Virus record (IMG/VR): IMGVR_UViG_3300020156_000001
Location: 106,321-170,320 of that record
Reading direction: 5' to 3' (one strand)
Length of the DNA: 64,000 nt
Source of the DNA: a virus
Taxonomy: Duplodnaviria > Heunggongvirae > Uroviricota > Caudoviricetes
Below, in pieces: positions 1 to 64,000 of the stretch (within the stretch, counting starts at the first letter, position 1; each line of letters starts with the position of its first letter). Made by a program: the position numbers and the translations under genes. The notes under the pieces were generated by a model. That model was not told the DNA's origin. It searched no databases and worked only from the letters and a program-made list of their open reading frames with translations.

Positions 1-19
1 TGGTGTCAACCAATTCTGG

Positions 20-670
20 TTACAGGGAAAGCTTCATAAGCATGAGGCGTTGGAAGATATCCTTGGTCATGCGGCAGCATTGCTCACCATTTTTCAAGCG
101 AGTTTCGTATTGGTGCAATTTCTTTTCAGTCTTCATGTTGGTCACATAAATCATACCAACTTTGGAAATCTTAGTCACGTGGCCAAAGCTCATCTGACCC
201 CAAGCGTTGGTATAAGCGACAAAATCGTCCAACTCAATCACATCGCCCATGATATCCGTAAACACGTACTTGGGCTTGGCTTCCTTGGTCTTAAAGTTCC
301 AAACCTTTGGGCCCGTATAATCGGGCAACCAGTTGAATCCAGCCTTTGGTAGCGCCATTTTTGTGGACTTACCATCTTGGAAACTTACGGTAAAATTATC
401 GTCCAGCAGTGTGCTTCCGTAGGAATATTTGTTCTTAGGGCGAGCATGCCAGTTTGTACGGTCTTCATCAGTAAGACCAAAGGGAACGATAATTCCAATT
501 GAACCACAACGAGCAGAATCCGGATCTGTAACTTCAATCCACACGGTTTGCGTTGGATCCCAAAGTGCTTCAGTAAAAGCTTTGAATTCCTTTTCGCACG
601 CATACGTGTACCATGTATCGTAGATTTTGATCTTGCGTGGTGCTGCTGGTGCTGCTGGTGTTGTGGACAT
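20..670 (-). CDS. Hypothetical phage protein, paralog family A (C-terminal SH3/KOW-like module)
   Basis: 216-aa ORF; shares motifs with 11265, 15994 and 43857 ORFs; ends LMLMKLSL. Confidence 0.8.
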   Translation of the reverse strand: MSTTPAAPAAPRKIKIYDTWYTYACEKEFKAFTEALWDPTQTVWIEVTDPDSARCGSIGIIVPFGLTDEDRTNWHARPKNKYSYGSTLLDDNFTVSFQDGKSTKMALPKAGFNWLPDYTGPKVWNFKTKEAKPKYVFTDIMGDVIELDDFVAYTNAWGQMSFGHVTKISKVGMIYVTNMKTEKKLHQYETRLKNGEQCCRMTKDIFQRLMLMKLSL

Positions 671-726
671 TTTGAACTCCGTTAAAACTTTACCTAGTTT
701 TAATGGAGAGGTACTCTGGACGTCAA

Positions 727-753
727 TAAAAAGGACGGAAAAACCGTCCTTTT
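727..753. terminator. Bidirectional terminator-like hairpin
   Basis: AAAAGGACGG-AAAAA-CCGTCCTTTT between minus-strand genes. Confidence 0.6.
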
Positions 754-841
754 TGGTGCTCCCATCCGGAATCGAACCGAATTATCCGGATTACAAAACC
801 GGCGCATCACCATTTATGCTTTGGGAGCATTATCTTACGTT

Positions 842-1627
842 TTATTTATGCCTGCGCCACTTTGCTTTTAACTCTTCCAAAGTTTCCCATTGAACATTTT
901 GAATATTTTCAACCATTGGATCGTTGATAAAATCAGCCTTTGACAGCTTTGCTCGGAACAAAGCGTCTTTTTCCTCCGGATCATTAAAAGCAAATGGCGA
1001 TTTGGAAATCAACGCTAACATAGAAAATGCTATTGGTTTCTCAATCTCCAGTCTGCTATCGTCGCTGAGAATCACATCCAGAATCTGTGCTTTGACTTCA
1101 TCCATAACTGAGTCAAGAGCTTCGCCGAAAATGTCCAAGAGAATAAGATCATCCTCTTGAAGATCATCCAATTTTAACAGTTGCTGGTACAAATAAAACG
1201 GCGATAATGTGCCCATCATTTTACGGTAACGGAACATTGGAGCAGTTTCATACCGTTCCATACCCATGCGTAAAAAGCTGTTGAGGTATATTAGAGCATT
1301 TGCAATTGCCCCAATATAATAGGGTGGATTTACCGTATGGTGATATAAATGGTTTACCACATAGTCACGGTTGCTGGGCCGCGCTGATGATCCCAAGCAA
1401 AATCTGACAGGATCTCTACGTCCAGCTTTTGCTGCGGCATCTTGTAGCGCCTGACGTTGTGCGACTGATCCATCCATCCAAGCTTTTTTTCGAGCTATAG
1501 CACGAGCATTTTTATAACGACGTGGCTCGTCCTTTCTAGGTTTGATTAAAAGCTCCACAATCTCATAACGGGCATCATAGTCGCCGCTACGAACACGGTT
1601 TAACAATTTGTTAAGTGGCTTTACCAT
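842..1627 (-). CDS. Hypothetical protein
   Basis: 261-aa ORF tightly packed with upstream ORF. Confidence 0.75.
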   Translation of the reverse strand: MVKPLNKLLNRVRSGDYDARYEIVELLIKPRKDEPRRYKNARAIARKKAWMDGSVAQRQALQDAAAKAGRRDPVRFCLGSSARPSNRDYVVNHLYHHTVNPPYYIGAIANALIYLNSFLRMGMERYETAPMFRYRKMMGTLSPFYLYQQLLKLDDLQEDDLILLDIFGEALDSVMDEVKAQILDVILSDDSRLEIEKPIAFSMLALISKSPFAFNDPEEKDALFRAKLSKADFINDPMVENIQNVQWETLEELKAKWRRHK

Positions 1628-2079
1628 CAGCTTGCCAACTTTCCGATCATAAACAAACGAGCCGCTTCTTGCGGCACAACAATGGGTTCCTCAAGTTGTC
1701 TCACAGCGTTGGTGATCATCATATACGACATGAATATGCGATCATCGTCAAGCATCCAAGGATAGCTGCTTATGAGGGAGAAATACTTTCGGATAAACTT
1801 CCTAAACTTTCTGTCCGCAACATGCGCGTTGGGTAACAATTGTCTGGCCAACTTAACGTCTTTGCCCTGGAGTGCCTGATCCACATTGTGCATCATGATC
1901 ACATAAGTGGAAGTGATATTCAGCGCATTACAAACGATATGGTAGCCGCGAGTTCTTGCAAGCTTGTGACAAAAGTCCTTTGGATACGCCCAAAAACTTA
2001 TCATATCCCCTGGCATAGAATCGAAATTGCAAAAACGATACTTTGTGTCCAGGATATATTTGAGCTTTTCGGGCTTCAC
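1627..2079 (-). CDS. Hypothetical protein
   Basis: 150 aa, GTG start with AGGA RBS, overlaps next start. Confidence 0.7.
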   Translation of the reverse strand: MKPEKLKYILDTKYRFCNFDSMPGDMISFWAYPKDFCHKLARTRGYHIVCNALNITSTYVIMMHNVDQALQGKDVKLARQLLPNAHVADRKFRKFIRKYFSLISSYPWMLDDDRIFMSYMMITNAVRQLEEPIVVPQEAARLFMIGKLAS

Positions 2080-2082
2080 GAG

Positions 2083-2523
2083 CTAGTTCCTACCCAGCTT
2101 TGCCGTGAGAATTCGCGCCGTGATATGCTTGCCGATCTCAAAGTGGAAGCCCATTTCACGCGAGATTTCCGCAATGCTCAGGAGAACCATGATCCGACCT
2201 TCATCCTTTTCCGGATCAAACATGTTCAAGTTGAGCTCAGCAACACGGAAGATATGGCAAACATATCGTTCCATGCGCGAGTACATCTGTGCGTATGCGG
2301 TCTTCACACGTTCGTCGGCTTCATCCTTGTACAGGTGCTTGTAACGGGAAAGCTCCATAAAAGGCTCATAAAGCTTGAGAAACTTTCCTGGGCCCATATC
2401 GCTGTCGCGCACATCCGTGGGAATCTTTTCCATCACATAGTTGATCCGGCCAATAGCGGAATCAATGCGATTGCGTTCGGCAGCATCCAAACGGGCAAAA
2501 TGATCCATTTGCTTTCGTGCCAT
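2083..2523 (-). CDS. Hypothetical protein
   Basis: 146 aa; TAG stop in frame with 1627..2079. Confidence 0.7.
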   Translation of the reverse strand: MARKQMDHFARLDAAERNRIDSAIGRINYVMEKIPTDVRDSDMGPGKFLKLYEPFMELSRYKHLYKDEADERVKTAYAQMYSRMERYVCHIFRVAELNLNMFDPEKDEGRIMVLLSIAEISREMGFHFEIGKHITARILTAKLGRN

Positions 2524-3041
2524 TATGAGAACTCCAACTCGTTGGCATCATGCAGCTTGGCCCAAAAACGGCGCTTGCCCTTTAAGCCTTTGCCCGGATT
2601 GAATCGAGGATCTGGGCTGCTGATAATGTTGAATGTAATTGAGGAAAAATCGGCCATACCCTTGCGGATATAAATCCGATCAACCTTTAGCTGAGTGCCC
2701 GTGGGAATGGTGATCGTTACCGTTGGCAGATTGCTAGACAAACCAGTATAGGTTTCATACGCCAACATCTCTGCCTTATGTTCGGGCGAGTTCTTCCAGC
2801 GGTCCCAATCAAACCCATTCATCATACGGCGCCGCTTATCATAGTTTTCCCTATGAAGGGTTTCATATGCTTGAAACGCATCATTGAGGATCCGCTTGTG
2901 TGCGCGAACCATAGGATTAGAGTCACCGCTTACTGCATCCCACATTGTTTGATTGCGCGACTCATCATGCAGCGCAAGGGTCCAATCCGCGGACAATGTG
3001 AGAAGTGTTCCAATTTCCGGAACGAAAAGCTTTGACATCAT
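2523..3041 (-). CDS. Hypothetical phage protein
   Basis: 172 aa, GGAGATC RBS behind early promoter. Confidence 0.75.
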   Translation of the reverse strand: MMSKLFVPEIGTLLTLSADWTLALHDESRNQTMWDAVSGDSNPMVRAHKRILNDAFQAYETLHRENYDKRRRMMNGFDWDRWKNSPEHKAEMLAYETYTGLSSNLPTVTITIPTGTQLKVDRIYIRKGMADFSSITFNIISSPDPRFNPGKGLKGKRRFWAKLHDANELEFS

Positions 3042-3060
3042 GATCTCCTATATCAGCATA

Positions 3061-3090
3061 AATCTAACATAGGAACCAGTGTTGTCAACC
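3061..3090 (-). promoter_or_regulatory. sigma70-type early promoter (representative copy of a repeated motif)
   Basis: GGTTGACA-ACACTGG-TTCCTATGTTAGATT; similar copies near 13117, 16851, 23521, 24333, 27768, 28241, 50096, 62071. Confidence 0.7.
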
Positions 3091-3512
3091 TACAAGCAAA
3101 GCTTTTTGTGCATCAGTATTTTCTTGAGCTCATCGGAAAGCTCATACTTAAAGCCGGCTTGATCCATCAACTTTAGTGTATCAAGTAGAGCAACCGCACG
3201 GCGATCGTTTTTGAATTCCATTGGAAATTTGTTGCAGATGTGAACAAAGTGAACAGCATGAGATTCAAGCTTGCCGCGAAGCGCATCATACGCTTCCATC
3301 ACATGCTTATTGGTTTCTTTACCAATTTGATTTTGATAGCCAGCGAATTGTTCATAGGGATTTGATCCACCTATGGTGTGGCGAATCATACCCTTCTTTG
3401 AAGTGTAGCGGAGGTTTGCTCCAATCTCTCGGAGATAAGCGATTACATTCTGCGCACGGCGGATTTCATATTGCGAAGGCTGCTGGTAGCAAACGTTATC
3501 GAAGGCCATCAC
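3090..3512 (-). CDS. Hypothetical protein
   Basis: 140-aa ORF in packed run. Confidence 0.7.
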   Translation of the reverse strand: MMAFDNVCYQQPSQYEIRRAQNVIAYLREIGANLRYTSKKGMIRHTIGGSNPYEQFAGYQNQIGKETNKHVMEAYDALRGKLESHAVHFVHICNKFPMEFKNDRRAVALLDTLKLMDQAGFKYELSDELKKILMHKKLCL

Positions 3513-3810
3513 ACCTCACCCAATCTCCCAAGCGACGGCAAACATTAAGCTCCGCAAGCTTGGCTTCGTATTCCTTTCGGATCTCGCTATAAAGGGAAAC
3601 TTTGATCCAGTTCTGCTCATACTTGCTGGCTTTGATTTCGCCGTCAGCCCAAAGCCAACGAGATTTCCACTTGTCGATTTCAAAGCTGGTTGGAACTTTA
3701 GCTTCAAGGATAAAGGGATCGTGCTGAATTGGCTTTGATGTGTAAAGCCAATCCGCAGAACCCCAACCAATAGCCATAGCACCAGCGATGCCCAACAAAG
3801 TGTTTCTCAT
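3496..3810 (-). CDS. Hypothetical protein with N-terminal hydrophobic segment
   Basis: 104 aa, MRNTLLGIAGAMAIGWG. Confidence 0.65.
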   Translation of the reverse strand: MRNTLLGIAGAMAIGWGSADWLYTSKPIQHDPFILEAKVPTSFEIDKWKSRWLWADGEIKASKYEQNWIKVSLYSEIRKEYEAKLAELNVCRRLGDWVRCDGLR

Positions 3811-3998
3811 GACCGCCCCATTTGCCTTACAATATCACTAACGATAACATCGTTTGGCGTGAGTTTGAGCAGCTTCAGAGCTTGATGCACAAAAAAATCT
3901 TTGGATCGGCCCATCCCAACATCGGGATAGGCATTATCCAAAGACTCCAGCAACTCTGCAATTATGAGAGTGGCTTCGCTTGCGTCAACGGTTTTCAC
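3807..3998 (-). CDS. Hypothetical protein
   Basis: 63 aa, ATGA overlap with next gene. Confidence 0.6.
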   Translation of the reverse strand: MKTVDASEATLIIAELLESLDNAYPDVGMGRSKDFFVHQALKLLKLTPNDVIVSDIVRQMGRS

Positions 3999-4446
3999 TG
4001 GGGCTCACTGACCGAGGTGTTTCACTGCCGTTGGAAAAGTATCGACCGCTGCGGATTACCGGCGGAACGCACATCCGTTCCGTGTCGGCCATGCAGATTC
4101 TAGCCGGATTGGAACCATGTGAGAATGAACCGCCGCTGCTATGGCTGGAGCCAACAATGCAGCGAACCCACTGCTTATAGTTGGCTGGCAGCAAGCTTTG
4201 GCACCAGCCGCGCTGTTCGAGGATCTTGGAAAGTGCCGTGCGATTCATACATGCGGGAATTATTTCGCCGGTGAGATTGGCACTGCATGTGGCATCCATG
4301 TCCGCGTGAAGCGCGATAACATCCTGCGTGGGCATGTCGTGCGTGATTTCCTGCAGTGTGCGGGCTTCTGCGATTGCAGCACCAACGCTTGCAAACATGC
4401 CGGCTATTGCAAAAAGACGAATTCGTTCAAACTTACTTCTTGCCAT
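3985..4446 (-). CDS. Putative exported Cys-containing protein
   Basis: 153 aa, signal-like N-terminus, several Cys. Confidence 0.6.
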   Translation of the reverse strand: MARSKFERIRLFAIAGMFASVGAAIAEARTLQEITHDMPTQDVIALHADMDATCSANLTGEIIPACMNRTALSKILEQRGWCQSLLPANYKQWVRCIVGSSHSSGGSFSHGSNPARICMADTERMCVPPVIRSGRYFSNGSETPRSVSPSENR

Positions 4447-4597
4447 TTCTCGATCTCCAGTTGTGACTAGGAGTATCCTTTACATGGCATTACCAGTTTG
4501 TCAACCAGGTAAAAAGAAGTGGATGGACCTGAGGGGGACCATCCACTCTCCCTTGGATATCAACGGCCGGGTGTAACAGCCGTCTCAACCAAAGTTT

Positions 4598-5275
4598 TTA
4601 CCAGCGAGACGTACCAACGCCGGAGCTACCCGTGGAATACGAAGAACCAGTGTGCGAGAATCCTGCACTACCGTTACCAGTAATGCCGGTCTTACCGGAA
4701 AACGTACCGCTCGTGGAACCTACTGCGGTTGTGCCGGAACCGCTGGTCGAACCAGCCAAGTTTGACTGGCTAAAGCCAAAATCAGCAGTTCCCTTTGAAG
4801 TGTAAGTTCCCGATGCAGCGTTATCGCCAGTACCGGACTGCCAGCTGGTACCGTTACCGGAGATCCCAGTTCCTGTACTAGCAAAGCCACTACCCTGGGC
4901 GCCATCGCTGAAGCCCGGGCCGTTAGTAAACGCATTTGCATTGCCGCCAACGCTTGCTGCGCCGTTTGTGCCATAGGACTTGCTTGTGCCGTAGCCAACG
5001 TGATCACGAACCTGAGAGTTCGAGCTTACATCGCCGCTTGCGCCAGCTTCAAAGCCGGACTGACCAGCACCGTAGAACGAGCTGTTCTTACCACCAGTAA
5101 AGCTGTTGGATGGATTGTTGCTATTGCCGCTGGCAAAGCCGCCATTGCCGTTTGACCATGTGCCACCCGACTGGCTGCCCCAAGAACCGCTTGATCCGCC
5201 TGTGTCAAAGGACTGAGCAGAGGCTACGCCAGACATCAGCCCAAGCACTGCAAATGCCAAAATCATCTTTTTCAT
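4598..5275 (-). CDS. Secreted Gly/Ser/Asn-rich low-complexity protein
   Basis: MKKMILAFAVLGLMSGVASA signal peptide, then G/S/T/N-rich body; start set at RBS-supported ATG. Confidence 0.75.
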   Translation of the reverse strand: MKKMILAFAVLGLMSGVASAQSFDTGGSSGSWGSQSGGTWSNGNGGFASGNSNNPSNSFTGGKNSSFYGAGQSGFEAGASGDVSSNSQVRDHVGYGTSKSYGTNGAASVGGNANAFTNGPGFSDGAQGSGFASTGTGISGNGTSWQSGTGDNAASGTYTSKGTADFGFSQSNLAGSTSGSGTTAVGSTSGTFSGKTGITGNGSAGFSHTGSSYSTGSSGVGTSRW

Positions 5276-5373
5276 TGTTTCGATCTCCATTGTTCAACGA
5301 CTTTTCAAGTCGAGTGGAAGTGGTCCACCATACTCCTGTCCTTCACGGGGACAGGAGAGAACTAGGCCACCGG

Positions 5374-6060
5374 TTAGTTCAAGCGATAATCTTTGAATTG
5401 ACCAGGCTTGCTACCCACTACACGGGCAAACGGAACACCATCACGCTTCATGTATCGTACGTTATCACGCTTCGAAGCCGGAAGTATCGGAAGACGATCC
5501 ACATAAGAGGACTGCTTCGTCGAAGCATTCATTGTTCTTTCCGCACTTGCGAAAAGTGGCCGGGAATTAGTAGCGTATGCAGCTACACGATCGCCTGAAG
5601 GACGATCATATCGAACCATACGTGGACTATCGCCACAGTCTAGACCTGCACGTCGCATTGCACTGCCTGGCATATCGATGTCGCAAGCAATATAGTGGGC
5701 TGCACGTAGATATCGACGATCACCAGTAGCAGCAGCCATTGCACCCATTGTGCTGATCCAGCTGCGACCATTACAGTCTTCGTCTTTTCGTGTTGTACCG
5801 AACGAAATGCCGATACCTGTTACTGAACCACCACCGCTTGCCGATTGGGCGCAAACAATTGATCCCGCTGCAAGCCCTGGGGCAATAGCTGATGGAGTAG
5901 TGTGAACCCGTGTATTACGGGGAATATCTGCACCATACGTGCTAACACCAACATTGACGTTATTGTTAGCATTTGATCCAGCTGACGAAGTTTGTGCCAT
6001 AGCTTGGCCTGAAACCAAAGCAATTGCGGACGCAAACAATGCGATTTTAAGAGTTTTCAT
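5374..6060 (-). CDS. Putative secreted protein
   Basis: MKTLKIALFASAIALVSGQAMA signal peptide; Cys-containing core. Confidence 0.75.
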   Translation of the reverse strand: MKTLKIALFASAIALVSGQAMAQTSSAGSNANNNVNVGVSTYGADIPRNTRVHTTPSAIAPGLAAGSIVCAQSASGGGSVTGIGISFGTTRKDEDCNGRSWISTMGAMAAATGDRRYLRAAHYIACDIDMPGSAMRRAGLDCGDSPRMVRYDRPSGDRVAAYATNSRPLFASAERTMNASTKQSSYVDRLPILPASKRDNVRYMKRDGVPFARVVGSKPGQFKDYRLN

Positions 6061-6393
6061 GTTCGATCTTCCCTCAGGTTAGGCCACTGTTGCGGGCCCT
6101 TTACAACGCTATACTAAAGCTTACTGAGGATATACTTGCTGTCCCACTTTCCATCCCCTGCAAGTAGCCGCATAATTGCTAATAAAATGTGCATTGTCAA
6201 ACGACATTACTGGTAAAACCATAGCATTTTCGTTTAGGACTTGGCACATCAACAAAAACATGATGTTGTATAGTTAATATATTAGGAAAAACTTGCGTAT
6301 TGTTAATTGCAAAGCGTTTTACTTCGCTAAAGCAATAAAATTACGACATCCGTATAGCGGGCGCAAAAAAGTTTTATGAAACCGTTGATATGG

Positions 6394-6417
6394 AAAAAGC
6401 TCCCTCGTGGGAGCTTT
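6394..6417 (-). terminator. Intrinsic terminator after tRNA-Ser
   Basis: AAAAGCTCCC-ACGA-GGGAGCTTTTT on minus strand. Confidence 0.75.
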
Positions 6418-6505
6418 TGGCGGGCGCCTGAGGATTCGAACCCCATCCCTTGCGGGACCATCAGTTTTCAAGACTGCGCTTGTAACCCGTACAAGCTAAA
6501 CGCCC
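6418..6505 (-). tRNA. tRNA-Ser(UGA)
   Basis: Cloverleaf, loop CTTGAAA, long variable arm, GCCA end. Confidence 0.9.
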
Positions 6506-6552
6506 AAATCAGGGGAAGCAGCTTTCCTTCCCCTGAGCATCGTTCAGGTCTT

Positions 6553-6653
6553 TGGCACCTGCCCCGAACCGGATTCGAACCGATCCAGCCGTCGGAATCG
6601 AACCGATAGCTCACCTAAAGTGGAGTTCCAAACCCCAAAGCACCGCGTGTGCT
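6553..6653 (-). ncRNA. tRNA-like RNA with two tandem T-arm hairpins
   Basis: TCGG-TTCGATT-CCGA and ATCGG-TTCGAAT-CCGGT; ends GCCA. Confidence 0.45.
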
Positions 6654-6657
6654 AGAT

Positions 6658-6780
6658 TTAAACGTTGTTACGACCAATACGTGAAAAGCCAGTGATCTTG
6701 CGAATCTCTTTTGAGATTGCCTTTTCCTTTTTACGCTGAGCTTTTTGCTCGGGCGTTAGCTTTTTACGTTTTTGTTTCAT
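6658..6780 (-). CDS. Small basic hypothetical protein
   Basis: MKQKRKKLTPEQK..., 40 aa; longer track ORF overlaps a tRNA. Confidence 0.5.
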   Translation of the reverse strand: MKQKRKKLTPEQKAQRKKEKAISKEIRKITGFSRIGRNNV

Positions 6781-6789
6781 AGCAAACCT

Positions 6790-6877
6790 TGGAGGACGGC
6801 TGAGGAATCGAACCCCCGGCCTTTCGGCCCCATCTGATTTCGAATCAGTGACCGTAACCCGTACGGCTGAACCATCC
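6790..6877 (-). tRNA. tRNA-Ser(CGA)
   Basis: Loop TTCGAAA, long variable arm, CCA. Confidence 0.9.
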
Positions 6878-6899
6878 ATCAAGCTTATTTATAACGTGC

Positions 6900-7349
6900 T
6901 TAGAAGAAGGTGTCAAGAACGGCGTTTGGCTTTACGGCAAGAATTTCATCAGTGGATGTGATTGGAACAAAGCGGTCCATAGAAACCATGTTATCATCCC
7001 TCACATATGTTCCGATTTGTGTGACAAAATCGGACATAGCCAGGCGAAACATTGAAATGTCGCGAACCGACGTAAAGCATACGGGTATCTCTTCACCTAA
7101 GCTTTTTGAACTTTCTTCCCAGTCACCAATCTGATCAAACACATCATACATAAAGATAGGCAGCAAACACATGCCTTCGGTACGATGGAGTAGATGATCA
7201 AGCATTGCATCAAAATGTGGACGATTTTTATCCAATAGGATTTCGTCGTTGACTAAAGCGGAAACAACAAACTGGTCACTGGCCCGAGCCTTGCTGAAAT
7301 AGCCGGTATTGGTTTCACCAGTGGCCGCGTACCGTTCAAAGACTAGCAT
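6900..7349 (-). CDS. Hypothetical protein
   Basis: 149-aa ORF. Confidence 0.7.
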   Translation of the reverse strand: MLVFERYAATGETNTGYFSKARASDQFVVSALVNDEILLDKNRPHFDAMLDHLLHRTEGMCLLPIFMYDVFDQIGDWEESSKSLGEEIPVCFTSVRDISMFRLAMSDFVTQIGTYVRDDNMVSMDRFVPITSTDEILAVKPNAVLDTFF

Positions 7350-7548
7350 TGTAATCCCGCTTGATTTCCATCAGCAAAAAGAACAAAAGTATCGGCCATA
7401 CTAGGACGAATACAAAGTAGGACCACCACTGAAATCCAAACAGTGGATATCCATAGCGTTTGATGTTATAGGCGTTCCACCACTTTTGAAGGAGCAGGGT
7501 AATTGCTGCACCAGCCAGATAAAGCAGAACACAATCAAACAGCGTCAT
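7336..7548 (-). CDS. Small membrane protein
   Basis: 70 aa, two hydrophobic segments. Confidence 0.65.
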   Translation of the reverse strand: MTLFDCVLLYLAGAAITLLLQKWWNAYNIKRYGYPLFGFQWWSYFVFVLVWPILLFFLLMEIKRDYNASL

Positions 7549-7809
7549 CCAAGCACCGTACCCATAATCAGGCCAGTTACCGAGATCATAAACCCGCTGG
7601 CCAGTGTTGCGCGGAAAAGAAACTTTACTTCTTCAGACATTTCAACTCATGCAAATTGTGCGACGTATTGCAGTTCTAATACTGCATGATCGGCTACCGC
7701 GTCAATCCTCTCTTCAGCTTCTTCGGGTGTTTCTTCCCGCTTCTGCTCAATTAGCATCCGCCGCTGCTCAAGACCAAGCTTGCGACGATATGCTTCCATT
7801 ACCTGTGAT

Positions 7810-8028
7810 TCAGTTATCATTTACAATCTCCGCACAAACCAAACGTTTTGTGCCATGCTCTCGGACTAGTACGGAATGTTGTGGACAATTAGACCGTTGG
7901 GCTTCATTGTCGCGCCAACCCAAATAAAGGGCACCCGCTAAAAGCGCGGCACCAGCAAGAATACCTAATCCGGAAATGATTTCGTTTTGAATTACGAGCT
8001 TTCTAGACAAAGCTTCATTATCATCCAT
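7810..8028 (-). CDS. Small membrane protein, TM-CP...C family
   Basis: One TM then CP-x15-C. Confidence 0.65.
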   Translation of the reverse strand: MDDNEALSRKLVIQNEIISGLGILAGAALLAGALYLGWRDNEAQRSNCPQHSVLVREHGTKRLVCAEIVNDN

Positions 8029-8374
8029 GTGCTATGGTCCCTTACAGTACAGGAGGTTGGTATGCCGTTCCTGACTATTAGCGGCGTCATGAATAAAATT
8101 CAAATTGTTTGTGGAATAGTTGAAGTAACGCAAAGGCCGGGTTTCCTCTCACTTCCCGGCACCTTGGCCACTAGCCCTCTGGAGGCAGCGCCTGCAAACC
8201 AACAAAGACCGCAAATTCGAGGCGACCTCATCGCTCATTTCCGGAATTTTACGTCCTAGCTTTCCCCGTGGCCTTTGGGTTCCACTAGACCAACTTCGTC
8301 CAATGCGTTACTTCAACTTAGCCCGCATATAGCGGAGTAAGTACCAGTTGTCAACACTGTGAGGTGAAAAAATT

Positions 8375-8450
8375 TGGTGCGGGGTACGGGGTTCGAACCC
8401 GTGACATGCGATTTTAGAGATCGCCGCTCTACCAACTGAGCTAACTCCGC
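8375..8450 (-). tRNA. Amber suppressor tRNA (CUA)
   Basis: GCGAT-CTCTAAA-ATCGC anticodon arm, normal D and T arms, ACCA end. Confidence 0.85.
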
Positions 8451-8467
8451 ATTAGCCGCTTTATATG

Positions 8468-8881
8468 CTAGGCGTCCTGTTTTGTCAACACATCATTTGT
8501 ATCTATGTTGGACAAGTGGATAAGTTTTTCGATAAAGTAGGCAAACGCATGTGGAGCACGAGTATCAAACTGTGCAAGCCCTGTACCAAGCCCAGCCTCT
8601 GGCATTACCACAGTCACACCGCGCCGTAGAAGCTCTTCCACTACGGCTAAGTCGGCGTCAACTATCTCGCATACCGCATCGTATTGATCGTCGGAAAAGT
8701 AAGCCTCAGGTGTTTCCTTAGGAAGCCATTTTGTCCGCACACCTAGCGTGTTGGGTTCATCACGGATAACAGCTTGTCCTTTTTTACCACGGCGCTGATT
8801 GTTGTCACCGAACAAAAAGACCTTATCCGGATGAGCCCGAACAAGGTCCAATGTAACCCACGATTCAGTAATCAGCGGCAT
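8468..8881 (-). CDS. Conserved phage protein (VFLFGDN...GKKGQA motif)
   Basis: 137 aa; motif recalled from phage proteins, function unknown. Confidence 0.7.
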   Translation of the reverse strand: MPLITESWVTLDLVRAHPDKVFLFGDNNQRRGKKGQAVIRDEPNTLGVRTKWLPKETPEAYFSDDQYDAVCEIVDADLAVVEELLRRGVTVVMPEAGLGTGLAQFDTRAPHAFAYFIEKLIHLSNIDTNDVLTKQDA

Positions 8882-9288
8882 TAGGCAACCACACGCATAC
8901 GACCTTCTTCAATGTAACGGGCAATACTCTCAACAAAGTAGCGCTCGTTACGCTTGAATAAACGCCCCAAGGGCGAGCAAAGTTGCATGTCATAGACCTT
9001 GCTTGCGATAAGTCCATCGTTGATTTTTGTGCTGATCGAATCCTTAAGACCCAGAATCATAAAGCACTGATTAGGCTTTACATCGTTCTGCGCGGTGGAA
9101 CCCTTGAGTGTTTCGGAGTCAACCCACTGAACAATGGTTCCAATTGGATACGCATGAAGACTGGCCCGCCATGCTTGGTAAGCATGAAAGTTTACTTTTG
9201 CATTAGGAACGGCCATACATGCGATCCTTTTGTTCCTGTGGGACAACGTTGCCGTTTGAGAAGTAGAGGGTTGGTTCACCCGCAGCAA
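8881..9288 (-). CDS. Hypothetical protein
   Basis: 135-aa ORF. Confidence 0.6.
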   Translation of the reverse strand: MLRVNQPSTSQTATLSHRNKRIACMAVPNAKVNFHAYQAWRASLHAYPIGTIVQWVDSETLKGSTAQNDVKPNQCFMILGLKDSISTKINDGLIASKVYDMQLCSPLGRLFKRNERYFVESIARYIEEGRMRVVA

Positions 9289-9478
9289 CTAGCTGTGTAG
9301 CTTCTGCGCGAGGACAATCTTCACCGCAAAGCGTGCAACAGGGATCCTCATCGGCGATAGAAGGATCTTCAAGTTGATCCTCAAGGCTTTGAAACACTTC
9401 AAGCCCATCATCGGACCCAACTAGCTTATCGTTGCATATTGGGCAGAACCGATAAAAATTTAAATCCTTGGTACTCAT
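9203..9478 (-). CDS. Small Zn-finger-like protein
   Basis: CPIC...CTLC. Confidence 0.6.
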   Translation of the reverse strand: MSTKDLNFYRFCPICNDKLVGSDDGLEVFQSLEDQLEDPSIADEDPCCTLCGEDCPRAEATQLVAAGEPTLYFSNGNVVPQEQKDRMYGRS

Positions 9479-9496
9479 TACAAAACCCTACGTGTT

Positions 9497-9573
9497 TGGT
9501 AGGTGCTCCGGGGCTCGAACCCGGGACCCTCTGCTTAAAAGGCAGATGCTCTAACCAACTGAGCTAAGCACCC
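9497..9573 (-). tRNA. tRNA-Lys(UUU)
   Basis: Loop CTTTTAA, CCA. Confidence 0.92.
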
Positions 9574-9586
9574 ATATTTTACGCTC

Positions 9587-9714
9587 GAGAAGAATGAGGA
9601 CTCGAACCCCAGCGCCCAACACGTATCAGCACGATTTCGCTTCAACGCAAGGGGAATTGAACCCCTACCAAGCACGGCTAGCCTTTGCAGGTGTGCCCCA
9701 ACCCTGGTCTTCTC
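9587..9714 (-). ncRNA. 128-nt acceptor-stem plus T-arm RNA with a second internal T-arm
   Basis: GAGAAGA/TCTTCTC closing stem; AGGGG-TTCAATT-CCCCT and TGGGG-TTCGAGT-CCTCA. Confidence 0.55.
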
Positions 9715-10122
9715 TAATCGTCAAACTAGTAGATCATCTCCATCCAATTAAGTCGACGTCCTCGGACTTAAATGGTCTACCAATGTAACAACTATTGGAA
9801 TTATAGCTGATATGGAAAGTCTGTCAACCAGGCTACCAGTTGACAGACAAAGTATTAGATAAACGGATGGCGCTTTGCAACTTCGTGAATGTCCGAACGG
9901 TTCAAACCGATGTCGTTGAGTTCACGATCAGTGAGACGATTGAGTTCAGCAACTGTCTGGCGCTGCTTATTGTAACGCTTAACGGCGTTTTTGATATTCT
10001 CGAGCATTTTAGATTTCCTAAGTTTGTAACTTCCTCTTACTTAGAATTTATACTAAATGGTGCTCAAAAAGCTATACTGGTTCCGCATAGCTGGTAGCTA
10101 TATGAGTTAGGACTTAATTAGT

Positions 10123-10470
10123 TCAAGCATAGCGCCAAAGACTTACCGCCAGCCACATGCTGAGACGACGGATACGCCCCACGCCATCGCTTTTCAAAGC
10201 TTGATGAAATTGCGCACCTGCGGTGATACGATCCCAGCCATTTTCCAGCATGTGGTCGTGAAGTGCAGCGGCTTTTAAGTATGTGCGCTCATGTGGGGAA
10301 TAAAGCCAGTAAAGGAATGGTGGGATAGAAACTTCAAATGTAAAGCCCGCGGGGACCAAATACTGTGGACCATTGGGATGGCCAATATTCCAAACGAGGT
10401 CTTTATTGAGACGATACTCAATGCCTCCGACAAAAGTGAACGTTACAGTGGAATGTGTGAAATCGCTCAT
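10123..10470 (-). CDS. DUF1353-family protein
   Basis: VPAGF...SIP...AAALHD motif. Confidence 0.75.
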   Translation of the reverse strand: MSDFTHSTVTFTFVGGIEYRLNKDLVWNIGHPNGPQYLVPAGFTFEVSIPPFLYWLYSPHERTYLKAAALHDHMLENGWDRITAGAQFHQALKSDGVGRIRRLSMWLAVSLWRYA

Positions 10471-10545
10471 ATTGTCCTCCCCAGGCCCCAAAATATTTAC
10501 CGGGGGAGACGACTAAATAATCACATGTTAAATTAGGAGAAGGCA

Positions 10546-10737
10546 ATGCGTGTTTCAGAATTGCTTACAGAAGATGGCAAGATCGTCAAAGGCGTAAACA
10601 CTACCGTGGACGTTGGCGTTGATGAGATCGCCAAGCAAGCTAAAAAGTTTGGTAATGAAGTGAGTAAGATCGGCGTGCCAAACAACGATATGTGGCGTAG
10701 CGTAAAGAAGCCAAAAGGCCCTAAGCCTGTTCGGTAA
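10546..10737 (+). CDS. Small late/virion-like protein
   Basis: MRVSELLTED N-terminus, GGAG RBS, TAAATA upstream. Confidence 0.6.
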   Translation: MRVSELLTEDGKIVKGVNTTVDVGVDEIAKQAKKFGNEVSKIGVPNNDMWRSVKKPKGPKPVR

Positions 10738-10912
10738 ACAGCATCCGCACCCAAAGTGCAACTACGATCGGTGCTAAGATTGCAGCCCAGAGAAAAGCTC
10801 TGGGCGGTGCATACAAATCGTATGCAAAAACTCTAGGAGACATTGAGTGGATTTTCCACACGTGGATCAAACCTACCGCTATGCAAAACATCACGTAGAA
10901 GATCATGTCCAT
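10721..10912 (-). CDS. Small membrane protein
   Basis: 63 aa, two hydrophobic segments. Confidence 0.55.
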   Translation of the reverse strand: MDMIFYVMFCIAVGLIHVWKIHSMSPRVFAYDLYAPPRAFLWAAILAPIVVALWVRMLFTEQA

Positions 10913-10922
10913 CCCAAAGTGT

Positions 10923-10997
10923 TGGCTGGGGCTCCAGGATTCGAACCTGGGAATGCCGGTACCAAAAACCGGTGCCTTACCGCTTGGCGAAGCCCCA
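10923..10997 (-). tRNA. tRNA-Gln(UUG)
   Basis: Loop TTTTGGT, U1-A72, GCCA. Confidence 0.92.
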
Positions 10998-11005
10998 AAA
11001 CTCGC

Positions 11006-11227
11006 TTAATGCAAAGTCCGCTCTTTATGGTCTAAGTTGAAGCTTTTGTCAACAATTTGTTCCAAATATTCACGAGCAGAATCTTTATTGTCACTAACAT
11101 GAATCAGGTACTGAATTGCAAAACTCAACGTGTATGTGAGCATTTGAACAGCATCCATCTGATGCTCTTCCGCAACAGTTTCCAATGACTCGGCGATTGA
11201 ACTTGTAATAGATTTCTTTTCCGACAT
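11006..11227 (-). CDS. Hypothetical protein
   Basis: 73-aa ORF. Confidence 0.6.
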   Translation of the reverse strand: MSEKKSITSSIAESLETVAEEHQMDAVQMLTYTLSFAIQYLIHVSDNKDSAREYLEQIVDKSFNLDHKERTLH

Positions 11228-11264
11228 ATTCCTAATATATAGGAATAGCTCAATAAAATCAATA

Positions 11265-11591
11265 TTATATCCTGAGTTTAGCGATCATTGCCAGCTGTTT
11301 CATGTCCGGTGTGATCACCATAACATTAGAAATGCCAGCAGTGGTTGTAGTCTTGGGACGCTGATAAAAAGCTGAGGGATCAGCATGATACTGGATCAGT
11401 GTGGATGACAGCACGATTTCAAGATCCACACGGATTCGATATTCCGAGTAACCGCCGGCTTTGCTGTTGTAGATGCGGATAACTTTGGCGACAATAACTT
11501 CGCCTTGACCCGTACCAGACACCACATAGGAATCAACGTTTATTTCGTTGCCCAGGAGGTCGTATTGCTGCTCAACTGCTGGTGCTGACAT
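11265..11591 (-). CDS. Hypothetical protein, paralog family A (module only)
   Basis: YDLLGNEINVDSYVV...VAKVIRI; ends AMIAKLRI. Confidence 0.7.
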   Translation of the reverse strand: MSAPAVEQQYDLLGNEINVDSYVVSGTGQGEVIVAKVIRIYNSKAGGYSEYRIRVDLEIVLSSTLIQYHADPSAFYQRPKTTTTAGISNVMVITPDMKQLAMIAKLRI

Positions 11592-11643
11592 AGTTTGCTC
11601 CTTTTGAACAAACACTAACACGGAACGCCTGTATGTCAAGAAT

Positions 11644-11722
11644 TGGTGCCCCCGGAGGGAGTCGAACCCACAACTGACGCGGGGTTTAAATCCGCCGCCA
11701 CTACCAATTGGGCTACGAGGGC
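11644..11722 (-). tRNA. tRNA-Leu(UAA), short variable loop
   Basis: Loop TTTAAAC, A73, CCA. Confidence 0.8.
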
Positions 11723-12169
11723 TTAACCTGCTGCTAGGGCCATAAAGCCGTAGTCACGGTCCATAACACCATTAAGACTGGATATCCACAAGAGAGCATC
11801 TTCTTTACTCTTGAACCGTTTGATCAATCCACATTCGGATTCGTGACCAGTCAAATATAACACATATGGATGACATATTGCATATGATAAATCATCGTCA
11901 TCCGTAACCCAGTCAAAGAGGTCTTCCGCATATACTAGAAAGACACCAAAGAATCGGCGCCCATTGTGATATTCCTCGCCAGGAAGCCACCAGTCCTCAG
12001 GCATTTTATCTTCGAGAAACCCTTGAAACACAAAGGGGTTCTCAGGATATCCATATTCACCCTCGACGAGCATTTTAAACTCATCGGGGTTGGCAAGCTT
12101 CATCAGTAGAATATCATCGGACGATTGTATCATACCAGTACCAATAGCGCCGTAGATACCAAAGTTCAA
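11723..12169 (-). CDS. Hypothetical acidic protein
   Basis: 148-aa ORF. Confidence 0.65.
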   Translation of the reverse strand: MNFGIYGAIGTGMIQSSDDILLMKLANPDEFKMLVEGEYGYPENPFVFQGFLEDKMPEDWWLPGEEYHNGRRFFGVFLVYAEDLFDWVTDDDDLSYAICHPYVLYLTGHESECGLIKRFKSKEDALLWISSLNGVMDRDYGFMALAAG

Positions 12170-12303
12170 TTTCTAACGCAAAGCTTCGTAGATGATAATA
12201 CCAAGCAGAGCCAGTTTAGGACCGCCGATAATGATGCCTAAGACGATACTTGCAAATATGTCTTCGCCTTTGGGACCACCAGGAAAATGATAATACATTT
12301 GAT

Positions 12304-12657
12304 TTACTCAGCTGGAGTGGTCACCCGAATATAGAAGCCGATAAGCCCACGCGAAGTGCGATTTGCATCCTTTAGTGGAACCACGACTTCCTCTTTGGCT
12401 TTTTCATCCCACTTTGTGCAAGTGTAAGTAAGCCATTCGCCGAGGGTTGTTTCAAGCTGACCAATCTCAAAGGGCTCTTGAGTTACTTTGGAAATCGAAC
12501 GGGTAATAAACCCTTTCTTTCCCTTTTTCACCCAAGCCATAACGCTTTCGCCGCTGCCGGATGATCGAGCAACAAATTCAATTTTTCCACCAGCAGCAAG
12601 GGCATCCGAACAAATCCGTCCGTGGCGTGGATTTGTAAACTCGATTTTCTGTTTCAT
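12304..12657 (-). CDS. Hypothetical protein
   Basis: 117 aa, ATG abuts upstream TAA. Confidence 0.7.
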   Translation of the reverse strand: MKQKIEFTNPRHGRICSDALAAGGKIEFVARSSGSGESVMAWVKKGKKGFITRSISKVTQEPFEIGQLETTLGEWLTYTCTKWDEKAKEEVVVPLKDANRTSRGLIGFYIRVTTPAE

Positions 12658-13092
12658 TTAAACCTCTACGATCTTTCCCTTAAGGAATTCATCATGATTG
12701 GGTCGGAAATCGTCTTTAAAGATAGCCCAAACCACCGGAACTTTTGCTATGCCACTCATCAACGGCGGATTAAAGAATCCATCCGTAATTATCACCAGCA
12801 AATCCGGCCTTATACCCCTAATGAGCATGTGAGCCCAGTTTACTTCAATGTCGGTGCCGCCACCTATAGGAAGATGTTTTTGAACGCGATAGATTTTTCC
12901 CGGCGCATATGTGGCGGAATATTCCATCATTACTCTGGTATCAAAGCACCAAAAGTCCAACCGAATGGGATGATCAGCAAGTTGATAATCAATCCAATCA
13001 AGTGCCCGTTCCTTTTGCTCATCAAGAGTACCACCGGAACAATCCAGTGCGATAGCAATGTGCTGAGCATTTGAAAGGTCAAGCTTAACCAT
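12658..13092 (-). CDS. vWA-like domain protein
   Basis: IALDCSG...GGGTD...LLVIITDG MIDAS-type motifs. Confidence 0.75.
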   Translation of the reverse strand: MVKLDLSNAQHIAIALDCSGGTLDEQKERALDWIDYQLADHPIRLDFWCFDTRVMMEYSATYAPGKIYRVQKHLPIGGGTDIEVNWAHMLIRGIRPDLLVIITDGFFNPPLMSGIAKVPVVWAIFKDDFRPNHDEFLKGKIVEV

Positions 13093-13164
13093 ACGATCTC
13101 CATCTGTTAGTACCAAGCTAACATAGGAAACCAGTTTGTCAATACGTGATATTTTTAGGGAGTT

Positions 13165-13240
13165 TGGTGCGCGATAACGGACTTGAACCGCTGACCCGAG
13201 CCGTGTAAGGACCCTGCTCTACCAACTGAGCTAATCGCGC
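13165..13240 (-). tRNA. tRNA-Val(UAC)
   Basis: Loop CTTACAC, CCA. Confidence 0.92.
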
Positions 13241-13491
13241 ATTTTAAAGTTGAAGCCCAGGCGAGGTTTCCTCTCAATCCCTCACACCGTCATGTCCACC
13301 GGAGTGGATCATATAATTCATAATTGACTTAACCGCAACCAAATATAAGGAAAAGTACCCGTATTGCTGGGCCCAGCTCGTATAAAACCTTGTCAACAGC
13401 ATCCTAATGTGCTGCCTATTCCTTACATTTCTGTGCTTCAACTTATACCACATATTAACGAACCGTATGGTTAACGTCAATATAAAAGTTA

Positions 13492-13566
13492 TGCCTTTAA
13501 TAGGATTCGAACCTATATCCTCGAGCTTATCAACCTCGCCGTTTTCTCCGTTTAAACTACAGAGGC
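13492..13566 (-). tRNA. Degenerate tRNA-Ile(GAU), no encoded CCA
   Basis: Loop TTGATAA, T arm ATAGG-TTCGAAT-CCTAT; acceptor extended by flanking pairing. Confidence 0.55.
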
Positions 13567-13833
13567 ATAACCTTTGTAGATCCGGACCAATATTTTGGTT
13601 ATCTCCGGATCATATTTAAAGCCCGCGAGTAACAGATCTTTTTGTATCTCAATCTGATGCCGCTGACCTTTGTCGAGCTCAACCCAACCCTCGCCATGCG
13701 CGACTACGATACTATCGTCGGTGCCCACTCGCATATAAGCGGGCATCTTAGCCGCTGGCACGTGGCCCATTACGATGATAACGGTGCCATCATCGTATAG
13801 TCCGAATGAGGGTTTATCGGTTGAGGAAGTCAT
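13552..13833 (-). CDS. Hypothetical protein
   Basis: 93 aa; 3' end overlaps degenerate tRNA. Confidence 0.6.
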   Translation of the reverse strand: MTSSTDKPSFGLYDDGTVIIVMGHVPAAKMPAYMRVGTDDSIVVAHGEGWVELDKGQRHQIEIQKDLLLAGFKYDPEITKILVRIYKGYASVV

Positions 13834-14707
13834 CTAGCTCCTGCGAGAATTTAAAGCCTGCGGCCACGAGATCATCGATAACCTGTTGCTTGGTGATTGT
13901 CGGCGGATACAGATGGCCAACTGCCATACCATCTTCCCATACAGCAAAGTAGTTTTCAGCATCTTCGCCCAAATAGCTGGGAAGCCTAAAGCCACGCTTT
14001 TCCAGTACGTGCTCCAAGTGACTGTCTATGATATGACCGTCACGGGCGAACTGTTCAGGAGTACCAAAGCTTGCAACAATTCCATCGCCGTTATCTGGTG
14101 CTTGCTTTTGGTCAAACACGCCAAAGATGACATCGCCGCCAGCGAGAATTTCCTTCTCATAGGCGGTCAACTCTTCATCATCATCGGCTTCAAGATCTGC
14201 GTCAATGCGTTCTTGATCCAAGTGGGCTTGCTTATAAACGGGACCACCGTAGTCCTCGTTGAGGTCATTGGCCATATCCAAATCGAATGAGAACCCACCG
14301 GCAACCATATCAGAGACTAGCTTGTCCCTGCTGTGGAGACCAGCATCGCAACCCCATTCGGTTTCATCGATCTGTCTCAGATATGGAGGAAGCGTTTTGC
14401 CAATATAGGAAAGGATGTTTACCAGCCCCTCGCTGGATTCTCCCACCTTGAAGTAGAAGGGTTCTGCAATGCGAATGATGAGATCATCTTCACTCTGCGC
14501 AATGCCGAAAATGATCTTCTCGCCATTGTAAAGTTGAGTGTCTTGGGTTTCTCGGTGCGTGTAAGCGTTGATGATCACGCCCGACTTTGGTTCACGGAAC
14601 TCACGTAGTTCATACGTGCTGTCAATCCGTACTTTACTCAAACGCTTCCAGTCGGCAGTGCCGTAGATAGTGTTGAGCTGTTCTTTGATGATGTCACTTG
14701 TACTCAT
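13814..14707 (-). CDS. Hypothetical acidic protein
   Basis: 297 aa, GGAGATCGC RBS. Confidence 0.8.
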   Translation of the reverse strand: MSTSDIIKEQLNTIYGTADWKRLSKVRIDSTYELREFREPKSGVIINAYTHRETQDTQLYNGEKIIFGIAQSEDDLIIRIAEPFYFKVGESSEGLVNILSYIGKTLPPYLRQIDETEWGCDAGLHSRDKLVSDMVAGGFSFDLDMANDLNEDYGGPVYKQAHLDQERIDADLEADDDEELTAYEKEILAGGDVIFGVFDQKQAPDNGDGIVASFGTPEQFARDGHIIDSHLEHVLEKRGFRLPSYLGEDAENYFAVWEDGMAVGHLYPPTITKQQVIDDLVAAGFKFSQELDDFLNR

Positions 14708-14762
14708 GCGATCTCCCCTTGCGGAGCCCTTATATAGCGGCTTTGGAGATCGAGATCAAGCC

Positions 14763-15212
14763 TTACTCGGACACCCAGCCGCAAGCTACCCATTCGGTCT
14801 TCTTGCTTGCTTCTGCCTTGCGGAGACGGGCAGCCTTGATCTTTGCGTAAAGCTTTTCAATGGTCTTCTTCGTTTGCGCCTTAAACTTTTCGTCGTTGGA
14901 GCGCCAGACCATCTGGTTGAGTTCGCGGGCTTCCTTAAGCCAACGCTCAATTGTTGGGGAATCCTTGAACACCTTCATCTGCACCATGTAAGCGACATCT
15001 TTGTCGTTGAGGTTGGTGATGAAAGCTTGCATATCCTCGTACAAGTTGAAGACCTTTGTGGTCCAAACAATCTGAGAGAATTCAGCGGCCGATCCAGTGT
15101 AGCCGCCGTGGCCACGTTCGTGCTTGGCTTGCTTGACTGTCTTCCAGAAATTCTTCGTGAGAGCTTCGCGATCTTTGCCCTTAACAGTAAAGCTGCAATC
15201 CGTAGCACCCAT
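14763..15212 (-). CDS. Hypothetical protein
   Basis: 149 aa, GGAGATCGG RBS. Confidence 0.75.
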   Translation of the reverse strand: MGATDCSFTVKGKDREALTKNFWKTVKQAKHERGHGGYTGSAAEFSQIVWTTKVFNLYEDMQAFITNLNDKDVAYMVQMKVFKDSPTIERWLKEARELNQMVWRSNDEKFKAQTKKTIEKLYAKIKAARLRKAEASKKTEWVACGWVSE

Positions 15213-15277
15213 TTCCGATCTCCTTTGCGTTTTCCGTATTATCAGAATAACACAATTCAGGAAGCCGTCAACCGATT

Positions 15278-15718
15278 TTATACCTGAATTGAAACAACAC
15301 GATTCAGGACAAATGCTGGGAACTTGCTGGCCATTGTTGCCTCAGGGCAAACCATAATCACACCAGCACCGCCAGTGGAAAAGTAATTGCGGATCATTAC
15401 CAGCGTAGGCACCGGAGTAAATGCGCGTTTGAACCAGCCGGAAACGTTGAGGATCAACACCGAGTTGTTGTTGAGGTGCGCTGCGCGATGCTCCTTGAGT
15501 ACCTTGTTGAGCTTTTCTGCGAGAGTTTTGGGGTTACCAAAATCGCCGCGATCGACGTCGATAATGTGACGTTCAAGATCAAAGTAGGAGACGGGTGTTC
15601 CAAGCTCGGAGAGTGTTTCGCGAATGTCCTTTACAATCGCCGTATCATCGGCGCCAAAGATTGCAGCATTTGGAAACTGTCCACGTGCAATAACACCGGT
15701 AAAGATTTTTGTTTCCAT
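15278..15718 (-). CDS. Hypothetical protein
   Basis: 146 aa, GGAGATCG RBS. Confidence 0.75.
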   Translation of the reverse strand: METKIFTGVIARGQFPNAAIFGADDTAIVKDIRETLSELGTPVSYFDLERHIIDVDRGDFGNPKTLAEKLNKVLKEHRAAHLNNNSVLILNVSGWFKRAFTPVPTLVMIRNYFSTGGAGVIMVCPEATMASKFPAFVLNRVVSIQV

Positions 15719-15728
15719 TTCGATCTCC

Positions 15729-16010
15729 TTAAAAGTCCGCCTTGAGCATTAGCGTTTTTGCGTCCCACCGCACATGCAAACGTCCCCAGCTTTTATCCTT
15801 TGCGTCGTGAGGATTTGCCATGATCACATCGTACATGCCATAACCCCATGCGTCTTGCCCCGCATAACGGGCGTCAGCAATAACAAAGTCACCATAGCCA
15901 GCGTTGGCGTGTGCTTGGGTTAGTTGATCCTTTGTGAGATTTGCCGTGAGAGGAAGCGTGGGCTGTTCCGGTGCAGTGATCACTTTGAACTCCTTAGGAA
16001 AGCTTTGCAA
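15729..16010 (-). CDS. Hypothetical protein
   Basis: 93-aa ORF. Confidence 0.65.
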   Translation of the reverse strand: MQSFPKEFKVITAPEQPTLPLTANLTKDQLTQAHANAGYGDFVIADARYAGQDAWGYGMYDVIMANPHDAKDKSWGRLHVRWDAKTLMLKADF

Positions 16011-16815
16011 GCATTGCGTTGGTCTTGGTCTTATCGTTAATTACCAGCATCTTGCTGCCGTTCACAGCGGACACTTCCTTGCCTTCAGCAAGCTTAACAT
16101 AAGCTGTTTTGCCCGTTGCCGTAAAGCGCGTAACAACACCAACCTTCATTTCAAAACCAACAACCAAAGCAACAAAGTCGCCAGCGTTGACTTCAACACC
16201 CAGCATATCGATATAAGTTTCCTTCTTTGCCGCAACCCGAGCCTGGCGTTCCTTCTTGGAAACCTTAACAAACAAGTTAACGGTTGGGCCTTCGTAACCT
16301 TGGAGCCACGTAAAGCCGCGAGGATCTTCAACACGCTTAGAATCATACCGGCAAGTAAAGTCCGCCGGCTTTACAATCTTGCCGTCGTCCATTTGCAGCG
16401 TGAATGCAGTGTACCAGCTGCTCGCATAGTAAGCGATAAAGCCTTCGTAGGAATGATCGATCGAAATAAGTTTGCCTTTAGATGCAGCTTCACGCTTTTC
16501 AATGCCGTTGATGATCATGTCGTTCATCTGACGATGGTGTTCGGGAAGAACCAGTTCGCCACTCTTGTACTTGGCGAACAATTCGCGAGACATAAACGCC
16601 CGCGAGTTCAAATATTGGGGGTCGTATTCAAACACAACCTTACCAATAGTGCCGGAACGTGCCGAACCTTCAAGCCGAACATACTGGGTGCCGTTGAGAG
16701 CAGCGATCAAAAACTCGGTCTTACGAGTACGTTCCAGTTCAAACCGGTCGGAGATCGAACCACCGTTATCTTCAATGTTGAAGTACCCGATAAATGCGCG
16801 CTCAACAGTTGCCAT
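15994..16815 (-). CDS. Hypothetical protein, paralog family A
   Basis: 273 aa; IDMLGVEVNAGDFV...VGVVTRF; ends AMLAKLS. Confidence 0.8.
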   Translation of the reverse strand: MATVERAFIGYFNIEDNGGSISDRFELERTRKTEFLIAALNGTQYVRLEGSARSGTIGKVVFEYDPQYLNSRAFMSRELFAKYKSGELVLPEHHRQMNDMIINGIEKREAASKGKLISIDHSYEGFIAYYASSWYTAFTLQMDDGKIVKPADFTCRYDSKRVEDPRGFTWLQGYEGPTVNLFVKVSKKERQARVAAKKETYIDMLGVEVNAGDFVALVVGFEMKVGVVTRFTATGKTAYVKLAEGKEVSAVNGSKMLVINDKTKTNAMLAKLS

Positions 16816-16880
16816 GTGTTTCGATCTCCTTTGTTCCTATGTTCTGAATTTAACATAGAATAGGAAGGTGTCAACCGCTT

Positions 16881-17174
16881 TTACAATCTGAGTTTGAATT
16901 CCAGCATTTTATTGCGGTCGAAAAACTCAATTACCGGACCTTGGCTGATAAAGATGCCTTGTTGGTAATTGCGTGTTTCGTAATGGATTATATGAGTGGA
17001 GAGACCTATTTCCTCACGGAGTTCCTGGAACTTAACATCAGCAAACATCCAACGTTTCCCACGCTCTGACCAATAATAATGGCAATGAAAATCCCTTAGC
17101 ACAAATGCTAAGGGTTTCTTGTCCAGATCAATGTAGGAAAAAGAAGTCTTTCCAACTTTATGGGGTGGGGTCAT
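16881..17174 (-). CDS. Hypothetical protein
   Basis: 97 aa, ends MLEFKLRL. Confidence 0.65.
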   Translation of the reverse strand: MTPPHKVGKTSFSYIDLDKKPLAFVLRDFHCHYYWSERGKRWMFADVKFQELREEIGLSTHIIHYETRNYQQGIFISQGPVIEFFDRNKMLEFKLRL

Positions 17175-17186
17175 TGGAAAGTACCT

Positions 17187-17275
17187 TGGAGGAGCAACAC
17201 GGAATCGAACCGTAACCCTTTCGGATCCAAAAGCTTAGCAAGCTCCGCTAGCGTTCCCAGGCTAGATGATGCTCC
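17187..17275 (-). tRNA. tRNA-Ser(GCU)
   Basis: Loop TTGCTAA, long variable arm, CCA. Confidence 0.88.
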
Positions 17276-17430
17276 AAGATGATGCGAAATATTTTGGGTA
17301 TCAATCCACATCACAATCGACTTTTACGCATTTGCGCGTACCCGCATAACTATCCGTATTTATAGTTGATACTTAGTTGGATGTCAACCTTTGGTACCAA
17401 CTTCCTGCATCTTTGTTTCCACTTCATCAG

Positions 17431-17604
17431 TCATTTAGCAGGTGTCCCCACAACACAAATAGCGCCACTGGTTCCACGAGCTTTTACTTGACCCTCAGGG
17501 CAAGTTAACTGCGAACCCTTGTAAACTTCATAGCCAAGCCATGCAGTCAACGCCCCGTAGAGGATCAGGTAAACAAGGGATGGAACTTTCTTTTTCTCAG
17601 ACAT
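17431..17604 (-). CDS. Small membrane protein, TM-CP...C family (not in ORF track)
   Basis: MSEKKKVPSLVYLILYGALTAWLGYEVYKGSQLTCPEGQVKARGTSGAICVVGTPAK, 57 aa, GGAG RBS. Confidence 0.7.
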   Translation of the reverse strand: MSEKKKVPSLVYLILYGALTAWLGYEVYKGSQLTCPEGQVKARGTSGAICVVGTPAK

Positions 17605-17662
17605 GATGGTCTCCTATTCGCACAAACTAGCATAGGAGACCTTTGATATCAAACAAAAGGAT

Positions 17663-17739
17663 TGGCAGGGGCAGAGGGATTCGAACCCCCGACACATGGT
17701 TTTGGAGACCATTGCTCTACCTGGCTGAGCTATACCCCT
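17663..17739 (-). tRNA. tRNA-Trp(CCA)
   Basis: Loop CTCCAAA, GCCA. Confidence 0.92.
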
Positions 17740-17804
17740 AGATTGTGAACTGGCCCCACCACACGCCGTTCACACAACACAACCTTGTAACTCTCCGTTT
17801 TTAG

Positions 17805-18260
17805 TGGAGCAACAAATCTGTGTTTTACCTTTAAAGGGTGCTGGGGAAGGAGCAAGCTCGACCTCCCCAGCTATCCGATCCTACCGTGCGCGGCTAGACC
17901 ATGCACCTCGGATCGAATGGGGTGGTCTAGGACGAGGAGTCGTTCCTTACTCAAGTCCTAGACCAAGAGAGTGCGTGTCCGGTAAGGGGGGCTGCACTCT
18001 CTGTTCGTTCCCAGGGAGAGCCAAGACTCTTCCCTGGGGGATCGCCGGTGACCTCTGCGGCGGCGCGGGTCACAGCAACGATTCTTAAAGGATCCGGAGG
18101 AGACACTCAGGGGTCCTCATATCTCACTCCGGCCATCCAGGCGACCTTTATGCCGAAGCAAATTTGCGCCTAGATTCGAATTAGTCCGGAAGCAACCTTG
18201 AAGTTAATCGTCAGATAAACTAGCCACTTCCGGTGCTAGAGAAGCCGCGTAAACTCCTCT
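17805..18260 (-). ncRNA. Large multi-hairpin structured RNA candidate (~450 nt)
   Basis: At least 8 helices plus long-range closing pairs, between tRNA-Asn and tRNA-Trp; no credible CDS. Confidence 0.7.
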
Positions 18261-18270
18261 AACCTCTTTT

Positions 18271-18345
18271 TGCTCCCCGACCTGGGCTCGAACCAGGGAC
18301 AATTCGATTAACAGTCGAATGCTCTACCAACTGAGCTATCGGGAA
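18271..18345 (-). tRNA. tRNA-Asn(GUU), incomplete CCA
   Basis: Loop CTGTTAA; ends G-CA-AAA. Confidence 0.85.
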
Positions 18346-18541
18346 AAACACAGCAACAAAGTGTTGTCCAGCCTTGTAGTGGTCCCTAGAGGTCTAGGGC
18401 TCTCACAACCTAAGTTGCTTTGCTGTTAAGCCTTGTCCAGCTGAACAACACTTTGTTGCTGCATCATGTTCTTGTTATAGCAAAGGAACTCTGTGTGCGT
18501 CAATTATTTTTTAAAGTTATTCACAGCCTTAGATCGATCGC

Positions 18542-18916
18542 CTAAGCGTTCTTTACGATGAACGCAACATTGCGGTCCTTGGTGTCGATAAAGTAGGTTT
18601 TCGACGCATCGTAGGGATTTACAAAGGCACTTTGTGCATAGCTTACATTGCCGTGGTTGCCGATCTGTTCATAAACAAACGAGCGACAGAAGCAAACAAA
18701 CCCTATACCAACAAGCTCATTTACAAGCTGAGTTATCTCGTCGGAAAGCTGCATGGTATCAGTGAAGGAGATTTCTACCTCTTCATCACCGAAGAAGCTA
18801 TCCAATACTAGGATTGGCTTGGATGCCTTACCATAGAGGTAATCCGATTTAGTGCCAACGTTTTCGGAGCCGAACTGATTACGAACGAGATTGAGAATTT
18901 TACGTGCGTTCTTCAT
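18542..18916 (-). CDS. Hypothetical protein (MKNARK paralog)
   Basis: 124 aa; similar to adjacent ORF. Confidence 0.75.
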   Translation of the reverse strand: MKNARKILNLVRNQFGSENVGTKSDYLYGKASKPILVLDSFFGDEEVEISFTDTMQLSDEITQLVNELVGIGFVCFCRSFVYEQIGNHGNVSYAQSAFVNPYDASKTYFIDTKDRNVAFIVKNA

Positions 18917-18927
18917 CTTCGATCTCC

Positions 18928-19251
18928 TTAAGCGTTACGCACGCAAATCTGGGATGCCATCTGTGTTACGTGGAGTTCACCCTTGTACATGCCGATCACA
19001 ACGCTGCTCGACACTACAAAGCCAGCGTCAACCAGTGCTTGCGTTACAGCTTCTGCGTCCGAATAAAGACCACGGAAAGTGCGGCCGTTGTCGTCGTACT
19101 GTTCAGGATAGTGGACCACAACATGGTCTGCTGGAGTGGAGTCGAAAGTGATTAGTTGGATATCACCAAACTTGACCTTGCTGATCGTGTTAACGCGGTC
19201 TTCGCCGAAAGTTTCTTTGAGAACCTTAAGTGCTTTGCGTGCGTTCTTCAT
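18928..19251 (-). CDS. Hypothetical protein (MKNARK paralog)
   Basis: 107 aa from RBS-supported ATG. Confidence 0.75.
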   Translation of the reverse strand: MKNARKALKVLKETFGEDRVNTISKVKFGDIQLITFDSTPADHVVVHYPEQYDDNGRTFRGLYSDAEAVTQALVDAGFVVSSSVVIGMYKGELHVTQMASQICVRNA

Positions 19252-19324
19252 TTCCGATCTCCGCTTTGTTGTTGTATCCAACATAGCATATTCAGGAAGA
19301 ACGTCAACCAGAATTATTCCTGGA

Positions 19325-20089
19325 TCAGGCTTTGCCGCGAGGCTTGCCCGCGTGGTGCGTGTTGCGGAAGCTAACTTGGTCAAAGCCGTGCTTGGCTATC
19401 AACTCCTTATCGGACAGTTTGACCATGTTGTCTTCTTCCTTGGCCAGCTGGGAACCAATCCACATATCAATTTGCTGATATGCTTGCCAAGGGTCCACCG
19501 CACTAGCAAAGCCAAACATTTTCAATCCGTCAGTGTTGTCGTGCCATTTGATCGCACCATACCGATCGTCAAAACTTTTAAAGCCAATGCTGTGGACAAC
19601 GTTATCGCGGATCAGCTTGTCAAGATCAGCTTTGGAAACATCAGCGGGTTCAAAATACGCATCGAGCGTATCCTCGCTTACCGCGTTGCTACGAAATGCC
19701 CATAGCTCGGCTTTACGCTGGCGGATCTTTGCTTTTTGACGAACTAGCTCGGCTTGAATTGCCGTGGGGTTCCAAAACGTATGAAACGTTTGGGACCAAT
19801 GGCTGCTATCCTTGTGGTAAACTGATTCGCGTCTAACCACACCCTTGTAATGGCGACCGCAAAAGATAACATGGAGCTCGTGCAGATCAGCTTCTTTGGA
19901 ACGAAGACCATTATCGTTGGTTATGTAGGCGTCCCAGCGCAATCCCGCAGTACCGGCTTGATATCCATCGTCCTTTGCACGTGGTACAGCTTTGTTGAAA
20001 TTCGTACGGACGAATGCTCTACGGTCGTCCGTTTCGTATCCAAAACCGGTTACACCATCATAGTAGTCTTTGCCGCCAATTAGTTTCAT
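19325..20089 (-). CDS. Conserved hypothetical phage protein
   Basis: 254 aa; MKLIGGKDYYD...LSDKELIAKHGFD. Confidence 0.8.
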   Translation of the reverse strand: MKLIGGKDYYDGVTGFGYETDDRRAFVRTNFNKAVPRAKDDGYQAGTAGLRWDAYITNDNGLRSKEADLHELHVIFCGRHYKGVVRRESVYHKDSSHWSQTFHTFWNPTAIQAELVRQKAKIRQRKAELWAFRSNAVSEDTLDAYFEPADVSKADLDKLIRDNVVHSIGFKSFDDRYGAIKWHDNTDGLKMFGFASAVDPWQAYQQIDMWIGSQLAKEEDNMVKLSDKELIAKHGFDQVSFRNTHHAGKPRGKA

Positions 20090-20268
20090 TCGTCGTACTC
20101 ATCCCTTGGTGTGTTGTCGTCTTCCGTATAGACGAACAGCATGATAGGCCAGCCCATCATAAACGCGGCAAGTTCCAAACTATCCAGTTTGATATCATAC
20201 TTGCGTTGGATCCAGAGGGCAAAACATACGCCTATTAGAATCCATCCTCCGAGAATGATCAGCAACAT
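20086..20268 (-). CDS. Small membrane protein
   Basis: 60 aa, hydrophobic. Confidence 0.65.
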   Translation of the reverse strand: MLLIILGGWILIGVCFALWIQRKYDIKLDSLELAAFMMGWPIMLFVYTEDDNTPRDEYDE

Positions 20269-20513
20269 CAGCGTTTTCCATGTCTGTGGGTTTTGGGACG
20301 GGCTGGTACAAAGTTATCAACTGGCTGCTTACCAATGGCGCCGGAATTCAACTCATCCAGCGTAAACTCATAAATCGGATATGATTCAAATGAGCTTGCG
20401 CCATACTCAGCGATATAATCGGTGCGACCTTTCTTGGCCTTCTCAAGCGTGGAGAAGAGACCAAGGTCATAGCTGCCATCGTAATCGCCGATAACGCCCT
20501 TTAGCAAGAACAT
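20268..20513 (-). CDS. Hypothetical protein
   Basis: 81 aa; start abuts a terminator-like hairpin. Confidence 0.6.
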   Translation of the reverse strand: MFLLKGVIGDYDGSYDLGLFSTLEKAKKGRTDYIAEYGASSFESYPIYEFTLDELNSGAIGKQPVDNFVPARPKTHRHGKR

Positions 20514-20514
20514 G

Positions 20515-20560
20515 AAAAAAGCTCCGTTAGGGTTCCAGCTTAGCGGATCTAACGGAGCTT
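20515..20560 (-). terminator. Terminator-like hairpin containing the downstream RBS
   Basis: GCTCCGTTAG/CTAACGGAGC then TTTTTTC-ATG. Confidence 0.6.
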
Positions 20561-20571
20561 GTCAATGTAAT

Positions 20572-20647
20572 TGGCGCGCTTGGAAGGACTCGAACCTCCA
20601 ACTTCCACGTTCGAAGCGTGGCACTCTCTCCATTGAGTTACAAGCGC
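20572..20647 (-). tRNA. tRNA-Arg(UCG)
   Basis: Loop CTTCGAA, GCCA. Confidence 0.9.
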
Positions 20648-20669
20648 AAGAACTACACCCGTGTGTAGT

Positions 20670-20746
20670 TGGTGGGTAATGCAGGATTTGAACCTGCGAC
20701 CTACGGCGTGTCGAGCCGGCGCTCTACCAGACTGAGCTAATCACCC
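20670..20746 (-). tRNA. tRNA-Val(GAC), C33
   Basis: Loop TCGACAC, ACCA. Confidence 0.85.
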
Positions 20747-20786
20747 AAATATTGAGATCCATTCCAGGATCCCGTATATTAGAAGC

Positions 20787-21077
20787 ATGTTTATCTATGT
20801 TATCGGACCCGCTGAGGGACCACAAAAGATTGGTCTATCAGGCGATGTTGAGAAACGTTTGCAGACGTTGCAAACGGGCTCACCAGTGACTCTTATAATC
20901 CATCACACCGAAGAAGTAAATCCTAAAAAGGTGAGATTGTTGGAAAAGAAGATACATAATGAGCTAAACCACAAGCGAGTTAAGGGCGAATGGTTTGATT
21001 TGTCACCAGAGGATGCCAAAGCGTTTGTGGTGTTCTTCGTGATCCGATATGGCGAAGATCCACTCCTTGGGATTTAA
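20787..21077 (+). CDS. GIY-YIG (T5orf172-like) nuclease domain protein
   Basis: IYVIG...KIGLS...KRLQTLQTG...E..IH...KGEWF. Confidence 0.8.
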   Translation: MFIYVIGPAEGPQKIGLSGDVEKRLQTLQTGSPVTLIIHHTEEVNPKKVRLLEKKIHNELNHKRVKGEWFDLSPEDAKAFVVFFVIRYGEDPLLGI

Positions 21078-21340
21078 TCCTTGATCTGGTGTTGAAGTTT
21101 CCAAAGCACCATTTGCGCTTTAGTCTTGAACTCCACGTAACCAATTAGTTGGTAACCAATATTGTATTCAACAATGTTGCTGGTCTGCGTCATGTACCAG
21201 CTGTTAACGCCGCGTTCCTCAGAAAAATCCCAACCAAACACCAACTGAAGCAGTGATTGCTTGGCGTTATCGTCGAGCCCATCAAAGTATTCAAATTGGC
21301 TATTGCTTGTTGAACGAGAGAGATGGATAACAAACTCCAT
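21074..21340 (-). CDS. Hypothetical protein
   Basis: 88 aa from MEFV; ends VLWKLQHQIKD. Confidence 0.6.
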   Translation of the reverse strand: MEFVIHLSRSTSNSQFEYFDGLDDNAKQSLLQLVFGWDFSEERGVNSWYMTQTSNIVEYNIGYQLIGYVEFKTKAQMVLWKLQHQIKD

Positions 21341-21474
21341 CTCTTTGGTTTCCTCTTGAGCAATACTGTGTGCGGCGTTTTGTTGAACCTTTGCCAACTT
21401 TTGCACACACCAAAGCAAAGCATCGGTTATCTTGCGGCGATAACGGAGTGGTATCTTTCGGACTAACGCCCGGA

Positions 21475-22203
21475 TCACTGCCACAAACCCTTGGCTTGAA
21501 CGGCCTGTACGCGCGGAAAGAACGCCATCCGTGCGAACTCTTCGATTTCTGCAACCGGCGTAAAGAAGTCTCTTGGCTTGCGTTGACAAAGCTCTGTGTT
21601 CGGTACAACAAAGCCCAGCTTTTGATTCAGCTTGGGATTGTAGACAACCTTGAACAAACCATCGGGAACACGAACGCCACGACCAATTGTGCGAGGCTCA
21701 CCCGTATAAAGTGGCCCAGTGACCACATAAAGCTCACCATAGCCGGCGGCCCAATCCCTCACAACACGTTCGATTTGACTCCACACGCCACTGTTGTTGC
21801 AGCGTTGAACCTGAGGAATCATGTTGGAGAGATAAAAGCTTTCGTCGTTTTCCACCGGACTATCTTGGAAGTTGCCAGCGGGACTTAAATGTCCACGTGC
21901 GTAGCCGCTGTTGGAGTAATCCGACAATTGTGCTTCCAACGCATTTGGAAGCATTGGATCTGGGCGAAACTTGTCACCGCGATTCAAGTTGCCCTTGACT
22001 TCATGCGCTTCAATATGTTCGGCGCTCCAGTAGGCAGTTTTGAATTCAGGTCTATACAGGAGTTCGTAACCACTCCGGCAAATTGAAATGCCTGGGGTTT
22101 GCGTTACAGGAGCTCCAGTGCGTTCGGTATTCTCACATGCGCTGGCGATAACCGGAACAAGTGTGAAATATACGAACGAAGCGGCAAACAACAGGGATTT
22201 CAT
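21475..22203 (-). CDS. Exported DNA/RNA non-specific endonuclease (NucA/EndA-like)
   Basis: Signal peptide; YARGHLSPAG and SNMIPQ catalytic motifs. Confidence 0.9.
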   Translation of the reverse strand: MKSLLFAASFVYFTLVPVIASACENTERTGAPVTQTPGISICRSGYELLYRPEFKTAYWSAEHIEAHEVKGNLNRGDKFRPDPMLPNALEAQLSDYSNSGYARGHLSPAGNFQDSPVENDESFYLSNMIPQVQRCNNSGVWSQIERVVRDWAAGYGELYVVTGPLYTGEPRTIGRGVRVPDGLFKVVYNPKLNQKLGFVVPNTELCQRKPRDFFTPVAEIEEFARMAFFPRVQAVQAKGLWQ

Positions 22204-22775
22204 TAGGACCTCAATTTGGCAACAATAGCCTGCTGTTTTAGCTTGCGGATGTTGGTGCCGTCAATACCAAAATGATCAATCCACTTGGCAGTTTTGCCCA
22301 TGTGGGTAACCGTTTGAGATCCAATGCGTTCCCGCTTTTTCTCCAACTCTTCCTGCTCGGTGAGGAACATTTGCAGATTCAAATCCACCGCATATTCAAC
22401 GGCATCAAACAGGAACTGACCATCATCGGGTAGTTCGGCTTGAAAATCCTTGTACGTGCGAAATACCTCATTAAGCTGACGAATCTGCTTGAGCGGGGTA
22501 TCGGTCTTGTCTCGATTGTGATAGTAGATCGAATTGGCCATCAGCGTGTAAGCGAAGGAAAATGCGCCCCAATACGCCTTGTGGCCGTTGGAGCAAAATG
22601 TGCCATAGACATTGCGAAAGTCATAACGACCTTCGCTTCGAGCGAGTTCTGAAACAACAATGGTAATCATACCCGCAACACCCTTTGCGCCATTAGCAGC
22701 GTGGGCAGCTCGTAATTCACTCATGTAGTTCACAGAACTTCTCCAATTGGTACCGGATGTGGGGATCGAACCCAC
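22203..22775 (-). CDS. Hypothetical protein
   Basis: 190 aa, ends AIVAKLRS; start overlaps tRNA-His so true start may be internal. Confidence 0.65.
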   Translation of the reverse strand: MGSIPTSGTNWRSSVNYMSELRAAHAANGAKGVAGMITIVVSELARSEGRYDFRNVYGTFCSNGHKAYWGAFSFAYTLMANSIYYHNRDKTDTPLKQIRQLNEVFRTYKDFQAELPDDGQFLFDAVEYAVDLNLQMFLTEQEELEKKRERIGSQTVTHMGKTAKWIDHFGIDGTNIRKLKQQAIVAKLRS

Positions 22776-22822
22776 ACTTCAACGTTCACAACGTCGCTTG
22801 CAGACCACTACACTAATCCGGC
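22748..22822 (-). tRNA. tRNA-His(GUG), no G-1, A73
   Basis: Loop TTGTGAA; base -1 is T; ACCA. Confidence 0.88.
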
Positions 22823-22836
22823 ATATTGTCAAGTTT

Positions 22837-22910
22837 TGGTGCTCCCAGAAGGAATCGAACCTTCCGCTGCCCCCTACCAAAGGGCTGTTTTACCACTAGA
22901 CTATGGGAGC
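22837..22910 (-). tRNA. tRNA-Thr(GGU)
   Basis: Loop TTGGTAG, CCA. Confidence 0.88.
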
Positions 22911-22972
22911 GAATTCCAACGGGTCGCTACTCCCGTATTACCCAGCGTTGCTGGGCGTCCTGCTTTAGACGA

Positions 22973-23062
22973 TGGCTCACCGGTGGCTTGCGAAGTTCCA
23001 CATCTTTCTCCAATACGTCAAACGAGTCGGAGACTGCTCTTGCGCCCTTGAGCTACGGTGTT
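22973..23062 (-). ncRNA. tRNA mimic with expanded anticodon arm and 11-nt T loop
   Basis: TAGCTC...GAGC D arm; TCTCC/GGAGA around 17 nt; GTGG/CCAC; ends CCA. Confidence 0.55.
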
Positions 23063-23064
23063 TG

Positions 23065-23138
23065 TGGTGCCCAAGCAAGGAATCGAACCTCGATCGTCTC
23101 TTTACGAGAGAGCTGCTCTACCATTGAGCTACTCGGGC
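23065..23138 (-). tRNA. tRNA-Thr(CGU)
   Basis: Loop CTCGTAA, CCA. Confidence 0.9.
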
Positions 23139-23144
23139 AAACTG

Positions 23145-23498
23145 TTATTCTTCGATGTCGTCGTGTGTTTTCCAACCAGCAAGCGTTGCAGCGGTAAACA
23201 ACCGATCATAATACTTGGCCGCGTATTCCACACCGTCGCCGATGATTGGCGTAGGCTCACCAACAAAATGGTTGCTTACGGCGTCACCAACAAGTTCTCG
23301 TTCCCAGGTATCCAGGCCGCCGACACCATTGCTGCCCTTGTAATAGCGATTAAGCCGGTTAACAAGTTGGCGATCGGCGTCGATGATTGGACGAAGCTGT
23401 TCGGCCGTTGGAAACAACCCCATACGAGGCATTTCGTTTAAGCAGTTCTGCAAAATGTTTTTGCGAACCTTTATCGGCTTTGGCTGCTTCTTTTCCAT
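23145..23498 (-). CDS. Hypothetical protein
   Basis: 117 aa, own promoter and GGAGATCG RBS. Confidence 0.75.
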   Translation of the reverse strand: MEKKQPKPIKVRKNILQNCLNEMPRMGLFPTAEQLRPIIDADRQLVNRLNRYYKGSNGVGGLDTWERELVGDAVSNHFVGEPTPIIGDGVEYAAKYYDRLFTAATLAGWKTHDDIEE

Positions 23499-23541
23499 AA
23501 CGATCTCCTATGTAAGCAAGCTAACACAGGAGACTAGTTTG

Positions 23542-23955
23542 TCAAGCCAAATTTGCCAAACGAATCTTGAATATTGTTTTGGAATCGAACGTTAAGGGGT
23601 CTATAACAAACACCCGAAAGATCGAATACAGCGCCACACACTTATTGAAGACAATTTTATCCTCAACATAGCTGAGCAGATCCTCAAAAGTATCCGCTGC
23701 ATGACTTTGCACTTCAATCTGTTTGCCATCAATATGACCGACTGGAGCGGTCATCATAAACACGTTGCCCTTATCCACGCGCTTGATCATGTCGGAAAGC
23801 ATGATAATATGGCGTGGACGAATTATAGAGTCTTCATATTTGAAGTTGCGAACATCATCTTTGCGATCTATGTTTCGGAGATGACTCTCCAAAACCCATT
23901 CCAGATCTAGTGGCACAACTGAAGTTACACCGGCAAAACGGTCTTGTGGCAGCAT
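23542..23955 (-). CDS. Hypothetical protein
   Basis: 137-aa ORF. Confidence 0.7.
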   Translation of the reverse strand: MLPQDRFAGVTSVVPLDLEWVLESHLRNIDRKDDVRNFKYEDSIIRPRHIIMLSDMIKRVDKGNVFMMTAPVGHIDGKQIEVQSHAADTFEDLLSYVEDKIVFNKCVALYSIFRVFVIDPLTFDSKTIFKIRLANLA

Positions 23956-24007
23956 AGGATTTCCTTTTTGTTTACTCTAGTTGAGCAACTGTAGGAAATC
24001 AATATTT

Positions 24008-24082
24008 TGGTACTCCCAACGGGGTTCGAACCCGTGCTTCTACCTTGAGAGGGTAGCGACCTGACCACTAGTCTATGGGAGC
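24008..24082 (-). tRNA. tRNA-Glu(CUC)
   Basis: Loop CTCTCAA, CCA. Confidence 0.9.
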
Positions 24083-24085
24083 ATA

Positions 24086-24307
24086 TTAGAGAATGTTTAG
24101 GTCGTCATCAACCTGAACCACACGGAAGCTTTGCCGATGGTTTGGCGAAATTCCGTATTTGACTTTTGCATTTGCTGCTTCAGGGGTATCAAAAACAACC
24201 GCAGTTGCCTTTGAATATACCGGCGAAGTAGGCCACTGTGGAGACATTGCAGGTGTTTCTCCAGCGAAGAAATAACCCTTTTTATCTACCAGTGCGTGTC
24301 TTGCCAT
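24086..24307 (-). CDS. Hypothetical protein
   Basis: 73 aa, promoter and GGAGATCG RBS. Confidence 0.7.
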   Translation of the reverse strand: MARHALVDKKGYFFAGETPAMSPQWPTSPVYSKATAVVFDTPEAANAKVKYGISPNHRQSFRVVQVDDDLNIL

Positions 24308-24359
24308 TTCGATCTCCTATGTTTTCATCAAACTAACACAGGATATCTATTTGTCAAGT

Positions 24360-24437
24360 TGGTACCCGTGAGCAGACTCGAACTGCTAACATCTGGAGTT
24401 TGAAACCAGCGCCTCTACCAAATTGGACTACACGGGC
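24360..24437 (-). tRNA. tRNA-Leu(CAA), short variable loop
   Basis: CTGGT-TTCAAAC-TCCAG, variable ATGTT, ACCA. Confidence 0.82.
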
Positions 24438-24442
24438 ATAAG

Positions 24443-24516
24443 CATCCTCGGCTGGATTTGAACCAACATCGTCCACCTAAACAAAGTGGGACTTTCTCCC
24501 TTTAAGCTACGAGAAT
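24443..24516 (-). tRNA. Degenerate tRNA-Asn(GUU), no CCA
   Basis: CCACT-TTGTTTA-GGTGG; G73 then CTT. Confidence 0.6.
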
Positions 24517-24522
24517 ATTAAT

Positions 24523-24600
24523 TGGTGTCCCAGGCGAGATTCGAACTCGCAACCTCCAGAATCTCGGTCTGGCACCTCTACCAAATTGGGCTACAGGGAC
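24523..24600 (-). tRNA. tRNA-Leu(GAG), C33, short variable loop
   Basis: CCAGA-CCGAGAT-TCTGG, ACCA. Confidence 0.82.
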
Positions 24601-24621
24601 ATTTGCGCCGGAGCGCGGAAT

Positions 24622-24705
24622 TGGTGGGGGCAGTGGGACTCGAACCCACGGTGTTTGTATGCCGGCTTAAAAGGCCGGACCAGTCGCCGCTCCGGTCATA
24701 CCCCC
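24622..24705 (-). tRNA. tRNA with Lys(UUU) anticodon and 12-nt variable region
   Basis: CCGGC-CTTTTAA-GCCGG, variable CATACAAACACC, ACCA. Confidence 0.75.
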
Positions 24706-24728
24706 AATTCGATTTTAGGAAAGTTGTT

Positions 24729-24809
24729 TGGTGGACCAGACGGAGCGCGTGTCCCTCCGCAGACACGCCCCGAAGGCCACGTGCCCTACCAGCCACTTGT
24801 AGCTGGCCC
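24729..24809 (-). ncRNA. CCA-ended tRNA-shaped RNA lacking T loop and anticodon loop
   Basis: GGGCCAG/CTGGTCC-A-CCA; internal CTAC/GTAG, GCC-TTCG-GGC, GCGTGTC/GACACGC. Confidence 0.6.
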
Positions 24810-24818
24810 ATACAAACT

Positions 24819-24896
24819 TGGTGAGTGTGGTCGGGATCGAACCGACATGTCGCGAGTTAAGAGCCCGCCCTGATTCCCACTTCCAGGCACACACCC
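24819..24896 (-). tRNA. tRNA-Lys(CUU)
   Basis: Loop CTCTTAA, CCA. Confidence 0.85.
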
Positions 24897-24898
24897 AT

Positions 24899-25123
24899 TT
24901 ACGGAAAGTAAAACGTTCCGATAATTGAGATCCTGCCCTCAAATGGAGCAGGAATAGTTTTTAAGTTGTTGATATCAAAGCTCAATCCATCCGTGTAGAT
25001 GAAGTTTGAGTCATCCATCGCTTTGCGAACTTCCGTATATTGGTTCTCATCGAGTTGATAGATAGCGATATCAGTACCGCTACTTTCCTGATATACGATG
25101 TTTGCGCAAATATAGTAGAACAT
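24899..25123 (-). CDS. Hypothetical protein
   Basis: 74-aa ORF. Confidence 0.6.
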   Translation of the reverse strand: MFYYICANIVYQESSGTDIAIYQLDENQYTEVRKAMDDSNFIYTDGLSFDINNLKTIPAPFEGRISIIGTFYFP

Positions 25124-25131
25124 TCGCTACC

Positions 25132-25331
25132 CCAACTTTATACGCCAAACGATCCTATGATCGGAGCAGGATTTCGAAACCTGCATCTCTTGAGCTTCAC
25201 CGTCGCGGACACCAGTCCGCCCAGGGAATTGAACCCTGATCACCCGTTGCGTTTTACCTTTAAACTACCTCAATTGGACCCGGGGTTAATTACGTCCCTG
25301 TCCGATAAGATCGCTTGGCGTATAAAGTTGG
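25132..25331 (-). ncRNA. Structured RNA with D-arm and two T-arm hairpins inside a ~30-bp inverted repeat
   Basis: CCAACTTTATACGCCAAGCGATCTTAT pairs with ATAGGATCGTTTGGCGTATAAAGTTGG; CAGGG-TTCAATT-CCCTG; GCAGG-TTTCGAAAT-CCTGC. Confidence 0.65.
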
Positions 25332-25474
25332 ATTCAAACAGGCCGTTTCTCCACTGTTTACCCCAACCATTCCCAGTTGGGTACCTATCTAAATCCGTCC
25401 CAAATTGACCATGTTACCAGCACATTTCTATGCCTTGTAGGCTATCAACTTGTTATCGCTGTTTTAGCACCGTT

Positions 25475-25831
25475 TTAGGATGCGTCAACCTGTTCTTTGT
25501 TAGATTTGCGAACATTTTCGACAAGCTTTCTGTTGCTGTCTCTGAATGCTCGCAGACCAATCAACGAGTATTGAACCCGCCGACGTTCTTCGGGAGTTTT
25601 AACTTCCTTGAGTTCATCAAGCTTGTTACGGCGAAGAGTTTCATAATGATTGGCAATCATTGAATCAACACTTGTCGCGCGTTTGGGTTCGCGATCGGTT
25701 CGGGCTTGAACAATGTATTGATAAGTGATTGCACGGAAATGGAAAATCCATTCCCTTAGAAGTTTCTCATTGGAGTAGAGACCCAACAGCTTGAACTGTC
25801 CGAGACCCTTATTGATTTTCTTGCGAAACAT
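25475..25831 (-). CDS. Hypothetical basic protein
   Basis: 118-aa ORF. Confidence 0.65.
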   Translation of the reverse strand: MFRKKINKGLGQFKLLGLYSNEKLLREWIFHFRAITYQYIVQARTDREPKRATSVDSMIANHYETLRRNKLDELKEVKTPEERRRVQYSLIGLRAFRDSNRKLVENVRKSNKEQVDAS

Positions 25832-25888
25832 TGGCGGACTCCTCTATTGGAGTCCAGCCTAACACGTTTCCCTTATACGTCAACCAGG

Positions 25889-26962
25889 TTAACCAGCTGG
25901 CGGAGCAGTTTTGTATGGATGGTCTACTGGAAGCAAACTTGTTTGGCCCCATCGCCAAGCCAAGTAACCTTCTACTTTGTTTCGAATCACAGGTGACATC
26001 AAAGAACTGAATATAATAATCTCTGAAAGTGCGCCACTAAGAAATTCGTCAGTACCAGTGCTACCGGTTGTAGCATTGGAACAAAACAAAGCAGTGTTAG
26101 TTACCGAGCTACGATTTCCTGCTGTCAATTTAGTTGCTGGACCATTTTGCAAACCATTCAGGTAATGCTTGACTTCACCATCAAAATTGCCACGAGTATA
26201 ACCAATAATCATCGGCGTGTTAGTGTTGACAAGTGTGGTACCATTTGCACGAGTTGTATTGGTTGCGCCATAATAGGGAATACCACCGCCAATACCCCAA
26301 CCAAAATCGCTAACTGCGCCAGCGTGTTCCGCACCCCATATACCAGGAGTAGAATACCAGCTAGTTGTTGTTGATCCTTTAGTATCTGCGGTTTTCATCA
26401 CCGCCATAACTGTTTGGTCACCTGCGGCTAGAACCGTATTGATAACCATCATTTGCGATGTACCATTGGCCACAACTGCAGGATATCCTGTTGCCAAGCC
26501 ATCAACCGTATATATGGGACGCCTTGTGGTAGTGGATTGCATCGCATTAAACCCACTGATCTTGTTGATCCAAGTGCTAACTGTATTAGCAGGGGTTTGC
26601 AAAACAAAATCACCAGTGGACTGAGCAGAAAACCATCCTTTAATGGAAGGTTCATGATTTGGCATCCACATTTTGATTGCATTGGATATTGCAGCGCCAC
26701 GACGATAAGTTATTGACCTACCTTCGTTGCCAACCACCATCGTATATGACGTAGCTGAAACACCTGTTGAATTTTCATCAGCATACCAAAGACCACCAGA
26801 CGAGCCGCTGCGATAAACAGAACCAGCGTAGCCATCGCCTGAGAAAATGCTAATTGTGCCCGCTGCGGGAGTAACACCCGGATTGAGAACTTGGGCTTTG
26901 CCGCGCAAAATGTGACTAGCGCCTAGAATGCCGCGGGCAATATTGTTGCTGCCAAAACGCAT
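25889..26962 (-). CDS. Putative virion protein with LamG/concanavalin-like C-terminal domain
   Basis: 357 aa, G/T/S-rich beta protein, KVEGYLAWRWG...HPYK; TAAATA upstream. Confidence 0.7.
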   Translation of the reverse strand: MRFGSNNIARGILGASHILRGKAQVLNPGVTPAAGTISIFSGDGYAGSVYRSGSSGGLWYADENSTGVSATSYTMVVGNEGRSITYRRGAAISNAIKMWMPNHEPSIKGWFSAQSTGDFVLQTPANTVSTWINKISGFNAMQSTTTRRPIYTVDGLATGYPAVVANGTSQMMVINTVLAAGDQTVMAVMKTADTKGSTTTSWYSTPGIWGAEHAGAVSDFGWGIGGGIPYYGATNTTRANGTTLVNTNTPMIIGYTRGNFDGEVKHYLNGLQNGPATKLTAGNRSSVTNTALFCSNATTGSTGTDEFLSGALSEIIIFSSLMSPVIRNKVEGYLAWRWGQTSLLPVDHPYKTAPPAG

Positions 26963-27005
26963 ATTGATTCTCCTTGTTAGGATATTTACCTAAACAAGGA
27001 TGATT

Positions 27006-27083
27006 TGGTGGACCGGGTGGGACTCGAACCCACAACCCTCCGCTTAAGAGGCGGATGCTACTGACCAATTGAGCTACCAGTCC
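27006..27083 (-). tRNA. tRNA-Lys(CUU)
   Basis: Loop CTCTTAA, CCA. Confidence 0.92.
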
Positions 27084-27094
27084 ATGAAGTGTGT

Positions 27095-27165
27095 TGGCTA
27101 GGTCTGTCGTTTTAAGGCAACTGTCCGGTTGCACCCAAGCTGCTATCGGGAGGCGAACCTAAGCC
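27095..27165 (-). ncRNA. Small stem-closed RNA, possible Y-RNA-like
   Basis: GGCTTAGGTTCG...CAGACCTAGCCA with two internal hairpins. Confidence 0.4.
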
Positions 27166-27206
27166 GAATAGCCGAGCCGTTTGGCCTTCAACACAAAGTA
27201 TTTATT

Positions 27207-27470
27207 TTAGCAGAAACTAATGGGCTTGATGATCTGCGCACCTTCTTTGATCAGTTCGACTTTTTGGTCGTACCGGCCCTTTTCGTAAGCTGCCTTTGCG
27301 AACGCTTCCAAAGCAAATTCAAGCTTTGCGTCGAACATGTTAAGTTCAACAAATTGTCCGCGAGTAACGGGCACTTTAAGTTTGAATTGTTTTTCCTTGA
27401 CGTCCATTTCAGTGATCTTGCCACCATAAGCGGCAAGTGCTTGGAAATCTTCTACCGAGTTCTTTGCCAT
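27207..27470 (-). CDS. Hypothetical protein
   Basis: 87 aa from MAKNS. Confidence 0.65.
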   Translation of the reverse strand: MAKNSVEDFQALAAYGGKITEMDVKEKQFKLKVPVTRGQFVELNMFDAKLEFALEAFAKAAYEKGRYDQKVELIKEGAQIIKPISFC

Positions 27471-27487
27471 TAGCCGACCCATTTCCA

Positions 27488-27742
27488 TCAAATGATTTCA
27501 AGAACAATTGCTTGTTCTACAGGCGTTCCAGGAAACTTTTCCTGCAGTTCATCTTCCGGCCAAAAATTCGGTTCCACACTCGGTGGATGCTGCCCAACAA
27601 TCGAAGATGAGAATCCAACGATAGGAGCATCTATTGGTAAACTGATCGGCCGCGTAACAAGAACCAGTGGGTCGGGGTTTTCAACTGTTATCTGCGATTG
27701 CAGATAAGCAATTATTTGGGTTGCGCGAAGTGCTGTTTCCAT
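27488..27742 (-). CDS. Hypothetical protein
   Basis: 84 aa, promoter and GGAGATCG RBS. Confidence 0.7.
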   Translation of the reverse strand: METALRATQIIAYLQSQITVENPDPLVLVTRPISLPIDAPIVGFSSSIVGQHPPSVEPNFWPEDELQEKFPGTPVEQAIVLEII

Positions 27743-27794
27743 GTTCGATCTCCTTTATAGGAATAAACTAACATGGTCTCCAATTTTGTCAACT

Positions 27795-27872
27795 TGGTCG
27801 GAATGGTGGGATTTGAACCCACGACCCTTACCTTCCCGAGGTAATACGCTAACCAGGCTGCGCTACATTCCG
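27795..27872 (-). tRNA. tRNA-Pro(GGG), C33
   Basis: Loop TCGGGAA, ACCA. Confidence 0.87.
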
Positions 27873-27873
27873 T

Positions 27874-27950
27874 TGGTCAGGGTGAGTGGATTTGAACCAC
27901 CGCTGCCACCGTCCGAGGGTGACCGACTAACCAAGCTATCTTACACCCTG
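27874..27950 (-). tRNA. tRNA-Pro(CGG)
   Basis: Loop CTCGGAC, ACCA. Confidence 0.88.
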
Positions 27951-28214
27951 TTATACTGAATATGTTTCAGCAAAAATACTCTGCGAATCGCAGTAGGTTG
28001 CCATTTCTTCGGCCGAGTGGCAAAACGTTATAAGGTGTCCGCCTACCATCTGGGACGGCGAATCACCCCAAGCATCGGAGTTTGCATAGTATTCGGACTG
28101 AGCCAGCTCAACTGAAGCCTCATCGCTGTCAGATTTAAGAACCACGTTTGCAGTACGATGATTTCCTTCACACGAAATATACTGAACTTCGTACAAGTGG
28201 AAGAACTTAGCCAT
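27951..28214 (-). CDS. Hypothetical protein
   Basis: 87 aa with own promoter. Confidence 0.7.
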   Translation of the reverse strand: MAKFFHLYEVQYISCEGNHRTANVVLKSDSDEASVELAQSEYYANSDAWGDSPSQMVGGHLITFCHSAEEMATYCDSQSIFAETYSV

Positions 28215-28273
28215 GTTTGTCTCCTATGTTTGATTTGATCCTAACATAGGAACGATACAAGTCAACTAGGAAT

Positions 28274-28351
28274 TGGCGATTCGTACGGGATTTGAACCCG
28301 TGATCTCCGCCGTGACAGGGCGGCGTCCACTCCAGACTGGACCGACGAACC
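28274..28351 (-). tRNA. tRNA-Asp(GUC)
   Basis: Loop CTGTCAC, GCCA. Confidence 0.92.
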
Positions 28352-28361
28352 ATGTGTTTTG

Positions 28362-28433
28362 CTCTAGTGGAAGGATTCGAACCTACATCTAGCCCGTTAA
28401 CAGCGGGGTCTCTTACCAGTTGAGTACACTAGA
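28362..28433 (-). tRNA. tRNA-Asn(GUU), no CCA, inside 18-bp inverted repeat
   Basis: Loop CTGTTAA; ATGTGTTTTGCTCTAGTG/CACTAGAGCAAAACACAT. Confidence 0.8.
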
Positions 28434-28447
28434 GCAAAACACATCTT

Positions 28448-28524
28448 TGGAGCTCCTGAGAGGACTCGAACCTCCATACGCGCGGAGTAGAAATCCGCCG
28501 TTCTTCCGGTTGAACTACAGGAGC
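28448..28524 (-). tRNA. tRNA-Arg(UCU)
   Basis: Loop TTTCTAC, CCA. Confidence 0.9.
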
Positions 28525-28527
28525 ATT

Positions 28528-28577
28528 TGGAGAGAAGGGACACACTTGTGGTTTACATCCGACCTACAAGTGGTCCC
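28528..28577 (-). ncRNA. Hairpin RNA with CCA-ended tail
   Basis: GGGAC...ACTTGT/ACAAGT...GTCCC then TTCTCTCCA. Confidence 0.35.
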
Positions 28578-28604
28578 GGGGCATCCACGTTAAGGCGTGG
28601 AAGT

Positions 28605-28675
28605 TGGTCGCGGCACCGAGAATCGAACCCGGAGTATCAGCCTTATGAGAGCCGTACCATTCCAAATGTACCGCG
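28605..28675 (-). tRNA. tRNA-Met or Ile2 (CAU), reduced D arm
   Basis: Loop CTCATAA, 71 nt, ACCA. Confidence 0.7.
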
Positions 28676-28682
28676 TTGGGGT

Positions 28683-28770
28683 GGGAGCAAAGAGGCCAAT
28701 CGACGGACATCTACTCGGGCTTAGTCGAATCTTTACCGAGGTCAGCGAGTCCTTTTCCGCATTTGCTCCC
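28683..28770 (-). ncRNA. 88-nt stem-closed RNA
   Basis: GGGAGCAAA/TTTGCTCCC; inner GGAC/GTCC and CTCGG/CCGAG. Confidence 0.45.
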
Positions 28771-28810
28771 AAACGCGAATATAATGAACCCGCACGATGA
28801 TGTCAATAAT

Positions 28811-28885
28811 TGGTTGCGGACCTACGAATCGAACGTAGCTCTCAGGCGTATGAAACCCGAATGGTCACCTGACCACCTGACCGCC
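28811..28885 (-). tRNA. tRNA-Met(CAU), initiator-like 1:72 mismatch
   Basis: Loop TTCATAC; G1:A72; ACCA. Confidence 0.7.
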
Positions 28886-28890
28886 ATAGT

Positions 28891-28965
28891 TGGTGCGCAC
28901 GGAAGGAGTTGAACCTTCTACCACTCCCTTATCAGGGGAGGCCCTCACCGTTCGGACTCATGCGC
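28891..28965 (-). tRNA. tRNA-Ile(GAU)
   Basis: Loop CTGATAA, ACCA. Confidence 0.88.
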
Positions 28966-28969
28966 AAGT

Positions 28970-29164
28970 TTAAGCTTGTTCTGCAAAGCCTCGATTGATG
29001 TAATCATTGCCAGCAGCACCTGTTACCGTGTGTGTTTCGCCCTTTTTGAATGGACCAAGATCTTTGATGAATTTGACATCCATCTTTGGACTTGCATCAA
29101 CAAACGCTTTAAGTCGTTTGCGACGGTCTTGCCAATGCTTGTCACGTTGTGCTTGGGTTACCAT
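28970..29164 (-). CDS. Hypothetical protein
   Basis: 64 aa, GGAG RBS. Confidence 0.65.
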   Translation of the reverse strand: MVTQAQRDKHWQDRRKRLKAFVDASPKMDVKFIKDLGPFKKGETHTVTGAAGNDYINRGFAEQA

Positions 29165-29215
29165 AGTTGTCTCCTTTAGCAGGATCCTAGCATGGCATCC
29201 AAGCGTGTCAAGAAT

Positions 29216-29290
29216 TGGTCCCAGCGGTGGGAGTTAAACCCACTAAAACACGCTTATCGGGCGTGGTCCGCATCGTTTGGATTCGCTGGA
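29216..29290 (-). tRNA. Atypical tRNA-Ile(GAU), C33
   Basis: Loop CCGATAA; T loop TTTAACT; ACCA. Confidence 0.65.
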
Positions 29291-29300
29291 TTATAAGGAT

Positions 29301-29375
29301 TGGTGGACCCTAAGGGAATCGAACCCTTACCCACGCCGTGCAAAGGCGTTGTGCTCCCATTATCACTAAAGGCCC
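29301..29375 (-). tRNA. tRNA-Ala(UGC)
   Basis: Loop TTTGCAC, G3-U70, ACCA. Confidence 0.92.
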
Positions 29376-29381
29376 ATGGGA

Positions 29382-29774
29382 TTATTTCTTTACTCGCTTG
29401 CCTGCGCTATTGATCCAAGCTTCAGCTTTCTTCTGATCCAAAAACGCTTTCTTTGTTCCATCAGCGCGTTTGGCAACAAAACCAGGAACACGTTTGCCTT
29501 GGTAACGAACGTCTCTTGCAACAATGTCGCCTGAAACAGTTAAAAGAACTGTTTTTGGTTTGGTTGCAGCCGGTGCTGATTGAGTAGCAGGTGCAGCCTT
29601 TGGCGCAACTGGTTCATCCGAGCCGCATCTGTAACCACGAGGATTACGAAATCTTTCACCACAATTACCGCAATAAGCGGGATTGCAGTTTTCTGTGTCT
29701 TTACCCAAGTCTTCATCGCAGTTTGGGCAATACAAACTCACAGCTTCGAACAGATTCATTTCCGACAAACGCAT
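29382..29774 (-). CDS. Late/virion-like Zn-finger protein
   Basis: MRLSEMNLFEA; CPNC...CGNC; TATAAATA upstream. Confidence 0.7.
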   Translation of the reverse strand: MRLSEMNLFEAVSLYCPNCDEDLGKDTENCNPAYCGNCGERFRNPRGYRCGSDEPVAPKAAPATQSAPAATKPKTVLLTVSGDIVARDVRYQGKRVPGFVAKRADGTKKAFLDQKKAEAWINSAGKRVKK

Positions 29775-29879
29775 AGCAGTAACCTCTTGATTTTACTGCC
29801 GTATTTATAGAGCGTGAGGGTTATTTCGGTACACCCTCAAAACCGGCCGCCGTACACGGGCTGCACGATGGCAAAACTT

Positions 29880-29954
29880 TGGTACTCTCGACGAGAATCG
29901 AACTCGCTTCCTCAGGGTGAAAACCTAAGAGATTAACCAATATCCTACGAGAGT
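29880..29954 (-). tRNA. tRNA-Glu(UUC)
   Basis: Loop TTTTCAC, ACCA. Confidence 0.85.
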
Positions 29955-29979
29955 ATAAGCGGGGCCGAAGCCCACGCCG

Positions 29980-30195
29980 TTAGATGTCTTGATTGAAGTG
30001 GCGATCCTTGCGCTGCTTTTCGCGCAAATATTCCTCACTTACACCGCGGTCGCTTACGGACTCAACGCGCCAAAGGCCGCTGAATCCATCGTCCTTTACT
30101 TCGACCAGCTTGCCCACTTGGGCTCCACGCTGCTCAATGTAACCAGTAAAACGACCAGTTCCTTGAGACAGGGTGCATTGGAAATACATCGTCAT
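29980..30195 (-). CDS. Hypothetical protein
   Basis: 71 aa from RBS-supported ATG. Confidence 0.65.
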   Translation of the reverse strand: MTMYFQCTLSQGTGRFTGYIEQRGAQVGKLVEVKDDGFSGLWRVESVSDRGVSEEYLREKQRKDRHFNQDI

Positions 30196-30232
30196 GATTG
30201 ACTCCTGTCTGTTAGTGTTGATGTATTGGGGT

Positions 30233-30307
30233 TGGTCCCTGGACTTGGAATCGAACCAAGCTAACCGGCTCCACAAACCAGCGTAATGACCACTATACGA
30301 TCCAGGG
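30233..30307 (-). tRNA. tRNA-His(GUG), no G-1, A73
   Basis: Loop TTGTGGA; base -1 is T. Confidence 0.85.
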
Positions 30308-30312
30308 ATATT

Positions 30313-30594
30313 TTATCTTAGTAATTCCGGCTCATGCTTTTTAGCGTGGCGCTTGATGATATCAACGATTTCCTCATCATTGTAAGCGCGGCCGATAACT
30401 TCTTCTTCGTCGGCACCATCTTCAAAATGGACGACTTTAAACACGGCGTCAAAAGCGTAAACTTCTTCTTCAGACCAGAAGTGTTGGGGAAGTTGTTCAA
30501 CTTCATACCCAAATCCACCAGCTCTACGCAGGAAATCCTGTGCCGAAAGGTTGGATTTCTTTGGTTTAGCTTCTTTGATTTCGTTGTAACGCAT
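30313..30594 (-). CDS. Late/virion-like acidic protein
   Basis: MRYNEIKEA; TAAATA upstream. Confidence 0.65.
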   Translation of the reverse strand: MRYNEIKEAKPKKSNLSAQDFLRRAGGFGYEVEQLPQHFWSEEEVYAFDAVFKVVHFEDGADEEEVIGRAYNDEEIVDIIKRHAKKHEPELLR

Positions 30595-30650
30595 TGTGTT
30601 CTCCGTGTCCAATAGTTTACACGAATATTTACGTATCACAATGCTTGATT

Positions 30651-30726
30651 TGGTACCCCCAACGGGAATTGAACCCGTGTCTTCACCTTGAAAGGGTGCT
30701 ATACTGGACCACTATACTATGGGGAT
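30651..30726 (-). tRNA. tRNA-Glu(UUC)
   Basis: Loop CTTTCAA, ACCA. Confidence 0.88.
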
Positions 30727-30730
30727 GCTT

Positions 30731-30958
30731 TTAGACAAGCTCCCAGGAACCGTTGGGCTCAACTGTAAGAGTCATGTCAACCTCGTCCCACGCGACATCA
30801 ATTAGAACCTGCGTGGAAAAGGGGTAACCTTTTTCTTCGATGAGAACCTCGGCGGCCAGTGAGGCCAACTTGGTTTCATCAGGATTTACATTATATGTAA
30901 AGCCATTGTGTCGTTCCACAATGGCCTTAGCGTCGGCGTAACTTGCGCGAACCTTCAT
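30731..30958 (-). CDS. Hypothetical protein
   Basis: 75-aa ORF. Confidence 0.65.
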   Translation of the reverse strand: MKVRASYADAKAIVERHNGFTYNVNPDETKLASLAAEVLIEEKGYPFSTQVLIDVAWDEVDMTLTVEPNGSWELV

Positions 30959-30959
30959 C

Positions 30960-31169
30960 TTAGCTGCACCAGTAGGATTCGCTACGGGGAGAAGCGTGGA
31001 ACGGAGTATCTTCAGCTTCCATAAAAGTCTTGCCGGTCATTGCGTTGCGGCGTTCGACCATCTTGGGAAGACCCATCATGTCCTCGCGGGACACCTTTGG
31101 AAGCTTTACATCAACAACAGCAATACCACGCTTTGCTGCAACTGCCTTAAGAATATCCGACTTGCGCAT
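30960..31169 (-). CDS. Hypothetical protein
   Basis: 69 aa from MRKSD; ends TPFHASPRSESYWCS. Confidence 0.7.
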   Translation of the reverse strand: MRKSDILKAVAAKRGIAVVDVKLPKVSREDMMGLPKMVERRNAMTGKTFMEAEDTPFHASPRSESYWCS

Positions 31170-31256
31170 TTTGATCTCCGTGTGTTTGTGCTTCCGTATT
31201 ATTAGAATAGCACAGCACACGGAGATGTCAACCACATAGGAAGAGAAATCTTCCTA

Positions 31257-31658
31257 TTAATTGCCTGTTGTCGAAACCTTCAAGTCGATGTCTGGAATGA
31301 TCGCCTGGGGCTTGAACTTAACATCGTAATGGTAAGTGCTAACCTTGGACGGCTCCAGCTGTTCGATGAAATACGTGACGTTGTCCGACAGGCCCAAAAA
31401 ATGCTTCTTGAACTGATTGGGCCCAACCTTACAAGTGATCGATACCTGATTTGCAGTGTCGTTGTTGCCGCGGCTGCAAAGACCTTCGATCTTTAGCATG
31501 TAAGAATCAGTGATGCCGTTGTAGAAAACAACACGGCGATTGATTTCAAAGTTATCGGCAGCCGTTGACAAGTTGCGCGAAGCAACGTCTGCGTCCGAGC
31601 TACAGCTTGCGAGAAGCGCCAAACTTGCAATCATCGAGCCGAATAGAATCTTTTTCAT
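31257..31658 (-). CDS. Conserved phage lipoprotein
   Basis: LLASC lipobox; ASRNLSTAADNFEINRRVVFYNGIT. Confidence 0.8.
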   Translation of the reverse strand: MKKILFGSMIASLALLASCSSDADVASRNLSTAADNFEINRRVVFYNGITDSYMLKIEGLCSRGNNDTANQVSITCKVGPNQFKKHFLGLSDNVTYFIEQLEPSKVSTYHYDVKFKPQAIIPDIDLKVSTTGN

Positions 31659-31722
31659 GTTGATCTCCAGTTGAATTACTTGTTCCTAAACTAGGTTAGG
31701 AAAAGTGTCAACCTAAATCAAT

Positions 31723-31813
31723 TGGTGGGGAACGGGCTGAATCGAACACCTTGCCCTAAGGGACCTGGGTTACAACCAGGCTTAGCGACCACGCTAACTT
31801 ACTTGCGCTCCCC
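31723..31813 (-). tRNA. Atypical tRNA-Tyr(GUA): 8-bp acceptor, 6-bp D stem
   Basis: GGGGAGCG/CGTTCCCC; TTAGCG-TGGT-CGCTAA; loop TTGTAAC. Confidence 0.65.
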
Positions 31814-31834
31814 ATGAGCGACTTACGTCGTTGT

Positions 31835-31908
31835 TGGCATCTGCCGTAGGAATCGAACCCACGTCAACCGGGTTGGAGCCGGTTGCTCTACCATTGAGCT
31901 AGACAGAT
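31835..31908 (-). tRNA. tRNA-Trp(CCA)
   Basis: Loop CTCCAAC, GCCA. Confidence 0.9.
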
Positions 31909-31916
31909 ATGTAAGG

Positions 31917-31990
31917 CTTTCTGGACGACCCTGGATAGTCGTGTCTCCCACTTGCGCAAGCGGGTGTTTTTCCTGTTAAACTACCAGAAA
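31917..31990 (-). ncRNA. tRNA mimic with 8-nt anticodon loop and non-canonical T loop
   Basis: TTTCTGG/CCAGAAA; CCCGC-TTGCGCAA-GTGGG; ACGAC-TATCCAGG-GTCGT. Confidence 0.6.
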
Positions 31991-32001
31991 CTCTACGTGT
32001 T

Positions 32002-32077
32002 TGGTACTCCACCTCTGAATCGAACAGAGTCAATGTCGCCGTGTAAAGGCGATGCCGTCCCATCTGGCGCGTGGAGC
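32002..32077 (-). tRNA. tRNA-Val(UAC)
   Basis: Loop TTTACAC, ACCA. Confidence 0.85.
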
Positions 32078-32090
32078 ATATAGGTTGTTT

Positions 32091-32166
32091 TGGTGGAGAG
32101 TATGGGAATCAAACCCATCGGACAGTAATCCTGCCAGGATCACCCGAGTAACTCAGCTCACTCCCC
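32091..32166 (-). tRNA. tRNA-Ala(GGC)
   Basis: Loop CTGGCAG, G3-U70; T loop TTTGATT. Confidence 0.75.
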
Positions 32167-32182
32167 ATGAAACTGATTTGTT

Positions 32183-32256
32183 TGGTGGACACGCCCGGAA
32201 TCGAACCGGTGTCAGCAATCTTGCAAGGATTACCCGCTAACCCAGAGCCACGGCCC
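32183..32256 (-). tRNA. tRNA-Ala(UGC), bulged acceptor
   Basis: Loop CTTGCAA, G3-U70, ACCA. Confidence 0.72.
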
Positions 32257-32273
32257 ATAAAAGAAGTGCTTAG

Positions 32274-32355
32274 CTGACAGGGCGGGACTCGAACCCGCAG
32301 TTGCTATTCGCGTCGCATTAACAGTGCGGTGCCTTACCATTCGGCTCACCTGCCA
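32274..32355 (-). tRNA. tRNA-Asn(GUU) with long variable region, ends CTA
   Basis: Loop CTGTTAA; 14-nt variable region; flanks pair. Confidence 0.75.
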
Positions 32356-32377
32356 ACTAAACACTTCCTATAGTTGT

Positions 32378-32453
32378 TGGTTGGGAAAGAAGGGCTCGAA
32401 CCTTCAACCTTCGCATTCAGAGTGCGCTGCGCTACCAGTTGCGCCATTTCCCA
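32378..32453 (-). tRNA. tRNA-Gln(CUG)
   Basis: Loop CTCTGAA, U1-A72, ACCA. Confidence 0.88.
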
Positions 32454-32468
32454 ATATTCACGAAACTT

Positions 32469-32552
32469 TGGTGGGCGGCAGTAGAATCGAACTACTCCCT
32501 TAACGGCGCGGTTTTACAGACCACTTGCTGAAACCATCAGCTTTTGCCGCCC
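32469..32552 (-). tRNA. tRNA-Tyr(GUA)
   Basis: Loop CTGTAAA, variable arm, 5-bp D stem, ACCA. Confidence 0.82.
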
Positions 32553-32565
32553 ATGTTGTGCTTTG

Positions 32566-32649
32566 TTTGCGAGGTAGGACTCGAACCTACAAAACCTTCC
32601 CGGCCTTCGCATTCAAAGTGCGAGATGTTACCAATTCCACCACTCGCAA
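32566..32649 (-). tRNA. tRNA-Gln(UUG) with long variable arm, no CCA
   Basis: Loop CTTTGAA; variable AGGCCGGGAAGGTTTT; flanks pair. Confidence 0.75.
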
Positions 32650-32666
32650 ACAAAACACAACGATAT

Positions 32667-32741
32667 TGGATCCCCTTGATGGATTCGAACCACCGACCAA
32701 CCTGCTTTGCAGGGTGCTCTACCTGGCTGAGCTAAAGGGAC
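32667..32741 (-). ncRNA. tRNA mimic with 3-nt anticodon loop
   Basis: Canonical D and T arms and CCA, but CCTGC-AAA-GCAGG. Confidence 0.7.
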
Positions 32742-32748
32742 AGATAAT

Positions 32749-32824
32749 TGGTGCAGCCCGTCGGGATCGAACCGACATATCTGGGACTTCAATCCAGCGC
32801 ATGAACCATCACTGCCAGAGCTGC
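32749..32824 (-). tRNA. tRNA-Phe(GAA)
   Basis: Loop TTGAAGT, ACCA. Confidence 0.88.
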
Positions 32825-32849
32825 ATATGAGCCGAAGCTCGTTGTTTGT

Positions 32850-32927
32850 TGGTGCCCCAGGTCAGACTCGAACTGACATCCTTCGCATTCTAAGTGCGAC
32901 ACCTCTACCAAATTGGGCTACTGGGGC
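32850..32927 (-). tRNA. tRNA-Leu(UAG), short variable loop
   Basis: Loop CTTAGAA, ACCA. Confidence 0.87.
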
Positions 32928-32930
32928 AAG

Positions 32931-32999
32931 TGAGAGCAAGTGAGCGATCTGGGGTCGGTTTGATTTCAAGTCAAGATAACCCAAATCAGTCGGCTCTCA
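32931..32999 (-). ncRNA. Y-RNA-like hairpin, copy 1
   Basis: TGAGAGC-CGA...TTTGGGTTATC...CCCCAG...CTCACTT-GCTCTCA. Confidence 0.6.
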
Positions 33000-33004
33000 A
33001 AAGT

Positions 33005-33081
33005 TGGAGTGTCTGACAGGACTCGAACCTGCATACAATCACCTTCGTAGGGTGGCGTTCATCCAGTTGAACTACAGACAC
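33005..33081 (-). tRNA. tRNA-Arg(ACG)
   Basis: Loop CTACGAA, CCA. Confidence 0.88.
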
Positions 33082-33095
33082 ATAGATGTACTTAG

Positions 33096-33169
33096 TCAGG
33101 GTAGCTGGATTTGAACCAGCGTTGCCACTTTCCAAAAGTGACCGAATAACCAGGCTTTCTCATACCCTG
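33096..33169 (-). tRNA. tRNA-Pro(UGG), ends CTA, inside long inverted repeat
   Basis: Loop TTTGGAA; GATGTACTTAGTCAGGGTA/TACCCTGACTAAGTACATC. Confidence 0.82.
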
Positions 33170-33189
33170 ACTAAGTACATCAAATTGTT

Positions 33190-33268
33190 TGGAGCACCCG
33201 GTCAGACTCGAACTGACATCAATCCAATTACCTTTGACCACGTTCGTAGCGTGGGGGGTTACGGGTGC
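33190..33268 (-). ncRNA. Rearranged tRNA-like RNA (anticodon arm precedes D-like arm), ACG loop
   Basis: GCACCCG-TAACCCC-CCACG-CTACGAA-CGTGG-TCAA-AGGTAATTGGA-TTGA-T arm-CGGGTGC-T-CCA. Confidence 0.7.
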
Positions 33269-33304
33269 ATTTGTTGGGACTTACCGGCTAACCGTGCCCT
33301 TAAT

Positions 33305-33380
33305 TGGCGCCCCTGACGGGAATCGAACCCGCCTTTCTGCATAGACAGTGCAGAGTCTTCACCAGATGATCTACAGGAGC
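33305..33380 (-). tRNA. tRNA-Asp(GUC)
   Basis: Loop CTGTCTA, GCCA. Confidence 0.85.
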
Positions 33381-33384
33381 AAGT

Positions 33385-33446
33385 GTGGACAAGTGAGTTG
33401 CGCTGGGGAGCATCTAAAAAGGATAACCCAAAGCAGTTCGGTCCAC
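33385..33446 (-). ncRNA. Y-RNA-like hairpin, copy 2
   Basis: GTGGAC-CGAA...TTTGGGTTATC...CCCCAG...CTCACTT-GTCCAC. Confidence 0.6.
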
Positions 33447-33452
33447 GAGACT

Positions 33453-33527
33453 TGGAGCGGATAGCGGGAATCGAACCCGCTTCCAAACGTTGGCAACGTT
33501 TGATAATAACCAATATAATATATCCGC
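33453..33527 (-). tRNA. tRNA-Gly(GCC)
   Basis: Loop TTGCCAA, TCCA. Confidence 0.9.
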
Positions 33528-33542
33528 ATAAGAAAGCTCATC

Positions 33543-33751
33543 TGGGCGTCGAATCGGCCGTTACTAGAGATGAACTTGCCAATGCGGAGAGCAAACCTAT
33601 GACAGTTTGCCTCCGAATTGGATCCTACACTTGAAACCAGTCCAACATTGGAGCACTCGAAGTCTCCGTCGTCCTACAAGCTGTAGTCTGCTTCTATAGG
33701 GAAGCAGCCACCTTATTCCTCAGAGCCAAGCTTTCGCTGCGCTCTTGCCCA
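33543..33751 (-). ncRNA. ~210-nt multi-hairpin RNA at the 5' end of the tRNA transcript
   Basis: TGGGC/GCCCA closure, six internal hairpins, begins right after promoter. Confidence 0.65.
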
Positions 33752-33753
33752 AC

Positions 33754-33782
33754 AGTCTAACAGTTTTGCGTTTCCGTGTCAA
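33754..33782 (-). promoter_or_regulatory. sigma70-type promoter of tRNA array
   Basis: TTGACA-17 nt-TAGACT. Confidence 0.8.
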
Positions 33783-33802
33783 CCGTTTTCTTGTTGTATC
33801 TC

Positions 33803-33832
33803 GTTATATGCTTTGTTTCTTTTCCGCGTCAA
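33803..33832 (-). promoter_or_regulatory. Second tandem sigma70-type promoter
   Basis: TTGACG-18 nt-TATAAC. Confidence 0.6.
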
Positions 33833-33885
33833 CTACTTTTTTTATTTCTTTTGAATTTTTATTTTAAGCAGTTTGCGGAAGCTAG

Positions 33886-33921
33886 AAACGACAAAACCCG
33901 GATTAGTTGCCTAATCCGGGT
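33886..33921 (-). terminator. Intrinsic terminator of leader (attenuator candidate)
   Basis: ACCCGGATTAG-GCAA-CTAATCCGGGT-TTTGTCGTTT. Confidence 0.75.
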
Positions 33922-33949
33922 CCGTTAACCTTTTTGGGGAATTCTAAAG

Positions 33950-34108
33950 TTAAATTACTTTAGTTCCTCCTCGGAAAACCGACCCGGTGGTATCTGGGCG
34001 CATATTAAAGCGGTTGCCCAGATACTGTTCGAGTGCCGCGACCACGATAGCCGCAGGCAAGGCTTTAAAGCCCTTAATTTGCCAGCTATGTTGGGTCGTT
34101 GTTTGCAC
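33950..34108 (-). CDS. Leader peptide candidate, 52 aa (not in ORF track)
   Basis: AAAGGAAA RBS, GTG start; MQTTTQHSWQIKGFKALPAAIVVAALEQYLGNRFNMRPDTTGSVFRGGTKVI. Confidence 0.7.
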   Translation of the reverse strand: MQTTTQHSWQIKGFKALPAAIVVAALEQYLGNRFNMRPDTTGSVFRGGTKVI

Positions 34109-34165
34109 GGTCAGTTTCCTTTGAATTCGTTTAAGGCGCCACGTTTGTGGACGCGTCTATGTTTA

Positions 34166-34194
34166 TATTTATAGTTCCTGTATGGAATTGTCAA
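34166..34194 (-). promoter_or_regulatory. Promoter of leader (TTGACA plus TATAAATA)
   Basis: TTGACA at 34194-34189; TATAAATA at 34173-34166. Confidence 0.55.
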
Positions 34195-34231
34195 CTACTT
34201 TAATACAGGAATTACAAATCTTTTGAACTTT

Positions 34232-34483
34232 TTATTCCTCGTCCGCACGGGGCGGCGCAAGTCCAAGCCGTTCATGTGCGAGTACTAATGCGTCGAACGT
34301 AAGTTTTGTTTCGAGTCGAAGCATATCGCGGTGAGATTTTTTCAACTCCGCTAGGCCGGCCTCAAACTGCTTACGCGAATCACGGCCCGGATTCTCCATC
34401 ATTTCCTTGCGGAGCATTGTAAGGGTGATAGTGTCCAGTTTGTACTGATACACCGCTTCTTCATATGCTTGTGTGTCAATCAT
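34232..34483 (-). CDS. Hypothetical helical protein
   Basis: 83-aa ORF. Confidence 0.65.
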   Translation of the reverse strand: MIDTQAYEEAVYQYKLDTITLTMLRKEMMENPGRDSRKQFEAGLAELKKSHRDMLRLETKLTFDALVLAHERLGLAPPRADEE

Positions 34484-34703
34484 CTTTTTTCAGCGCCTTT
34501 GTTCCGCTAATACAATAATAAGTGCCACCGGATTCAATCCGAATTAGATCATCAGGGCAGTAATAGGAACTACTGTGTATGACTGCAAATGTTATTCCAA
34601 CGACTGTAAAGCTTATGGCCCCGCCAATAATAAGTAATCCGAAGATATCTTCCCATTCTGGCAAGCTGCGAACACTGATCGTTTTTACTTTTAGCCGGCT
34701 CAT
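34476..34703 (-). CDS. Small membrane protein, TM-CP...C family
   Basis: TM then YCPDD...YYC. Confidence 0.7.
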   Translation of the reverse strand: MSRLKVKTISVRSLPEWEDIFGLLIIGGAISFTVVGITFAVIHSSSYYCPDDLIRIESGGTYYCISGTKALKKDD

Positions 34704-34897
34704 TTGGGCTCCACCACTGGGCCGCCCATGCAAACGATCTGATCGTTGTTGTACAAACGAACCTTAACAAGATCCGCTGGGCATTCCAACTGAGAGTTGG
34801 TATACTTGCCATACAGGGAACCCAATATCATTCCAATGAAGATATAGGCGATGATGGTAAAATAGTGCTTGCGAAAAAAGTCCACCACTGGGTTCAT
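34700..34897 (-). CDS. Small membrane protein, TM-CP...C family
   Basis: TM then SQLECPAD...IVC. Confidence 0.7.
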   Translation of the reverse strand: MNPVVDFFRKHYFTIIAYIFIGMILGSLYGKYTNSQLECPADLVKVRLYNNDQIVCMGGPVVEPK

Positions 34898-34955
34898 ATG
34901 GCAAGAGTCTCCAATACTTTGGAGACTCTATAATTTCTACTCCTAAGAGTCAACC

Positions 34956-35429
34956 TTATCGGATAACTCGATAGAACTTGAGGAACTCGCGAACTTCAAC
35001 AAGGTTTTCCTTAGACTTTGCAAACATGATAAGCTGCTCGGCCTTTTCCTTCCACCACACGAGAACCATGTGGGCGTTTGCAAAACCACGGCTTTCATAG
35101 CCCGCACGCAAATACTTTTCCTTTTGCGTGAACTTATTTTCAGGCTTAAAGCCCTTCATTAGTTCCAAAAGATTTGTTGTGTCGGTAACGCCGGACTCTT
35201 TACGATACTTTTCAATAAACGGACGAGGGTCGTCCATAATGTCTTGAAAAGTTAGAAAGCCTTTGTTGAACGGATACATGGCCTTGCAGCCCTGTGGTAC
35301 TTGGCGAGCTAGAGTCTCCAAGTTTACCTTTACGTCCTTGTTCTTGTCCGCGCCGTTTTGTGCGGATACTGATTTGCCCATCTCTGTGACGAGATCTAGG
35401 TTTTTTCTAATTTCGTTTGTGTTTGTCAT
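34956..35429 (-). CDS. Hypothetical protein
   Basis: 157-aa ORF. Confidence 0.7.
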   Translation of the reverse strand: MTNTNEIRKNLDLVTEMGKSVSAQNGADKNKDVKVNLETLARQVPQGCKAMYPFNKGFLTFQDIMDDPRPFIEKYRKESGVTDTTNLLELMKGFKPENKFTQKEKYLRAGYESRGFANAHMVLVWWKEKAEQLIMFAKSKENLVEVREFLKFYRVIR

Positions 35430-35507
35430 GACCTGGTCCCTATCTAGAGGTATCTTTTATTTACCAGGCATGGTAAAGCCGAGGGTGTTAACCTCGGCTT
35501 AACAGGA

Positions 35508-35774
35508 TTAAAGATAACGGTAATTGTAAGCGGGCAGCCCAGCACGATTACGAACGTGATCAGCGTGAGCGCGGGCAGCGGCGATACGAGTTCCGATAGT
35601 CGCGTGGTCCGCGACCATGTCGCTCGTAAAACCCGGCAGAGCCGCATATTGCGCCTCATTGCGTTCGCGAATCTTTTCCAAGCTATTGTCGCGAATGCTC
35701 GCGTAAACGAGATACAAACCGTAAACCAAAGCACCTACAAAAAAGATTGCTGCACCGGTGTAAAAAGCGTCCAT
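35508..35774 (-). CDS. Membrane-anchored hypothetical protein
   Basis: N-terminal TM, 88 aa. Confidence 0.65.
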   Translation of the reverse strand: MDAFYTGAAIFFVGALVYGLYLVYASIRDNSLEKIRERNEAQYAALPGFTSDMVADHATIGTRIAAARAHADHVRNRAGLPAYNYRYL

Positions 35775-35897
35775 TTAGAAGTTCCTTTCCTTCAGATACC
35801 CCTGTGTAAAGCTTCTGGTAGCTAAAATGCAATATATTTTTAGACTTGATTTCTGATTCTTTCCTATTATAAAAGTGGGTAACAGGAAAGGTACACA

Positions 35898-36479
35898 ATG
35901 AACATCTTACAGTCGGCAATGGTTGGAGCTTTATGCGGCGCTGCTGTAACGCTATTGCCCGCGTGTAAGAGCAACAGTGTACTTGATCGCTTTGCAAATA
36001 CGCCAGTCGTGGCTATGTTGGCTTCCGATGTTTCAACCGATGAAACACTCAAAGTTGTTTTCTCCCAAACCAACAGCATTCTCATCCGCGAAGGCGTGGG
36101 TGGAAGACTCAATGGTATGCTTGAAACACTTGAATATTTGGATCAACATCCAGAGAAAACTGTTATCATCGACGGCCCTTGTGCCAGCGCGTGTACGCTG
36201 TTGTTGGGCAAGCCCAATAATGTAATGTTTACCGAACGTGCTGTGTTCCGTTTCCACAGTGTAAGCTGGCGCTACTTGGACGATTTGGATAGTCCGATCG
36301 CCCTTAGCTTGGAGGGCAACCTCAAGATGATGGAAGTGCTTCCCGCTCCTGTTAGAGAGTGGGTAGTTGAAAACAATGCGCTGGCAAGTTTGGATCTCAC
36401 AGATATGGACTTTGCCACAGCCAAGCGTTTGCTCCCACATATGGTTACTTCAAGCAAACAGGTTGAGAAAATCTTCTAA
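35898..36479 (+). CDS. Exported ClpP/crotonase-fold peptidase-like lipoprotein
   Basis: LLPAC lipobox-like; GVGG...IIDGPCASACT...FRFH. Confidence 0.65.
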   Translation: MNILQSAMVGALCGAAVTLLPACKSNSVLDRFANTPVVAMLASDVSTDETLKVVFSQTNSILIREGVGGRLNGMLETLEYLDQHPEKTVIIDGPCASACTLLLGKPNNVMFTERAVFRFHSVSWRYLDDLDSPIALSLEGNLKMMEVLPAPVREWVVENNALASLDLTDMDFATAKRLLPHMVTSSKQVEKIF

Positions 36480-36528
36480 GTATTAGAATTTCCTTAAATA
36501 GCTGGTAACAGCCGTTTGGGGATTTTCT

Positions 36529-37134
36529 ATGGCCAAGCTTACCAGACTCTTTATTGCATTCATGCTCTTTACGTTTTTGGGTTGCTCGGCAATGGCTGAA
36601 CAACCCGTTTTCTTTTCCGCTAATATGACCACGCTTGATGGACCCACTGATGATAACCTCATGAGTTTGCTCCATCGCTATGATACGATTGTTATCAAGT
36701 TCGGTGGTGGCGGAAAAGTTTATGGAATGTTCGACACGCTCGATTATCTCAAGACACGCCCACACAAAACAATCATCATCGACGGTGGCTGCTATAGCGC
36801 GTGTACAATGCTGTTGACGTCACCAAATGTTCTGCTCACACAAAATGCTCGCATATTTTTCCACAGCGCAACTTCCACAGTTTGTGAAGATGGGAAGAAT
36901 GTAACCCGTTTGGGACATAAAGCGAACAAGGATATGCTGGGCAAGTTCAACCCCATGCAACGCGCATGGATTAAGCTGCATAAGGCTTACGCGAGCACCA
37001 ACTTTACAGAGATGCCAAAGAAGCTAGTACGCCAGCTATACAAGAGCAAGTTTATCGACGGCTTTGGTAGCGGCGAAAAGATCATGAGCGTTAAGGTTGT
37101 ACCTGGTGCGCCTTATGATGCTTGTAAGTCGTGA
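36529..37134 (+). CDS. Exported ClpP/crotonase-fold peptidase-like protein (paralog)
   Basis: Signal peptide; GGGG...IIDGGCYSACT...IFFH. Confidence 0.65.
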   Translation: MAKLTRLFIAFMLFTFLGCSAMAEQPVFFSANMTTLDGPTDDNLMSLLHRYDTIVIKFGGGGKVYGMFDTLDYLKTRPHKTIIIDGGCYSACTMLLTSPNVLLTQNARIFFHSATSTVCEDGKNVTRLGHKANKDMLGKFNPMQRAWIKLHKAYASTNFTEMPKKLVRQLYKSKFIDGFGSGEKIMSVKVVPGAPYDACKS

Positions 37135-37439
37135 CCGTACTTGCGTGCCCACTTATTGCATTTTGCAAACATGATTGCGGCAAGCTGTTCGTCGGTAATA
37201 TCGGGAGCGGCTTCAAAGATGGAATCCAGTGCGCAGGCGATCACGTCAATGTTTTCGCCTACGATTCCATCTGGGCCCGGTGGTAGGCCCAGCTTTACTT
37301 TTTCGATTTCTTCGCGGAGTTCCAAGACTTCGCCATCCATATGATTGACGATATCGTCTTGGCTGCGACCGTTTCTAACTTGCTTGTTGAAGTGGCGGAC
37401 GACCGAGGTTATCGATTGTAATATCGGATCCATCTGCAT
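37113..37439 (-). CDS. MazG-like nucleotide pyrophosphohydrolase
   Basis: HMDGEVLELREE...GENIDVIACALD. Confidence 0.75.
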   Translation of the reverse strand: MQMDPILQSITSVVRHFNKQVRNGRSQDDIVNHMDGEVLELREEIEKVKLGLPPGPDGIVGENIDVIACALDSIFEAAPDITDEQLAAIMFAKCNKWARKYGHDLQAS

Positions 37440-37824
37440 AGTACACCATCCAATGTTTAAGTTTGGGACCAGTTTGCTCCATATAGCTGAGCTTTTTTAT
37501 TTGGTCAACCAGCTTCTTTTCATTGGCTGCTCTAAGCGCGTTCCACGTCGTCGGTAGTTTCTGTAGACGCTCACCCAATGCGGCTAACTCATTTAGAGCA
37601 TCTGTGTACTCGGGTGTTGTTGGAAGCATTACTGGCGCTGTTATGGCCCGGTATGAATGTAACAGTGGGAGTTTTAACTGAAGAAACTCGATTGCTTCCA
37701 ACCGAGTTTCAAAAGGCTTTTGTCTAACAATTTTCAAGGTAGCCGGTGATAGCCGCGTTTCCGCGTAAAGTGTTGATGGAAATTCAGCCTTATATAGTTT
37801 GTAATGGAACACTCTTGCACTCAC
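37375..37824 (-). CDS. Hypothetical protein
   Basis: 149-aa ORF. Confidence 0.65.
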   Translation of the reverse strand: MSARVFHYKLYKAEFPSTLYAETRLSPATLKIVRQKPFETRLEAIEFLQLKLPLLHSYRAITAPVMLPTTPEYTDALNELAALGERLQKLPTTWNALRAANEKKLVDQIKKLSYMEQTGPKLKHWMVYYADGSDITIDNLGRPPLQQAS

Positions 37825-37887
37825 AATTATGGTATTTCAACGTCAATTGTAACTGAAGTACCATAAAAGTCAATTAGCTACAAGTGT

Positions 37888-38541
37888 TTAGTTGATTTCC
37901 GTACGGTGAGCCTTAATGTAATCGAAAAGTGTCTGCGCCGTTGACTTCATATTCTTCATGCAAGCTTCCATACGTTCCTTAACTTCAGTGCGTTCTTCAT
38001 AGAAGTCATCATGTAGGGAAAGGAACTTTTTAGAAGCCACAGGATTACCATTCTTATCCTGCGTTGTTGTAATGCGATTCAACTGCCAAACAACTTGCCC
38101 CAGTGCGCTTTGGATTGAATTCAAGTTGCACGATTCCGTGTAGTGGACATCAAACTCCGCATACAATCTTTCAATTTCCTTGACGTCCAAGTCGCGGTAC
38201 ATTTCGATAAGTCGGCAGCCATTCTTGCTTACGTTTTCGTGATTCAAACGAAACCACATGGCATCAGCGGGCGTTTCAACTGTGATGATATGCCCACACA
38301 TATGCGTGTAAAGGTAACCATTGGGAGGCGCCAAATTGATGCGTGATTCAACGTCCCAAATAGACTTTTGAAAGGCAGTGTTTCCAAAACCCGTAACAGT
38401 CCAGCGTGACTTGATTGAGCCACGGATTGTATCAAGCTCAAGCTGATTATGTGTGGAAGCACGATCAATACGACGACGGGCTCCATAATAGCTACGTGGG
38501 GCCAAATGCTTGTCTGGGTAATGAAAAACTAGATGGTACAT
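37888..38541 (-). CDS. Hypothetical protein
   Basis: 217-aa ORF. Confidence 0.7.
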   Translation of the reverse strand: MYHLVFHYPDKHLAPRSYYGARRRIDRASTHNQLELDTIRGSIKSRWTVTGFGNTAFQKSIWDVESRINLAPPNGYLYTHMCGHIITVETPADAMWFRLNHENVSKNGCRLIEMYRDLDVKEIERLYAEFDVHYTESCNLNSIQSALGQVVWQLNRITTTQDKNGNPVASKKFLSLHDDFYEERTEVKERMEACMKNMKSTAQTLFDYIKAHRTEIN

Positions 38542-38632
38542 AACGACTTCCTCTTTCTATGCCTATGTTCTGCACGGGCGGATAATCAGAAGTCAATAAA
38601 TAAGGAAAACTTTTAATTAAATTGAGGAACCT

Positions 38633-39463
38633 ATGGCTAACCATACTGAACAGATGCGCTTGTTTATGGCGCTCACAGAAGCCGACTATACGGGCCCGGT
38701 TGACCATCCAGAGGTTAGCTATTCCCACAACGAAACAAAGGGCGAGATCACAAAGGTTATCGCCAATCTCAAAGGCAATTATTCGGGCAAGTTTACCAAG
38801 CTTGGACGCACGCTGAATCGCATCAGCTGGCTCTCGGAAAAGCTTGATCAGCTAACAGCACAAGCAAAGCAGGAAACACGCGAGCACATCGCTGAACTAT
38901 TCCACGCTGAGGATGCAGTGCGTACCCGTGTTATCGACACTGTAAGCTTTACGCTGACAATGACGAAGGATCCTACGCCTTCCAAGACTGTAAAGTATGC
39001 AAAGGTTCTCGAAGAGCTTGAAGAGCATTTGACGCCAGACCTACTAGCGATCATGAATGCGCTTGTGGAAAAGCACTCCAGCATTACAACAAAGGCTCCT
39101 GCGTTGATCAAACGCGCTGACAAAGCAGTTGCTGAAGAAGGCATTGATATGGATCTCAACGAGGGCGTTTGGGATGGTATCAAGGCATTTGTTGCCAAGT
39201 TCTCTGCCAAGATCATGAGCTGGACAAAGTCCTACGATGCAAAGCTAGACAAGCTCAAGGCAATGGCTCAAACAAACGAGTCCATGTATGAGATTCCAGA
39301 AGCTGTAGTTGAAGGTTCTAGCGATGGCGATCAGCTTGTTGATCGTTTGGTAACCGCTTGTGTTAGCTTTGGTTCCAAGGCCGCCGGTAACCCAGCAAAC
39401 CTATCAAGCCTACAAAAGGAAGTTCTCACCTTGGCCAATGAAGTCAAAGCGAGAATCAAGTAA
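38633..39463 (+). CDS. Putative late/virion coiled-coil protein
   Basis: 276 aa; TAAATA upstream; LTEA and LNEG motifs. Confidence 0.75.
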   Translation: MANHTEQMRLFMALTEADYTGPVDHPEVSYSHNETKGEITKVIANLKGNYSGKFTKLGRTLNRISWLSEKLDQLTAQAKQETREHIAELFHAEDAVRTRVIDTVSFTLTMTKDPTPSKTVKYAKVLEELEEHLTPDLLAIMNALVEKHSSITTKAPALIKRADKAVAEEGIDMDLNEGVWDGIKAFVAKFSAKIMSWTKSYDAKLDKLKAMAQTNESMYEIPEAVVEGSSDGDQLVDRLVTACVSFGSKAAGNPANLSSLQKEVLTLANEVKARIK

Positions 39464-39504
39464 TCAAGGAAATGGGGCTGGAGTAATTTCCAGCCCCAGC
39501 CATG

Positions 39505-40974
39505 TCAGCGGATACGAACCACGCTTGTAACAACAGTTGCGCCCAAACGGCCGCCAGTGCGCTGGTAAATGACCCAACCATCCTTGTTTGGATCAGTGCG
39601 CGATACTGCCATAACAGCGGTTGCACCCATGTTAACCGCACCATGTTGGGTTACGTTGACCATGCCTGCAACGCCGGTGATTTCGCGAGAAGCATCCGAA
39701 GTAACACGACCAAACGTGTCGAACGGAATAAGCGACTTTTCACCAAGCTGGCTGTTGTAGGGGTAATCCTTCACGCTTATCGAGCTTGCGCGAATACCCA
39801 GGTTTTCCAGTTCCGATTGCAGCTGAGTTGGAAGGTCTTCCCAATCAACATCATCTTCGCCGAACAAATCGCAGCCGCGGAACGTACCTTGGTCGCGCTC
39901 CTGCTGTGCCTTGAAGTCATTCTCACGACGAGTTTGATCCATCGCATTGGCTTCTGCTGCGGCCTGTGCATCACGAGCAGCATTTGCCGCATCGCTGAGA
40001 CTTGCGCGATCAACCGGCGGAGCGTGAACACGATCTTCCTTGTTGCCGCGGATACCCAAGTGATCAGCGGAACCATCGCCGGCTAGAATCGCTGCAAAGT
40101 CCTCGGGGCTAAACGTTTTGCGACCAGCAAGCTTTTCAGCCTTCTTCGCTTCAAACGCTTCTTCCTTGGCCTTCTTCAAGTTTTCGTCAACTGGGCCACC
40201 CGTCTTGACGGCCGTAATCTTCGAAATGTCCAGCGAACCATCAGCACGGATGATGCCATCGGTGTCAGTAATGCTGAGCTTGCCGTTTGGCGAAGCTTCA
40301 CCTGGCTTGCCCATACGTTCAGGAGTTGCTGTGGGATCCGCAGGAGGCGACGAGAAGGAATCATCCGACATCGTGCCGGCTTCCTTGGCCTTGCGCATCA
40401 TTTCCTTCATTTCGCGATCCTGTTCCTTCTCCTCTTCGGAGCGGCGGTCCCAAGGATCATTTTCTTCAAGACCATGCAGTTCTGCCAGGGTCTTTTCACG
40501 AGGACCTTTGTATTCAACGCCGGCGTCTTCAGCTGCCTTTTCCGCAGCATTGCGAGCAGCCTTTTCAGCGTTTTCATCACGGAGAGTTTTTTCAAACAAC
40601 ATGTCGGATTGCTTGTCGCGGGCCTGGACGCCGTTTTCAAGAACCTTGATGTTCCACTCAGTCATGAATGTTTCGCGCTGGGCTTCATCATCGTGATAGA
40701 AAACGTGAATGGGCTTTTTGAAACCCTTGTACAAGTCTTCAACTAGGTGTTGGAGCACCTTGCTCGTGTACATTTCGTTGAAGTTGCGCTTGTCGATTGC
40801 CTGTCCGCGTACGACGTCTAGGAATGACATATATTCCTCGATCGTGCTTGCGGAAGTCACCAGGGTCGCCACCCGGTTATCGACCACTTCCTTATGACCG
40901 TAAAGCATGAGTTCTCCTTGTAGCTTTGCGCCTACACTAGCAGGAGTAACCTGTGTGTCAAGCTTTTGTTTCAA
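39505..40974 (-). CDS. Large charged hypothetical protein
   Basis: 489 aa, E/K/A-rich centre. Confidence 0.8.
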   Translation of the reverse strand: MKQKLDTQVTPASVGAKLQGELMLYGHKEVVDNRVATLVTSASTIEEYMSFLDVVRGQAIDKRNFNEMYTSKVLQHLVEDLYKGFKKPIHVFYHDDEAQRETFMTEWNIKVLENGVQARDKQSDMLFEKTLRDENAEKAARNAAEKAAEDAGVEYKGPREKTLAELHGLEENDPWDRRSEEEKEQDREMKEMMRKAKEAGTMSDDSFSSPPADPTATPERMGKPGEASPNGKLSITDTDGIIRADGSLDISKITAVKTGGPVDENLKKAKEEAFEAKKAEKLAGRKTFSPEDFAAILAGDGSADHLGIRGNKEDRVHAPPVDRASLSDAANAARDAQAAAEANAMDQTRRENDFKAQQERDQGTFRGCDLFGEDDVDWEDLPTQLQSELENLGIRASSISVKDYPYNSQLGEKSLIPFDTFGRVTSDASREITGVAGMVNVTQHGAVNMGATAVMAVSRTDPNKDGWVIYQRTGGRLGATVVTSVVRIR

Positions 40975-41347
40975 AAAGGAGTTTGAAGAAGTTTTCGGAA
41001 TTCTGCAAATTCTGTACCATCAAATAGTTGATGCGGCCGGTTTGCATTTGGTACTCCAGTTGTGTGCTGGGTGCGCCCACAGTTATCACACGTTGGTGTC
41101 GTGGTATAGAAAACACATCCATATGGTCTACTTGAAACGCAGGCTGGCCATACGGCTTTTCTGAGAACCAGCAACGCAAGCTTAGATCTTGACTTTGCTC
41201 GCGCGTGTGGAGCATTTTAAAATCAATAGCTTGCCCTGGTTCGATTTGAAATTCAAAGCAGTAGGTGCGGCCATTTGCGATTTGGTACATATCATCCCAA
41301 TCGCGTTGTTCTTCAGTGATAATGGAAACTTCTTCAGGTAGGATCAA
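40958..41347 (-). CDS. Hypothetical protein
   Basis: 129-aa ORF. Confidence 0.7.
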   Translation of the reverse strand: MILPEEVSIITEEQRDWDDMYQIANGRTYCFEFQIEPGQAIDFKMLHTREQSQDLSLRCWFSEKPYGQPAFQVDHMDVFSIPRHQRVITVGAPSTQLEYQMQTGRINYLMVQNLQNSENFFKLLFETKA

Positions 41348-41586
41348 AATATCGGCTCCAGTGGCGGGTCTTGGTTTCTTGTATAGTTATAAAACTGCTC
41401 ACTTATTTCCAAACTATATAATTGATGTTTCACAACCTTTAACCGTTGTTTTAACTCATCTACCGTGTAGAATGGAACCCAATTTGGATCCTCTGCTTTC
41501 CGAATGGGATGGTTAACTGAAGCACGCTCAATGGCTGCTTCAAGTTGCTTGCGCCTTCTCCGGAAAAATGCGATATCGTGATTCAT
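41344..41586 (-). CDS. Hypothetical protein
   Basis: 80-aa ORF. Confidence 0.6.
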   Translation of the reverse strand: MNHDIAFFRRRRKQLEAAIERASVNHPIRKAEDPNWVPFYTVDELKQRLKVVKHQLYSLEISEQFYNYTRNQDPPLEPIF

Positions 41587-41597
41587 ACTTTGTTTAT

Positions 41598-41674
41598 TGG
41601 CGATCCCTGAGGGACTCGAACCCCCGACCTAGTGATTAGAAGTCACTTGCTCTATCCAGCTGAGCTAAGGGACC
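41598..41674 (-). tRNA. tRNA-Arg(UCU)
   Basis: Loop CTTCTAA, GCCA. Confidence 0.93.
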
Positions 41675-41679
41675 AAAGC

Positions 41680-41940
41680 TTACCTAATGTCGTTTTCCTT
41701 TTGCGGTGCGCCAAGCCGCTTTTTAAACTCGTCAAGTCGTTCAGGTGCGCGTTTCCGAATTACTTCTTCAAGCACCTTGGTTGAGTTTTCCTGATATGCG
41801 GCACGAGCTGCAATTCTCGTTCGCTCCAAATCCCATTTCAAATAGGATTCGTAAGCATTGCTGGAGGACCACATTCCCACAACAGCCAAAACAATAACGA
41901 TTTTTTGCTTGCGAGTAAGCCGGTTGGTGTCTTCCATCAT
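41680..41940 (-). CDS. Membrane-anchored hypothetical protein
   Basis: 86 aa, single TM. Confidence 0.6.
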   Translation of the reverse strand: MMEDTNRLTRKQKIVIVLAVVGMWSSSNAYESYLKWDLERTRIAARAAYQENSTKVLEEVIRKRAPERLDEFKKRLGAPQKENDIR

Positions 41941-42794
41941 TTCAGGAACATCTCCACATACTCGGCGGTCTTATCGTGAAGGTATTGGAAACCATAAGGT
42001 TCCGCTTCAAGCCCATCGAGTAACTCAGGATCCAAATCATTGGCAATAGTGGGATCAGCCCAAGCAAGTGCCATAGCAATTGCCGCAACCGTGTCCACAT
42101 CACCACCAAAGCGAATCGCGTTCTTCAACACTTCGCTTGCGCTGGTAGAATCACGCCAAGCCGTAATAGCGTTTCGCGTACAAGGTTCAGCATCAACACT
42201 GGCCCATTCGCGCCGGTCATGAGTCCAGTCAACTTGTGGACTGCCCAAGTTGAAATTGACAAACTCTCCAAGCTTTTCGCGTGGACCCTTGCGATGAACC
42301 AAATAATGGAAAGCCAGCGCAACTGCACGAGCACATTCAATGGCAATAGGCGTATTGTGGGTAATTGCGGCTTGTTCAGCAGTTAAGCGAAGCACCGTGC
42401 TAACGTCCGAATACGCACCAAGTACCGCGCTACGCATGGGCGCGCCGCTTCGAACAGAATGCGGCACAATCGATAGCAATAAGTCTTCACCATTTTCTGT
42501 ACTGTCAAGCAGCTTTGCAAAGCCTGATGAATAACCTGGGCGTGGATCACGCTTATAGGTTTCATGAAAGAAGTCCGCCCACTTGATTGGCTTGCGTGGG
42601 ATTCGTCCCCCGCTAAGCATTGCGCGAACCACCGCAATGCTCATTTGCGCGTCGTCGGTGTATCGGCCATTACCCAAAGGAAGCTGTGGATGCTTGCCGT
42701 AGGTTTTACCGTCGTTGGGACCTTGATCCTTGGGCTCTACAAATTCTCGTGAAGCCCCATAGGCGTCACCAACGGCGATATAAATCAGCGGCAT
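41937..42794 (-). CDS. ADP-ribosylglycohydrolase (DraG/ARH family)
   Basis: GDAYG, YTDDAQM, GGDVDTVAAIA motifs. Confidence 0.9.
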   Translation of the reverse strand: MPLIYIAVGDAYGASREFVEPKDQGPNDGKTYGKHPQLPLGNGRYTDDAQMSIAVVRAMLSGGRIPRKPIKWADFFHETYKRDPRPGYSSGFAKLLDSTENGEDLLLSIVPHSVRSGAPMRSAVLGAYSDVSTVLRLTAEQAAITHNTPIAIECARAVALAFHYLVHRKGPREKLGEFVNFNLGSPQVDWTHDRREWASVDAEPCTRNAITAWRDSTSASEVLKNAIRFGGDVDTVAAIAMALAWADPTIANDLDPELLDGLEAEPYGFQYLHDKTAEYVEMFLK

Positions 42795-42795
42795 C

Positions 42796-43152
42796 TTACA
42801 CCTTCTTTAACTCGTACTGGTTTTTAGCCGCAATGGCCAAACCAAACCCATGCTCACGAAACAATCCACCTTCTTGCGGATTATATGCGAAATCTTCGAT
42901 ACGCGCATATGTATAAATGAAGTCACCAATTTCGATAAAGTCGGTTTCACCCTTATATCGGAACGTGAGCTTGCCATCGTAGATACCAAGGGGAAAGTCT
43001 TCTTCATCGCCATTGCCGAGAATTTGCTTAACGCTGTAGAAGTTGGAACCAGTCCAAATAACACCTACAACCTTGCCATCCATATAATTGTATTCGGCCA
43101 GCGAGTGACCCTGCTGACCAAATGATGAGCTCGTATATGTAAAGGTGTTCAT
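42796..43152 (-). CDS. Hypothetical protein
   Basis: 118 aa from MNTF. Confidence 0.65.
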   Translation of the reverse strand: MNTFTYTSSSFGQQGHSLAEYNYMDGKVVGVIWTGSNFYSVKQILGNGDEEDFPLGIYDGKLTFRYKGETDFIEIGDFIYTYARIEDFAYNPQEGGLFREHGFGLAIAAKNQYELKKV

Positions 43153-43517
43153 TCTTCGCCTCGGCGCTTGCGTTGAAGCTCCGCAATAGCAGCCTGGCAC
43201 TCCTTGTTCAAGCCCTTCGTGAGACCCGCTTTTACAGCAAGATCAGCAAGATGACAAAGCACCCGAAGATCATCATCCACAAACGTGGCGTTGATGCCGA
43301 TAATTTCCTTTGCCCACTTACGGGTAAATTCGGCCACCGCGTTGTCCGCGTCAGCCGAGAAACTTGCTACACGCCACTTATCGCGCCAAGTTTCAACTTC
43401 AGTCTCGTTGGCATTACGCTCTGCAAGCAAAGCTATTGCAATTGGTGTTGGATCCACATCCGGTCCAATTGCCGTTGCAACATCAATAGCTTTTCGGTAG
43501 ATATCGTCGGGAAACAT
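43149..43517 (-). CDS. Hypothetical protein
   Basis: 122-aa ORF. Confidence 0.65.
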   Translation of the reverse strand: MFPDDIYRKAIDVATAIGPDVDPTPIAIALLAERNANETEVETWRDKWRVASFSADADNAVAEFTRKWAKEIIGINATFVDDDLRVLCHLADLAVKAGLTKGLNKECQAAIAELQRKRRGEE

Positions 43518-43855
43518 TAGCCAATCGCCGTTTTAGCTGCCAACACATGGTCCATTGTGCGAAAGCCCAAGGTCAATGGAATCAACGCTTGAACTTGCCA
43601 ATGACAGTCATCCAGCGAGGGCTGACAGTTCTCATTGTGATGAAACTGTACTTCTTCTTTCCAAATGGTAATGCCCGGTCCGATAACCGAAACAAGGTCA
43701 AAGACCACTTGACGATACTCAGACCATGACATGACATGAGCTGCTGACTCACTGTATGTGGGTGATTCAAACACCAAAGTATGTGTGAAAGGAATCACAC
43801 TTTTGAAGATTTCCGGACCTTCAACCGTCAAGCGTTCTTTGTACACGAATCCCAT
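43517..43855 (-). CDS. Hypothetical protein
   Basis: 112-aa ORF. Confidence 0.65.
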   Translation of the reverse strand: MGFVYKERLTVEGPEIFKSVIPFTHTLVFESPTYSESAAHVMSWSEYRQVVFDLVSVIGPGITIWKEEVQFHHNENCQPSLDDCHWQVQALIPLTLGFRTMDHVLAAKTAIG

Positions 43856-43856
43856 C

Positions 43857-44612
43857 TTATGCCGAAAGCTTTGCTAACATCAGTTGCCGCATTAGATCAT
43901 CAGTAAGGATGGTAATCAACCTATTGTCTTTAACAGGCTTCTCCGCTACACGCTCATTTGATTTCAAAGGAACGTTTTTGCAGAATACCTGCCCATCCTT
44001 TTCTATTCTAGTCACAGTCCCAAAATAGATACCCGCTGCCCCACTGCCATCGAATTGATACAATATATACGTGCAAAAGTCACCCACTTTTATTTCGCGC
44101 TCAAGGCGGTCAAACGCAGGTTTTTGTGCAAAACGCTTGGCACGGTCGCGATCGTACTTCCAAACAGTTTCACCTGTATATTTGGGAAGATATTCAACCG
44201 AGTACTCATATGTGGAAAATCTTGGACGATTGCTTCGCTTGTCCCATTGTAGATCCGTATAAAGGGTACGGATTTGTGCAAGTTGCTGAACCGCAGCATC
44301 TTGTTCCGCAGGAGTATGAGCAACTCGTCCCATTGGTGCGCTCCAGGAGTGGCGAAAGTTGGGACGATTTACTAGCTTTGCAATGGATCCAAAACGTGGG
44401 TCGCATGGATCAACAAAGCGAACATAGATTGTACCTGGATTATACCCATAATAGATGCGACCAAAAGCTTCCCACTCTTTGTCGCTGGCTTCGTTAAGCC
44501 ATGGGAATGATTTACCAAAGCTGCTCTTTGCTACGCTAAACAGGGCAAGACCGCCCATTGGATCTAGGGTATCATCAAAAACTTTGGTGGCGTCTTTTGT
44601 TGTGAGAGTCAC
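43857..44612 (-). CDS. Hypothetical protein, paralog family A
   Basis: 251 aa; DRLEREIKVGDFC...FGTVTRI; ends LMLAKLSA. Confidence 0.8.
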   Translation of the reverse strand: MTLTTKDATKVFDDTLDPMGGLALFSVAKSSFGKSFPWLNEASDKEWEAFGRIYYGYNPGTIYVRFVDPCDPRFGSIAKLVNRPNFRHSWSAPMGRVAHTPAEQDAAVQQLAQIRTLYTDLQWDKRSNRPRFSTYEYSVEYLPKYTGETVWKYDRDRAKRFAQKPAFDRLEREIKVGDFCTYILYQFDGSGAAGIYFGTVTRIEKDGQVFCKNVPLKSNERVAEKPVKDNRLITILTDDLMRQLMLAKLSA

Positions 44613-44637
44613 CTGAATACTCCTGAATAACTAAAAT

Positions 44638-44961
44638 TTATCCTATTCTAGTTTTCAGGAGTTCTGGTGTCAATTTATATTGCTCAAGCGCAAATTTGAG
44701 GAGAAAGCAAGCGGTTAGTTCCTCTGTTGCAAAGGTAAAACCCTCTGCATAGGAGCCCCAAACAAAGGCACCATCTTTGTCGTACTGGCTGCCAAAAAAC
44801 TCACGTATCCAATCGCCCATTGCCCATCTATCAGACGTTATTGATCCCAAAGGGATTTGTGGATCAAATTCACCATCGATAAAATGAATATCATCAACAC
44901 AACAACGGACTTTGAAGAGGTAATCCCAATCCTCGACTTCAAAGTTCCAAAGGAGTTTCAT
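44638..44961 (-). CDS. Hypothetical protein
   Basis: 107-aa ORF. Confidence 0.65.
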   Translation of the reverse strand: MKLLWNFEVEDWDYLFKVRCCVDDIHFIDGEFDPQIPLGSITSDRWAMGDWIREFFGSQYDKDGAFVWGSYAEGFTFATEELTACFLLKFALEQYKLTPELLKTRIG

Positions 44962-45197
44962 GAGTGGTTGAAACGCATGTAAATTTCAATCATGCGAGCT
45001 TTATCACGGAAAAAGAAATCAATAAGATTTCCATCATCCGTATATAAATGAGTTTTGTGGTCCCACTCTCTGCTTGATCCACTTGGACCTAGAAGATTGG
45101 CAATCGTATAACGAAGAGAGTGGCCATGATGAAAGGCGACCCTAAATCCATACTTTAGCGTTGGATGCTGTATCTCACTCAGCAGCTGGAAATTCAT
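44958..45197 (-). CDS. Hypothetical protein
   Basis: 79 aa from MNFQ. Confidence 0.55.
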   Translation of the reverse strand: MNFQLLSEIQHPTLKYGFRVAFHHGHSLRYTIANLLGPSGSSREWDHKTHLYTDDGNLIDFFFRDKARMIEIYMRFNHS

Positions 45198-45513
45198 TGT
45201 AGAGCTTTTCCATAAGTACTCGTGCTCCATTCGGCCTATTGCTTGTGTGATCACCCGTAGCAAGTTGCAGGCGTCGACGGGCGTCAACAGCGGCGTGGCG
45301 CATAAATTGCTCTCGGATGGTGCGATTGGCGAAGAAGAAGTATCCTCGGGCTTGGTACCATGTTGCTGCATGTGGCTTCTCGTCTGCTTTCTTTCCTAGA
45401 AAAGCATAGCACCAAGCTTCATAGTTCTTCAACTCTTCTGAGCGCGTGGCCTGAACAATGTAGGGCAAATCCGCGGGAACGTCATAACGTTGGATTGCCA
45501 GAAATTCAGACAT
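45175..45513 (-). CDS. Hypothetical protein
   Basis: 112 aa from MSEFL. Confidence 0.6.
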   Translation of the reverse strand: MSEFLAIQRYDVPADLPYIVQATRSEELKNYEAWCYAFLGKKADEKPHAATWYQARGYFFFANRTIREQFMRHAAVDARRRLQLATGDHTSNRPNGARVLMEKLYNEFPAAE

Positions 45514-46138
45514 TGTTCGCCTCCATCGCTTTGTGGACATGCTCGATAAGTTCAAGCTGCGAAAGCAGCATATGCTTGATGTTTTCGTAAGCCAGCGTGT
45601 GGTGAGGGAAGTTTCTCTTCGCCTTTTTGAGCATTGGGAGAAACAGCTCAAGTACCTCACGAACGTATTCGGCTTGTTTGGCCAGCGTAAAAACGCCTAC
45701 CATCGTTTGCAAGTTATGTATCCGATCACAAAGTTTTGCAAGGGATCCATACTCATCGGAAGCGAGATTTTCAAAAACAGTTTCTTCAACCTTTTTGACG
45801 CCGCGGAAGACCTTGGTCATGTTTTCAACGGAGAATCCAACCTTGTGGCCGAACTCGCGATCGTAAAACCAACCTACAAGCTCCTCGTGTGCGATATCGT
45901 AGTCCTCGCGTACATCGTGCAGTAGGATAATGCAAATGAGACGCTGCATGTCCTTGATGCCCGGAAGGGTCATCGCAAACAGCGCGATTTCAATTTGGTG
46001 GATTGCTTCGGGATCGCCGCCCTTGCGCTTGCCTTTGTGGTAAGCCAAGCACTTTTCAAGCGCGACTAGTGCTTCCGTATAACCGGCACCGATAAGCTGA
46101 GAACGGAGAATAAGTACCTTTTTCTTAAGCTTGTCCAT
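45506..46138 (-). CDS. RelA/SpoT-type HD domain protein (Mesh1/SAH-like putative (p)ppGpp hydrolase)
   Basis: YHKGKRKGGDP...H, LLHDVRED, KLCDRIHNL. Confidence 0.85.
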   Translation of the reverse strand: MDKLKKKVLILRSQLIGAGYTEALVALEKCLAYHKGKRKGGDPEAIHQIEIALFAMTLPGIKDMQRLICIILLHDVREDYDIAHEELVGWFYDREFGHKVGFSVENMTKVFRGVKKVEETVFENLASDEYGSLAKLCDRIHNLQTMVGVFTLAKQAEYVREVLELFLPMLKKAKRNFPHHTLAYENIKHMLLSQLELIEHVHKAMEANNV

Positions 46139-46192
46139 GTGCGGCTCCTTTGTTATGCGTTTAGAATAGCATAACCAGGAACCGTGTCAACT

Positions 46193-46591
46193 TCAGAAAG
46201 CCAATTTTAGGATCATAATTGTCTTGGGGTCTTTGGCTTGAACCATAAGCACACCAAAACTTAGAATCTCATCGTTTACGTAGGATCCAACAAAGAAGTC
46301 TTTGCCCTCTTTTAGCTCAGCGCGGGAAAGGATTTCACGAGCATGAAGCTCAGCATTTTGATTCGCTTCCCTTGATTCTTCAGTTAGAAACACCGTTAAA
46401 TGCCCGGGATGGACATAAAAGCGTTCATCCACCACAAGCTCGGCTTGGCACGTATAGATGGGATGATTTATTTCACGGTGAATAAAATCAAATTGCAACT
46501 CATCGAACTTATAGGTGTCGATGTATTCGGCCAAACTTACCGCTTTGCGTTTTTGGAAATAATCCTTAACTTTTTGGGTTATGCGGATCAT
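46193..46591 (-). CDS. Hypothetical protein
   Basis: 132 aa, ends MILKLAF. Confidence 0.7.
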   Translation of the reverse strand: MIRITQKVKDYFQKRKAVSLAEYIDTYKFDELQFDFIHREINHPIYTCQAELVVDERFYVHPGHLTVFLTEESREANQNAELHAREILSRAELKEGKDFFVGSYVNDEILSFGVLMVQAKDPKTIMILKLAF

Positions 46592-46956
46592 CGACGGCGC
46601 TTGTAACCCACACGCAGGGCATCACGGCCGGCGCTGGCATTATATGCGGCAACGTATTCTCGAACACTTTGGTTGCGAGCTTCAACTTCCTCGGCCGCAT
46701 TGCCTGTGCCGCGAATGGGCGCTATGAGATTTGTGCGAGCAGTGCGGTTTAAGCTGTAAACTTTTAGAGCGTGGGTAACAGCGTAGAACGCATTGGTGGA
46801 GCTTGCAAACCCATCCACCTTAACAGTGCCGGATCCGTCAGTAATTCGGGCGGACCAAGTTCCATCCTCTTGAGCAGTGACCATACCAATGGTCTTGCGC
46901 TTGTAGTCGATGTTGAACATACGAGCGTTAAACGGCTTGAGAATGTAATTGGACAT
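46588..46956 (-). CDS. Hypothetical protein
   Basis: 122 aa, promoter and GGAGATCGC RBS. Confidence 0.7.
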   Translation of the reverse strand: MSNYILKPFNARMFNIDYKRKTIGMVTAQEDGTWSARITDGSGTVKVDGFASSTNAFYAVTHALKVYSLNRTARTNLIAPIRGTGNAAEEVEARNQSVREYVAAYNASAGRDALRVGYKRRR

Positions 46957-46993
46957 TTGCGATCTCCTGTTGTTGTCCCAAATTTAGCAGGAT

Positions 46994-47359
46994 TCAGGAA
47001 TATGTCAACCGAATCAGAGCTGCATCCGTCTTATCTCGCAGATAAAGGATGTTTTGCTCTCTTTCGATATGCCATCGAAACGGATCAGAGGTTCCAAATT
47101 GTTCCCTGCAAAAGTCCACAATATGTAGAATAAACGCTCTGGCTGCGTTGTTGTTACGCCAGCGTTCTTCTGGAATGACGTTTCCCTTATCATCGACCAA
47201 CTTGGCTTGATGGAAACCATACCAAGCACGATAACAATGTTGGCCACGCCAAGCCCAACGACCCCAAGAATTAATGTCGTCTCTGCTTTCAACCATAAGA
47301 GAGAACTTCCCCAGTTTTTGAAAATCCTCAAACGGGGGAAGCTTTGGGCTAAACGGCAT
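46994..47359 (-). CDS. Hypothetical protein
   Basis: 121-aa ORF. Confidence 0.7.
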   Translation of the reverse strand: MPFSPKLPPFEDFQKLGKFSLMVESRDDINSWGRWAWRGQHCYRAWYGFHQAKLVDDKGNVIPEERWRNNNAARAFILHIVDFCREQFGTSDPFRWHIEREQNILYLRDKTDAALIRLTYS

Positions 47360-48384
47360 TAGGCTGCCTTAACATCGGCAAGAGTTTCAGCATCCACCAG
47401 CTTGGAGTCGAGATCAATCGAGCATTGCAGCTTGATCATCATAGCTTGGGAGCGATTCTTGAATGCAAATGCCACAGTCCGATAATCGGACTTCATGATA
47501 TAGTCGGACTTTGTGACCTTCTGCGACTTAAAGAAGTCCTTGAACTCCTTGATCTTTTCCGACGTTTCATCCGAATAAAGATCACGATTTGTGTCCTGGA
47601 ACATAAGCAGGGTTGTGAAGTCCTTGCCCTTTTCTTCCATATCCTTGAACACGCTGCGAATTGAACTGCCGTACTTGAGGGTCAGCGGGCGCAAGCGGAA
47701 AGCATTGTCCAGGTAATCCTTGGCCTTAAATGTTTCCTTGACCACCTTTGTGGCTTTGTCGATGGTCTGAACTTCAAGATCGTCTGGAAATTCAACCGTC
47801 TTGCCGCCGGGTTCGAACACATAGTAGATATCGGACGTATCGATACCATCATAGTAACCGGAATGGCTGAGCAGGAACAATTTCGTATCCTGAGAGCGCT
47901 TTTTCTTCATTGCCTTGGTCAGCTTGTCCGAATAAAGAACGCCGCCAGTTTTGTCTGCTTGTTTGATTTCTTCCTTGGATTTATCGTCCCAAGAAGAGTA
48001 AGGGATTTTCACGATATAGCCGAGACTTGGGCTGTGGAAAACGTAGATAAGCTGCTCAACAGCTTCTTCAAGTTCCACGTTGCCCTGCAAGTCTTTGAGC
48101 GTAAAGATGCCCTTGCCGCGGCCTTCAATTTCCAGAGGAATGTAAACGCCGCCGTGCGAGTAATCAACTGGATGATATGTGCTGGACTTGTCTAGAATGT
48201 TGATCGTTTCACCAGCTTTGAAGTCGGTCATCTTCTTGACCGTTTGAACGTGTTCTCGATAGGGAGGACCGTTTGGCAAATCACGCCAAACGTATTTGGC
48301 TGCAAGATGGTTTTCTGCGGAAAAGTCCTTGGTAACTTTCCACTTGCTACCTTTTGCCATTTGCTGGCGAATCGTTAAAGACAT
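47359..48384 (-). CDS. Hypothetical protein
   Basis: 341-aa ORF. Confidence 0.8.
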   Translation of the reverse strand: MSLTIRQQMAKGSKWKVTKDFSAENHLAAKYVWRDLPNGPPYREHVQTVKKMTDFKAGETINILDKSSTYHPVDYSHGGVYIPLEIEGRGKGIFTLKDLQGNVELEEAVEQLIYVFHSPSLGYIVKIPYSSWDDKSKEEIKQADKTGGVLYSDKLTKAMKKKRSQDTKLFLLSHSGYYDGIDTSDIYYVFEPGGKTVEFPDDLEVQTIDKATKVVKETFKAKDYLDNAFRLRPLTLKYGSSIRSVFKDMEEKGKDFTTLLMFQDTNRDLYSDETSEKIKEFKDFFKSQKVTKSDYIMKSDYRTVAFAFKNRSQAMMIKLQCSIDLDSKLVDAETLADVKAA

Positions 48385-48388
48385 TCGA

Positions 48389-48739
48389 TCACTCCACTAG
48401 TTGCTCAAAGAAAACTACGAACTTGTCGCTTGTGTAGTGGGTGTCAAACATTTCGGATTCTTCACCCAGCCCTTTTTTATAACAGGCGACCGTTCCGTCG
48501 TCAAGGAACGTTATGTCTGCATAATTGTACCGAGAGTTTTCGTGGAATTCAAATAGCGCATTGCCTTCATCAGTAACACCAATGAGAAACGGCTTTGCAA
48601 TGTAATGGGATTCAATTACCTCACGAGCCATATCAAAGGTCTTTTGAATTGGCTCCTTCTCATTTTCACCACCATGATCCTCACCAAGATTGCGAACAAT
48701 ATCAAGGCGCTCGAGAAGCTGAGTTTTGATTGAATTCAT
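48389..48739 (-). CDS. Hypothetical acidic protein
   Basis: 116 aa from MNSIK. Confidence 0.7.
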   Translation of the reverse strand: MNSIKTQLLERLDIVRNLGEDHGGENEKEPIQKTFDMAREVIESHYIAKPFLIGVTDEGNALFEFHENSRYNYADITFLDDGTVACYKKGLGEESEMFDTHYTSDKFVVFFEQLVE

Positions 48740-48890
48740 ATGGGTTCCCTCGTGTTGAACGAGAAAGAGCGGGCTGTCAGGCCCGCCCAATCCCGCAAGT
48801 CACATCGTTACAATGTGATTGTTGGCGTCACACCAACACAAACAAATTAACGTGAGGTTTTGCCATTGCAAGGCACTTTTTAAGAAAAAC

Positions 48891-49011
48891 ACGGGACGCC
48901 TGGACTCGAACCAGGAAGGGGACCATCCTCATAAGCCCACGCTACTCCTTTTGATCCAGTAGCCGATGGTCCAGCTATCCTTCACTACTCGTTTCACGAC
49001 TACTCGCCCAT
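48891..49011 (-). ncRNA. ~120-nt acceptor+T-arm RNA with complex interior
   Basis: ATGGGCG/CGTCCCGT; CCTGG-TTCGAGT-CCAGG; GGACCATC/GATGGTCC. Confidence 0.6.
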
Positions 49012-49049
49012 AAAAGAGACCAGGAGTAACCTCAACTGGCCAAACTTTG

Positions 49050-49208
49050 AAACTTTAAATGAAGTTTGCTACCAGAAAAGGACTCGAACCCTATTCCCTA
49101 GCTGCATTGAAATCTCAGATCAGCGTGCTGAAGACCGTCCTTGATTCATCAATACACCATCATTGGGACCACCCCATGCGTACTGATAGCAAACCACATT
49201 TAAAGTTT
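49050..49208 (-). ncRNA. ~123-nt acceptor+T-arm RNA inside a 24-bp inverted repeat
   Basis: AAACTTTAAATG-TG-GTTTGCTATCAG pairs with CTGGTAGCAAAC-TT-CATTTAAAGTTT; AGGG-TTCGAGT-CCTT. Confidence 0.6.
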
Positions 49209-49210
49209 AA

Positions 49211-49277
49211 GAGCTGCTTAGCTACTACTTTCACCCGACACCGTGAATGCTTAGGCGATTTCTTTGCCAAGCAGCTC
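49211..49277 (-). ncRNA. Stem-closed RNA at 5' end of ncRNA cassette
   Basis: GAGCTGCTT/AAGCAGCTC; promoter TTGACT-16-TACATT at 49313-49286. Confidence 0.4.
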
Positions 49278-49309
49278 ATATTCCGAATGTAATGCCAGTT
49301 AGAAGAAAG

Positions 49310-49627
49310 TCAACCGAGTTTTCGCATAACAATGGCAATTAATTCTCTTGGCGTTCCTGGAAATGTTCCTACGGCCATTTGACTTGCGTAGTGGAAAAAC
49401 TTGCGGCCACGGATTTCTTTCTTCCGTGGTGGATTCTTCTGATAGTTGGTAAAGTTATCACCCTGCATCATCTCCGTACGTAGGTGATGATGATCCCATC
49501 GGTATCTCGGAAATACCCGTAAAAGGTGGACTTCACTTGGATCATATTGTCGTTTTCCGCTGCTTCGCTTTCGCAATGCAGGATCACCTGGAGGAGTAAA
49601 ATTACCATAACGCGGGATATAACTCAT
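49310..49627 (-). CDS. Hypothetical basic protein
   Basis: 105-aa ORF. Confidence 0.65.
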   Translation of the reverse strand: MSYIPRYGNFTPPGDPALRKRSSGKRQYDPSEVHLLRVFPRYRWDHHHLRTEMMQGDNFTNYQKNPPRKKEIRGRKFFHYASQMAVGTFPGTPRELIAIVMRKLG

Positions 49628-49794
49628 TCGGGTAACTCAAATATTTGTTCGCCACTGAGGATTTTATCCTCAAGTAGGGTCCATATCTTGGACAACTGGC
49701 TTTGTTCCTCAGTATCGGCTTCAGCAGCCTTTTTTGCAAGCTCTTCCATTTTCAGCCTAAGTTCACGGATCGTGATAGGCATTTTGTCATCCAT
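49624..49794 (-). CDS. Hypothetical protein
   Basis: 56 aa from RBS-supported MDDK. Confidence 0.55.
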   Translation of the reverse strand: MDDKMPITIRELRLKMEELAKKAAEADTEEQSQLSKIWTLLEDKILSGEQIFELPE

Positions 49795-49870
49795 CTCCGT
49801 CTCCTCAGGTAGGTTATGCGGGAACTGATCCCGCATATTATTGTGCCAGCTTATGAAATGCGCAAGACGC

Positions 49871-50068
49871 TTAGTAGAAAACTTCACCGCCGTCGTTGCT
49901 GCCCTTTTCACCCTTTACAGCAAAGCGAACATCGCTCTGTGCGAGGCCGCAGCCGTAGTGGAGACCGTTGACCTTTCCAACACCAATGCGCTGGATGATA
50001 TCACCGGCGCGGTTGAGGGCGCGGCGGATCTGACGGCGGCGGGACTGCATGTTCTTGCGCTTGCTCAT
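49871..50068 (-). CDS. Small basic protein
   Basis: 65 aa, promoter and GGAGATCGG RBS. Confidence 0.65.
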   Translation of the reverse strand: MSKRKNMQSRRRQIRRALNRAGDIIQRIGVGKVNGLHYGCGLAQSDVRFAVKGEKGSNDGGEVFY

Positions 50069-50126
50069 TTCCGATCTCCTTTGTTATTCCCAAACTAACA
50101 TAGGAATAGGAAGTGTCAACCTGTTT

Positions 50127-50357
50127 TTATCTGAATAGTGGACGAATATTAGAATCGCGATCATAAACCAAATGGATGCCCTTGGTCTTGGGTACCGCAG
50201 GAAGTGTTGGTTCACTAAGCTCGTCAAACTTCAAAAAGAGTTCGTTGATTTCTTCCTTATCCGCGGGGTTTAGGTGTCCCGCGTTGAGAAGAGAATCCAA
50301 AGCCAATGCAATTAGGTCGCATTGTTTACCAGTAAGTTCCACGTGTATATCCGCCAT
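50127..50357 (-). CDS. Hypothetical protein
   Basis: 76 aa from MADIH. Confidence 0.6.
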   Translation of the reverse strand: MADIHVELTGKQCDLIALALDSLLNAGHLNPADKEEINELFLKFDELSEPTLPAVPKTKGIHLVYDRDSNIRPLFR

Positions 50358-50419
50358 TTTCTTGCCTTTGTGTGGGAATTGCTTCCCACACTGCATGATA
50401 CTCAACCCAGGTGTCAATA

Positions 50420-51277
50420 TTAACCAGTCCAACCTGCCGGTGGCTTACACCCCACACCGGGGAAAGGATTAGGCCGCACACTAAGCGAGTCTCGGCGCTC
50501 TACGATAATACCTCTGCGCTCAAGATTCTTGCGCGTATCATAGTACAAGACAATCTGCGACTTTTTTTCACCCTTGTCAAATGTAGTGGCAGTTGTATTG
50601 AAATTGGTGCTTGCGCCCCAACCTACGCCAAGTTGCTCAGGCTGTTCAGTTTGGGCAGTACCAAAATACGCATCCATTGTTGCCATGGGATCATAGGAAT
50701 CCGACAAAGTTGACTTTGCATTGGAATCCGCAATGCCCATTGACACGCTTGTTCCTACCATATTGTAAGTGGCAGAATCCGCAGTATTGTTGGACCAAGT
50801 GATTGGACTCGATGGCATCCAAGGATCGTAACGACGAACATAAGTGTCGCGATACAAAGGCAAAATTGTTGTCGTGTGGATTACCTGCGGCTGCTTTACC
50901 GCCTCAGCAAACACCATTACGCCAATAACACCGGTGTTGGTTGTGGTAGCATCAATGCCGCGTGCGTAGGACGAATCACGATCCTTAAACACGAATTCAG
51001 CAGCCTTGGCCGAGTCTACCATCCATCCTGGGATTTCAACTTTGCCATAAGCGGGTACAACCAGACCTGGGCTGTCCGGACCTGCTGGATTACCATCCAA
51101 CGTGCTAATGCCATCAACCGAGGGTACCACAAGCACTTTACCGCTGGAACGATTTGAAAACATCAGCTTGAACGATGAACCCTTGCGACCCTCGATAAAA
51201 GTATCGCCTTGATGTGGATATTCGTAAACGGGCTTGCCGTTTACGATAACCTCAAGAGAAAATTCCTTATCCTGCAT
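50420..51277 (-). CDS. Conserved hypothetical protein, translationally coupled to vWA gene
   Basis: 285 aa; FIEGRKG...VPSVDG...IPGW. Confidence 0.8.
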   Translation of the reverse strand: MQDKEFSLEVIVNGKPVYEYPHQGDTFIEGRKGSSFKLMFSNRSSGKVLVVPSVDGISTLDGNPAGPDSPGLVVPAYGKVEIPGWMVDSAKAAEFVFKDRDSSYARGIDATTTNTGVIGVMVFAEAVKQPQVIHTTTILPLYRDTYVRRYDPWMPSSPITWSNNTADSATYNMVGTSVSMGIADSNAKSTLSDSYDPMATMDAYFGTAQTEQPEQLGVGWGASTNFNTTATTFDKGEKKSQIVLYYDTRKNLERRGIIVERRDSLSVRPNPFPGVGCKPPAGWTG

Positions 51278-52011
51278 TACTTGGACTCCTCACCAAAGAA
51301 GTTGTGGTCTGTTAGGCCACTCTTGGAATCCGCTGCGCCCACGCTTCGCGCACTACGATAAGCAGTGGTTGCCATGCTGAGATTTGCCATTGTGCCGCTC
51401 ATGTCCGCAGTGGAATAGCTCATTGTTTGACCCTTGGAAAGACCAAATGTGGAGCCAACTTTCCATGCGTCTTGATTTGCGCCCAAGTAGACAAAAGTCC
51501 AACCCTTGGCTTGACGCTCTTCAACCAGCTTCTTAACGGAAGCCGCATTGTATTCGCGGGAGCAATTTTCCTCACCATCGGTCATGATAACAACGAGAAC
51601 GTTTTCAGCATCTGTTACAGTGCGATCCAAATGCGCAATGGTTTCGCCAATCGCATCATAAAGATTTGTACCACCGTTTGGTGTATAAGTGTTGCGGGAA
51701 AGTTGTGGAACTGCTTGAATGTCGGTACGATCGAATACGGTACGAACACTACGCCCACGTGATGGATCGTTGTCAGCGGAACGGCGGTACAAGCGAACAC
51801 CACCGGTGTCGGAGAATTTAGTCAAGCTTACGAGGGTTTTGAGACCATCGTTTACAGTTTTTTGGGAGCCCACATATTCGTTAAAGCTACTGATTGTGGA
51901 GTCAGTAATCCAATTCATACTGCCGGTTTCGTCTAGGACGAAATGGATGAGAGTTGCAGTTTTAGTTGTGGAAGTCACAGGTGCGACTTCAAACGCATTT
52001 ACGATAGCCAT
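51277..52011 (-). CDS. vWA domain protein
   Basis: LDETGSM, GGTNLYDAIG, VIMTDGEEN. Confidence 0.9.
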   Translation of the reverse strand: MAIVNAFEVAPVTSTTKTATLIHFVLDETGSMNWITDSTISSFNEYVGSQKTVNDGLKTLVSLTKFSDTGGVRLYRRSADNDPSRGRSVRTVFDRTDIQAVPQLSRNTYTPNGGTNLYDAIGETIAHLDRTVTDAENVLVVIMTDGEENCSREYNAASVKKLVEERQAKGWTFVYLGANQDAWKVGSTFGLSKGQTMSYSTADMSGTMANLSMATTAYRSARSVGAADSKSGLTDHNFFGEESK

Positions 52012-52165
52012 AATGTTTCCTTTCAGGACTTAAACTGCCAGCAACCGCGCTGGACTTATCTGCCTATGGGTTAACAACCCAGTTTATTTATGCCTGAGGA
52101 AATCACATATGGAAATAGGCGGAAAATATTTTCCGCCTATTGTTAAATGCGTATCGGGCCTGGCA

Positions 52166-52465
52166 TTATGCCTCTTCCTTGACCACGCGGAAATGTTCGA
52201 ACTGATACTGCTGAGCAAGCTTGCGCGTGTCGTCGACCTTCTGGCGAACCAGTTCCAGCGGACCCGTGTAAACGATTGCGCGGCCGTGATTGTGAATAGC
52301 CCTCATGAGCTCAACGGCTTCATCTTCAGTCTTTTCGAAGATCGAGATGAGAACCTGGACGACAAAATCCATTGGGGTGTAGTCGTCGTTCATCATGACT
52401 GCTTTCCACTGGCGCGGAAGCTTGATCTTTGCCTTGGTCTTAACTGCGGTTGCTGTATCGCTCAT
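52166..52465 (-). CDS. clpS: ATP-dependent Clp protease adaptor ClpS
   Basis: MNDDYTPMDFVVQVL...AVELMRAIHNHG. Confidence 0.9.
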   Translation of the reverse strand: MSDTATAVKTKAKIKLPRQWKAVMMNDDYTPMDFVVQVLISIFEKTEDEAVELMRAIHNHGRAIVYTGPLELVRQKVDDTRKLAQQYQFEHFRVVKEEA

Positions 52466-52518
52466 TGGTTTCCCTTTTGAATAACGTTGTTGCAACTTAG
52501 CTTAGGAAACTCTAACTG

Positions 52519-53085
52519 TCAAGCACTAGGTAAAGACCAATGAGCGTTGCAACGGGCTTCATAGGATTCCTGTGCACCAAGCTCAACAGAGCCAGTATTT
52601 GCGTCAGCGTGTTTCTTAAATGTCTTTGAAGCAGGGCGTCCACAAACCGTACAATGCGCTGTTAGCTTTTGTGCGTCGTTGGCCATGGCTAGAAACTTTG
52701 CGGTGAGTTCAAAGGGATCACCTTTCCAGTCCATATCCAAGCCCGCTACAACTACTTCGATGCCTTGGGCCAAGAGCGTTTTAACCCAAGCAACCACATC
52801 ACCTTCGAAATACGGTGCAGAGTAGAACTGGATTTCATCTAGGAACACTATATCGTTGGGAGCGAACTGTGTATCAGGAATCGAGCTAATGCTTATCGCT
52901 GGGGCTCTGAGACCATCGTGGGACACAATCTCCTGGTCTGAATATCGATCATCAAATGCGATTTTGAAAACGTGGACGTTTCGGTTTTCACCGTTCTTTG
53001 CCCATAGGATTCGCTTTAGAGTTGCCGTTGATTTGCCCCCAAACATGGGGCCAGCGATAGCAGTAAGGCTACCATAGTTAGACAT
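52519..53085 (-). CDS. tdk: Thymidine kinase
   Basis: GPMFGGKS, LDEIQF, AGLDMDW, C-x2-C...YEARC. Confidence 0.93.
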   Translation of the reverse strand: MSNYGSLTAIAGPMFGGKSTATLKRILWAKNGENRNVHVFKIAFDDRYSDQEIVSHDGLRAPAISISSIPDTQFAPNDIVFLDEIQFYSAPYFEGDVVAWVKTLLAQGIEVVVAGLDMDWKGDPFELTAKFLAMANDAQKLTAHCTVCGRPASKTFKKHADANTGSVELGAQESYEARCNAHWSLPSA

Positions 53086-53100
53086 TAAAACACCTTAAGG

Positions 53101-53126
53101 AAAAGGGGAGGATTGCTCCTCCCCCG
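53101..53126 (-). terminator. Terminator after Hsp20
   Basis: GGGGAGGAGCAATCCTCCCCTTTT. Confidence 0.7.
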
Positions 53127-53131
53127 ACTAA

Positions 53132-53587
53132 TTAGCCGATCTCAATGATCCGTGGCTTCAACGCTTCGGGCAGCTCACGCTTGAGATTGACCACAAGCAG
53201 GCCGTCCTTGAGTGAAACGTCTGTTACCACAACATAGTCCATCAGCTTGAACGAACGCTTGAAATCGCGCTTCGCAATACCCTGATGGATCATTACTGGG
53301 TACTTGTCGGCATCAACTTCGTTCTCATCCTTTTCAGGAGTTTCCTGGTAGCCACCGGTAACATGAAGGTAACCATTGTCGATGGAGACTTCAATCTCTT
53401 CACGAGCAAAGCCAGCGACAGCCAACGTGATACGATAGGCGTCCGCGCTGAGAGCTTCAATGTTGTAGGGTGGATAGTTTGGAGATGTCTTTGTTAGAAC
53501 GTCATCAAAGTAACGCTCAGCACCAATAGCAGTGCGGGTAAAGAGGTTCTGAATGTCAGAGGAAGTGATGGTACGAAAAGTAGTCAT
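53132..53587 (-). CDS. ibpA: Small heat shock protein (Hsp20/IbpA-like)
   Basis: PNYPPYNIE...YRITLAVAGF...GIAKRDFKRSF...DGLLVVNL. Confidence 0.93.
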   Translation of the reverse strand: MTTFRTITSSDIQNLFTRTAIGAERYFDDVLTKTSPNYPPYNIEALSADAYRITLAVAGFAREEIEVSIDNGYLHVTGGYQETPEKDENEVDADKYPVMIHQGIAKRDFKRSFKLMDYVVVTDVSLKDGLLVVNLKRELPEALKPRIIEIG

Positions 53588-53687
53588 GTTGTTTCTCCTA
53601 TTAAGCGAGACTATGTTTGGAACCCATCATTGGCGTTCCACGAGAGTTAAACTCCTGCTTAACTCTCGTTTCTATTTATGCCTCAGA

Positions 53688-54710
53688 TCATGCAATGCTT
53701 TCAAAAAAATCAGTTATATCTGATTCACACTTTTCTCTTTCCATCTCGTTTCGATATGTAAGATGTTGTAGGAACTTGGAATAAGGGTAATTCTTTGAGA
53801 AATTTACACGCCCATCTTCTTGCTCAAGCCAGTCGCATACCTTTTCATAATTTTCTTTAGATTCAAATATGAAACTTGGAGGGCGACGAGTTTCATTCCA
53901 CAATGGTTGCTTCCAAAGCTGTTTGAAAAAATCAATATCGTGACCCTGAGTAAACGTCTTGTGTATCTTTTTATGCTGGTAACTAAGAAGTGGAATAGTT
54001 GTCATCAACTCAAACAGATCAGAATCGGCAACATATTTTGTTCTCAAAATAGTCGAAGGTTCGTAAAACTGGTTTTTAAAGCAGCTTTGACCGAGATAAT
54101 TCAAAATGTGATGCAGATCGCAATCAATATCGTAAATGTTACGATATTCATCTTTAGTAATAAGTGGCTTACCCGAATAAGCACAAAGAAGTGGATTCGT
54201 ATCATAGGCTCTGCCCAGGTAGAACAGCTTTAAATACTTTTCAATATTATCAAGTTGCCTTTTTTGTCTGGATCGTTGCTTTGCAAGATTCAAACTTCTT
54301 GCAGTTCCTTTAAATGTTAGATAGTCACCCTTCAAAGCAACTTGAAAATCACTCCAGAAATGGAAACATCCACCAAGGCTGTTAGCTTCTTGACGAAGAA
54401 TTACTTTTCCAAAATCCAAATACTTATTCGGCCTATATGGAACGCGGAGTGCTTGCTCGATGTGCCCAAAAAGGTTAGAATCCCAAGACGAACAGAATTT
54501 CACAACCTCATCCCAGGGCTCAATATCCACATATGATTTTGGAACTTTGCCGCCAACAGAGATCCTTTTGAATCCATGGTTACGGCATAGTTCATTAATT
54601 TGAAATTGAGACAGATTTGCCTTTTCAGGTACACGAAAAGTAAACTCACGTGTTTCGGATTTAAAATTCACAAAAGGAATCGTGACTGTAGAAAAACTAA
54701 AATCGGACAT
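53688..54710 (-). CDS. AT-rich hypothetical protein, possible HNH-like nuclease
   Basis: 340 aa; CAYSG...LHH...H; visibly more AT-rich than neighbours. Confidence 0.6.
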   Translation of the reverse strand: MSDFSFSTVTIPFVNFKSETREFTFRVPEKANLSQFQINELCRNHGFKRISVGGKVPKSYVDIEPWDEVVKFCSSWDSNLFGHIEQALRVPYRPNKYLDFGKVILRQEANSLGGCFHFWSDFQVALKGDYLTFKGTARSLNLAKQRSRQKRQLDNIEKYLKLFYLGRAYDTNPLLCAYSGKPLITKDEYRNIYDIDCDLHHILNYLGQSCFKNQFYEPSTILRTKYVADSDLFELMTTIPLLSYQHKKIHKTFTQGHDIDFFKQLWKQPLWNETRRPPSFIFESKENYEKVCDWLEQEDGRVNFSKNYPYSKFLQHLTYRNEMEREKCESDITDFFESIA

Positions 54711-54819
54711 TGCCTGTCTCTTCTTTATTGTTGTGTTTGGTCTCTGCCAAACTTCATGCTCCTGTTTAACAATTCAGGAACACCAACTTCAATAAAGAAA
54801 AGACAATTTTATCTAAATT

Positions 54820-55080
54820 TTAGGAATTCTTTGCTTCCTGATAGCTCATTTCATCAATGATTTCAATTTCAGCAGTGGTTTCAATCCAAGCGCGTGCGCC
54901 GCAGCTCAGCTGCTCGCCCGAATATACCATGCGGGATGGTCCCAGGATATTCACTTCACGGCCATAACGGGTTTTGCCGCCGACCTTGATCGTGTAGACG
55001 GGACGATTGCCACCATCTTTGGCGTTAGCCGAAATATGGGCGCGGTTAACATGAATGATCTTCTTGAGTAGCTTTGTCAT
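54820..55080 (-). CDS. Conserved hypothetical phage protein
   Basis: IIHVNR...GPSRMVY...LSCGARAWIET. Confidence 0.8.
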   Translation of the reverse strand: MTKLLKKIIHVNRAHISANAKDGGNRPVYTIKVGGKTRYGREVNILGPSRMVYSGEQLSCGARAWIETTAEIEIIDEMSYQEAKNS

Positions 55081-55261
55081 GGAAATGGTCTCCTTTTGGG
55101 AGACCATACTAGGATAAATGCCTAAAATTCAATATTATTGGATCAACAGCAGGAATTCCGGGGGAATTGGTTGATTCATTTGATCATGACGAGAATAATT
55201 GATAAGAGCTGCCAGTACGATTGCCGCAACAAGAAACGCAACACACATATCACGAAACATT

Positions 55262-55459
55262 TTAATCAGGGATTGGAGCATTAGGATCAAAAATTCCAAG
55301 TTCGGTAGCTTCGGCTATGGAAATAATCACAGTCGTAAGCTTGCCAGTTTCATCATCCTGAATATAAACCCTGCCACCCTGAAATTCAACAAATCCCATA
55401 TATTCGCTGAACATATCCAGGAATGCTTCCTGGTTTGTGTACTTAGATGGTCTTTCCAT
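55262..55459 (-). CDS. Hypothetical protein
   Basis: 65-aa ORF. Confidence 0.55.
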   Translation of the reverse strand: MERPSKYTNQEAFLDMFSEYMGFVEFQGGRVYIQDDETGKLTTVIISIAEATELGIFDPNAPIPD

Positions 55460-56081
55460 TGTTAAGCTCCTCTTGAAGGTCTACGATGCCCTGCTTTATA
55501 TTGGCACGAGCACGATCATCACGTTCGGGTACGGTCCAATAGATTCTATCGTAGGTGAGAACCTTTTGATACCAAGCTATCCTTCCTCTGAGGACTTCTT
55601 CCCGCGTGTACTTGCTAGTGTACTCTTCAATAACGCGCCGTGCGTTGTGCGCAAATACGCCATAAGGCGCGGACAACTCTAGGATATCCGCATCGAGGAA
55701 GATCTTTGCCTCTATAGGAAGTGCTTCATTGGAGGCCATCCAGTGGTTTGCGCTCGAAACAATAGTCGCACTAACATGATCGACTTCATCTGCTACCAGA
55801 GTGCTTGCGGCTTCGCTATCCCGCCATATCTGAGCACTCTTGGTTTCGTTGCTGGTATCACCGATTTGATAGTATGCGTCATGATAGCTACTAACACGTT
55901 GAAAGTACCAAACCGGAATTGATCTAGCTCTTCCGTAGATTCCAGACTTTTCAGCCAAGTAGATGCAATAATCGTAGACATGGCCGGGATGGTCAATATC
56001 GTGGTATTGCCGATGGGGCTCCGTGTAGAGGATGTTGAGCAAGCGTTGGTCCATCGGAGGGAAATTGTGCCAGGGTAACAT
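55443..56081 (-). CDS. HD-superfamily metal-dependent phosphohydrolase
   Basis: YTEPHRQYH...H, YHDAYY, FLDADIL; start reset to avoid tRNA overlap. Confidence 0.8.
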   Translation of the reverse strand: MLPWHNFPPMDQRLLNILYTEPHRQYHDIDHPGHVYDYCIYLAEKSGIYGRARSIPVWYFQRVSSYHDAYYQIGDTSNETKSAQIWRDSEAASTLVADEVDHVSATIVSSANHWMASNEALPIEAKIFLDADILELSAPYGVFAHNARRVIEEYTSKYTREEVLRGRIAWYQKVLTYDRIYWTVPERDDRARANIKQGIVDLQEELNNGKTI

Positions 56082-56094
56082 TGCGCCGCCTATG

Positions 56095-56117
56095 AAAAAG
56101 CCCGCAAAGAGCGGGCT
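56095..56117 (-). terminator. Terminator-like hairpin after tRNA-Cys
   Basis: AGCCCGC-TCTTT-GCGGGCT-TTTT. Confidence 0.6.
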
Positions 56118-56120
56118 GTG

Positions 56121-56196
56121 TGGTAGCGGGGGCAGGACTTGAACCTGCGTAGTTCCGGCTTGCAACCGGATGCCTGGTCATCTCGGCCACCCCGCT
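56121..56196 (-). tRNA. tRNA-Cys(GCA), A73
   Basis: Loop TTGCAAG; ends ACCA. Confidence 0.8.
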
Positions 56197-56245
56197 TTGT
56201 ATTCGTTCTTTATAGCTGAGTTGGACTACCTTATCAATAAAAGAA

Positions 56246-56548
56246 TTATGAGATCGCAAGTTTCATCAACAGCAAGTCATCCATACTGTCAAATGCAACA
56301 TAAGTGATCCAATTCAATTCGGTTAGATAGGATTCACCCACAATTCTAAGCTTGTCAGCGTTTTCCGTAAAGTAGGTATCCGCAGTTAAATCATCCTCTT
56401 CTGATTGGGTTATCACACCCGCAACAATTGGATTGAGATGGAAAACACCTTTGTCTTCCATCCGTCGTTCTTCACGCCGTGCAGCCGAAGTAACATTGGT
56501 GTTGATGATGATTCTGGAAGCTTCCGAAGGAACCACGTATATGTGCAT
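56246..56548 (-). CDS. Hypothetical protein
   Basis: 100 aa, ends LLMKLAIS. Confidence 0.7.
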   Translation of the reverse strand: MHIYVVPSEASRIIINTNVTSAARREERRMEDKGVFHLNPIVAGVITQSEEDDLTADTYFTENADKLRIVGESYLTELNWITYVAFDSMDDLLLMKLAIS

Positions 56549-56769
56549 TAGAGGGCCAGTTTTAGGATCAAACGATCTTTATCATCGTTGATTAGGATTC
56601 TAACAATTTTCGATCCATAAAGGGCTAGAACTTTTGGGGCAGGAAAAACCTTATAGCCCAAGTCCAGAGCAACTCCGTGTACTCGTAGCGCCTCTTCCAC
56701 AGTTGTGCAAGCTAAAATTAACTCTATGTGGTCGTCGTAGAATGTTTCGGTGACAATAACATAATCCAT
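56548..56769 (-). CDS. Hypothetical protein
   Basis: 73 aa, ends LILKLAL. Confidence 0.65.
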   Translation of the reverse strand: MDYVIVTETFYDDHIELILACTTVEEALRVHGVALDLGYKVFPAPKVLALYGSKIVRILINDDKDRLILKLAL

Positions 56770-56871
56770 TCCTTATTTACGTGAATCCTAATTTATAGGA
56801 TAAAACTTTTGTTTCTAAACCTAAGACAGGAACTAAATATGAGAAACTAAGGTTCCCTATAGGAGGAATAT

Positions 56872-58611
56872 ATGGCGAGCAATACATCCCGTCCAGAAGG
56901 TTTGCGTAAAATCGCAAGCACCGCAGGCGACAACAATCCTAACCGCGTAAGCCTTGTCGACTTCTTCAGCGCAGATCGTGGCGTTGCTACGTTTCGTGGT
57001 CTTGAAGCAGGCGAAGGCATTTCGTTTGATCTAGTAGATGCTGATGGTCGTGCCAATACTTCTGGCAAAATTATCCGCATCACAGGCACTGGTGGCGGTG
57101 GTTCCGGCGGCAATGGCGCCAAGTGGTTTTCCGGCGCTGGTATGCCTTCGGCTGGCTTGGGTGCAGACAACGACATGTACTTGGACAATGAGTCCGGTGA
57201 TGTATTCTCGAAAGTTGTAGGCAACTGGCAGTTTAACCTAAACATCAAGGGCGCTGATGGCGCAACAGGTGCAACTGGCGCTACTGGTCCTGCAGGTGCT
57301 ACTGGTCCTGCTGGTCCTGCTGGTGAAGCCGGTCCTGCTGGTGAAGTTGGTCCAATCGGTCCTGCAGGTGCTACTGGTCCTGCTGGTGAAGCCGGTCCTG
57401 CTGGCCCTGCTGGTGAAGTTGGCCCAATCGGTCCCGCAGGTGCTACTGGTCCTGCTGGTGAACAAGGCGAAGCCGGTCCTGCCGGTCCACAAGGCATTCA
57501 AGGCCCAGTTGGCGCTCAGGGTCCACGTGGTGGCGGTCTAACCGTTGACGAATACGGTGATCTTACTGAAGCAAAGCTTTCTTCCATTGCAGCGGCAAAC
57601 CAGGATTGGGTATTCCTAGTAAACCCTGATGGCGACGATCGTGCAAACAAGACTGCACCGGCAAGCCTCAGCGGTGACATGGAACGTCACCTCCTAATGT
57701 ACGATGCAACAGCTGGTGAGTGGAAGGACTATGGTCAGTTCACAGGCGTTGAAGGTCCAGCGGGTCCACAGGGACAGCAAGGTCCAGCAGGTGTACAAGG
57801 CCCACAGGGTACTGCTGGTGCTGCCGGCGCTACAGGTGCAACCGGCGCTACTGGTCCTCAGGGAGCTAAGGGCGATAAAGGTGACAAAGGCGATAAGGGC
57901 GATAAGGGCGATAAGGGCGATGCTGGCGCAACTGGCCCAGCTGGTGCTGCTGGTCCTCAAGGTCCACAGGGTACTGCTGGTGTTAACGGTGCAACATTTA
58001 CACCAAACGAGCAAGGCAGCTTTACCGAAGCAAAAATCAGTCAAATTGTTGGTGCTAACAAAGACTGGAACTTCTACATTGCGGAAGGTAATGATGATCG
58101 CGCAGATAAATCAGTTCCAGCGGGTATTGCTGGTCTAAAAGACGGTCATATCGTTCACTTTGATGCGGCTACTGGTACCTGGTCAACTTATGGTAAGTTC
58201 CAAGGCGCAACCGGTGCTACTGGTCCTCAAGGCCCGCAAGGCCCGCAAGGCATAAAGGGTGATCTTGGGTCGGTTCCAAAAACTGTTCCAAAAACAATTG
58301 CCGTGGCCAACTATACTTTGACCCTAGCTGACGCAGAAAAATATCTGCGTGTTACCTCAAGCGCGGCCGGTAAAGCTATTACAGTTCCTAATAACACGTC
58401 TGTTGCATTCCCATTCGTTGATGGTGTTGAAACAACAACAATCTTGATTACAAATGAAGGCTCAACATCTTTGGCTATTACTCCTGCCGCTGGCGTAACT
58501 ATCAATAAAAAAGCAATTCTATCCAACAGTATGAGCCAATGGGGATCAGTAATGCTGATCAAAACAGGCACAAACACTTGGACACTTACTGGTGACCTAG
58601 ATCTAGCCTAA
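56872..58611 (+). CDS. Collagen-like (Gly-X-Y) fibre protein
   Basis: Three GXY tracts separated by two homologous ~70-aa modules; C-terminal beta domain. Confidence 0.88.
57255..57530 (+). repeat. Collagen-coding tandem repeats
   Basis: Repeated ggtcctgct/ggtgctact units. Confidence 0.85.
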
Positions 58612-58621
58612 GGAGATAACA

Positions 58622-59710
58622 ATGCTTAATGGATCTCCGATGATCTCGGTTCTGTCCACACTTAGTCGATTTGGAGAGAAGCCATCTGTGCCAACGTTTT
58701 TTGCGTTGTCATATAGTTCCTCTCGACCATCGCTATGGCGCTCTACTGACGGAATACTTTGGACACAGACTGATACAACTGTCTCAGGTCCGGCCGCAGC
58801 TTCAGTTGGTGGCTCTATAGCTATTGACCATAATGGCTTTATGATCGATTATAGAATCGATGGAGAACTTTATGGTTCAAATAATATGGGCGCAACCTGG
58901 TCAAGGATCGATAACTTTAGTACTCAACCACCAACTATGAATGCAATGCCAAGATCATCGGCAAGATATCTTCGCCATACACAACAATTTCAAGTAACAG
59001 TTGGTGCTAGTTCTTTACATTATATTAGTGGAAGAAACACACCAAAAAACACTCCTTTGACTTGGACTACTCTTAATGCGAGTACGTTTAATGGCGCTGG
59101 TGCAATGAATACCCTAGTTATTAGAAAAGCTCCCACTAATCCAGGAACAGCGGCTCCTGGAGCGGTTGCAAATGCGGGCAATGTGCCAGTTGGTGGTTTT
59201 ATGTATGGTAGCCATAGTTTTACTCCTGCATCATGGTCAACAAATACATCTGGCCCAAATAATGCTTGGGTTCGTGGAGCATATTCCCCCTCAAAGGAAA
59301 TTACTTTGTGGGCTTCTGCTAACACTACGGGTACGGGTTCAATCGCATATAGTAAAAATGCTTCGTTTATGACACCCTATGAAGGTGTATATAATACACC
59401 TAATTGGGCTGCCCGTCCAGGCGAGTTTTTCTGGTCAGAAATCCTGCAACACTTTGTTAGAACAGATTTCTTTACTGGTACTAACGCTGGTCAGCGTTAT
59501 ATTTTTGTATCGCCAACAGGCGAAACATGGACAAGAATTGATCTTGGTCAAAACCCTGGTACGGTATGGGGTTGGTGCGAAAACGATGATGTACTTTGCA
59601 TGATGACTTTGAACGGAAAGTCCATTGTAATGAAGTCATTAACTGACATTAAATTTGGTGCTGGTCCTGTAACAAACGGCATTGGTTGTTACTTTCCTCC
59701 GTCATCTTAA
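58622..59710 (+). CDS. Putative fibre-associated/receptor-binding protein
   Basis: 362 aa, S-x-DG/TW repeats, co-transcribed with fibre. Confidence 0.7.
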   Translation: MLNGSPMISVLSTLSRFGEKPSVPTFFALSYSSSRPSLWRSTDGILWTQTDTTVSGPAAASVGGSIAIDHNGFMIDYRIDGELYGSNNMGATWSRIDNFSTQPPTMNAMPRSSARYLRHTQQFQVTVGASSLHYISGRNTPKNTPLTWTTLNASTFNGAGAMNTLVIRKAPTNPGTAAPGAVANAGNVPVGGFMYGSHSFTPASWSTNTSGPNNAWVRGAYSPSKEITLWASANTTGTGSIAYSKNASFMTPYEGVYNTPNWAARPGEFFWSEILQHFVRTDFFTGTNAGQRYIFVSPTGETWTRIDLGQNPGTVWGWCENDDVLCMMTLNGKSIVMKSLTDIKFGAGPVTNGIGCYFPPSS

Positions 59711-59711
59711 C

Positions 59712-59740
59712 AAAAAGCCCGGCTTGTCCGGGCTTTTTCA
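59712..59740. terminator. Bidirectional terminator
   Basis: AAAAAGCCCGG-CTTGT-CCGGGCTTTTT between convergent genes. Confidence 0.85.
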
Positions 59741-59743
59741 TGA

Positions 59744-59998
59744 CTATACGAGTCTCAATTTGATTGTAAGCATGGTAGCCCGATCAACTGGGCCAAAATA
59801 AACCGCACGTACTATTTGAGCCGGAGGTACTATGTATTTGCTGGGATGGGGATGATAATAAAAGATGTGCTTCATAAATCTAGCATTGAATTGGTGTTCA
59901 ACGCACCACTCAGCTAGTTGGTCATGCTCACCACGTGTTTTGCATTGGATGATAACTTCAAACTGACCATCGCCATAATCATAGATAATAAGTTTCAT
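59744..59998 (-). CDS. Hypothetical protein
   Basis: 84 aa, ends LTIKLRLV. Confidence 0.65.
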   Translation of the reverse strand: MKLIIYDYGDGQFEVIIQCKTRGEHDQLAEWCVEHQFNARFMKHIFYYHPHPSKYIVPPAQIVRAVYFGPVDRATMLTIKLRLV

Positions 59999-60276
59999 GG
60001 CAATCTAAGCTTGAGTTCTAGAAGCTCGTTCCGATTAATCCCAATAAAATAGCCCAAGCATACGCCAGTAACTTCGGGCATAAACGATGGCTTACTAATG
60101 CCTAAGCGTTGCTGTTGGTCCCACTGAGCATGGATGCCAACCTCATCACACCAATCCCAATATGGAACTGGACTACCGTAAATGTGAAGGATAGCGTCAA
60201 AACGCCCATCATACTCGTTGACAACTAATTTTGGAGGTTTGTTGCTGACTTGTAGAACCACTGTAGATACCGTCAT
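59995..60276 (-). CDS. Hypothetical protein (paralog of 59744)
   Basis: KLVVNEYDGRF vs KLIIYDYGDGQF; ends LELKLRLP. Confidence 0.65.
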   Translation of the reverse strand: MTVSTVVLQVSNKPPKLVVNEYDGRFDAILHIYGSPVPYWDWCDEVGIHAQWDQQQRLGISKPSFMPEVTGVCLGYFIGINRNELLELKLRLP

Positions 60277-60341
60277 GGAATCCTTTTACGAAAAAGGACG
60301 AAACCGAAGTTTCGTACATTTTAGAGGGTATTGAGTATAGT

Positions 60342-60914
60342 TCAACCTTTAGCTGCACCTGTAAGTGGAATATCCCATTGAAAATAATTCTGCAAGTAAG
60401 CTCCAAGAACAACAAGAAATATCGCAAATAATATGGTAACAGCCGAAGAGATCCAAGGATGACTTTGACGTATTCTAAAAATAGAAAAGCGAATAAGTCC
60501 CATCGGAACCACTTGAATGCCTAGTTCAGTTAGTTCAACTTTCAATTTAACTTTTTTATTCACGTTATTTTGTTTGTTATACTCATTGTGTGCTCTAACA
60601 AACAATATCCCAAATGGATCATCTTTGCTAAGTCCTAAATAAAACGCATGGGCCATTACAGTGTCAAATGTATCTTCATCTAGTCCGGATGCTACGCCCA
60701 CATTATCGTATGTAAGATCGCTCGAAGCCCAGGTATTTGACCAGGCGCTAGAATCAGATTTTTCCAAACTTTTCAATCGCTCAAATTCGCGATCTCGTTT
60801 TCCCATAAATGCACCAATTGTCATTTTTTGGTTGCGTTCGGACACGAGGCGGATAGCTCTGAATAATTTATATAATTTCCAGTCCAACTGAATACGCTTA
60901 AACCAACGGCGCAT
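60342..60914 (-). CDS. AT-rich protein with C-terminal TM
   Basis: 190-aa ORF. Confidence 0.65.
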   Translation of the reverse strand: MRRWFKRIQLDWKLYKLFRAIRLVSERNQKMTIGAFMGKRDREFERLKSLEKSDSSAWSNTWASSDLTYDNVGVASGLDEDTFDTVMAHAFYLGLSKDDPFGILFVRAHNEYNKQNNVNKKVKLKVELTELGIQVVPMGLIRFSIFRIRQSHPWISSAVTILFAIFLVVLGAYLQNYFQWDIPLTGAAKG

Positions 60915-60929
60915 ATTTTAACCTTTTAA

Positions 60930-61349
60930 TTGAAATTTAATTATCTGCTCTGTTATTGCCAGAACATGACAAGATCAACCTGTAATTTCTGTGGAATTTC
61001 CTTTACCCACGGCGTTCAAACTTTAGGCACTTACTGTTCAACCCGCTGCACCGGTGACGCGAAGAAAGCTGACACCCGTAGGCGGTTCGAGGCTGGCTTA
61101 ATTACGGAGCGTTCCACAATTAAGAAATATGTGGAAGAGCGTGACGGTTATATTTGCGCTGAATGTGGTATCTCCGATTACAATGGCAAACCAATCAGCC
61201 TCCAGCTTGACCACATCGATGGATGCGCAGGCAACAATATGCCAGACAACCTCAGGCTATTGTGCCCAAACTGTCATAGCCAAACCGAACATTTTGGTGG
61301 GAAGAATAAAGGAAAGGGTCGGAAATCGCTTGGACTTCCGACCCGGTAA
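60930..61349 (+). CDS. HNH endonuclease
   Basis: CAECG...LDHIDG...NN...NLRLLCPNCHSQT; N-terminal YCS..C. Confidence 0.9.
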   Translation: MKFNYLLCYCQNMTRSTCNFCGISFTHGVQTLGTYCSTRCTGDAKKADTRRRFEAGLITERSTIKKYVEERDGYICAECGISDYNGKPISLQLDHIDGCAGNNMPDNLRLLCPNCHSQTEHFGGKNKGKGRKSLGLPTR

Positions 61350-61375
61350 AATCTGAGCTCGTGATTCTCAAATTT

Positions 61376-61449
61376 TGGAGCGGGCAGAGGGAATCGAACC
61401 CTCAACTAAACCTTGGCAAGGTCTCGAGTTACCACTACACCATGCCCGC
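61376..61449 (-). tRNA. tRNA-Gly(GCC)
   Basis: Loop TTGCCAA, TCCA. Confidence 0.92.
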
Positions 61450-61551
61450 AAACACTACCAGGTTACGCACACATGGCGCTTCCTAGCTAAACTTATTTAT
61501 GCCTTAACTTAGCTGGTTGGAGCTAAAAAGTCAAATAAAATTCAGCTTTTT

Positions 61552-61773
61552 TCAGAAAGTGTTTTTCATTTTGTAGTCGGCCCACTCATAAGTGTTGGCC
61601 AGTGTAAACGATGGATGCCACTGTCCTTCACTGGCTTTGAGACCCAGCTTTTTTGTTGCTTCGGCGCGAGCAGAAGGATAGTCGTGTGTGGTAACAGTTA
61701 CCACAAGCGGACCAGCAAGAAACTTGTACTGGTGGGATGGCTTGTCAGAAGTAGTGATGGCAATTACAGACAT
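61552..61773 (-). CDS. Hypothetical protein
   Basis: 73 aa, GAGATCG RBS. Confidence 0.65.
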   Translation of the reverse strand: MSVIAITTSDKPSHQYKFLAGPLVVTVTTHDYPSARAEATKKLGLKASEGQWHPSFTLANTYEWADYKMKNTF

Positions 61774-62048
61774 TTCTCGATCTCTTGGAGAATTTTATCA
61801 AGTTGTTCTTCGCCGCCTTTGCTGAATACGGGCGAGCGACTATACATCGCATACACATGCAAGTCTTCCGTTACAATAGCATGAGTGTAACCCTCATCCA
61901 TTAATTGGACTCTTAGGCCGGGAAGGTCCAAGTGTTCATAGGAATCAACGGTCCACATGCCACCCATTGTTTGGTAGTCGCGCGGAACGTTATATCCGTA
62001 TTGGCGAACAAACTGAAAGATATCTTCGATTTTGCGTTCGGCCGACAT
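61764..62048 (-). CDS. Hypothetical protein
   Basis: 94 aa with own promoter. Confidence 0.65.
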   Translation of the reverse strand: MSAERKIEDIFQFVRQYGYNVPRDYQTMGGMWTVDSYEHLDLPGLRVQLMDEGYTHAIVTEDLHVYAMYSRSPVFSKGGEEQLDKILQEIEKCL

Positions 62049-62098
62049 TGAACTCTCCTATTTCCCATAAGCTAACACAGGATAGGAATTTGTCAATG

Positions 62099-62521
62099 CT
62101 AGTTGAGGATAATCATATCCTCATTTTCCTCAAAATAGATCATTTGGGCAAAATATTCATCAAGTGTGGTTTCGTTCAAAAAGATCATATAATAGGAAAT
62201 GTCATCGTTGCCCATGAACATGAGAATCCACAAATCTTGATCTGTGGTTTCTTGATCCCACCAAGACCAATTCTGTCGGAACTTGTGAACCGGAATATAA
62301 CTTTGATGATCATCACCCAAGCCGATCCAATGTCTCTTTTCCTCAAGATAACCGAGGAACTGGGTATCTTTGCGCCACAGTGATCCATCACGAGAGCACC
62401 AGCCATTTTCCCAGTGGTTCTCATAATAGGCGATATTTTTAAAATTCGGGAGTGCCAACTTCAAAAGCACGCGCTGGTCTGGCCTGATAAGCCGCTGCTC
62501 GCCTTCTTTAAATTGTATCAT
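62099..62521 (-). CDS. Hypothetical protein
   Basis: 140-aa ORF, Trp-rich. Confidence 0.7.
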   Translation of the reverse strand: MIQFKEGEQRLIRPDQRVLLKLALPNFKNIAYYENHWENGWCSRDGSLWRKDTQFLGYLEEKRHWIGLGDDHQSYIPVHKFRQNWSWWDQETTDQDLWILMFMGNDDISYYMIFLNETTLDEYFAQMIYFEENEDMIILN

Positions 62522-62705
62522 GTTTGACTCCTGATATGGAAATTCTCGCCAACATACAAGATGTCAGCGAGAAGTCAATTAGGCGCCGAGCTTTGCTTTG
62601 GCCTTAGCGATCAGATCAGTTACGAACTGAGGCTGCTTTGTGTTCCAGCCTACGAGTAGACCAACAACACCACCGATGAGAAGTGAAAACATATTTGGTT
62701 TCCTA

Positions 62706-62969
62706 TTAACGGTCGCGGTTCAAACGGAGAGCCTTTGCATTTCTGCGTACGGCTTCCTTCTGCTTGCGGCGACGAACTTGTCCCTTTGTTTCAGCGTATT
62801 CGTTCTTACGAAGATCCTTTACAAGGCCTTCGGTCATGATACGACGCTTCAACAGCTTCATTGCGTGTTCCAGGTTGCTCTTGGCTTCCTTCTCGTCGCG
62901 GCCCTGACGGACCTCAACTGTAAGACCACGCTTGCCGCTGGACCGGTCGGCATTCTTATGTGCGCTCAT
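62706..62969 (-). CDS. rpsU: Ribosomal protein bS21
   Basis: VEVR...EHAMKLLKRRIMTEGLVKDLRKNEYAETKGQVRRRKQKEAVRR. Confidence 0.8.
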   Translation of the reverse strand: MSAHKNADRSSGKRGLTVEVRQGRDEKEAKSNLEHAMKLLKRRIMTEGLVKDLRKNEYAETKGQVRRRKQKEAVRRNAKALRLNRDR

Positions 62970-63086
62970 TTTGTTCTCCATTATTTTCGAGCTTGTCCCA
63001 CATTAACAGGTGTGGTTTCCAATATCAATAATTGACACGTTGACTTGGTACAACTTGGTGCTAGTTTTGTTGCAAAGGAGAACCCT

Positions 63087-63287
63087 ATGGAAGACCGCGA
63101 CCTAGGTAAGCAAGCCGTGCTTGTCAACACGATGAGCGATGGTATCATGCTTAGCAGCATCATTGAACTTGCTGAGGTAATGCAGCGGCTTGATGGCTCC
63201 GTATATTTGAAGGACAAGCCCGAAGCCATTGTAACGACGGATGCTGGTCCAACATGGACTTATACGGCAACGGTGGAGTGGGTTTAA
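63087..63287 (+). CDS. Hypothetical protein
   Basis: 66 aa from AGGAG-supported ATG. Confidence 0.6.
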   Translation: MEDRDLGKQAVLVNTMSDGIMLSSIIELAEVMQRLDGSVYLKDKPEAIVTTDAGPTWTYTATVEWV

Positions 63288-63407
63288 TGGAGGCTGAGCA
63301 GCAACTTAGCCCAAATTTAGCTGCGCTTCTTTACATTATTTTTCCAGTGTTTTTAGTTTGCTGGGGATTGATAATGACATGGCTTGCAGGGATTGGTGAA
63401 CCAAAAG

Positions 63408-64000
63408 ATGACTGAAATTTTTGATGAACAACTTCGTGCAGGTGGTTTTACCGCAGATGCTCGCAACTACCCACGTAGCCGTCGTCAGCTTGAAATGATT
63501 GCAGCGTGGAACAATTGCACGGTTGAACAACTTCCGCCGGCTGCTCACTTTTTCCCCAACGCACATATGCGGGACACGTGGGAACGGGTTGAACGCGCTG
63601 CTCAGTTGTACCACAATTTTAACCCGCCCACGATTTACGTGGGCTTGGTTTGGGTTGGCGATGAACTTCAAGGTGGTCTCCTTGTGGGGCGCCGTGCATT
63701 GCCCGGTTTTGGTCATGGTAAATGGGCACTTATCGGTGGATTTCAAGACATGGGCGAAGATTGGCGCACTTGCTTGACGCGTGAGCACAAAGAGGAAGTT
63801 GGCATAGATTTGGATCCATCGCGGTGGACCACTTGGGGCGATCCCGTAAGTGTGGAAAATAACAGCAGAAACTTGCAGTTCTGCGCTTACAAGCTGGTAT
63901 ATCCGGATACACCAAGAAAAGTTGCTCGAAACGATATCAGCCTCAGCGGCTTTGTTCCAAACAACGAAATCAGTGAAATCAAGGTTTGGGATGGATATCG
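63408..64000 (+). CDS. NUDIX hydrolase (runs off window end; not in ORF track)
   Basis: Hand translation gives Nudix box GGFQDMGEDWRTCLTREHKEEVG. Confidence 0.85.
   Translation, partial: MTEIFDEQLRAGGFTADARNYPRSRRQLEMIAAWNNCTVEQLPPAAHFFPNAHMRDTWERVERAAQLYHNFNPPTIYVGLVWVGDELQGGLLVGRRALPGFGHGKWALIGGFQDMGEDWRTCLTREHKEEVGIDLDPSRWTTWGDPVSVENNSRNLQFCAYKLVYPDTPRKVARNDISLSGFVPNNEISEIKVWDGY

What the first reader, a model, noticed from the sequence alone, without database searches (positions are those of the whole stretch)
6553..49277. Synthesis: the tRNA region doubles as a collection of tRNA-mimic and structured ncRNAs
Seen: besides about 54 tRNAs there are at least 5 tRNA-sized mimics with intact stems but altered loops (22973, 24729, 31917, 32667, 33190), 5 larger RNAs built on T-arm modules (6553, 9587, 25132, 48891, 49050), Y-like hairpins and two large RNAs. 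Their stems are intact while functional loops are changed, which is not what random decay produces. Established: the T4 tRNA cluster encodes two stable RNAs of unknown function (species 1 and 2), and phage tRNAs counter tRNA-targeting defences. Inference: a decoy/RNA-repair arsenal that titrates anticodon nucleases, uncharged-tRNA sensors (RelA, toxSAS/CapRel) or tRNA-modifying toxins.
Basis: inference. Interest (0 to 1): 0.8.

Follow-up and report, generated by a model that had tools for sequence, protein, structure and literature searches.

The report
Phage tRNA island hides structured RNAs
The tRNA gene island of a 480-kb soil phage also encodes conserved small RNAs built from tRNA parts, including two Y-RNA-type hairpins that fit the phage's own Ro60 protein; other listed "mimics" are odd tRNAs or debris, and the proposed anti-defence decoy role remains untested.

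Summary
The window lies in a 480-kb jumbo phage related to Sinorhizobium phage Phosso and Agrobacterium phage Atu_ph07.

1. Odd but probably working tRNAs that default callers miss: Ser x2, Tyr x2, Ala x2, an Ile-like and a CAU-type.
2. Conserved structured RNAs with compensatory base-pair changes against Phosso: 6506-6662 (15 pairs), 9574-9716 (7), 24730-24810 (3), and 25132-25330 (16 pairs over three phages). 48886-49047 and 49060-49200 have weaker support.
3. Two "Y-like hairpins" (33381-33452 and 32928-33004). They carry the Y-RNA bulged helix (C[C]GA/UUG) plus GGUUAUC. They belong to a family of at least five members in this genome. The family recurs in Phosso, once about 1.2 kb upstream of its Ro60 gene, in Atu_ph07, and right after Ro60 in an unrelated provirus. 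All three phages encode Ro60.
4. Elements 22973, 31917, 33190 and "tRNA-Phe(AAA)" 32667 are absent from, or changed relative to, Phosso. They look like tRNA-gene debris.

The decoy-arsenal reading has no direct support. The loop-less mimics cannot be anticodon-nuclease substrates. The Ro60/Y-RNA reading explains the hairpins only; the T-arm RNAs lack that signature and their partners are unknown. No expression data could be obtained.

The parts
33381..33452 (-). Y-type stem-bulge hairpin YhA. It fills the whole spacer between tRNA-Gly(GCC) and tRNA-Asp(GUC).
   Evidence: It carries GUGGAC-CGA...GGGUUAUC...CACUUG-GUCCAC. The Phosso orthologue scores 27 bits on the Rfam sbRNA/Y-like model RF01656. 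The lower stem covaries.
32928..33004 (-). Y-type stem-bulge hairpin YhB, in the spacer between tRNA-Arg(ACG) and tRNA-Leu(UAG).
   Evidence: It carries GAGAGC-CGA...GGGUUAUC...CACUUG-GCUCUC. The Phosso orthologue has a compensatory change in the lower stem.
25132..25330 (-). An RNA of about 200 nt ('Y25'). It has a terminal helix of about 30 bp enclosing a hairpin, a D-arm-like and a T-arm module, and two more hairpins.
   Evidence: Homologues exist in Phosso and Atu_ph07 (CM R2: 248 and 46.7 bits). 97.9% of cells are paired, and 16 pairs have double changes against 0-2 in slid controls. Rfam tRNA model positions 8-63 score 25.2 bits. No ORF spans it in Atu_ph07.
24730..24810 (-). tRNA-shaped RNA without an anticodon loop, lying between two tRNA-Lys genes. 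It ends with a G3.U70 acceptor-like stem, A73 and CCA, and has a central stem capped by UUCG.
   Evidence: It is 90% identical to Phosso, with 3 compensatory pairs in the central hairpin. It is single-copy in G000 and Phosso and was not found in Atu_ph07. ARAGORN does not call it even at a 70% threshold.
9574..9716 (-). RNA of about 135 nt just upstream of tRNA-Lys(UUU). It has a closing stem, two T-arm modules and a hairpin with a conserved 8-nt loop.
   Evidence: 7 compensatory pairs against Phosso.
6506..6662 (-). Structured RNA between tRNA-Ser(CGA) and tRNA-Ser(UGA). It has two small hairpins, a 77-nt cloverleaf with two T-like arms, and a 10-bp hairpin with a conserved loop.
   Evidence: 15 compensatory pairs against Phosso. 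It is single-copy in G000 and Phosso. The ARAGORN 'tRNA-Pro' call at 6582-6661 overlaps it and is probably an artefact.
28677..28770 (-). RNA of about 95 nt with a 9-bp closing stem. It lies downstream of a strong promoter-like site (28806-28778) and upstream of the CAU tRNA-like gene.
   Evidence: The promoter-like site matches 11 of 12 positions. The core is 91% identical to Phosso and the closing stem has a different sequence there. Folding z-score is -1.98.
48886..49047 (-). Conserved RNA candidate with a perfect T-arm (CCUGG UUCGAGU CCAGG), followed by a run of U.
   Evidence: 83.6% identity to Phosso L022 22490-22654. No compensatory pairs were seen.
49060..49200 (-). RNA candidate of about 140 nt, closed by a 12-13-bp helix and containing a T-arm-like hairpin.
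   Evidence: Phosso has a 12-bp closing helix of unrelated sequence at the syntenic place. Both fold with z about -2.5.
17759..17861 (-). Conserved structured segment just upstream of tRNA-Trp. It contains a D-loop-like UUUAAAGGUAAAAC motif.
   Evidence: 78% identity to Phosso, with a hairpin whose outer stem covaries.
32469..32552 (-). Non-canonical tRNA-Tyr(GUA), class II, with a 5-bp D stem and a 5-nt D loop.
   Evidence: ARAGORN calls it at an 85% threshold. The acceptor and D stems covary with Phosso and Atu_ph07.
31724..31813 (-). Second tRNA-Tyr(GUA)-like gene, with a weak T stem.
   Evidence: The anticodon GUA is conserved. The acceptor, D-like and anticodon stems covary with Phosso.
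32091..32166 (-). tRNA-Ala(GGC) with G3.U70 and T loop UUUGAUU.
   Evidence: It is the orthologue of the annotated Phosso tRNA-Ala(GGC). The stems covary.
32183..32255 (-). tRNA-Ala(UGC) variant with an irregular acceptor stem.
   Evidence: ARAGORN calls it at 85%. It is the orthologue of Atu_ph07 tRNA-Ala(UGC).
29216..29290 (-). tRNA-Ile(GAU)-like RNA with C33 and a non-canonical T loop.
   Evidence: 87% identity to Phosso, with an identical anticodon arm, one compensatory acceptor pair, and a T loop that differs between the phages.
28605..28675 (-). tRNA(CAU)-like gene with a degenerate D arm.
   Evidence: Rfam tRNA score 26.9 bits. The anticodon arm is conserved and the acceptor stem covaries with Phosso.
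6790..6877 (-). tRNA-Ser(CGA), missed by default ARAGORN.
   Evidence: It is annotated in Phosso.
17187..17275 (-). tRNA-Ser(GCU), missed by default ARAGORN.
   Evidence: It is the orthologue of the annotated Phosso tRNA-Ser(GCU).
32667..32740 (-). 'tRNA-Phe(AAA)': a tRNA-Phe copy whose anticodon arm closes on a triloop. Probably disabled.
   Evidence: (33.6 bits).
33190..33268 (-). Lineage-specific chimeric tRNA-derived element without a D arm.
   Evidence: Its T arm is identical over 21 nt to that of tRNA-Leu(UAG). It is absent in Phosso.
31912..31992 (-). Lineage-specific cloverleaf-like element. Unverified.
   Evidence: It is absent in Phosso, where tRNA-Trp and tRNA-Val lie 8 nt apart.
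22911..23064 (-). Lineage-specific 154-nt spacer. No evidence for a structured RNA.
   Evidence: Folding z-score -0.62. It is absent in Phosso, where the two tRNA-Thr genes abut.

Best explanation
The region is a multi-promoter tRNA super-array whose spacers have been colonised by non-decoding RNAs built from tRNA and Y-RNA modules.

Shown:
- At least six of these RNAs keep their base-pairing through compensatory changes, so they are selected as structured RNAs.
- Two of them (33381-33452 and 32928-33004) carry the Y-RNA Ro60-binding helix and belong to a multi-copy family found in all three related Ro60-encoding phages.

Inferred:
- Because each RNA sits between tRNAs or abuts one, its ends are cut by the tRNA-processing enzymes: RNase P at the downstream tRNA, and 3' trimming at the upstream one.
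- The Y-type hairpins bind the phage Ro60. Together with the YrlA-like relatives at 72 and 78 kb of the genome, they gate Ro60 or tether it to a host exoribonuclease such as PNPase, reshaping turnover of structured RNA during infection.
- The T-arm RNAs (6506-6662, 9574-9716, 25132-25330, and the anticodon-less 24730-24810) lack the Ro60 signature. They present a tRNA elbow or acceptor end to some other tRNA-binding protein that is not yet identified.
- 22973, 31917, 33190 and 32667 are by-products of tRNA-gene duplication and decay.
For: Genome identity and comparators.

Covariation:
- 25132-25330: 16 pairs with double changes against 0-2 in slid controls, across three phages.
- 6506-6662: 15 pairs.
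- 9574-9716: 7 pairs.
- 24730-24810: 3 pairs.
- These RNAs are 84-91% identical to Phosso, against 65-70% for neighbouring genes.

Y-type family:
- It shares CCGA, GGUUAUC and CUUG, with a covarying 6-bp lower stem.
- There are five members in this genome, six in Phosso and two in Atu_ph07.
- One member has the exact published YrlA motif GNCGAANG (motif from PMC4201824).
- Three members carry T-arm, AS stem and D-arm in YrlA order. One of these was scored on Rfam YrlA and reached 27.5 bits with no tRNA hit there.

Link to Ro60:
- A full-length Ro60 (TROVE plus vWA) is present in this phage, and TROVE genes are present in Phosso and Atu_ph07.
- A Phosso family member lies about 1.2 kb upstream of its Ro60 gene.
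- An unrelated provirus has the same hairpin about 210 nt after its Ro60 gene.
- Another Ro60 phage has an RF01656 hit above the gathering score 137 nt upstream of Ro60.

Published precedent for phage Ro60 with Y-like RNAs and PNPase: PMC4201824, PMC12135203.
Against: - No expression, end-mapping or binding data exist.
- No member reaches the Rfam gathering score for YrlA (27.5 against 69 bits) or RF01656 (27 against 38 bits).
- In this genome none of the family lies within 4 kb of Ro60, and no copy was found beside it.
- The Y-type hairpins could equally be processing sites.
- The largest conserved RNA (25132-25330) and the other T-arm RNAs lack the Ro60 signature, so the model leaves their partners open.
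- A model built on 25132-25330 found nothing in 22 other Ro60-encoding viral contigs.
- Comparisons rest on only two or three genomes.
Confidence: 0.55

Rival explanations
1. One reading: the elements form a decoy and RNA-repair arsenal. They soak up anticodon nucleases, uncharged-tRNA sensors (RelA, toxSAS/CapRel) or tRNA-modifying toxins.
For: - Several elements keep an acceptor stem plus encoded CCA (24730-24810, 33190-33268, 32667-32740). They could compete for enzymes that attack the tRNA 3' end.
- The array holds many copies of tRNA species that, from my own knowledge, are typical nuclease targets: Lys x4, Asn x4, Tyr-like x2.
- The phage encodes a CCA-adding-type enzyme.
Against: - There is no functional or expression evidence.
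- The tRNA-shaped RNAs have a tetraloop or triloop in place of the anticodon loop. They cannot be cleaved by, or compete for, anticodon-loop nucleases, nor be read on the ribosome by RelA.
- Half of the listed 'mimics' are not conserved.
- No RtcB is present, and only a sub-threshold Rnl2-like match was found.
- The larger RNAs have no CCA end.
Confidence: 0.12
2. Cis-acting elements only. The structures are processing punctuation, stabilisers, leaders or attenuators for the polycistronic tRNA/mRNA transcripts. They would be RNase P, Z, E or III entry sites, not stable trans-acting RNAs.
For: - Every element lies in a spacer next to a tRNA or a small ORF.
- The roughly 30-bp helix of 25132-25330 would suit RNase III (own knowledge).
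- Promoter-like sites are scattered through the array.
- 48886-49047 sits 33 nt upstream of the ThrRS gene in Phosso.
Against: - Blocks of up to 67 identical nucleotides and conserved loop sequences exceed what a cleavage site needs.
- The Y-type signature recurs next to Ro60 genes in unrelated phages.
- Related phages place tRNAs 1-8 nt apart without any such element, so the elements are not needed for processing.
Confidence: 0.2
3. Neutral debris. The elements are decaying tRNA pseudogenes left by duplication within the array.
For: - 22973, 31917 and 33190 are absent from Phosso at syntenic junctions.
- 33190 shares 21 nt with the T arm of tRNA-Leu(UAG).
- 32667 is a tRNA-Phe orthologue with a 2-nt loss in the anticodon arm, and a canonical Phe(GAA) lies beside it.
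- Folding z-scores are unremarkable.
Against: This does not hold for the conserved set. Those elements show compensatory changes and are 84-91% identical against a 65-70% background.
Confidence: 0.1

Closest known systems
Bacterial and phage Y RNAs: YrlA/YrlB of Salmonella and Mycobacterium, Yrn1/Yrn2 of Deinococcus, Yrl1/Yrl2 of Thermus phage phiLo (PMC4201824, PMC12135203)
   Same: A helix formed by the 5' and 3' ends with the C[C]GA/UUG bulged core. A GNCGAA-type 5'-strand motif. A genome that encodes Ro60. Longer members with T-arm, AS stem and D-arm in YrlA order. Several Y RNAs per genome. Short members lacking the tRNA-like domain, like YrlB.
   Different: In this genome the family lies inside tRNA arrays 130-200 kb from the Ro60 gene, not within 4 kb of it. 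There is an extra invariant GGUUAUC block. Rfam scores are far below the gathering score. Binding has not been shown.
Nematode stem-bulge RNAs and vertebrate Y RNAs (Rfam RF01656 and RF00019)
   Same: Short stem-bulge-stem hairpins of about 70 nt with the conserved lower helix. The Phosso orthologue of 33381-33452 scores 27 bits on RF01656, and another Ro60 phage scores 38.5 bits.
   Different: The source is a phage. The window's own copies do not reach E <= 1 on that model.
T4 tRNA-cluster stable RNAs, species 1 and 2 (rnaC, rnaD) - from my own knowledge
   Same: Small stable RNAs of unknown function encoded among phage tRNA genes and matured with them.
   Different: No sequence relation was tested. 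The RNAs here are more numerous and carry explicit T-arm and D-arm modules.
Acceptor-only alanine identity as in the tmRNA tRNA-like domain and tRNA-Ala minihelices - from my own knowledge
   Same: 24730-24810 ends with a G3.U70 pair, A73 and CCA, and lacks an anticodon.
   Different: It has no mRNA-like part and no canonical T loop. A competing local hairpin could sequester the 5' strand. Charging is untested.

Membership tests
Y RNA (Ro60-binding RNA), for 33381-33452 and 32928-33004 | A helix formed by the 5' and 3' ends that contains the conserved bulged core (5' ..C[C]GA.. paired with ..UUG..) | tested here: met
   The core is present in both hairpins, in three further paralogues, and in the Phosso, Atu_ph07 and L091 copies. 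The 6-bp lower stem covaries. The motif definition comes from PMC4201824 and my own knowledge of vertebrate Y RNA.
Y RNA (Ro60-binding RNA), for 33381-33452 and 32928-33004 | The genome encodes a Ro60/TROVE protein | tested here: met
   A 604-aa ORF with TROVE (2.3e-49) and Ro60 vWA (6.6e-50) domains. Phosso and Atu_ph07 also encode one.
Y RNA (Ro60-binding RNA), for 33381-33452 and 32928-33004 | Encoded close to the Ro60 gene (within 4 kb, the criterion of PMC4201824) | tested here: not met
   The window copies lie about 130 kb from Ro60, and no copy was found next to it. Relatives do meet the criterion: a Phosso paralogue about 1.2 kb upstream of Ro60, and an L091 copy about 210 nt downstream.
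Y RNA (Ro60-binding RNA), for 33381-33452 and 32928-33004 | Reaches the gathering score of an Rfam Y-type model | tested here: not met
   No hit in the window. The Phosso orthologue scores 27 bits against a gathering score of 38 on RF01656.
Y RNA (Ro60-binding RNA), for 33381-33452 and 32928-33004 | Physically bound by Ro60 | not testable with these tools
   This needs RIP or EMSA. The complex predictor does not accept RNA chains.
YrlA (RF02553), for 25132-25330 | GNCGAA(N)G motif in the 5' strand of the terminal stem | tested here: not met
   The motif is not in the 5' strand (sequence; motif scan).
YrlA (RF02553), for 25132-25330 | tRNA-like domain in the order T arm, AS stem, D arm | tested here: not met
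   The order is D-like then T arm, with no stem between them. The Rfam tRNA model matches positions 8-63. There is no YrlA hit.
YrlA (RF02553), for 25132-25330 | Long terminal stem enclosing a tRNA-elbow-like module, in a genome that encodes Ro60 | tested here: met
tRNA (RF00005), for 24730-24810, 31912-31992, 33190-33268 and 32667-32740 | Cloverleaf with a 7-nt anticodon loop, D arm and T loop, scoring at or above 29 bits | tested here: not met
   Only 32667 passes, at 33.6 bits, and it has a triloop. The others get no tRNA hit, and ARAGORN finds nothing even at a 70% threshold.
tRNA (RF00005), for 32469, 31724, 32091, 32183, 6790 and 17187 | Conserved anticodon loop, with covarying acceptor and anticodon stems across phages | tested here: met
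   Four of the six are called by ARAGORN at 85%.

The most novel reading that the evidence does not exclude
This jumbo-phage lineage has built a toolkit of at least nine non-decoding RNAs out of tRNA and Y-RNA modules. The toolkit would include a multi-copy Y RNA set for a phage Ro60 and an anticodon-less cloverleaf with alanine identity marks (G3.U70, A73, CCA). That cloverleaf would be charged or attacked in place of real tRNAs, protecting the tRNA 3' ends from acceptor-end toxins. The roughly 200-nt RNA at 25132-25330 would be a new class of tRNA-elbow scaffold.
Probability: 0.12. Interest if true: 0.8.

Novelty: new variant of a known kind. Interest (0 to 1): 0.6.

Why it matters
Phage tRNA arrays are usually read as codon-supply or anti-nuclease spare parts. 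Here the same arrays carry a family of Y-type RNAs for a phage-encoded Ro60, placed far from the Ro60 gene. Searches restricted to the gene's neighbourhood would miss them. The arrays also carry several unclassified RNAs with strong covariation, one of which is shared by three phages of about 470-490 kb.

This gives concrete, cultivable test systems (Phosso on Sinorhizobium, Atu_ph07 on Agrobacterium) for asking what Ro60 and Y RNAs do for a virus.

It also corrects annotations. The lineage does have tRNA-Tyr, "tRNA-Phe(AAA)" is probably disabled, and "tRNA-Pro" at 6582-6661 is probably an artefact.

Tried and rejected
- Reading 25132-25330 as the Ro60 partner was my first lead. I downgraded it because the RNA lacks the signature shared by the true Y-type family. 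Its model also found nothing in 22 other Ro60-encoding viral contigs.
- Rfam gave no family for any of the large elements beyond partial tRNA matches.
- Searches for closer relatives found only distant loci or none. These were an IMG/VR protein scan, an IMG/VR exact pattern and a metagenome protein scan. Covariation therefore rests on Phosso and Atu_ph07.
- nhmmer profiles of the two-sequence alignments found nothing in the Atu_ph07 tRNA region. They also missed the copy of 25132-25330 that the covariance model had located in that stretch, so this negative is uninformative.
- Models R1 (24730-24810) and R3 (6506-6662) hit only this genome and Phosso.
- A three-sequence model of 25132-25330 could not be built because the calibration time limit was exceeded.
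- MAFFT could not align 49060-49200 with its Phosso counterpart.
- Most of the RNAalifold 'covariation' for 17740-18271 sits in unalignable sequence and was disregarded.
- Single-sequence folding z-scores ranged from -0.6 to -2.5 and do not discriminate.
- The ORFs flanking 48886-49047 and 25132-25330 have no Pfam family.

Full report
**Context**

The window is bases 106321-170320 of a 480,347-bp viral record with direct terminal repeats. Its closest public relatives are Sinorhizobium phage Phosso (469 kb, syntenic) and, more distantly, Agrobacterium phage Atu_ph07. The published description of Sinorhizobium phage AP-J-162 lists tRNA-Phe(AAA), tRNA-Pyl(CUA), no tRNA-Tyr and a tmRNA. This fits the genome closely (PMC11242549).

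All tRNA genes in the window are on the minus strand. ARAGORN finds 49 and Rfam finds 44 at or above threshold. Neighbouring protein genes are 65-70% identical to Phosso at the DNA level. That figure is the background for judging conservation.

T-arm modules with a perfect 5-bp stem and a TTCRANY loop occur 55 times on the minus strand and never on the plus strand. Nine lie outside the default tRNA calls. I took each listed element in turn and found four different kinds of thing.

**Kind 1: unusual but probably working tRNAs**

- Relaxed ARAGORN adds Ser(CGA) 6790-6877, Ser(GCU) 17187-17275, Ala(UGC) 32183-32255 and Tyr(GUA) 32469-32552.
- Alignment with Phosso and Atu_ph07 shows conserved anticodon loops and covarying stems for these.
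- The same holds for Ala(GGC) 32091-32166, which has G3.U70 and is annotated in Phosso. It also holds for a second Tyr(GUA)-like gene at 31724-31813, an Ile(GAU)-like gene at 29216-29290 with C33 and an odd T loop, and a CAU gene at 28605-28675.
- So the lineage does have tRNA-Tyr. It is missed because of a 5-bp D stem with a 4-5-nt loop.

**Kind 2: conserved structured RNAs that are not tRNAs**

- 25132-25330 is 89% identical to Phosso, including a 67-nt identical block. A covariance model finds a full-length homologue in Atu_ph07 at 46.7 bits, E about 1e-13.
  - On the three sequences, 97.9% of cells pair and 16 pairs show double changes, against 0-2 when partners are slid.
  - It has a terminal helix of about 30 bp, a covarying hairpin, a D-arm-like and a T-arm module (Rfam tRNA positions 8-63, 25.2 bits), and two more hairpins.
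  - No ORF spans it in Atu_ph07.
- 6506-6662 has 15 compensatory pairs.
- 9574-9716 has 7 compensatory pairs and two T arms.
- 24730-24810 has 3 compensatory pairs in a UUCG-capped central stem. It ends GGGCCAG...CUGGUCC-ACCA with G3.U70. A competing local hairpin for the 5' strand cannot be excluded.
- 28677-28770 is a further RNA, behind a strong promoter-like site. It has a closing stem of different sequence in Phosso.
- 48886-49047 is 84% conserved but shows no covariation.
- 49060-49200 has only a syntenic closing helix as support.

**Kind 3: the "Y-like hairpins"**

The spacers 33381-33452 (Gly/Asp) and 32928-33004 (Arg/Leu) are paralogues. Both have the form 5'-NNNRGC-CGA-(6-8 nt)-GGUUAUC ... 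CUUG-GCYNNN-3'. The core C[C]GA paired with UUG is the conserved bulged helix of Y RNAs.

- Three more members lie at 71.9, 72.5 and 77.7 kb of the genome.
  - One has the exact published YrlA motif GNCGAANG (PMC4201824).
  - All three enclose T arm, AS stem and D arm in YrlA order. The 71.9-kb member, the one scored, reaches 27.5 bits on Rfam YrlA with no tRNA hit there, so it is not a tRNA-dimer artefact.
- Phosso has six members, with covarying lower stems.
  - Its orthologue of 33381-33452 scores 27 bits on the nematode Y-homologue model RF01656.
  - One member lies about 1.2 kb upstream of the Phosso Ro60 gene.
- Atu_ph07 has two short members.
- In an unrelated Ro60-encoding provirus (L091), the same hairpin follows Ro60 by about 210 nt and is itself followed by a tRNA-like RNA.
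- Another such phage has an RF01656 hit above threshold 137 nt upstream of Ro60.
- This phage, Phosso and Atu_ph07 all encode Ro60.

**Kind 4: lineage-specific elements**

In Phosso the flanking tRNAs are 1-8 nt apart where this window has 22911-23064, 31909-32001 and 33170-33304.

- 22973 has no structural signal (z -0.62).
- 31917 is cloverleaf-like with a GCGC-capped stem and is unverified.
- 33190 is a chimera. It has an Arg(ACG)-type anticodon hairpin, a T arm identical over 21 nt to that of tRNA-Leu(UAG), and no D arm.
- 32667, called tRNA-Phe(AAA), is the orthologue of a Phosso tRNA-Phe(GAA). Its anticodon arm is 2 nt shorter and closes on an AAA triloop, and it has a G1.A72 mismatch. 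A canonical Phe(GAA) lies next to it.

These are best read as by-products of duplication and decay.

**How it most likely works**

Shown: selection for structure in at least six RNAs, and a Y-type family associated with Ro60 across phages.

Inferred:
- The RNAs are released by tRNA processing, because they fill spacers between tRNAs or abut one.
- The Y-type hairpins and their YrlA-like relatives bind the phage Ro60 and gate it or tether it to a host exoribonuclease. This has been reported for bacterial Rsr and for Thermus phage phiLo (PMC4201824, PMC12135203).

The T-arm RNAs lack the Ro60 signature. My model of 25132-25330 found nothing in 22 other Ro60-encoding contigs. Their partners remain unknown; a tRNA-elbow-binding or acceptor-binding protein is the natural guess.

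It has no direct support.
- RNAs with a tetraloop or triloop in place of the anticodon loop cannot compete for anticodon nucleases.
- No RtcB is present.
- There is a CCA-adding-type enzyme and only a sub-threshold Rnl2-like match.
- An acceptor-end decoy role for 24730-24810 is not excluded.

**Limits**

- Only two or three genomes could be compared. No closer relatives were found in IMG/VR or in metagenomes.
- No Y-type member reaches an Rfam gathering score.

Noticed in passing
G000:C1:71900-72036, 72436-72580 and 77615-77760 (minus strand; 28-34 kb before the window start; L108 covers the first): Three YrlA-layout RNAs: a closing stem with the CCGA/UUG core, then T arm, AS stem and D arm. 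The first has its own promoter-like site after a terminator. Phosso has orthologues with covarying stems (L113, L130).
   Followed up: partly
window 8375-8450 (-): The 'tRNA-Pyl(CUA)' is an amber-suppressor-type tRNA conserved in Phosso. It is 87.5% identical over 56 nt to the Atu_ph07 tRNA-Trp(CCA) gene, so it looks like a Trp-derived suppressor rather than a pyrrolysine tRNA.
   Followed up: no
window 18272-18345, 24442-24516, 28361-28433, 32273-32355, 32565-32649, 33095-33169, 13491-13567 (-): 50 of 58 tRNA and tRNA-like genes encode CCA, usually as CCAA. Apart from the artefactual call at 6582-6661, seven high-scoring tRNAs do not: all four Asn(GUU), Gln(UUG), Pro(UGG) and Ile(GAU). The phage encodes a CCA-adding-type enzyme at G000:C1:189894-190256.
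   Followed up: no
window 6582-6661 (-): The ARAGORN 'tRNA-Pro(UGG)' of 80 nt overlaps the conserved structured RNA at 6506-6662. It has no CCA and is not annotated in Phosso. It is probably a false call.
   Followed up: partly
window 24899-25123 (-): A 74-aa ORF with no Pfam match lies between the 200-nt RNA and tRNA-Lys(CUU). It is absent from the otherwise collinear Phosso sequence.
   Followed up: no
window 15209-15272 and L001 24907-24973: A promoter-plus-leader block (TTGACG ... TATTCT, then an RBS and ATG) is 88% identical at non-syntenic places in the two phages. It looks like a portable early-promoter cassette.
   Followed up: no
window 33528-34235 (-): The roughly 700 nt upstream of the first tRNA of the main array are 79% identical to Phosso, well above the coding background. 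The stretch includes a promoter-like site at 33782-33754 and a 13-bp terminator-like hairpin at 33923-33894.
   Followed up: no
IMG/VR loci L091, L092, L094, L099, L103: In other Ro60-encoding phage contigs, Ro60 sits directly beside same-strand tRNA arrays and tRNA-like RNAs. These RNAs either lack an acceptor stem or carry 40-65-nt insertions in place of the anticodon arm.
   Followed up: partly
L022 (Phosso 380000-404867): Phosso encodes threonyl-tRNA synthetase, ribosome recycling factor, IF-3 and S21 near the array. The ThrRS gene is missing at the syntenic place in this window, where 48389-48790 and 47359-48384 have no Pfam match.
   Followed up: no

What the first reader, a model, noticed from the sequence alone, without database searches (positions are those of the whole stretch)
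17805..18260. Large ornate RNA candidate (~450 nt) between tRNA-Asn and tRNA-Trp
Seen (plus coordinates): TGGTCTAGGAC/GTCCTAGACCA (17923-17965, 11 bp), AGAGAGTGC/GCACTCTCT (17966-18002), CCCAGGGA/TCCCTGGG (18010-18038), GTGACC/GGTCAC, CCGGAG/CTCCGG (18094-18132), CTGGGG/CCCCAG (17841-17870) and CCGGAAG/CTTCCGG (18186-18233). Long-range closures are CCTTTAA/TTAAAGG (17828/18091) and a 9-bp helix at 17812/18168. A loop copy of CTAGACC (17894-17900) allows a pseudoknot or alternative pairing. The region is more GC-rich than its flanks and has no credible CDS. Established: GOLLD and ROOL are large RNAs found beside phage tRNA clusters. Inference: a GOLLD/ROOL analogue or a new class; I could not see RNase P or tmRNA hallmarks.
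Basis: partly seen in the sequence, partly recalled or inferred. Interest (0 to 1): 0.85.

Follow-up and report, generated by a model that had tools for sequence, protein, structure and literature searches.

The report
Modular structured RNA in phage tRNA operon
The 532-base gap between two tRNA genes of this giant soil phage holds a real, previously undescribed non-coding RNA, conserved in shape across related phages, but it is a string of independently reusable hairpin modules of unknown function, not one large ornate fold.

Summary
Window 17740-18271 lies between tRNA-Asn and tRNA-Trp, has no supported ORF and is a dense run of 12 hairpins. The minus strand, which carries all 49 tRNAs, folds best (z -8.5). 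Rfam 15 gives no hit, so it is not GOLLD, ROOL, OLE, RNase P or tmRNA.

I found homologues in the same place in Sinorhizobium phage Phosso and seven metagenomic relatives. Two modules are conserved with strong compensatory change. Block A (17836-18038) has five hairpins, with 25 of 42 pairs compensated. Block B (17743-17835) has two hairpins, with 12 of 26 pairs compensated, a 28-nt invariant tip and a G-rich loop.

The 5' 230 nt is lineage-specific. The modules occur in different combinations. One relative has B alone, with its own promoter and terminator. Others insert a YrlA-like tRNA mimic between A and B. No supported long-range helix joins the modules, so this is a composite of small structured RNAs in a tRNA operon with a conserved promoter.

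The four phage genomes of this group that I could search whole encode Ro60, so a Y-RNA-type scaffold role is my leading guess (about 0.3). Function is unproven and no expression data exist. The scan had no earlier look-alike.

The parts
18474..18503 (-). Sigma-70-type promoter of the unit (TTGACG at 18498-18503, 18-nt spacer, TATAAC at 18474-18479)
   Evidence: Read. Both hexamers are conserved at the same place upstream of tRNA-Asn in five sequences whose aligned stretch reaches that far: window, L009, L014, L017 and Phosso (alignment A9). The generic scan missed it because its rule requires a T at the last -10 position.
18346..18467 (-). Conserved structured leader between the promoter and tRNA-Asn (long stem enclosing GGACAAGG ... 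CCACUACAAG)
   Evidence: Alignment A9. Not analysed further.
18272..18345 (-). tRNA-Asn(GUU), no encoded CCA; its 3' processing would create the 5' end of the RNA
   Evidence: ARAGORN; Rfam tRNA 64.4 bits.
18039..18271 (-). Lineage-specific 5' region with five hairpins: H1 18235-18263, H2 18186-18233, H3 18135-18176, H4 18094-18132, H5 18041-18082
   Evidence: MFE fold. No significant sequence similarity to the 5' parts of relatives (z -0.3 to 1.0). H2-H4 (18085-18243) match the Block A model weakly as a second copy of its last three hairpins (13.6 bits). The two copies show no significant sequence similarity to each other.
17836..18038 (-). Block A with five hairpins: P_A1 18010-18038; linker AACGAAC 18003-18009; P_A2 17966-18002 with the invariant internal loop GUGC-AGC...CAC-GCAC; P_A3 17923-17965; AUUC plus P_A4 17873-17918; P_A5 17840-17871
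   Evidence: Model R2, built without the window, matches 17834-18024 on the minus strand over its full length (13.4 bits; E 3e-5 in 601 nt, 0.0023 in 46 kb). The plus strand gives nothing (best 0.4 bits). The GTGCAGC-N-CACGCAC motif occurs once in the window against 0.01 expected by chance. Across 8 rows, 96% of cells pair and 25 of 42 pairs show compensatory change.
17743..17835 (-). Block B, the conserved core: junction AAAGGUAA; long hairpin 17776-17824 with a 28-nt tip (17786-17814) that is invariant in six of eight homologues, bar one base in the window; hairpin 17744-17774 with the G-rich loop 17752-17767
   Evidence: MAFFT alignment A3 of 7 sequences: 97% of cells paired, 12 of 26 pairs compensated, 0 of 500 shuffles as good. 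Model R1 scores 105.6 bits and finds a single copy in the 480-kb genome. The G-rich loop pattern occurs once in the window against 0.02 expected. It is a stand-alone gene in L011.
17663..17739 (-). tRNA-Trp(CCA); RNase P cleavage at its 5' end would create the 3' end of the RNA
   Evidence: ARAGORN; Rfam tRNA 66.1 bits. No terminator-like site lies between the two tRNAs.

Best explanation
The whole tRNA-Asn to tRNA-Trp spacer (17740-18271, minus strand) encodes non-coding structured RNA of a previously undescribed family. The family is confined, as far as I can see, to Phosso-like jumbo phages of rhizobia. It is made by host RNA polymerase from a conserved sigma-70-type promoter as promoter - leader - tRNA-Asn - RNA - tRNA-Trp. 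The enzymes that mature the two tRNAs would set it free: 3' trimming of tRNA-Asn and RNase P at tRNA-Trp. It is not one globular 'ornate' RNA. It is a chain of local hairpins in modules: a lineage-specific 5' part, Block A (five hairpins) and Block B (two hairpins, about 95 nt). Block B is the universal core and can exist as a gene of its own. I think the modules are protein-binding or scaffold RNAs of the phage's tRNA and RNA quality-control apparatus. The most likely partner is the phage Ro60 protein, that is, a Y-RNA-like role. My reasons are that relatives splice a YrlA-like tRNA mimic exactly between A and B, and that the four genomes I could search whole all encode Ro60. Shown: conservation, covariation, strand, synteny, promoter conservation, module independence and absence from Rfam. 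Inferred: co-transcription, release by tRNA processing, action in trans and any link to Ro60. My odds: real conserved structured RNA 0.9; released stable trans-acting RNA or RNAs 0.65; modules acting independently and not as one particle 0.55; Ro60 or Y-RNA-type function 0.3. The confidence given for this entry (0.6) is for the statement without the Ro60 step.
For: Structure beyond chance and strand: the minus strand folds with z -8.5 against -4.9 for the plus strand. Conserved G-U pairs read only on the tRNA strand. Model R2 hits only the minus strand.

Homologues in the same Asn-to-Trp (or Asn-to-CDS) gap: Phosso, a metagenome contig L006, L009, L014, L017, L018 and L008, and L011. The neighbouring protein is only 47-53% identical in the relatives where this was measured. 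Even so, 28 nt of Block B are invariant in six sequences bar one base in the window.

Covariation: Block B has 12 of 26 pairs compensated, 97% of cells paired and 0 of 500 shuffles as good; slid controls pair at 34-43%. Block A has 17 of 42 pairs compensated in 5 relatives, and 25 of 42 with 96% paired when the window is included.

No known family: Rfam at E <= 10 on the window region and E <= 1 on six homologues returns only tRNAs and sub-threshold YrlA.

Transcription unit: the TTGACG / TATAA(A/C) promoter is conserved in five sequences, and there is no terminator inside the unit.

Module independence: in L011, B alone sits between a TTGACA-17-TATATT promoter and an intrinsic terminator. L018 has A without B, and L008 has B without A.

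Ro60 link: the Rfam YrlA model matches the tRNA-like insert of L008 (34.2 bits, full length) and L009 (28.6 bits). A 604-aa TROVE + vWA_Ro60 protein is encoded in this genome and TROVE proteins in Phosso and two more distant jumbo phages. Phage Ro60 with Y-like RNAs has precedent (PMC4201824, PMC12135203).
Against: There are no expression data, so a discrete transcript is unproven. The window's own RNA has no tRNA-like domain. It is four to five times longer than any described Y RNA. It lies about 145 kb from the Ro60 gene. It lacks the GNCGAA motif proposed for bacterial Ro60 binding; only GGCGAU at 18041-18046 comes close. The window's P_A4 has lost the GGUCCGG that relatives carry. The genome has a separate, better YrlA-like candidate near 72 kb. 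Two jumbo phages with Ro60 have no Block B by model R1. The window's match to the Block A model is weak (13.4 bits). The A8 alignment was fitted to the model and so leans towards its structure. Only about nine sequences from one clade are known, and several are close relatives of each other.
Confidence: 0.6

Rival explanations
1. Block B (perhaps also Block A) is a base-pairing regulatory small RNA. Its invariant hairpin tip or G-rich loop would be a seed that pairs with host or phage mRNAs, and the other hairpins would only stabilise it.
For: Block B is of sRNA size. It has its own promoter and a terminator with a U tail in L011. It has loop sequences conserved far beyond the flanks.
Against: The apical loop is replaced by a GNRA-capped stem in L008 and by another 9-nt loop in L011. 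No complement of 13 nt or more to any conserved loop exists in the phage genome, and the 11-12-mers found are at chance level. Host targets could not be tested because the host genome is unknown.
Confidence: 0.2
2. The hairpins are passive parts of the tRNA operon, such as processing signals, spacers or insulators that help RNase P, RNase E or RNase III to separate tRNAs or protect the precursor. They would have no function after cleavage.
For: The RNA lies between two tRNAs on the same strand with no internal promoter or terminator. The 5' 230 nt is not conserved in sequence. Other spacers in this tRNA region are also hairpin-rich (earlier notes).
Against: Loop and internal-loop sequences are invariant across phages whose neighbouring protein is about 50% identical. 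Block B exists away from any tRNA as a gene of its own. In Phosso-type phages the RNA is followed by a protein gene, not directly by a tRNA.
Confidence: 0.15
3. This is the first reader's idea: a GOLLD- or ROOL-like large RNA that folds as one unit and perhaps assembles into RNA-only multimers.
For: Like GOLLD and ROOL it sits beside phage tRNA genes, and the whole spacer is 470-950 nt long in those relatives where tRNA-Trp follows within about 1 kb. A GAAA tetraloop on P_A2 co-occurs with a CUAAG-containing internal loop in P_A4: four of four sequences with GAAA have the loop, and none of three without GAAA do (read). This hints at a tertiary contact.
Against: There is no Rfam match to GOLLD, ROOL, OLE or raiA. 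The modules occur separately, in another order (L017) or with large insertions between them. No covariation-supported long-range helix or pseudoknot was found. The tetraloop/loop correlation rests on perhaps two independent lineages, and the loop is not a canonical 11-nt receptor.
Confidence: 0.08
4. It is a degenerate or divergent known RNA (tmRNA, RNase P RNA, a group I intron or decayed tRNA genes) or a small protein gene.
For: It lies in a tRNA array. Some relatives contain T-arms and a D-arm in permuted order, as alphaproteobacterial two-piece tmRNA genes do.
Against: ARAGORN, which also looks for permuted tmRNA, and all Rfam models find nothing in the window region or the homologues. There is no tag reading frame. 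Where I checked it (L014) there is no G3-U70, and the acceptor of the mimic is closed by a loop where I read it through (UUCG in L008; also L014). There is no T-arm pattern in the window RNA. The ORFs have no Pfam match and are not conserved, and the substitutions are compensatory in stems.
Confidence: 0.03

Closest known systems
YrlA / bacterial and phage Y RNAs (Rfam RF02553; Chen et al. 2014, PMC4201824; Thermus phage phiLo Yrl1/2, PMC12135203)
   Same: Non-coding RNA in genomes that encode Ro60. In four relatives the orthologous RNA carries a tRNA-like domain in the YrlA order (T-arm, loop-closed acceptor, D-arm). This domain matches the YrlA model over its full length in L008. The relatives have a GGUCCGG helix reminiscent of the vertebrate Ro60 site GGUCCGA.
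   Different: The scores (34 and 29 bits) are below the gathering score of 69. The window RNA has no tRNA-like domain, no GNCGAA motif and no terminal 5'/3' stem. It is 532 nt against 80-130 nt, and it is not next to the Ro60 gene. Blocks A and B have no counterpart in any described Y RNA.
GOLLD (Rfam family searched by name in release 15) and ROOL large RNAs (PMC5737381, PMC12286853)
   Same: Large structured non-coding RNAs of unknown function that often lie beside tRNA genes in phages and prophages.
   Different: No sequence or structure match. GOLLD and ROOL have elaborate conserved multi-stem junctions and pseudoknots and form homo-oligomeric cages. Here only tandem local hairpins are supported, and the modules are separable.
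Phage T4 'species 1' and 'species 2' stable RNAs (rnaD, rnaC) in the T4 tRNA gene cluster (from my own knowledge, not tested here)
   Same: Small stable RNAs of unknown function, co-transcribed with phage tRNAs and released by the tRNA processing enzymes.
   Different: No sequence comparison was made. The T4 RNAs are about 120-140 nt each, in a different phage lineage and host.
Two-piece (permuted) tmRNA of Alphaproteobacteria
   Same: Permuted order of tRNA-like parts in the insert of L008, L009, L014 and L018. The hosts of this phage group are Alphaproteobacteria.
   Different: Where I read the acceptor through it is closed by a loop. I found no CCA there, no G3-U70 (checked in L014) and no tag reading frame. 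ARAGORN and the Rfam tmRNA models do not match.

Membership tests
GOLLD / ROOL / OLE large ornate RNAs | Match to the family covariance model (conserved multi-stem core) | tested here: not met
   cmscan of 17600-18500 at E <= 10 and of six homologous loci at E <= 1 lists no such family.
GOLLD / ROOL / OLE large ornate RNAs | Single global fold with conserved long-range helices or pseudoknots | tested here: not met
   Only local hairpins covary. The modules occur apart or reordered in relatives.
GOLLD / ROOL / OLE large ornate RNAs | Homo-oligomeric assembly | not testable with these tools
   Needs SEC-MALS, native gels or cryo-EM.
YrlA / Y RNA | tRNA-like domain (T-arm, closed acceptor, D-arm) | tested here: not met
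   There is no T-arm pattern, ARAGORN hit or Rfam hit inside 17740-18271. The only window YrlA hit (16.1 bits) overlaps tRNA-Trp. The domain is present in the relatives L008, L009, L014 and L018.
YrlA / Y RNA | Ro60-binding motif (GNCGAA in bacteria, GGUCCGA in animals) in a stem formed by the RNA ends | tested here: inconclusive
   The window has GGCGAU (18041-18046) and GAUCCGA in P_A4. The relatives have GGUCCGG in P_A4, paired locally with a bulged U. None is in a terminal stem. Binding was not testable.
YrlA / Y RNA | Encoded next to the Ro60 (rsr) gene; length 80-130 nt | tested here: not met
   Ro60 lies at genome positions about 268,991-270,805 and the RNA at 124,060-124,591. Its length is 532 nt.
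tmRNA (one-piece or permuted) | Chargeable tRNA-like domain with CCA and G3-U70, plus a tag reading frame | tested here: not met
   ARAGORN and the Rfam tmRNA models are negative. No tag-like frame is seen.
RNase P RNA | P4 pseudoknot and conserved regions CR-I to CR-V | tested here: not met
   No Rfam RNase P model matches at E <= 10. GGUCCGG pairs locally, not at long range.

The most novel reading that the evidence does not exclude
The spacer RNAs are a new kind of oversized, modular Y RNA. Blocks A and B would be docking platforms that bind the phage Ro60 ring and, in some phages, display a tRNA mimic. This would let the phage redirect host exonucleases or tRNA-repair enzymes during infection. 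Block B would be the minimal, universally required adaptor.
Probability: 0.25. Interest if true: 0.75.

Novelty: new variant of a known kind. Interest (0 to 1): 0.55.

Why it matters
Structured RNAs longer than a few hundred bases without a known job are rare, and each has so far led to new biology. This family is absent from Rfam. It has clear covariation and sits in the tRNA operon of half-megabase phages that also carry Ro60. One member, Sinorhizobium phage Phosso, is a cultured phage with a laboratory host, so the RNA can be deleted, pulled down and probed. The way its modules are shuffled, duplicated, split off as a separate gene and fused to a tRNA mimic gives a natural experiment on how composite RNAs are built. 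If the Ro60 link holds, it would extend Y RNAs well beyond their known size and architecture.

Tried and rejected
1. Rfam at the gathering threshold on the whole window and at E <= 10 on the region returned only tRNAs and noise.

2. Exact-motif scans of IMG/VR with three versions of the Block B motif found nothing. Near copies of the window's own record may be hidden there.

3. The genome-contig scan gave six hits in unrelated MAGs, against about 17 expected by chance for 18 specified bases. None matched model R1.

4. The distant jumbo phages G001 and G002 (30% protein identity) have no Block B by R1.

5. L012 and L013 (tRNA-Asn followed by another non-coding stretch) and L016 match neither model.

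6. I tested an internal duplication in the window. The Block A model aligns H2-H4 as a second copy of P_A3-P_A5, and both copies begin AUUCGA and end CCUUUAA. Direct alignment of the two segments is no better than shuffles (score 18 against 17.8 +/- 3.0). I leave it as possible.

The exact-complement scan found only chance-level 11-12-mers.

8. Sequencing runs: one soil DNA run holds the phage and is probably its source. No RNA holder was listed for the window or for L006. This is no evidence on expression, and read laying was not used.

9. The 105-aa protein that follows the RNA in Phosso-type phages has no Pfam match and no homologue in this genome, so it is not an obligatory partner.

10. 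I considered and dropped a pseudoknot between the CCCC run after P_A5 and the GGGG of the Block B loop. Both are nearly invariant, so there is no covariation to test, and L008 and L011 keep the loop without Block A.

Full report
**What is there.** The window is part of a 480,347-bp phage genome with direct terminal repeats. It carries 49 tRNA genes, all on the minus strand. The finding lies in the 532-nt gap between tRNA-Asn (18272-18345) and tRNA-Trp (17663-17739).
- The minus strand folds to -240.5 kcal/mol against -183.2 +/- 6.7 for shuffles (z -8.5).
- The plus strand folds to -208.9 kcal/mol (z -4.9).
- GC rises to 0.55-0.60.
- The only ORFs (94 aa on plus, 51 aa on minus) have no Pfam match.
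- Rfam 15 finds nothing but the two tRNAs, even at E <= 10. ARAGORN finds no tmRNA.

**Relatives.** Among 50,697 phage records, only Sinorhizobium phage Phosso (469 kb) matches. The match lies in the same Asn-to-Trp gap. A 28-nt stretch was identical bar one base between the two phages, although the neighbouring protein is only 53% identical.
- A pattern built on that stretch found a third copy in a metagenome contig (L006).
- Homologues of the neighbouring protein led to more contigs. L009, L014, L017, L018 and L008 carry related RNA after tRNA-Asn.
- A covariance model later found L011.
- The scan's own notebook had no look-alike.

**Architecture.** On the RNA strand the family consists of local hairpins in blocks.
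- Block A has five hairpins and their linkers:
  - a small hairpin (P_A1), then a purine-rich linker;
  - P_A2, whose internal loop GUGC-AGC...CAC-GCAC is invariant in all seven sequences;
  - a long variable hairpin (P_A3);
  - AUUC followed by P_A4, which in relatives reads GGUCCGG...CC-U-GGAC with a bulged U;
  - P_A5.
- Block B is a junction (ACAGGUAAGACC in relatives, AAAGGUAAAAC here), a long hairpin with the invariant tip, and a hairpin with a G-rich 16-18-nt loop.
- Most relatives add a Block C that the window lacks.
- In the window, Block A is 17836-18038 and Block B is 17743-17835.

**Is the structure conserved?**
- For Block B, a plain MAFFT alignment of seven sequences gives 97% paired cells. 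Twelve of 26 pairs show compensatory change, no shuffle of 500 reaches this, and slid controls pair at 34-43%.
- For Block A, five relatives give 17 of 42 compensated pairs.
- A model built from those five, without the window, matches the window at 17834-18024 on the minus strand over its full length. The score is 13.4 bits, with E 3e-5 within the 601-nt region and 0.0023 within 46 kb. Nothing matches on the plus strand.
- With the window rows included, 96% of cells pair and 25 of 42 pairs are compensated. That alignment was fitted to the model, so it leans towards the structure.
- The P_A2 motif and the G-rich loop each occur once in 64 kb, against 0.01-0.02 expected by chance.
- Conserved G-U pairs and the model hits fix the strand as that of the tRNAs.

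**Not one large fold.** The 5' 233 nt (hairpins H1-H5) shares no significant sequence with the 5' parts of relatives. The blocks occur in many combinations:

| Sequence | Modules, 5' to 3' |
|---|---|
| window | lineage-specific 5' part (with a weak second copy of P_A3-P_A5), A, B |
| Phosso, L006 | A, B, C (L006 has extra hairpins between A and B) |
| L009, L014 | A, tRNA-like insert, B, C |
| L017 | P_A4-P_A5 placed ahead of P_A1-P_A3, then B, C |
| L018 | A, tRNA-like insert, then a protein gene |
| L008 | tRNA-like insert, B |
| L011 | B alone, between a TTGACA-17-TATATT promoter and an intrinsic terminator, with no tRNA nearby |

No helix joining A to B or the two ends is supported by comparison. 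I therefore read the locus as a composite of small structured RNAs, with Block B as the universal core.

**Transcription unit.** Upstream of tRNA-Asn a TTGACG / TATAA(A/C) promoter is conserved in the five sequences whose aligned stretch reaches that far. A conserved structured leader follows it. No terminator-like site lies between the promoter and tRNA-Trp. Co-transcription with the tRNAs, and release by tRNA 3' trimming and RNase P, is the simplest inference. It is not shown, because no RNA data could be found.

**Function.**
- The insert between A and B in L008, L009, L014 and L018 has a T-arm, a loop-closed acceptor stem (capped by UUCG in L008) and a canonical D-arm, in that order, preceded in three of the four by an extra T-arm. 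This is the topology of YrlA, the tRNA-like Y RNA that binds Ro60.
- The Rfam YrlA model aligns to it over its full length in L008 (34.2 bits) and in part in L009 (28.6 bits). Both are below the gathering score of 69.
- This genome encodes a 604-aa Ro60 with TROVE and vWA_Ro60 domains. Phosso and two more distant jumbo phages also encode a TROVE protein.
- Phage Ro60 proteins with Y-like RNAs are known (PMC4201824, PMC12135203), and jumbo phages with TROVE proteins have been noted (PMC7824862).
- My leading guess is therefore that these modules are protein-binding scaffolds in a Ro60 / tRNA quality-control system.
- The evidence against is substantial. The window RNA has no tRNA mimic and no GNCGAA motif. 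It is far from the Ro60 gene. The genome has a separate YrlA-like candidate near 72 kb. Two Ro60-bearing phages lack Block B. I put this reading at about 0.3.
- A base-pairing sRNA role for Block B is the main rival. I found no target in the phage genome.

**Comparison and novelty.** The RNA fails the tests for GOLLD, ROOL, OLE, tmRNA, RNase P and YrlA membership. It resembles GOLLD and ROOL only in sitting beside phage tRNAs. By context it resembles the stable RNAs of the T4 tRNA cluster; that comparison is from my own knowledge and was not tested. It is a new RNA family of a known general kind, namely phage non-coding RNA embedded in a tRNA operon. Its unusual features are module shuffling and occasional fusion to a tRNA mimic.

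**Verdict.** The finding is a real, conserved, new structured RNA. The size and 'ornate' character were overstated, and function is open. The cultured phage Phosso makes it testable.

Noticed in passing
window 18346-18503 (minus strand): There is a conserved sigma-70-type promoter (TTGACG, 18 nt, TATAAC). It is followed by a structured leader of about 120 nt with a long inverted repeat around GGACAAGG...CCACUACAAG, upstream of tRNA-Asn. Both are conserved in Phosso-like relatives.
   Followed up: partly
own genome G000:C1 about 71,900-72,060, minus strand (L021:1440-1600); outside the window: A candidate Y RNA: T-arm, loop-closed acceptor and D-arm in YrlA order (Rfam YrlA 27.5 bits, below threshold). 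It is preceded by a promoter-like TTGACC...TATATG and by CCGAUAGCUUAGGG, which resembles the YrlA 5' motif.
   Followed up: partly
own genome G000:C1 268,991-270,805, minus strand (L019:826-2640): A 604-aa Ro60 orthologue (TROVE 169 bits, vWA_Ro60 170 bits). Protein genes flank it tightly, leaving no room for an adjacent Y RNA. TROVE proteins are also present in Phosso and in two more distant jumbo phage genomes.
   Followed up: partly
L009:6650-6790, L014:7760-7905, L008:6850-6990, L018:4330-4440: A permuted tRNA-like domain (T-arm, closed acceptor, D-arm; an extra T-arm precedes it in three of the four) is inserted between Blocks A and B of the orthologous RNA in four relatives. It is absent from this position in the window and in Phosso.
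   Followed up: partly
Phosso L001:2764-2985 (minus strand) and the equivalent in L006, L009, L014, L017: Block C is a further conserved structured domain of about 190 nt. It contains GUUUCCCA..., GAUACCGGCGAUGGC, CCGGGAAAUAAGCCG and CCGGAAGCUGGCAACCGG, with a covarying closing helix (CCGG/CCGG against CCAG/CUGG). It lies 3' of Block B and is missing from the window.
   Followed up: no
L014:7290-7324 and L018:3825-3859: A truncated copy of the 5' half of tRNA-Asn sits just upstream of the intact tRNA-Asn in two relatives.
   Followed up: no
L012:4921-5310: In another relative, tRNA-Asn is followed by a different hairpin-rich non-coding stretch of about 390 nt that matches neither Block A nor Block B.
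   Followed up: no
It has a D-arm, a T-arm, a hairpin and a second T-arm inside a 30-bp inverted repeat. This order differs from the YrlA-like inserts of the relatives, and the element is not a copy of them.
   Followed up: partly
window 8375-8450 and 32667-32740: ARAGORN calls a tRNA with a CUA anticodon (an amber suppressor, labelled Pyl) and a tRNA-Phe with the unusual anticodon AAA.
   Followed up: no
L009:4502-4623: There is a weak Rfam tmRNA match (20 bits, E 3e-4, below threshold) between tRNA-Val and tRNA-Arg of a relative. It may be another tRNA-like non-tRNA.
   Followed up: no

What the first reader, a model, noticed from the sequence alone, without database searches (positions are those of the whole stretch)
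32931..33446. Two homologous Y-RNA-like hairpins embedded in the tRNA array
Seen: 32931-32999 and 33385-33446 share 5' stem-C-CGA(A)CTG-TTTGGGTTATC...CCCCAG...CTCACTTG-stem 3'. Their terminal stems differ in sequence but stay fully paired (TGAGAGC/GCTCTCA vs GTGGAC/GTCCAC), i.e. compensatory change. Established: the Ro60/Rsr-binding helix of Y RNAs has a bulged C in a 5' ...CCGA motif opposite a 3' ...CACUUG... strand, and bacterial Rsr/Y RNA systems associate with RNA repair and tRNA-damage responses. Copy 1 also ends in TTGA-CTTGAAA-TCAA, a perfect anticodon-loop mimic (UGA). Inference: phage Y RNAs or Ro60 decoys. No Ro60 gene is visible in this window.
Basis: partly seen in the sequence, partly recalled or inferred. 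Interest (0 to 1): 0.8.

Follow-up and report, generated by a model that had tools for sequence, protein, structure and literature searches.

The report
Small Y RNAs inside phage tRNA operon
The two hairpins are most likely genes for small Y RNAs, the RNA partners of the Ro60 protein that this 480-kb phage encodes elsewhere in its genome; they sit between tRNA genes, so tRNA-processing enzymes probably cut them out of the tRNA precursor.

Summary
Both hairpins lie on the minus strand, each 3-5 nt from a tRNA gene on either side. They share a 5-6 bp closing stem, a bulged C, CGA paired with UUG, a second helix ending in GGG, and a UUAUC box.

The phage genome (480,347 bp; nearest named relative Sinorhizobium phage Phosso) encodes a full-length Ro60 about 99 kb past the window end. 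It also holds three longer, YrlA-like copies with the same handle.

A covariance model built only from seven look-alikes in other viral contigs finds exactly these two sites in the window and in the whole genome (E 2e-10 and 3e-9). Across 47 members, 94.7% of cells pair and 14 of 18 pairs show compensatory change.

Records holding such elements encode Ro60 in 13 of 17 cases, against 1 of 19 controls. In small phages the elements lie just upstream of Ro60.

No Rfam family matches.

Verdict: a new, uncatalogued variant of a known kind, the hairpin-type Y RNA. This scan earlier reported Ro60-like proteins with other handle RNAs in other phages.

The parts
32931..32999 (-). Short Y RNA gene, copy 1 (69 nt from stem to stem; the full inter-tRNA piece is 32928-33004, 77 nt)
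   Evidence: Covariance model R1, built from other phages: 47.9 bits, E 3.3e-9. Fold z -4.9. Syntenic homolog in Phosso between tRNA-Arg and tRNA-Leu, with a compensatory stem change.
32994..32999 (-). Copy 1, 5' strand of the closing stem (UGAGAG); pairs with 32931-32936 (CUCUCA)
   Evidence: pairs 1-6 of the family structure covary.
32990..32993 (-). Copy 1, bulged C (32993) plus CGA (32990-32992), which pairs with UUG of ACUUG at 32937-32941: the presumed Ro60-binding site
   Evidence: C-G 47/47, G.U 46/47 and A-U 44/47 across the family. The motif resembles GGUCCGA of vertebrate Y RNAs and GNCGAA of bacterial Y RNAs (PMC4201824).
32975..32988 (-). Copy 1, 5' strand of helix 2 (UGAUUUGGG, 32980-32988; pairs with 32945-32953) followed by the UUAUC box (32975-32979)
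   Evidence: The spacing CGA-N-9 nt ending in GGG-UUAUC is the same as in the published human Y4 5' fragment (PMC7012775).
32960..32974 (-). Copy 1, apical hairpin UUGA-CUUGAAA-UCAA (4 bp, 7-nt loop shaped like an anticodon loop)
   Evidence: It matches 14 of 15 bases of the hairpin in the long tRNA-like copy L016:1224-1337. The Phosso ortholog keeps the stem with loop CUCUUAA.
33385..33446 (-). Short Y RNA gene, copy 2 (62 nt from stem to stem; the full inter-tRNA piece is 33381-33452, 72 nt)
   Evidence: R1: 52.7 bits, E 2.3e-10. Fold z -2.5. Syntenic homolog in Phosso between tRNA-Gly and tRNA-Asp (64.5 bits).
33438..33446 (-). Copy 2, closing stem 5' strand GUGGA (33442-33446; pairs with UCCAC at 33385-33389), bulged C (33441), and CGA (33438-33440; pairs with UUG in ACUUG at 33390-33394)
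   Evidence: Phosso has GUGGG/CCCAC, so the A-U pair has become G-C.
33411..33435 (-). [quoted passage not shown]
   Evidence: The same UAUC/GAUG hairpin with a U-rich loop recurs in Phosso, L016, L021 and L049.
33005..33081 (-). tRNA-Arg(acg) with encoded CCA, 5 nt upstream of copy 1
32850..32927 (-). tRNA-Leu(tag), starting 3 nt after copy 1. RNase P cleavage at its 5' end would set the 3' end of copy 1 (inferred).
33453..33527 (-). tRNA-Gly(gcc), the first tRNA of the array, 5 nt upstream of the model's match to copy 2 (33384-33447)
33305..33380 (-). tRNA-Asp(gtc), starting 3 nt after the model's match to copy 2
33754..33782 (-). Sigma-70-type promoter-like site (TTGACA-17-TAGACT with TG) heading the tRNA array; the likely start of the precursor that carries both Y RNAs
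   Evidence: No minus-strand terminator-like site was found from there down to 32600, the lower edge of the scan, and there is no room for a promoter between the elements and their tRNAs.

Best explanation
The two elements are genes for small (about 62-77 nt) hairpin-type Y RNAs, the RNA partners of the phage's own Ro60 protein.

Each RNA is a rod with four parts:
- a 5-6 bp closing stem;
- the conserved Ro60 site (a bulged C, then C-G, G.U and A-U formed by CGA and UUG);
- a small internal loop and a second helix of 8-9 bp ending in GGG/CCC;
- a UUAUC box leading into a short apical hairpin.

They have no promoter of their own. They are transcribed inside the polycistronic tRNA precursor that starts at the promoter near 33754-33782. 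They are released by the enzymes that mature the neighbouring tRNAs. RNase P cutting at the 5' end of the downstream tRNA, 3 nt after the stem, makes the Y RNA 3' end. 3'-end processing of the upstream tRNA, 5 nt before the stem, makes its 5' end.

The free RNAs then bind phage Ro60 through the handle. They lack the tRNA-like module carried by three longer paralogs in the same genome. Most likely they therefore act as 'gate' or competitor Y RNAs that control access of other RNAs to Ro60, while the long tRNA-like copies tether Ro60 to a host nuclease such as PNPase.

Shown here: the structure, the covariation, family membership, a Ro60 gene in the genome, the association of the family with Ro60, and the tight flanking by tRNAs. 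Inferred: transcription, the processing route, Ro60 binding, and the gate role.
For: 1. Independent model. A covariance model from seven elements of other viral contigs finds only these two sites in the window and in the whole genome (E 2.3e-10 and 3.3e-9).

2. Covariation across 47 members.
- 94.7% of cells pair, against 67.6% in shuffles.
- The covariation score is 0.735, against 0.214 in shuffles (0 of 500 reach it) and about 0.1 when the partner columns are slid.
- 14 of 18 pairs show compensatory change.
- The CGA/UUG pairs are invariant.

3. Ro60 in the same genome. It is 604 aa with TROVE and Ro60 vWA domains, and matches human and Xenopus Ro60 at E about 1e-106. Phosso also has Ro60 and syntenic copies of both elements with compensatory stem changes.

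4. Association with Ro60.
- Of 118 pattern matches in IMG/VR, 20 have a paired closing stem where about 0.9 is expected.
- Their records encode TROVE in 13 of 17 cases, and in 6 of 6 records that are at least 90% complete. Controls give 1 of 19 (p 1.2e-5).
- In 12 of those 13 records a copy lies within about 1.5 kb upstream of Ro60 on the same strand, often two or three in tandem.

5. Named phages. The model hits beside Ro60 in Gordonia phage Forza, Vibrio phage BONAISHI and (weakly) mycobacteriophage Bxz1.

6. Paralogs in this genome. Three long copies carry the same handle around a permuted tRNA-like module, which is the YrlA architecture.

7. Link to tRNAs. 19 of 39 short members lie within 30 nt of a same-strand tRNA, and 8 are sandwiched with at most 11 nt on each side.

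8. Literature.
- The Ro60-contact motifs are GGUCCGA and GNCGAA.
- Hairpin-type Y RNAs with small pyrimidine-rich loops (YrlB, Yrn2) exist.
- M. smegmatis YrlA is cut by RNase P (all PMC4201824).
- Phage phiLo Ro60 binds two phage Y-like RNAs and host PNPase (PMC12135203).
Against: - No Rfam Y_RNA or YrlA hit on either element, even at E<=10 on the element alone.
- The two elements are about 130 kb from the Ro60 gene, so the linkage argument rests on homologs, not on these copies.
- The discovery pattern was derived from these elements, so conservation of CCGA, GGTTATC and ACTTG among the pattern-found members is partly circular. The stems, helix 2 and the Ro60 association were not part of the pattern. 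Members found only by the model show the box as GGUUAYC or looser.
- There is no expression or binding data.
- No PNPase (RNase PH domain) and no RtcB are present in the phage, so any nuclease partner would have to come from the host.
Confidence: 0.8

Rival explanations
1. Decaying relics. The elements are deletion derivatives of long tRNA-like Y RNAs that lost the tRNA module and now ride along in the tRNA operon without function.
For: The closing stem and 5' half of copy 1 are nearly identical to those of a long paralog in the same genome (own genome 77619-77756). Its apical hairpin matches an internal hairpin of a long copy in a related phage.
Against: Both are kept at the same tRNA junctions in Phosso, where the region is about 77% identical, and the stem changes are compensatory. 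Short forms are a widespread class that also lies directly upstream of Ro60 in small phages. Their two helices covary strongly.
Confidence: 0.07
2. Spacer hairpins that serve tRNA-operon processing (for example nuclease entry sites or folding insulators between tRNAs) and have nothing to do with Ro60.
For: They sit 3-5 nt from tRNAs on both sides. No Rfam Y RNA model matches.
Against: An insulator would not need an invariant CGA/UUG with a fixed G.U pair and a GGUUAYC box. The same RNA occurs without tRNAs directly upstream of Ro60 genes. Records holding it are strongly enriched for TROVE. Most tRNA junctions in this array have no such element.
Confidence: 0.05
3. Anticodon-loop decoys. The apical 7-nt loops mimic anticodon loops and soak up host anticodon nucleases or modification enzymes. 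This could hold with or without Ro60.
For: Copy 1 has the loop CUUGAAA on a 4-bp stem. Its Phosso ortholog has CUCUUAA, so both fit CU-NNN-AA. Related long copies carry anticodon-arm-like hairpins, one with a CUCAUAC loop.
Against: The 'anticodon' differs between orthologs. The stem is 4 bp, not 5. Loops of the copy-2 type (CUUUUUA, UUUUGCU) and most family loops do not fit the anticodon-loop consensus. Conservation is concentrated in the handle, not the loop.
Confidence: 0.05

Closest known systems
Hairpin-type bacterial Y RNAs: S. Typhimurium YrlB, M. smegmatis YrlB, D. radiodurans Yrn2 (Chen et al. 2014, PMC4201824)
   Same: [quoted passage not shown] They carry the GNCGAA-type motif near the 5' end. 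They coexist with a longer tRNA-like Y RNA in the same genome. M. smegmatis YrlA and YrlB are processed from one precursor.
   Different: The known ones are encoded within about 2 kb of rsr. The two here lie in a tRNA array about 130 kb from Ro60 and touch tRNA genes on both sides. Sequence homology to YrlB or Yrn2 could not be tested, because no sequences were held. The GGUUAYC box is not mentioned in that paper.
YrlA (Rfam RF02553), the tRNA-like Y RNAs of bacteria and 22 phages
   Same: The handle type is the same. Three long paralogs in this genome have the YrlA layout: handle, T arm, closed acceptor-like stem, D arm.
   Different: The two window elements have no T or D arm. The best YrlA score at the locus is 14.6 bits against a threshold of 69, and there is no hit on copy 1 when it is scanned alone. 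Even the long paralogs reach only 27.5 bits.
Vertebrate Y RNAs (Rfam RF00019), for example human Y4
   Same: Both have a closing stem, a bulged C, and CGA paired with UUG. The spacing is identical: CGA, one base, a 9-nt helix strand ending in GGG, then UUAUC (human Y4 5' fragment in PMC7012775). The phage Ro60 is closer to human and Xenopus Ro60 than to D. radiodurans Rsr.
   Different: Vertebrate Y RNAs are about 84-112 nt (my own knowledge). They have large pyrimidine-rich loops, are made by RNA polymerase III, and end in a U tract bound by La. No Rfam Y_RNA hit was found here.
Thermus phage phiLo Ro60 with Yrl1 and Yrl2 (NAR 2025, PMC12135203)
   Same: A phage-encoded Ro60 with two phage-encoded Y-like RNAs that carry a CGAA motif in a stem-bulge-stem fold. 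Binding to the phage Ro60 and formation of a complex with host PNPase were shown there.
   Different: Yrl1 and Yrl2 lie directly upstream of the Ro60 gene, not in a tRNA array. Whether they fit the model built here was not tested.

Membership tests
Y RNA (functional class: small RNA partner of Ro60/Rsr) | Closing helix with a bulged C and the conserved CGA strand opposite UUG (the Ro60 contact site) | tested here: met
   Present in both elements. C-G 47/47, G.U 46/47 and A-U 44/47 across the family.
Y RNA (functional class: small RNA partner of Ro60/Rsr) | A Ro60/TROVE gene in the same genome | tested here: met
   G000:C1:268991-270805 (-), 604 aa. TROVE 2.3e-49 and Ro60 vWA 6.6e-50. E 1.5e-106 to human Ro60.
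Y RNA (functional class: small RNA partner of Ro60/Rsr) | Gene located next to Ro60 (the criterion of Chen et al. 2014: within 4 kb) | tested here: not met
   The two elements are about 130 kb from Ro60. The criterion is met by homologs: in 12 of 13 Ro60-bearing records a copy lies within about 1.5 kb upstream.
Y RNA (functional class: small RNA partner of Ro60/Rsr) | Physical binding to Ro60, and stable accumulation that depends on it | not testable with these tools
   This needs EMSA, RIP or Northern blots.
YrlA (Rfam RF02553) | Score at or above the gathering threshold (69 bits) | tested here: not met
   14.6 bits (E 6.8) for a match that spans the neighbouring tRNAs. No hit on copy 1 when scanned alone at E<=10.
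YrlA (Rfam RF02553) | tRNA-like module (T arm and D arm) within the handle | tested here: not met
   Absent from both elements. Present in three paralogs outside the window.
Metazoan Y_RNA (Rfam RF00019) | Match to the covariance model | tested here: not met
   No hit at E<=10, despite the shared CCGA-N8-GGUUAUC with human Y4.
Hairpin-type bacterial Y RNA (YrlB/Yrn2) | [quoted passage not shown] | tested here: met
   Copy 2 has the 7-nt loop CUUUUUA. Copy 1 has CUUGAAA, which is less pyrimidine-rich. The description is taken from PMC4201824. This is a match of shape only; homology was not tested.
tRNA | Cloverleaf recognised by ARAGORN or Rfam RF00005 | tested here: not met
   Neither tool calls a tRNA at 32928-33004 or 33381-33452.

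The most novel reading that the evidence does not exclude
Giant phages run a multi-RNA Ro60 system whose short 'gate' Y RNAs are made in step with the phage tRNAs, because they are cut out of the same precursor by RNase P and the tRNA 3'-end enzymes. Long tRNA-like Y RNAs from their own promoters act as tethers. Together with phage Ro60 they would watch over or protect the phage's large tRNA pool, for example against misfolded or nuclease-damaged tRNAs. The handle, including the GGG-UUAUC junction shared with human Y4, would be an ancient Ro60 contact conserved from phages to vertebrates.
Probability: 0.2. Interest if true: 0.75.

Novelty: new variant of a known kind. Interest (0 to 1): 0.55.

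Why it matters
Y RNAs and Ro60 are known from animals, bacteria and some phages. Published searches looked only within 4 kb of Ro60, required a tRNA-like module, and discarded hits that overlapped tandem tRNA genes (PMC4201824). This finding matters for four reasons.

1. It defines a compact, strongly covarying, uncatalogued class of handle-only Y RNAs. The class is spread across many Ro60-encoding phages, named ones included.
2. In giant phages these genes have moved into tRNA operons far from Ro60. That points to a simple biogenesis route through tRNA processing. It also means Ro60-centred searches undercount Y RNAs.
3. The handle and the adjoining GGG-UUAUC junction match human Y4. This gives a testable candidate for a conserved Ro60 contact.
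4. It offers a tractable system, Phosso on Sinorhizobium meliloti, for asking what a phage Ro60 particle does during infection.

Tried and rejected
- Rfam at gathering and at E-value thresholds, on the window, on the local region and on copy 1 alone, gave only tRNAs. The YrlA match at 14.6 bits is a tRNA-spanning artefact.
- Rfam found nothing in the 3.9-kb locus (L002) around the own Ro60 gene.
- RtcB (PF01139) and the RNase PH/PNPase domain (PF01138) are absent from the phage. An RNA-ligase domain gives only a sub-threshold hit of 19 bits. An RNA-repair operon context is therefore not supported.
- A plain MAFFT alignment of 15 Ro60-adjacent elements recovered only the closing stem with RNAalifold, because helix 2 was misaligned. 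I replaced it with a hand-checked seed and a covariance-model alignment.
- My contiguous-pairing script mis-assigned helix 2 of copy 2. The model alignment gives the correct register.
- I considered a degenerate-tRNA reading. I rejected it because there is no cloverleaf and no T loop.
- The plus-strand folds are as stable as the minus-strand folds. I chose the minus strand because all flanking tRNAs, the promoter and every paralog lie on that strand, and because the invariant G.U pair exists only in the minus-strand RNA.
- The host genome could not be searched by name. Whether the host has its own Rsr is unknown here.

Full report
**What is in the sequence**

The window carries 49 tRNA genes, all on the minus strand. 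Both elements lie on that strand, in two short gaps between tRNAs.
- Copy 1 is 32931-32999, between tRNA-Arg(acg) and tRNA-Leu(tag).
- Copy 2 is 33385-33446, between tRNA-Gly(gcc) and tRNA-Asp(gtc).

Read as RNA, each has these parts in order:
- a closing stem (UGAGAG/CUCUCA in copy 1, GUGGA/UCCAC in copy 2);
- one extra C;
- CGA facing UUG;
- a small internal loop;
- a second helix ending in GGG/CCC;
- the box UUAUC;
- a short apical hairpin.

Both fold better than shuffled controls (z -4.9 and -2.5).

**What the genome is**

The window is bases 106321-170320 of a 480,347-bp viral record with direct terminal repeats. Its nearest named relative is Sinorhizobium phage Phosso (469 kb), about 77% identical over 69% of the 2.5-kb query from this tRNA region.

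Phosso has both elements at the same tRNA junctions. Their closing stems are changed but still paired: GUGGG/CCCAC, and GCGAG/CUCGC.

**The missing Ro60**

A search of the whole genome with the TROVE family finds one gene, about 99 kb beyond the window end.
- It encodes 604 aa with a TROVE domain (2.3e-49) and the Ro60 vWA domain (6.6e-50).
- It aligns over residues 15-530 of human and Xenopus Ro60 (E about 1e-106). That is better than its match to D. radiodurans Rsr (5e-90).
- Phosso has the ortholog (65.9% identity), annotated 'Ro-like RNA binding protein'.
- RtcB and PNPase-type domains are absent from the phage.

**Paralogs in the same genome**

A regular-expression scan of the genome finds the handle five times, always on the minus strand. 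Two are the window elements. The other three are 128-138 nt long, at 71.9-77.8 kb.

In those three the same handle encloses a T arm, a closed acceptor-like stem and a D arm. That is the permuted tRNA-like layout described for YrlA (PMC4201824). Unlike the window elements, they have their own TTGAC-N17-TATAnT-type promoter boxes, and at least two are followed by hairpin terminators. Rfam YrlA reaches only 27.5 bits on one of them.

A sixth, much longer relative lies just upstream of Ro60. It has a canonical handle in Phosso and a diverged one here.

**A family beyond this phage**

The closing stem was not part of the pattern. Even so, 20 of 118 matches have at least 5 contiguous pairs there, where about 0.9 is expected (binomial p about 3e-21).

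The records holding these stem-validated elements encode TROVE in 13 of 17 cases, and in 6 of 6 records that are at least 90% complete. Among records whose pattern match lacks a stem, 1 of 19 does, and that match is weak. Fisher's exact p is 1.2e-5.

In the smaller records the elements lie 0.15-1.5 kb upstream of Ro60 on the same strand, often two or three in tandem. In the giant records (416-465 kb) the other copies lie more than 100 kb from Ro60, some of them in tRNA arrays, and two of the three also keep a copy beside Ro60.

**Membership and covariation**

I built a covariance model (R1) from seven short elements of other viral contigs, none from this genome or Phosso, using a hand-checked structure of 18 pairs.
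- In the 64-kb window it returns only copy 2 (52.7 bits, E 2.3e-10) and copy 1 (47.9 bits, E 3.3e-9), with nothing else up to E 10.
- The same two are its only hits in the whole genome.

Over 26 sources it finds 47 members. On their alignment:
- 94.7% of cells pair, against 67.6% in column shuffles;
- the covariation score is 0.735, against 0.214 in shuffles (0 of 500 reach it) and about 0.1 for slid partners;
- 14 of 18 pairs show changes on both sides;
- the three pairs of CGA/UUG do not vary (C-G 47/47, G.U 46/47, A-U 44/47).

Fixed sequence in the handle with free covariation around it is what a protein-binding site flanked by structural helices should look like.

One caveat applies. CCGA, GGTTATC and ACTTG were in the discovery pattern, so their invariance among pattern-found members is partly built in. 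Members found only by the model show the box as GGUUAYC or looser, which is still recognisable.

**Named phages**

358 GenBank phage records encode a homolog of this Ro60. R1 gives these hits:
- Gordonia phage Forza: one hit exactly between its tmRNA and a tRNA-Arg, 0.8 kb from Ro60.
- Vibrio phage BONAISHI: one hit 0.47 kb upstream of Ro60.
- Agrobacterium phage Atu_ph07: two intergenic sites.
- Mycobacteriophage Bxz1: one weak hit 0.33 kb upstream of Ro60.

None of these sites is annotated.

**Link to tRNAs**

Of 39 short members, 19 have a same-strand tRNA within 30 nt. Eight are sandwiched with at most 11 nt on each side. Those eight include both window copies, whose model matches leave gaps of 5 and 3 nt.

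A promoter-like site (TTGACA-17-TAGACT) sits at 33754-33782 upstream of the first tRNA. No minus-strand terminator-like site lies between it and 32600, the lower edge of the scan.

I therefore infer co-transcription with the tRNAs and release by RNase P and the tRNA 3'-end enzymes. RNase P cleavage of a Y RNA has precedent in M. smegmatis YrlA (PMC4201824). This step is inference and was not shown here.

**Comparison with what is known**

Chen et al. 2014 define the bacterial motif GNCGAAN0-1G and relate it to the vertebrate GGUCCGA contacted by Ro60. [quoted passage not shown] The window elements fit that second type in shape.

The published human Y4 5' fragment reads GGUCCGA-U-GGUAGUGGG-UUAUC (PMC7012775). 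That is the same spacing and the same GGG-UUAUC junction as the phage consensus. That the 3' strand of vertebrate Y RNAs reads CACUUG is my own knowledge; I did not check it here.

Phage Ro60 with phage Y-like RNAs has been shown biochemically for Thermus phage phiLo, including a complex with host PNPase (PMC12135203). A jumbo-phage survey mentions TROVE proteins only in passing (PMC7824862).

I found no paper that describes handle-only Y RNAs embedded in phage tRNA arrays. The 2014 pipeline explicitly discarded hits overlapping tandem tRNA genes and hits more than 4 kb from Ro60.

**Function**

The best-supported reading is that both RNAs bind phage Ro60 through the handle. They lack the tRNA-like effector module, so I favour a gate or competitor role next to the long tethering copies. 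This follows the gate-and-tether model for bacterial Y RNAs (PMC4201824). It is inference.

The anticodon-mimic idea has limited support. The apical hairpin of copy 1 matches 14 of 15 bases of an anticodon-arm-like hairpin in a long copy of a related phage. However, the loop triplet differs between orthologs, and loops of the copy-2 type do not fit.

**Earlier notes of this scan**

Other readers had flagged the Ro60 island in this genome and the promoter heading the tRNA transcript. I re-derived both independently. In other phages the scan reported Ro60-like (DUF2828) proteins beside small RNAs with a different handle, some of them in tRNA arrays. Those concern a different protein and RNA family. 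They show that the general theme has been seen before in this scan.

**Verdict**

This is a new, uncatalogued variant of a known kind. Expression, ends and binding remain to be shown.

Noticed in passing
window 33181-33268 (-): A tRNA-like gene that ARAGORN and Rfam both miss. It has acceptor GCACCCG/CGGGTGC plus CCA, a T arm GTCAG-TTCGAGT-CTGAC, and a 5-bp stem with the 7-nt loop CUACGAA (ACG, as in the tRNA-Arg next door). It has no obvious D arm and an extra region of about 20 nt.
   Followed up: partly
own genome 71905-72032, 72441-72575 and 77619-77756 (-), outside the window (L003 5905-6032, 6441-6575, 11619-11756): Three YrlA-like RNAs: the same Y handle around a permuted tRNA-like module. 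Each has its own TTGAC-N17-TATAnT-type promoter boxes, and at least two have a hairpin terminator. Between two of them (L003 about 6040-6440) lies a run of further promoter-plus-hairpin mini-units of unknown nature.
   Followed up: partly
own genome about 272030-272200 (-), upstream of Ro60; Phosso L008 from 1495: A long structured RNA beside Ro60. In Phosso it opens with the canonical CCGA-N8-GGTTATC and closes with CACTTG. In this genome the handle has diverged to GCCGC...TTTTG.
   Followed up: partly
Gordonia phage Forza MK814760.1 89017-89080 (-) (L181): A short Y RNA of the same family fills the 70-nt gap between the annotated tmRNA and tRNA-Arg, 0.8 kb downstream of the Ro-like gene. It is not annotated.
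   Followed up: partly
L100 5380-5455 (-): ARAGORN reports a tRNA with a four-base anticodon (gtga) 1 nt from a short Y element in an IMG/VR contig.
   Followed up: no
window 8375-8450 (-) and 32667-32740 (-): A tRNA with anticodon CUA, which would read amber (ARAGORN labels it Pyl). Also a weak tRNA-Phe(aaa) at 33.6 bits, beside a normal tRNA-Phe(gaa).
   Followed up: no
own genome 268991-270805 (-), Ro60 gene (L002 826-2640): By phmmer score the phage Ro60 is closer to human and Xenopus Ro60 (E about 1e-106) than to Deinococcus Rsr (5e-90). Its Y RNAs share the GGG-UUAUC junction with human Y4.
   Followed up: partly
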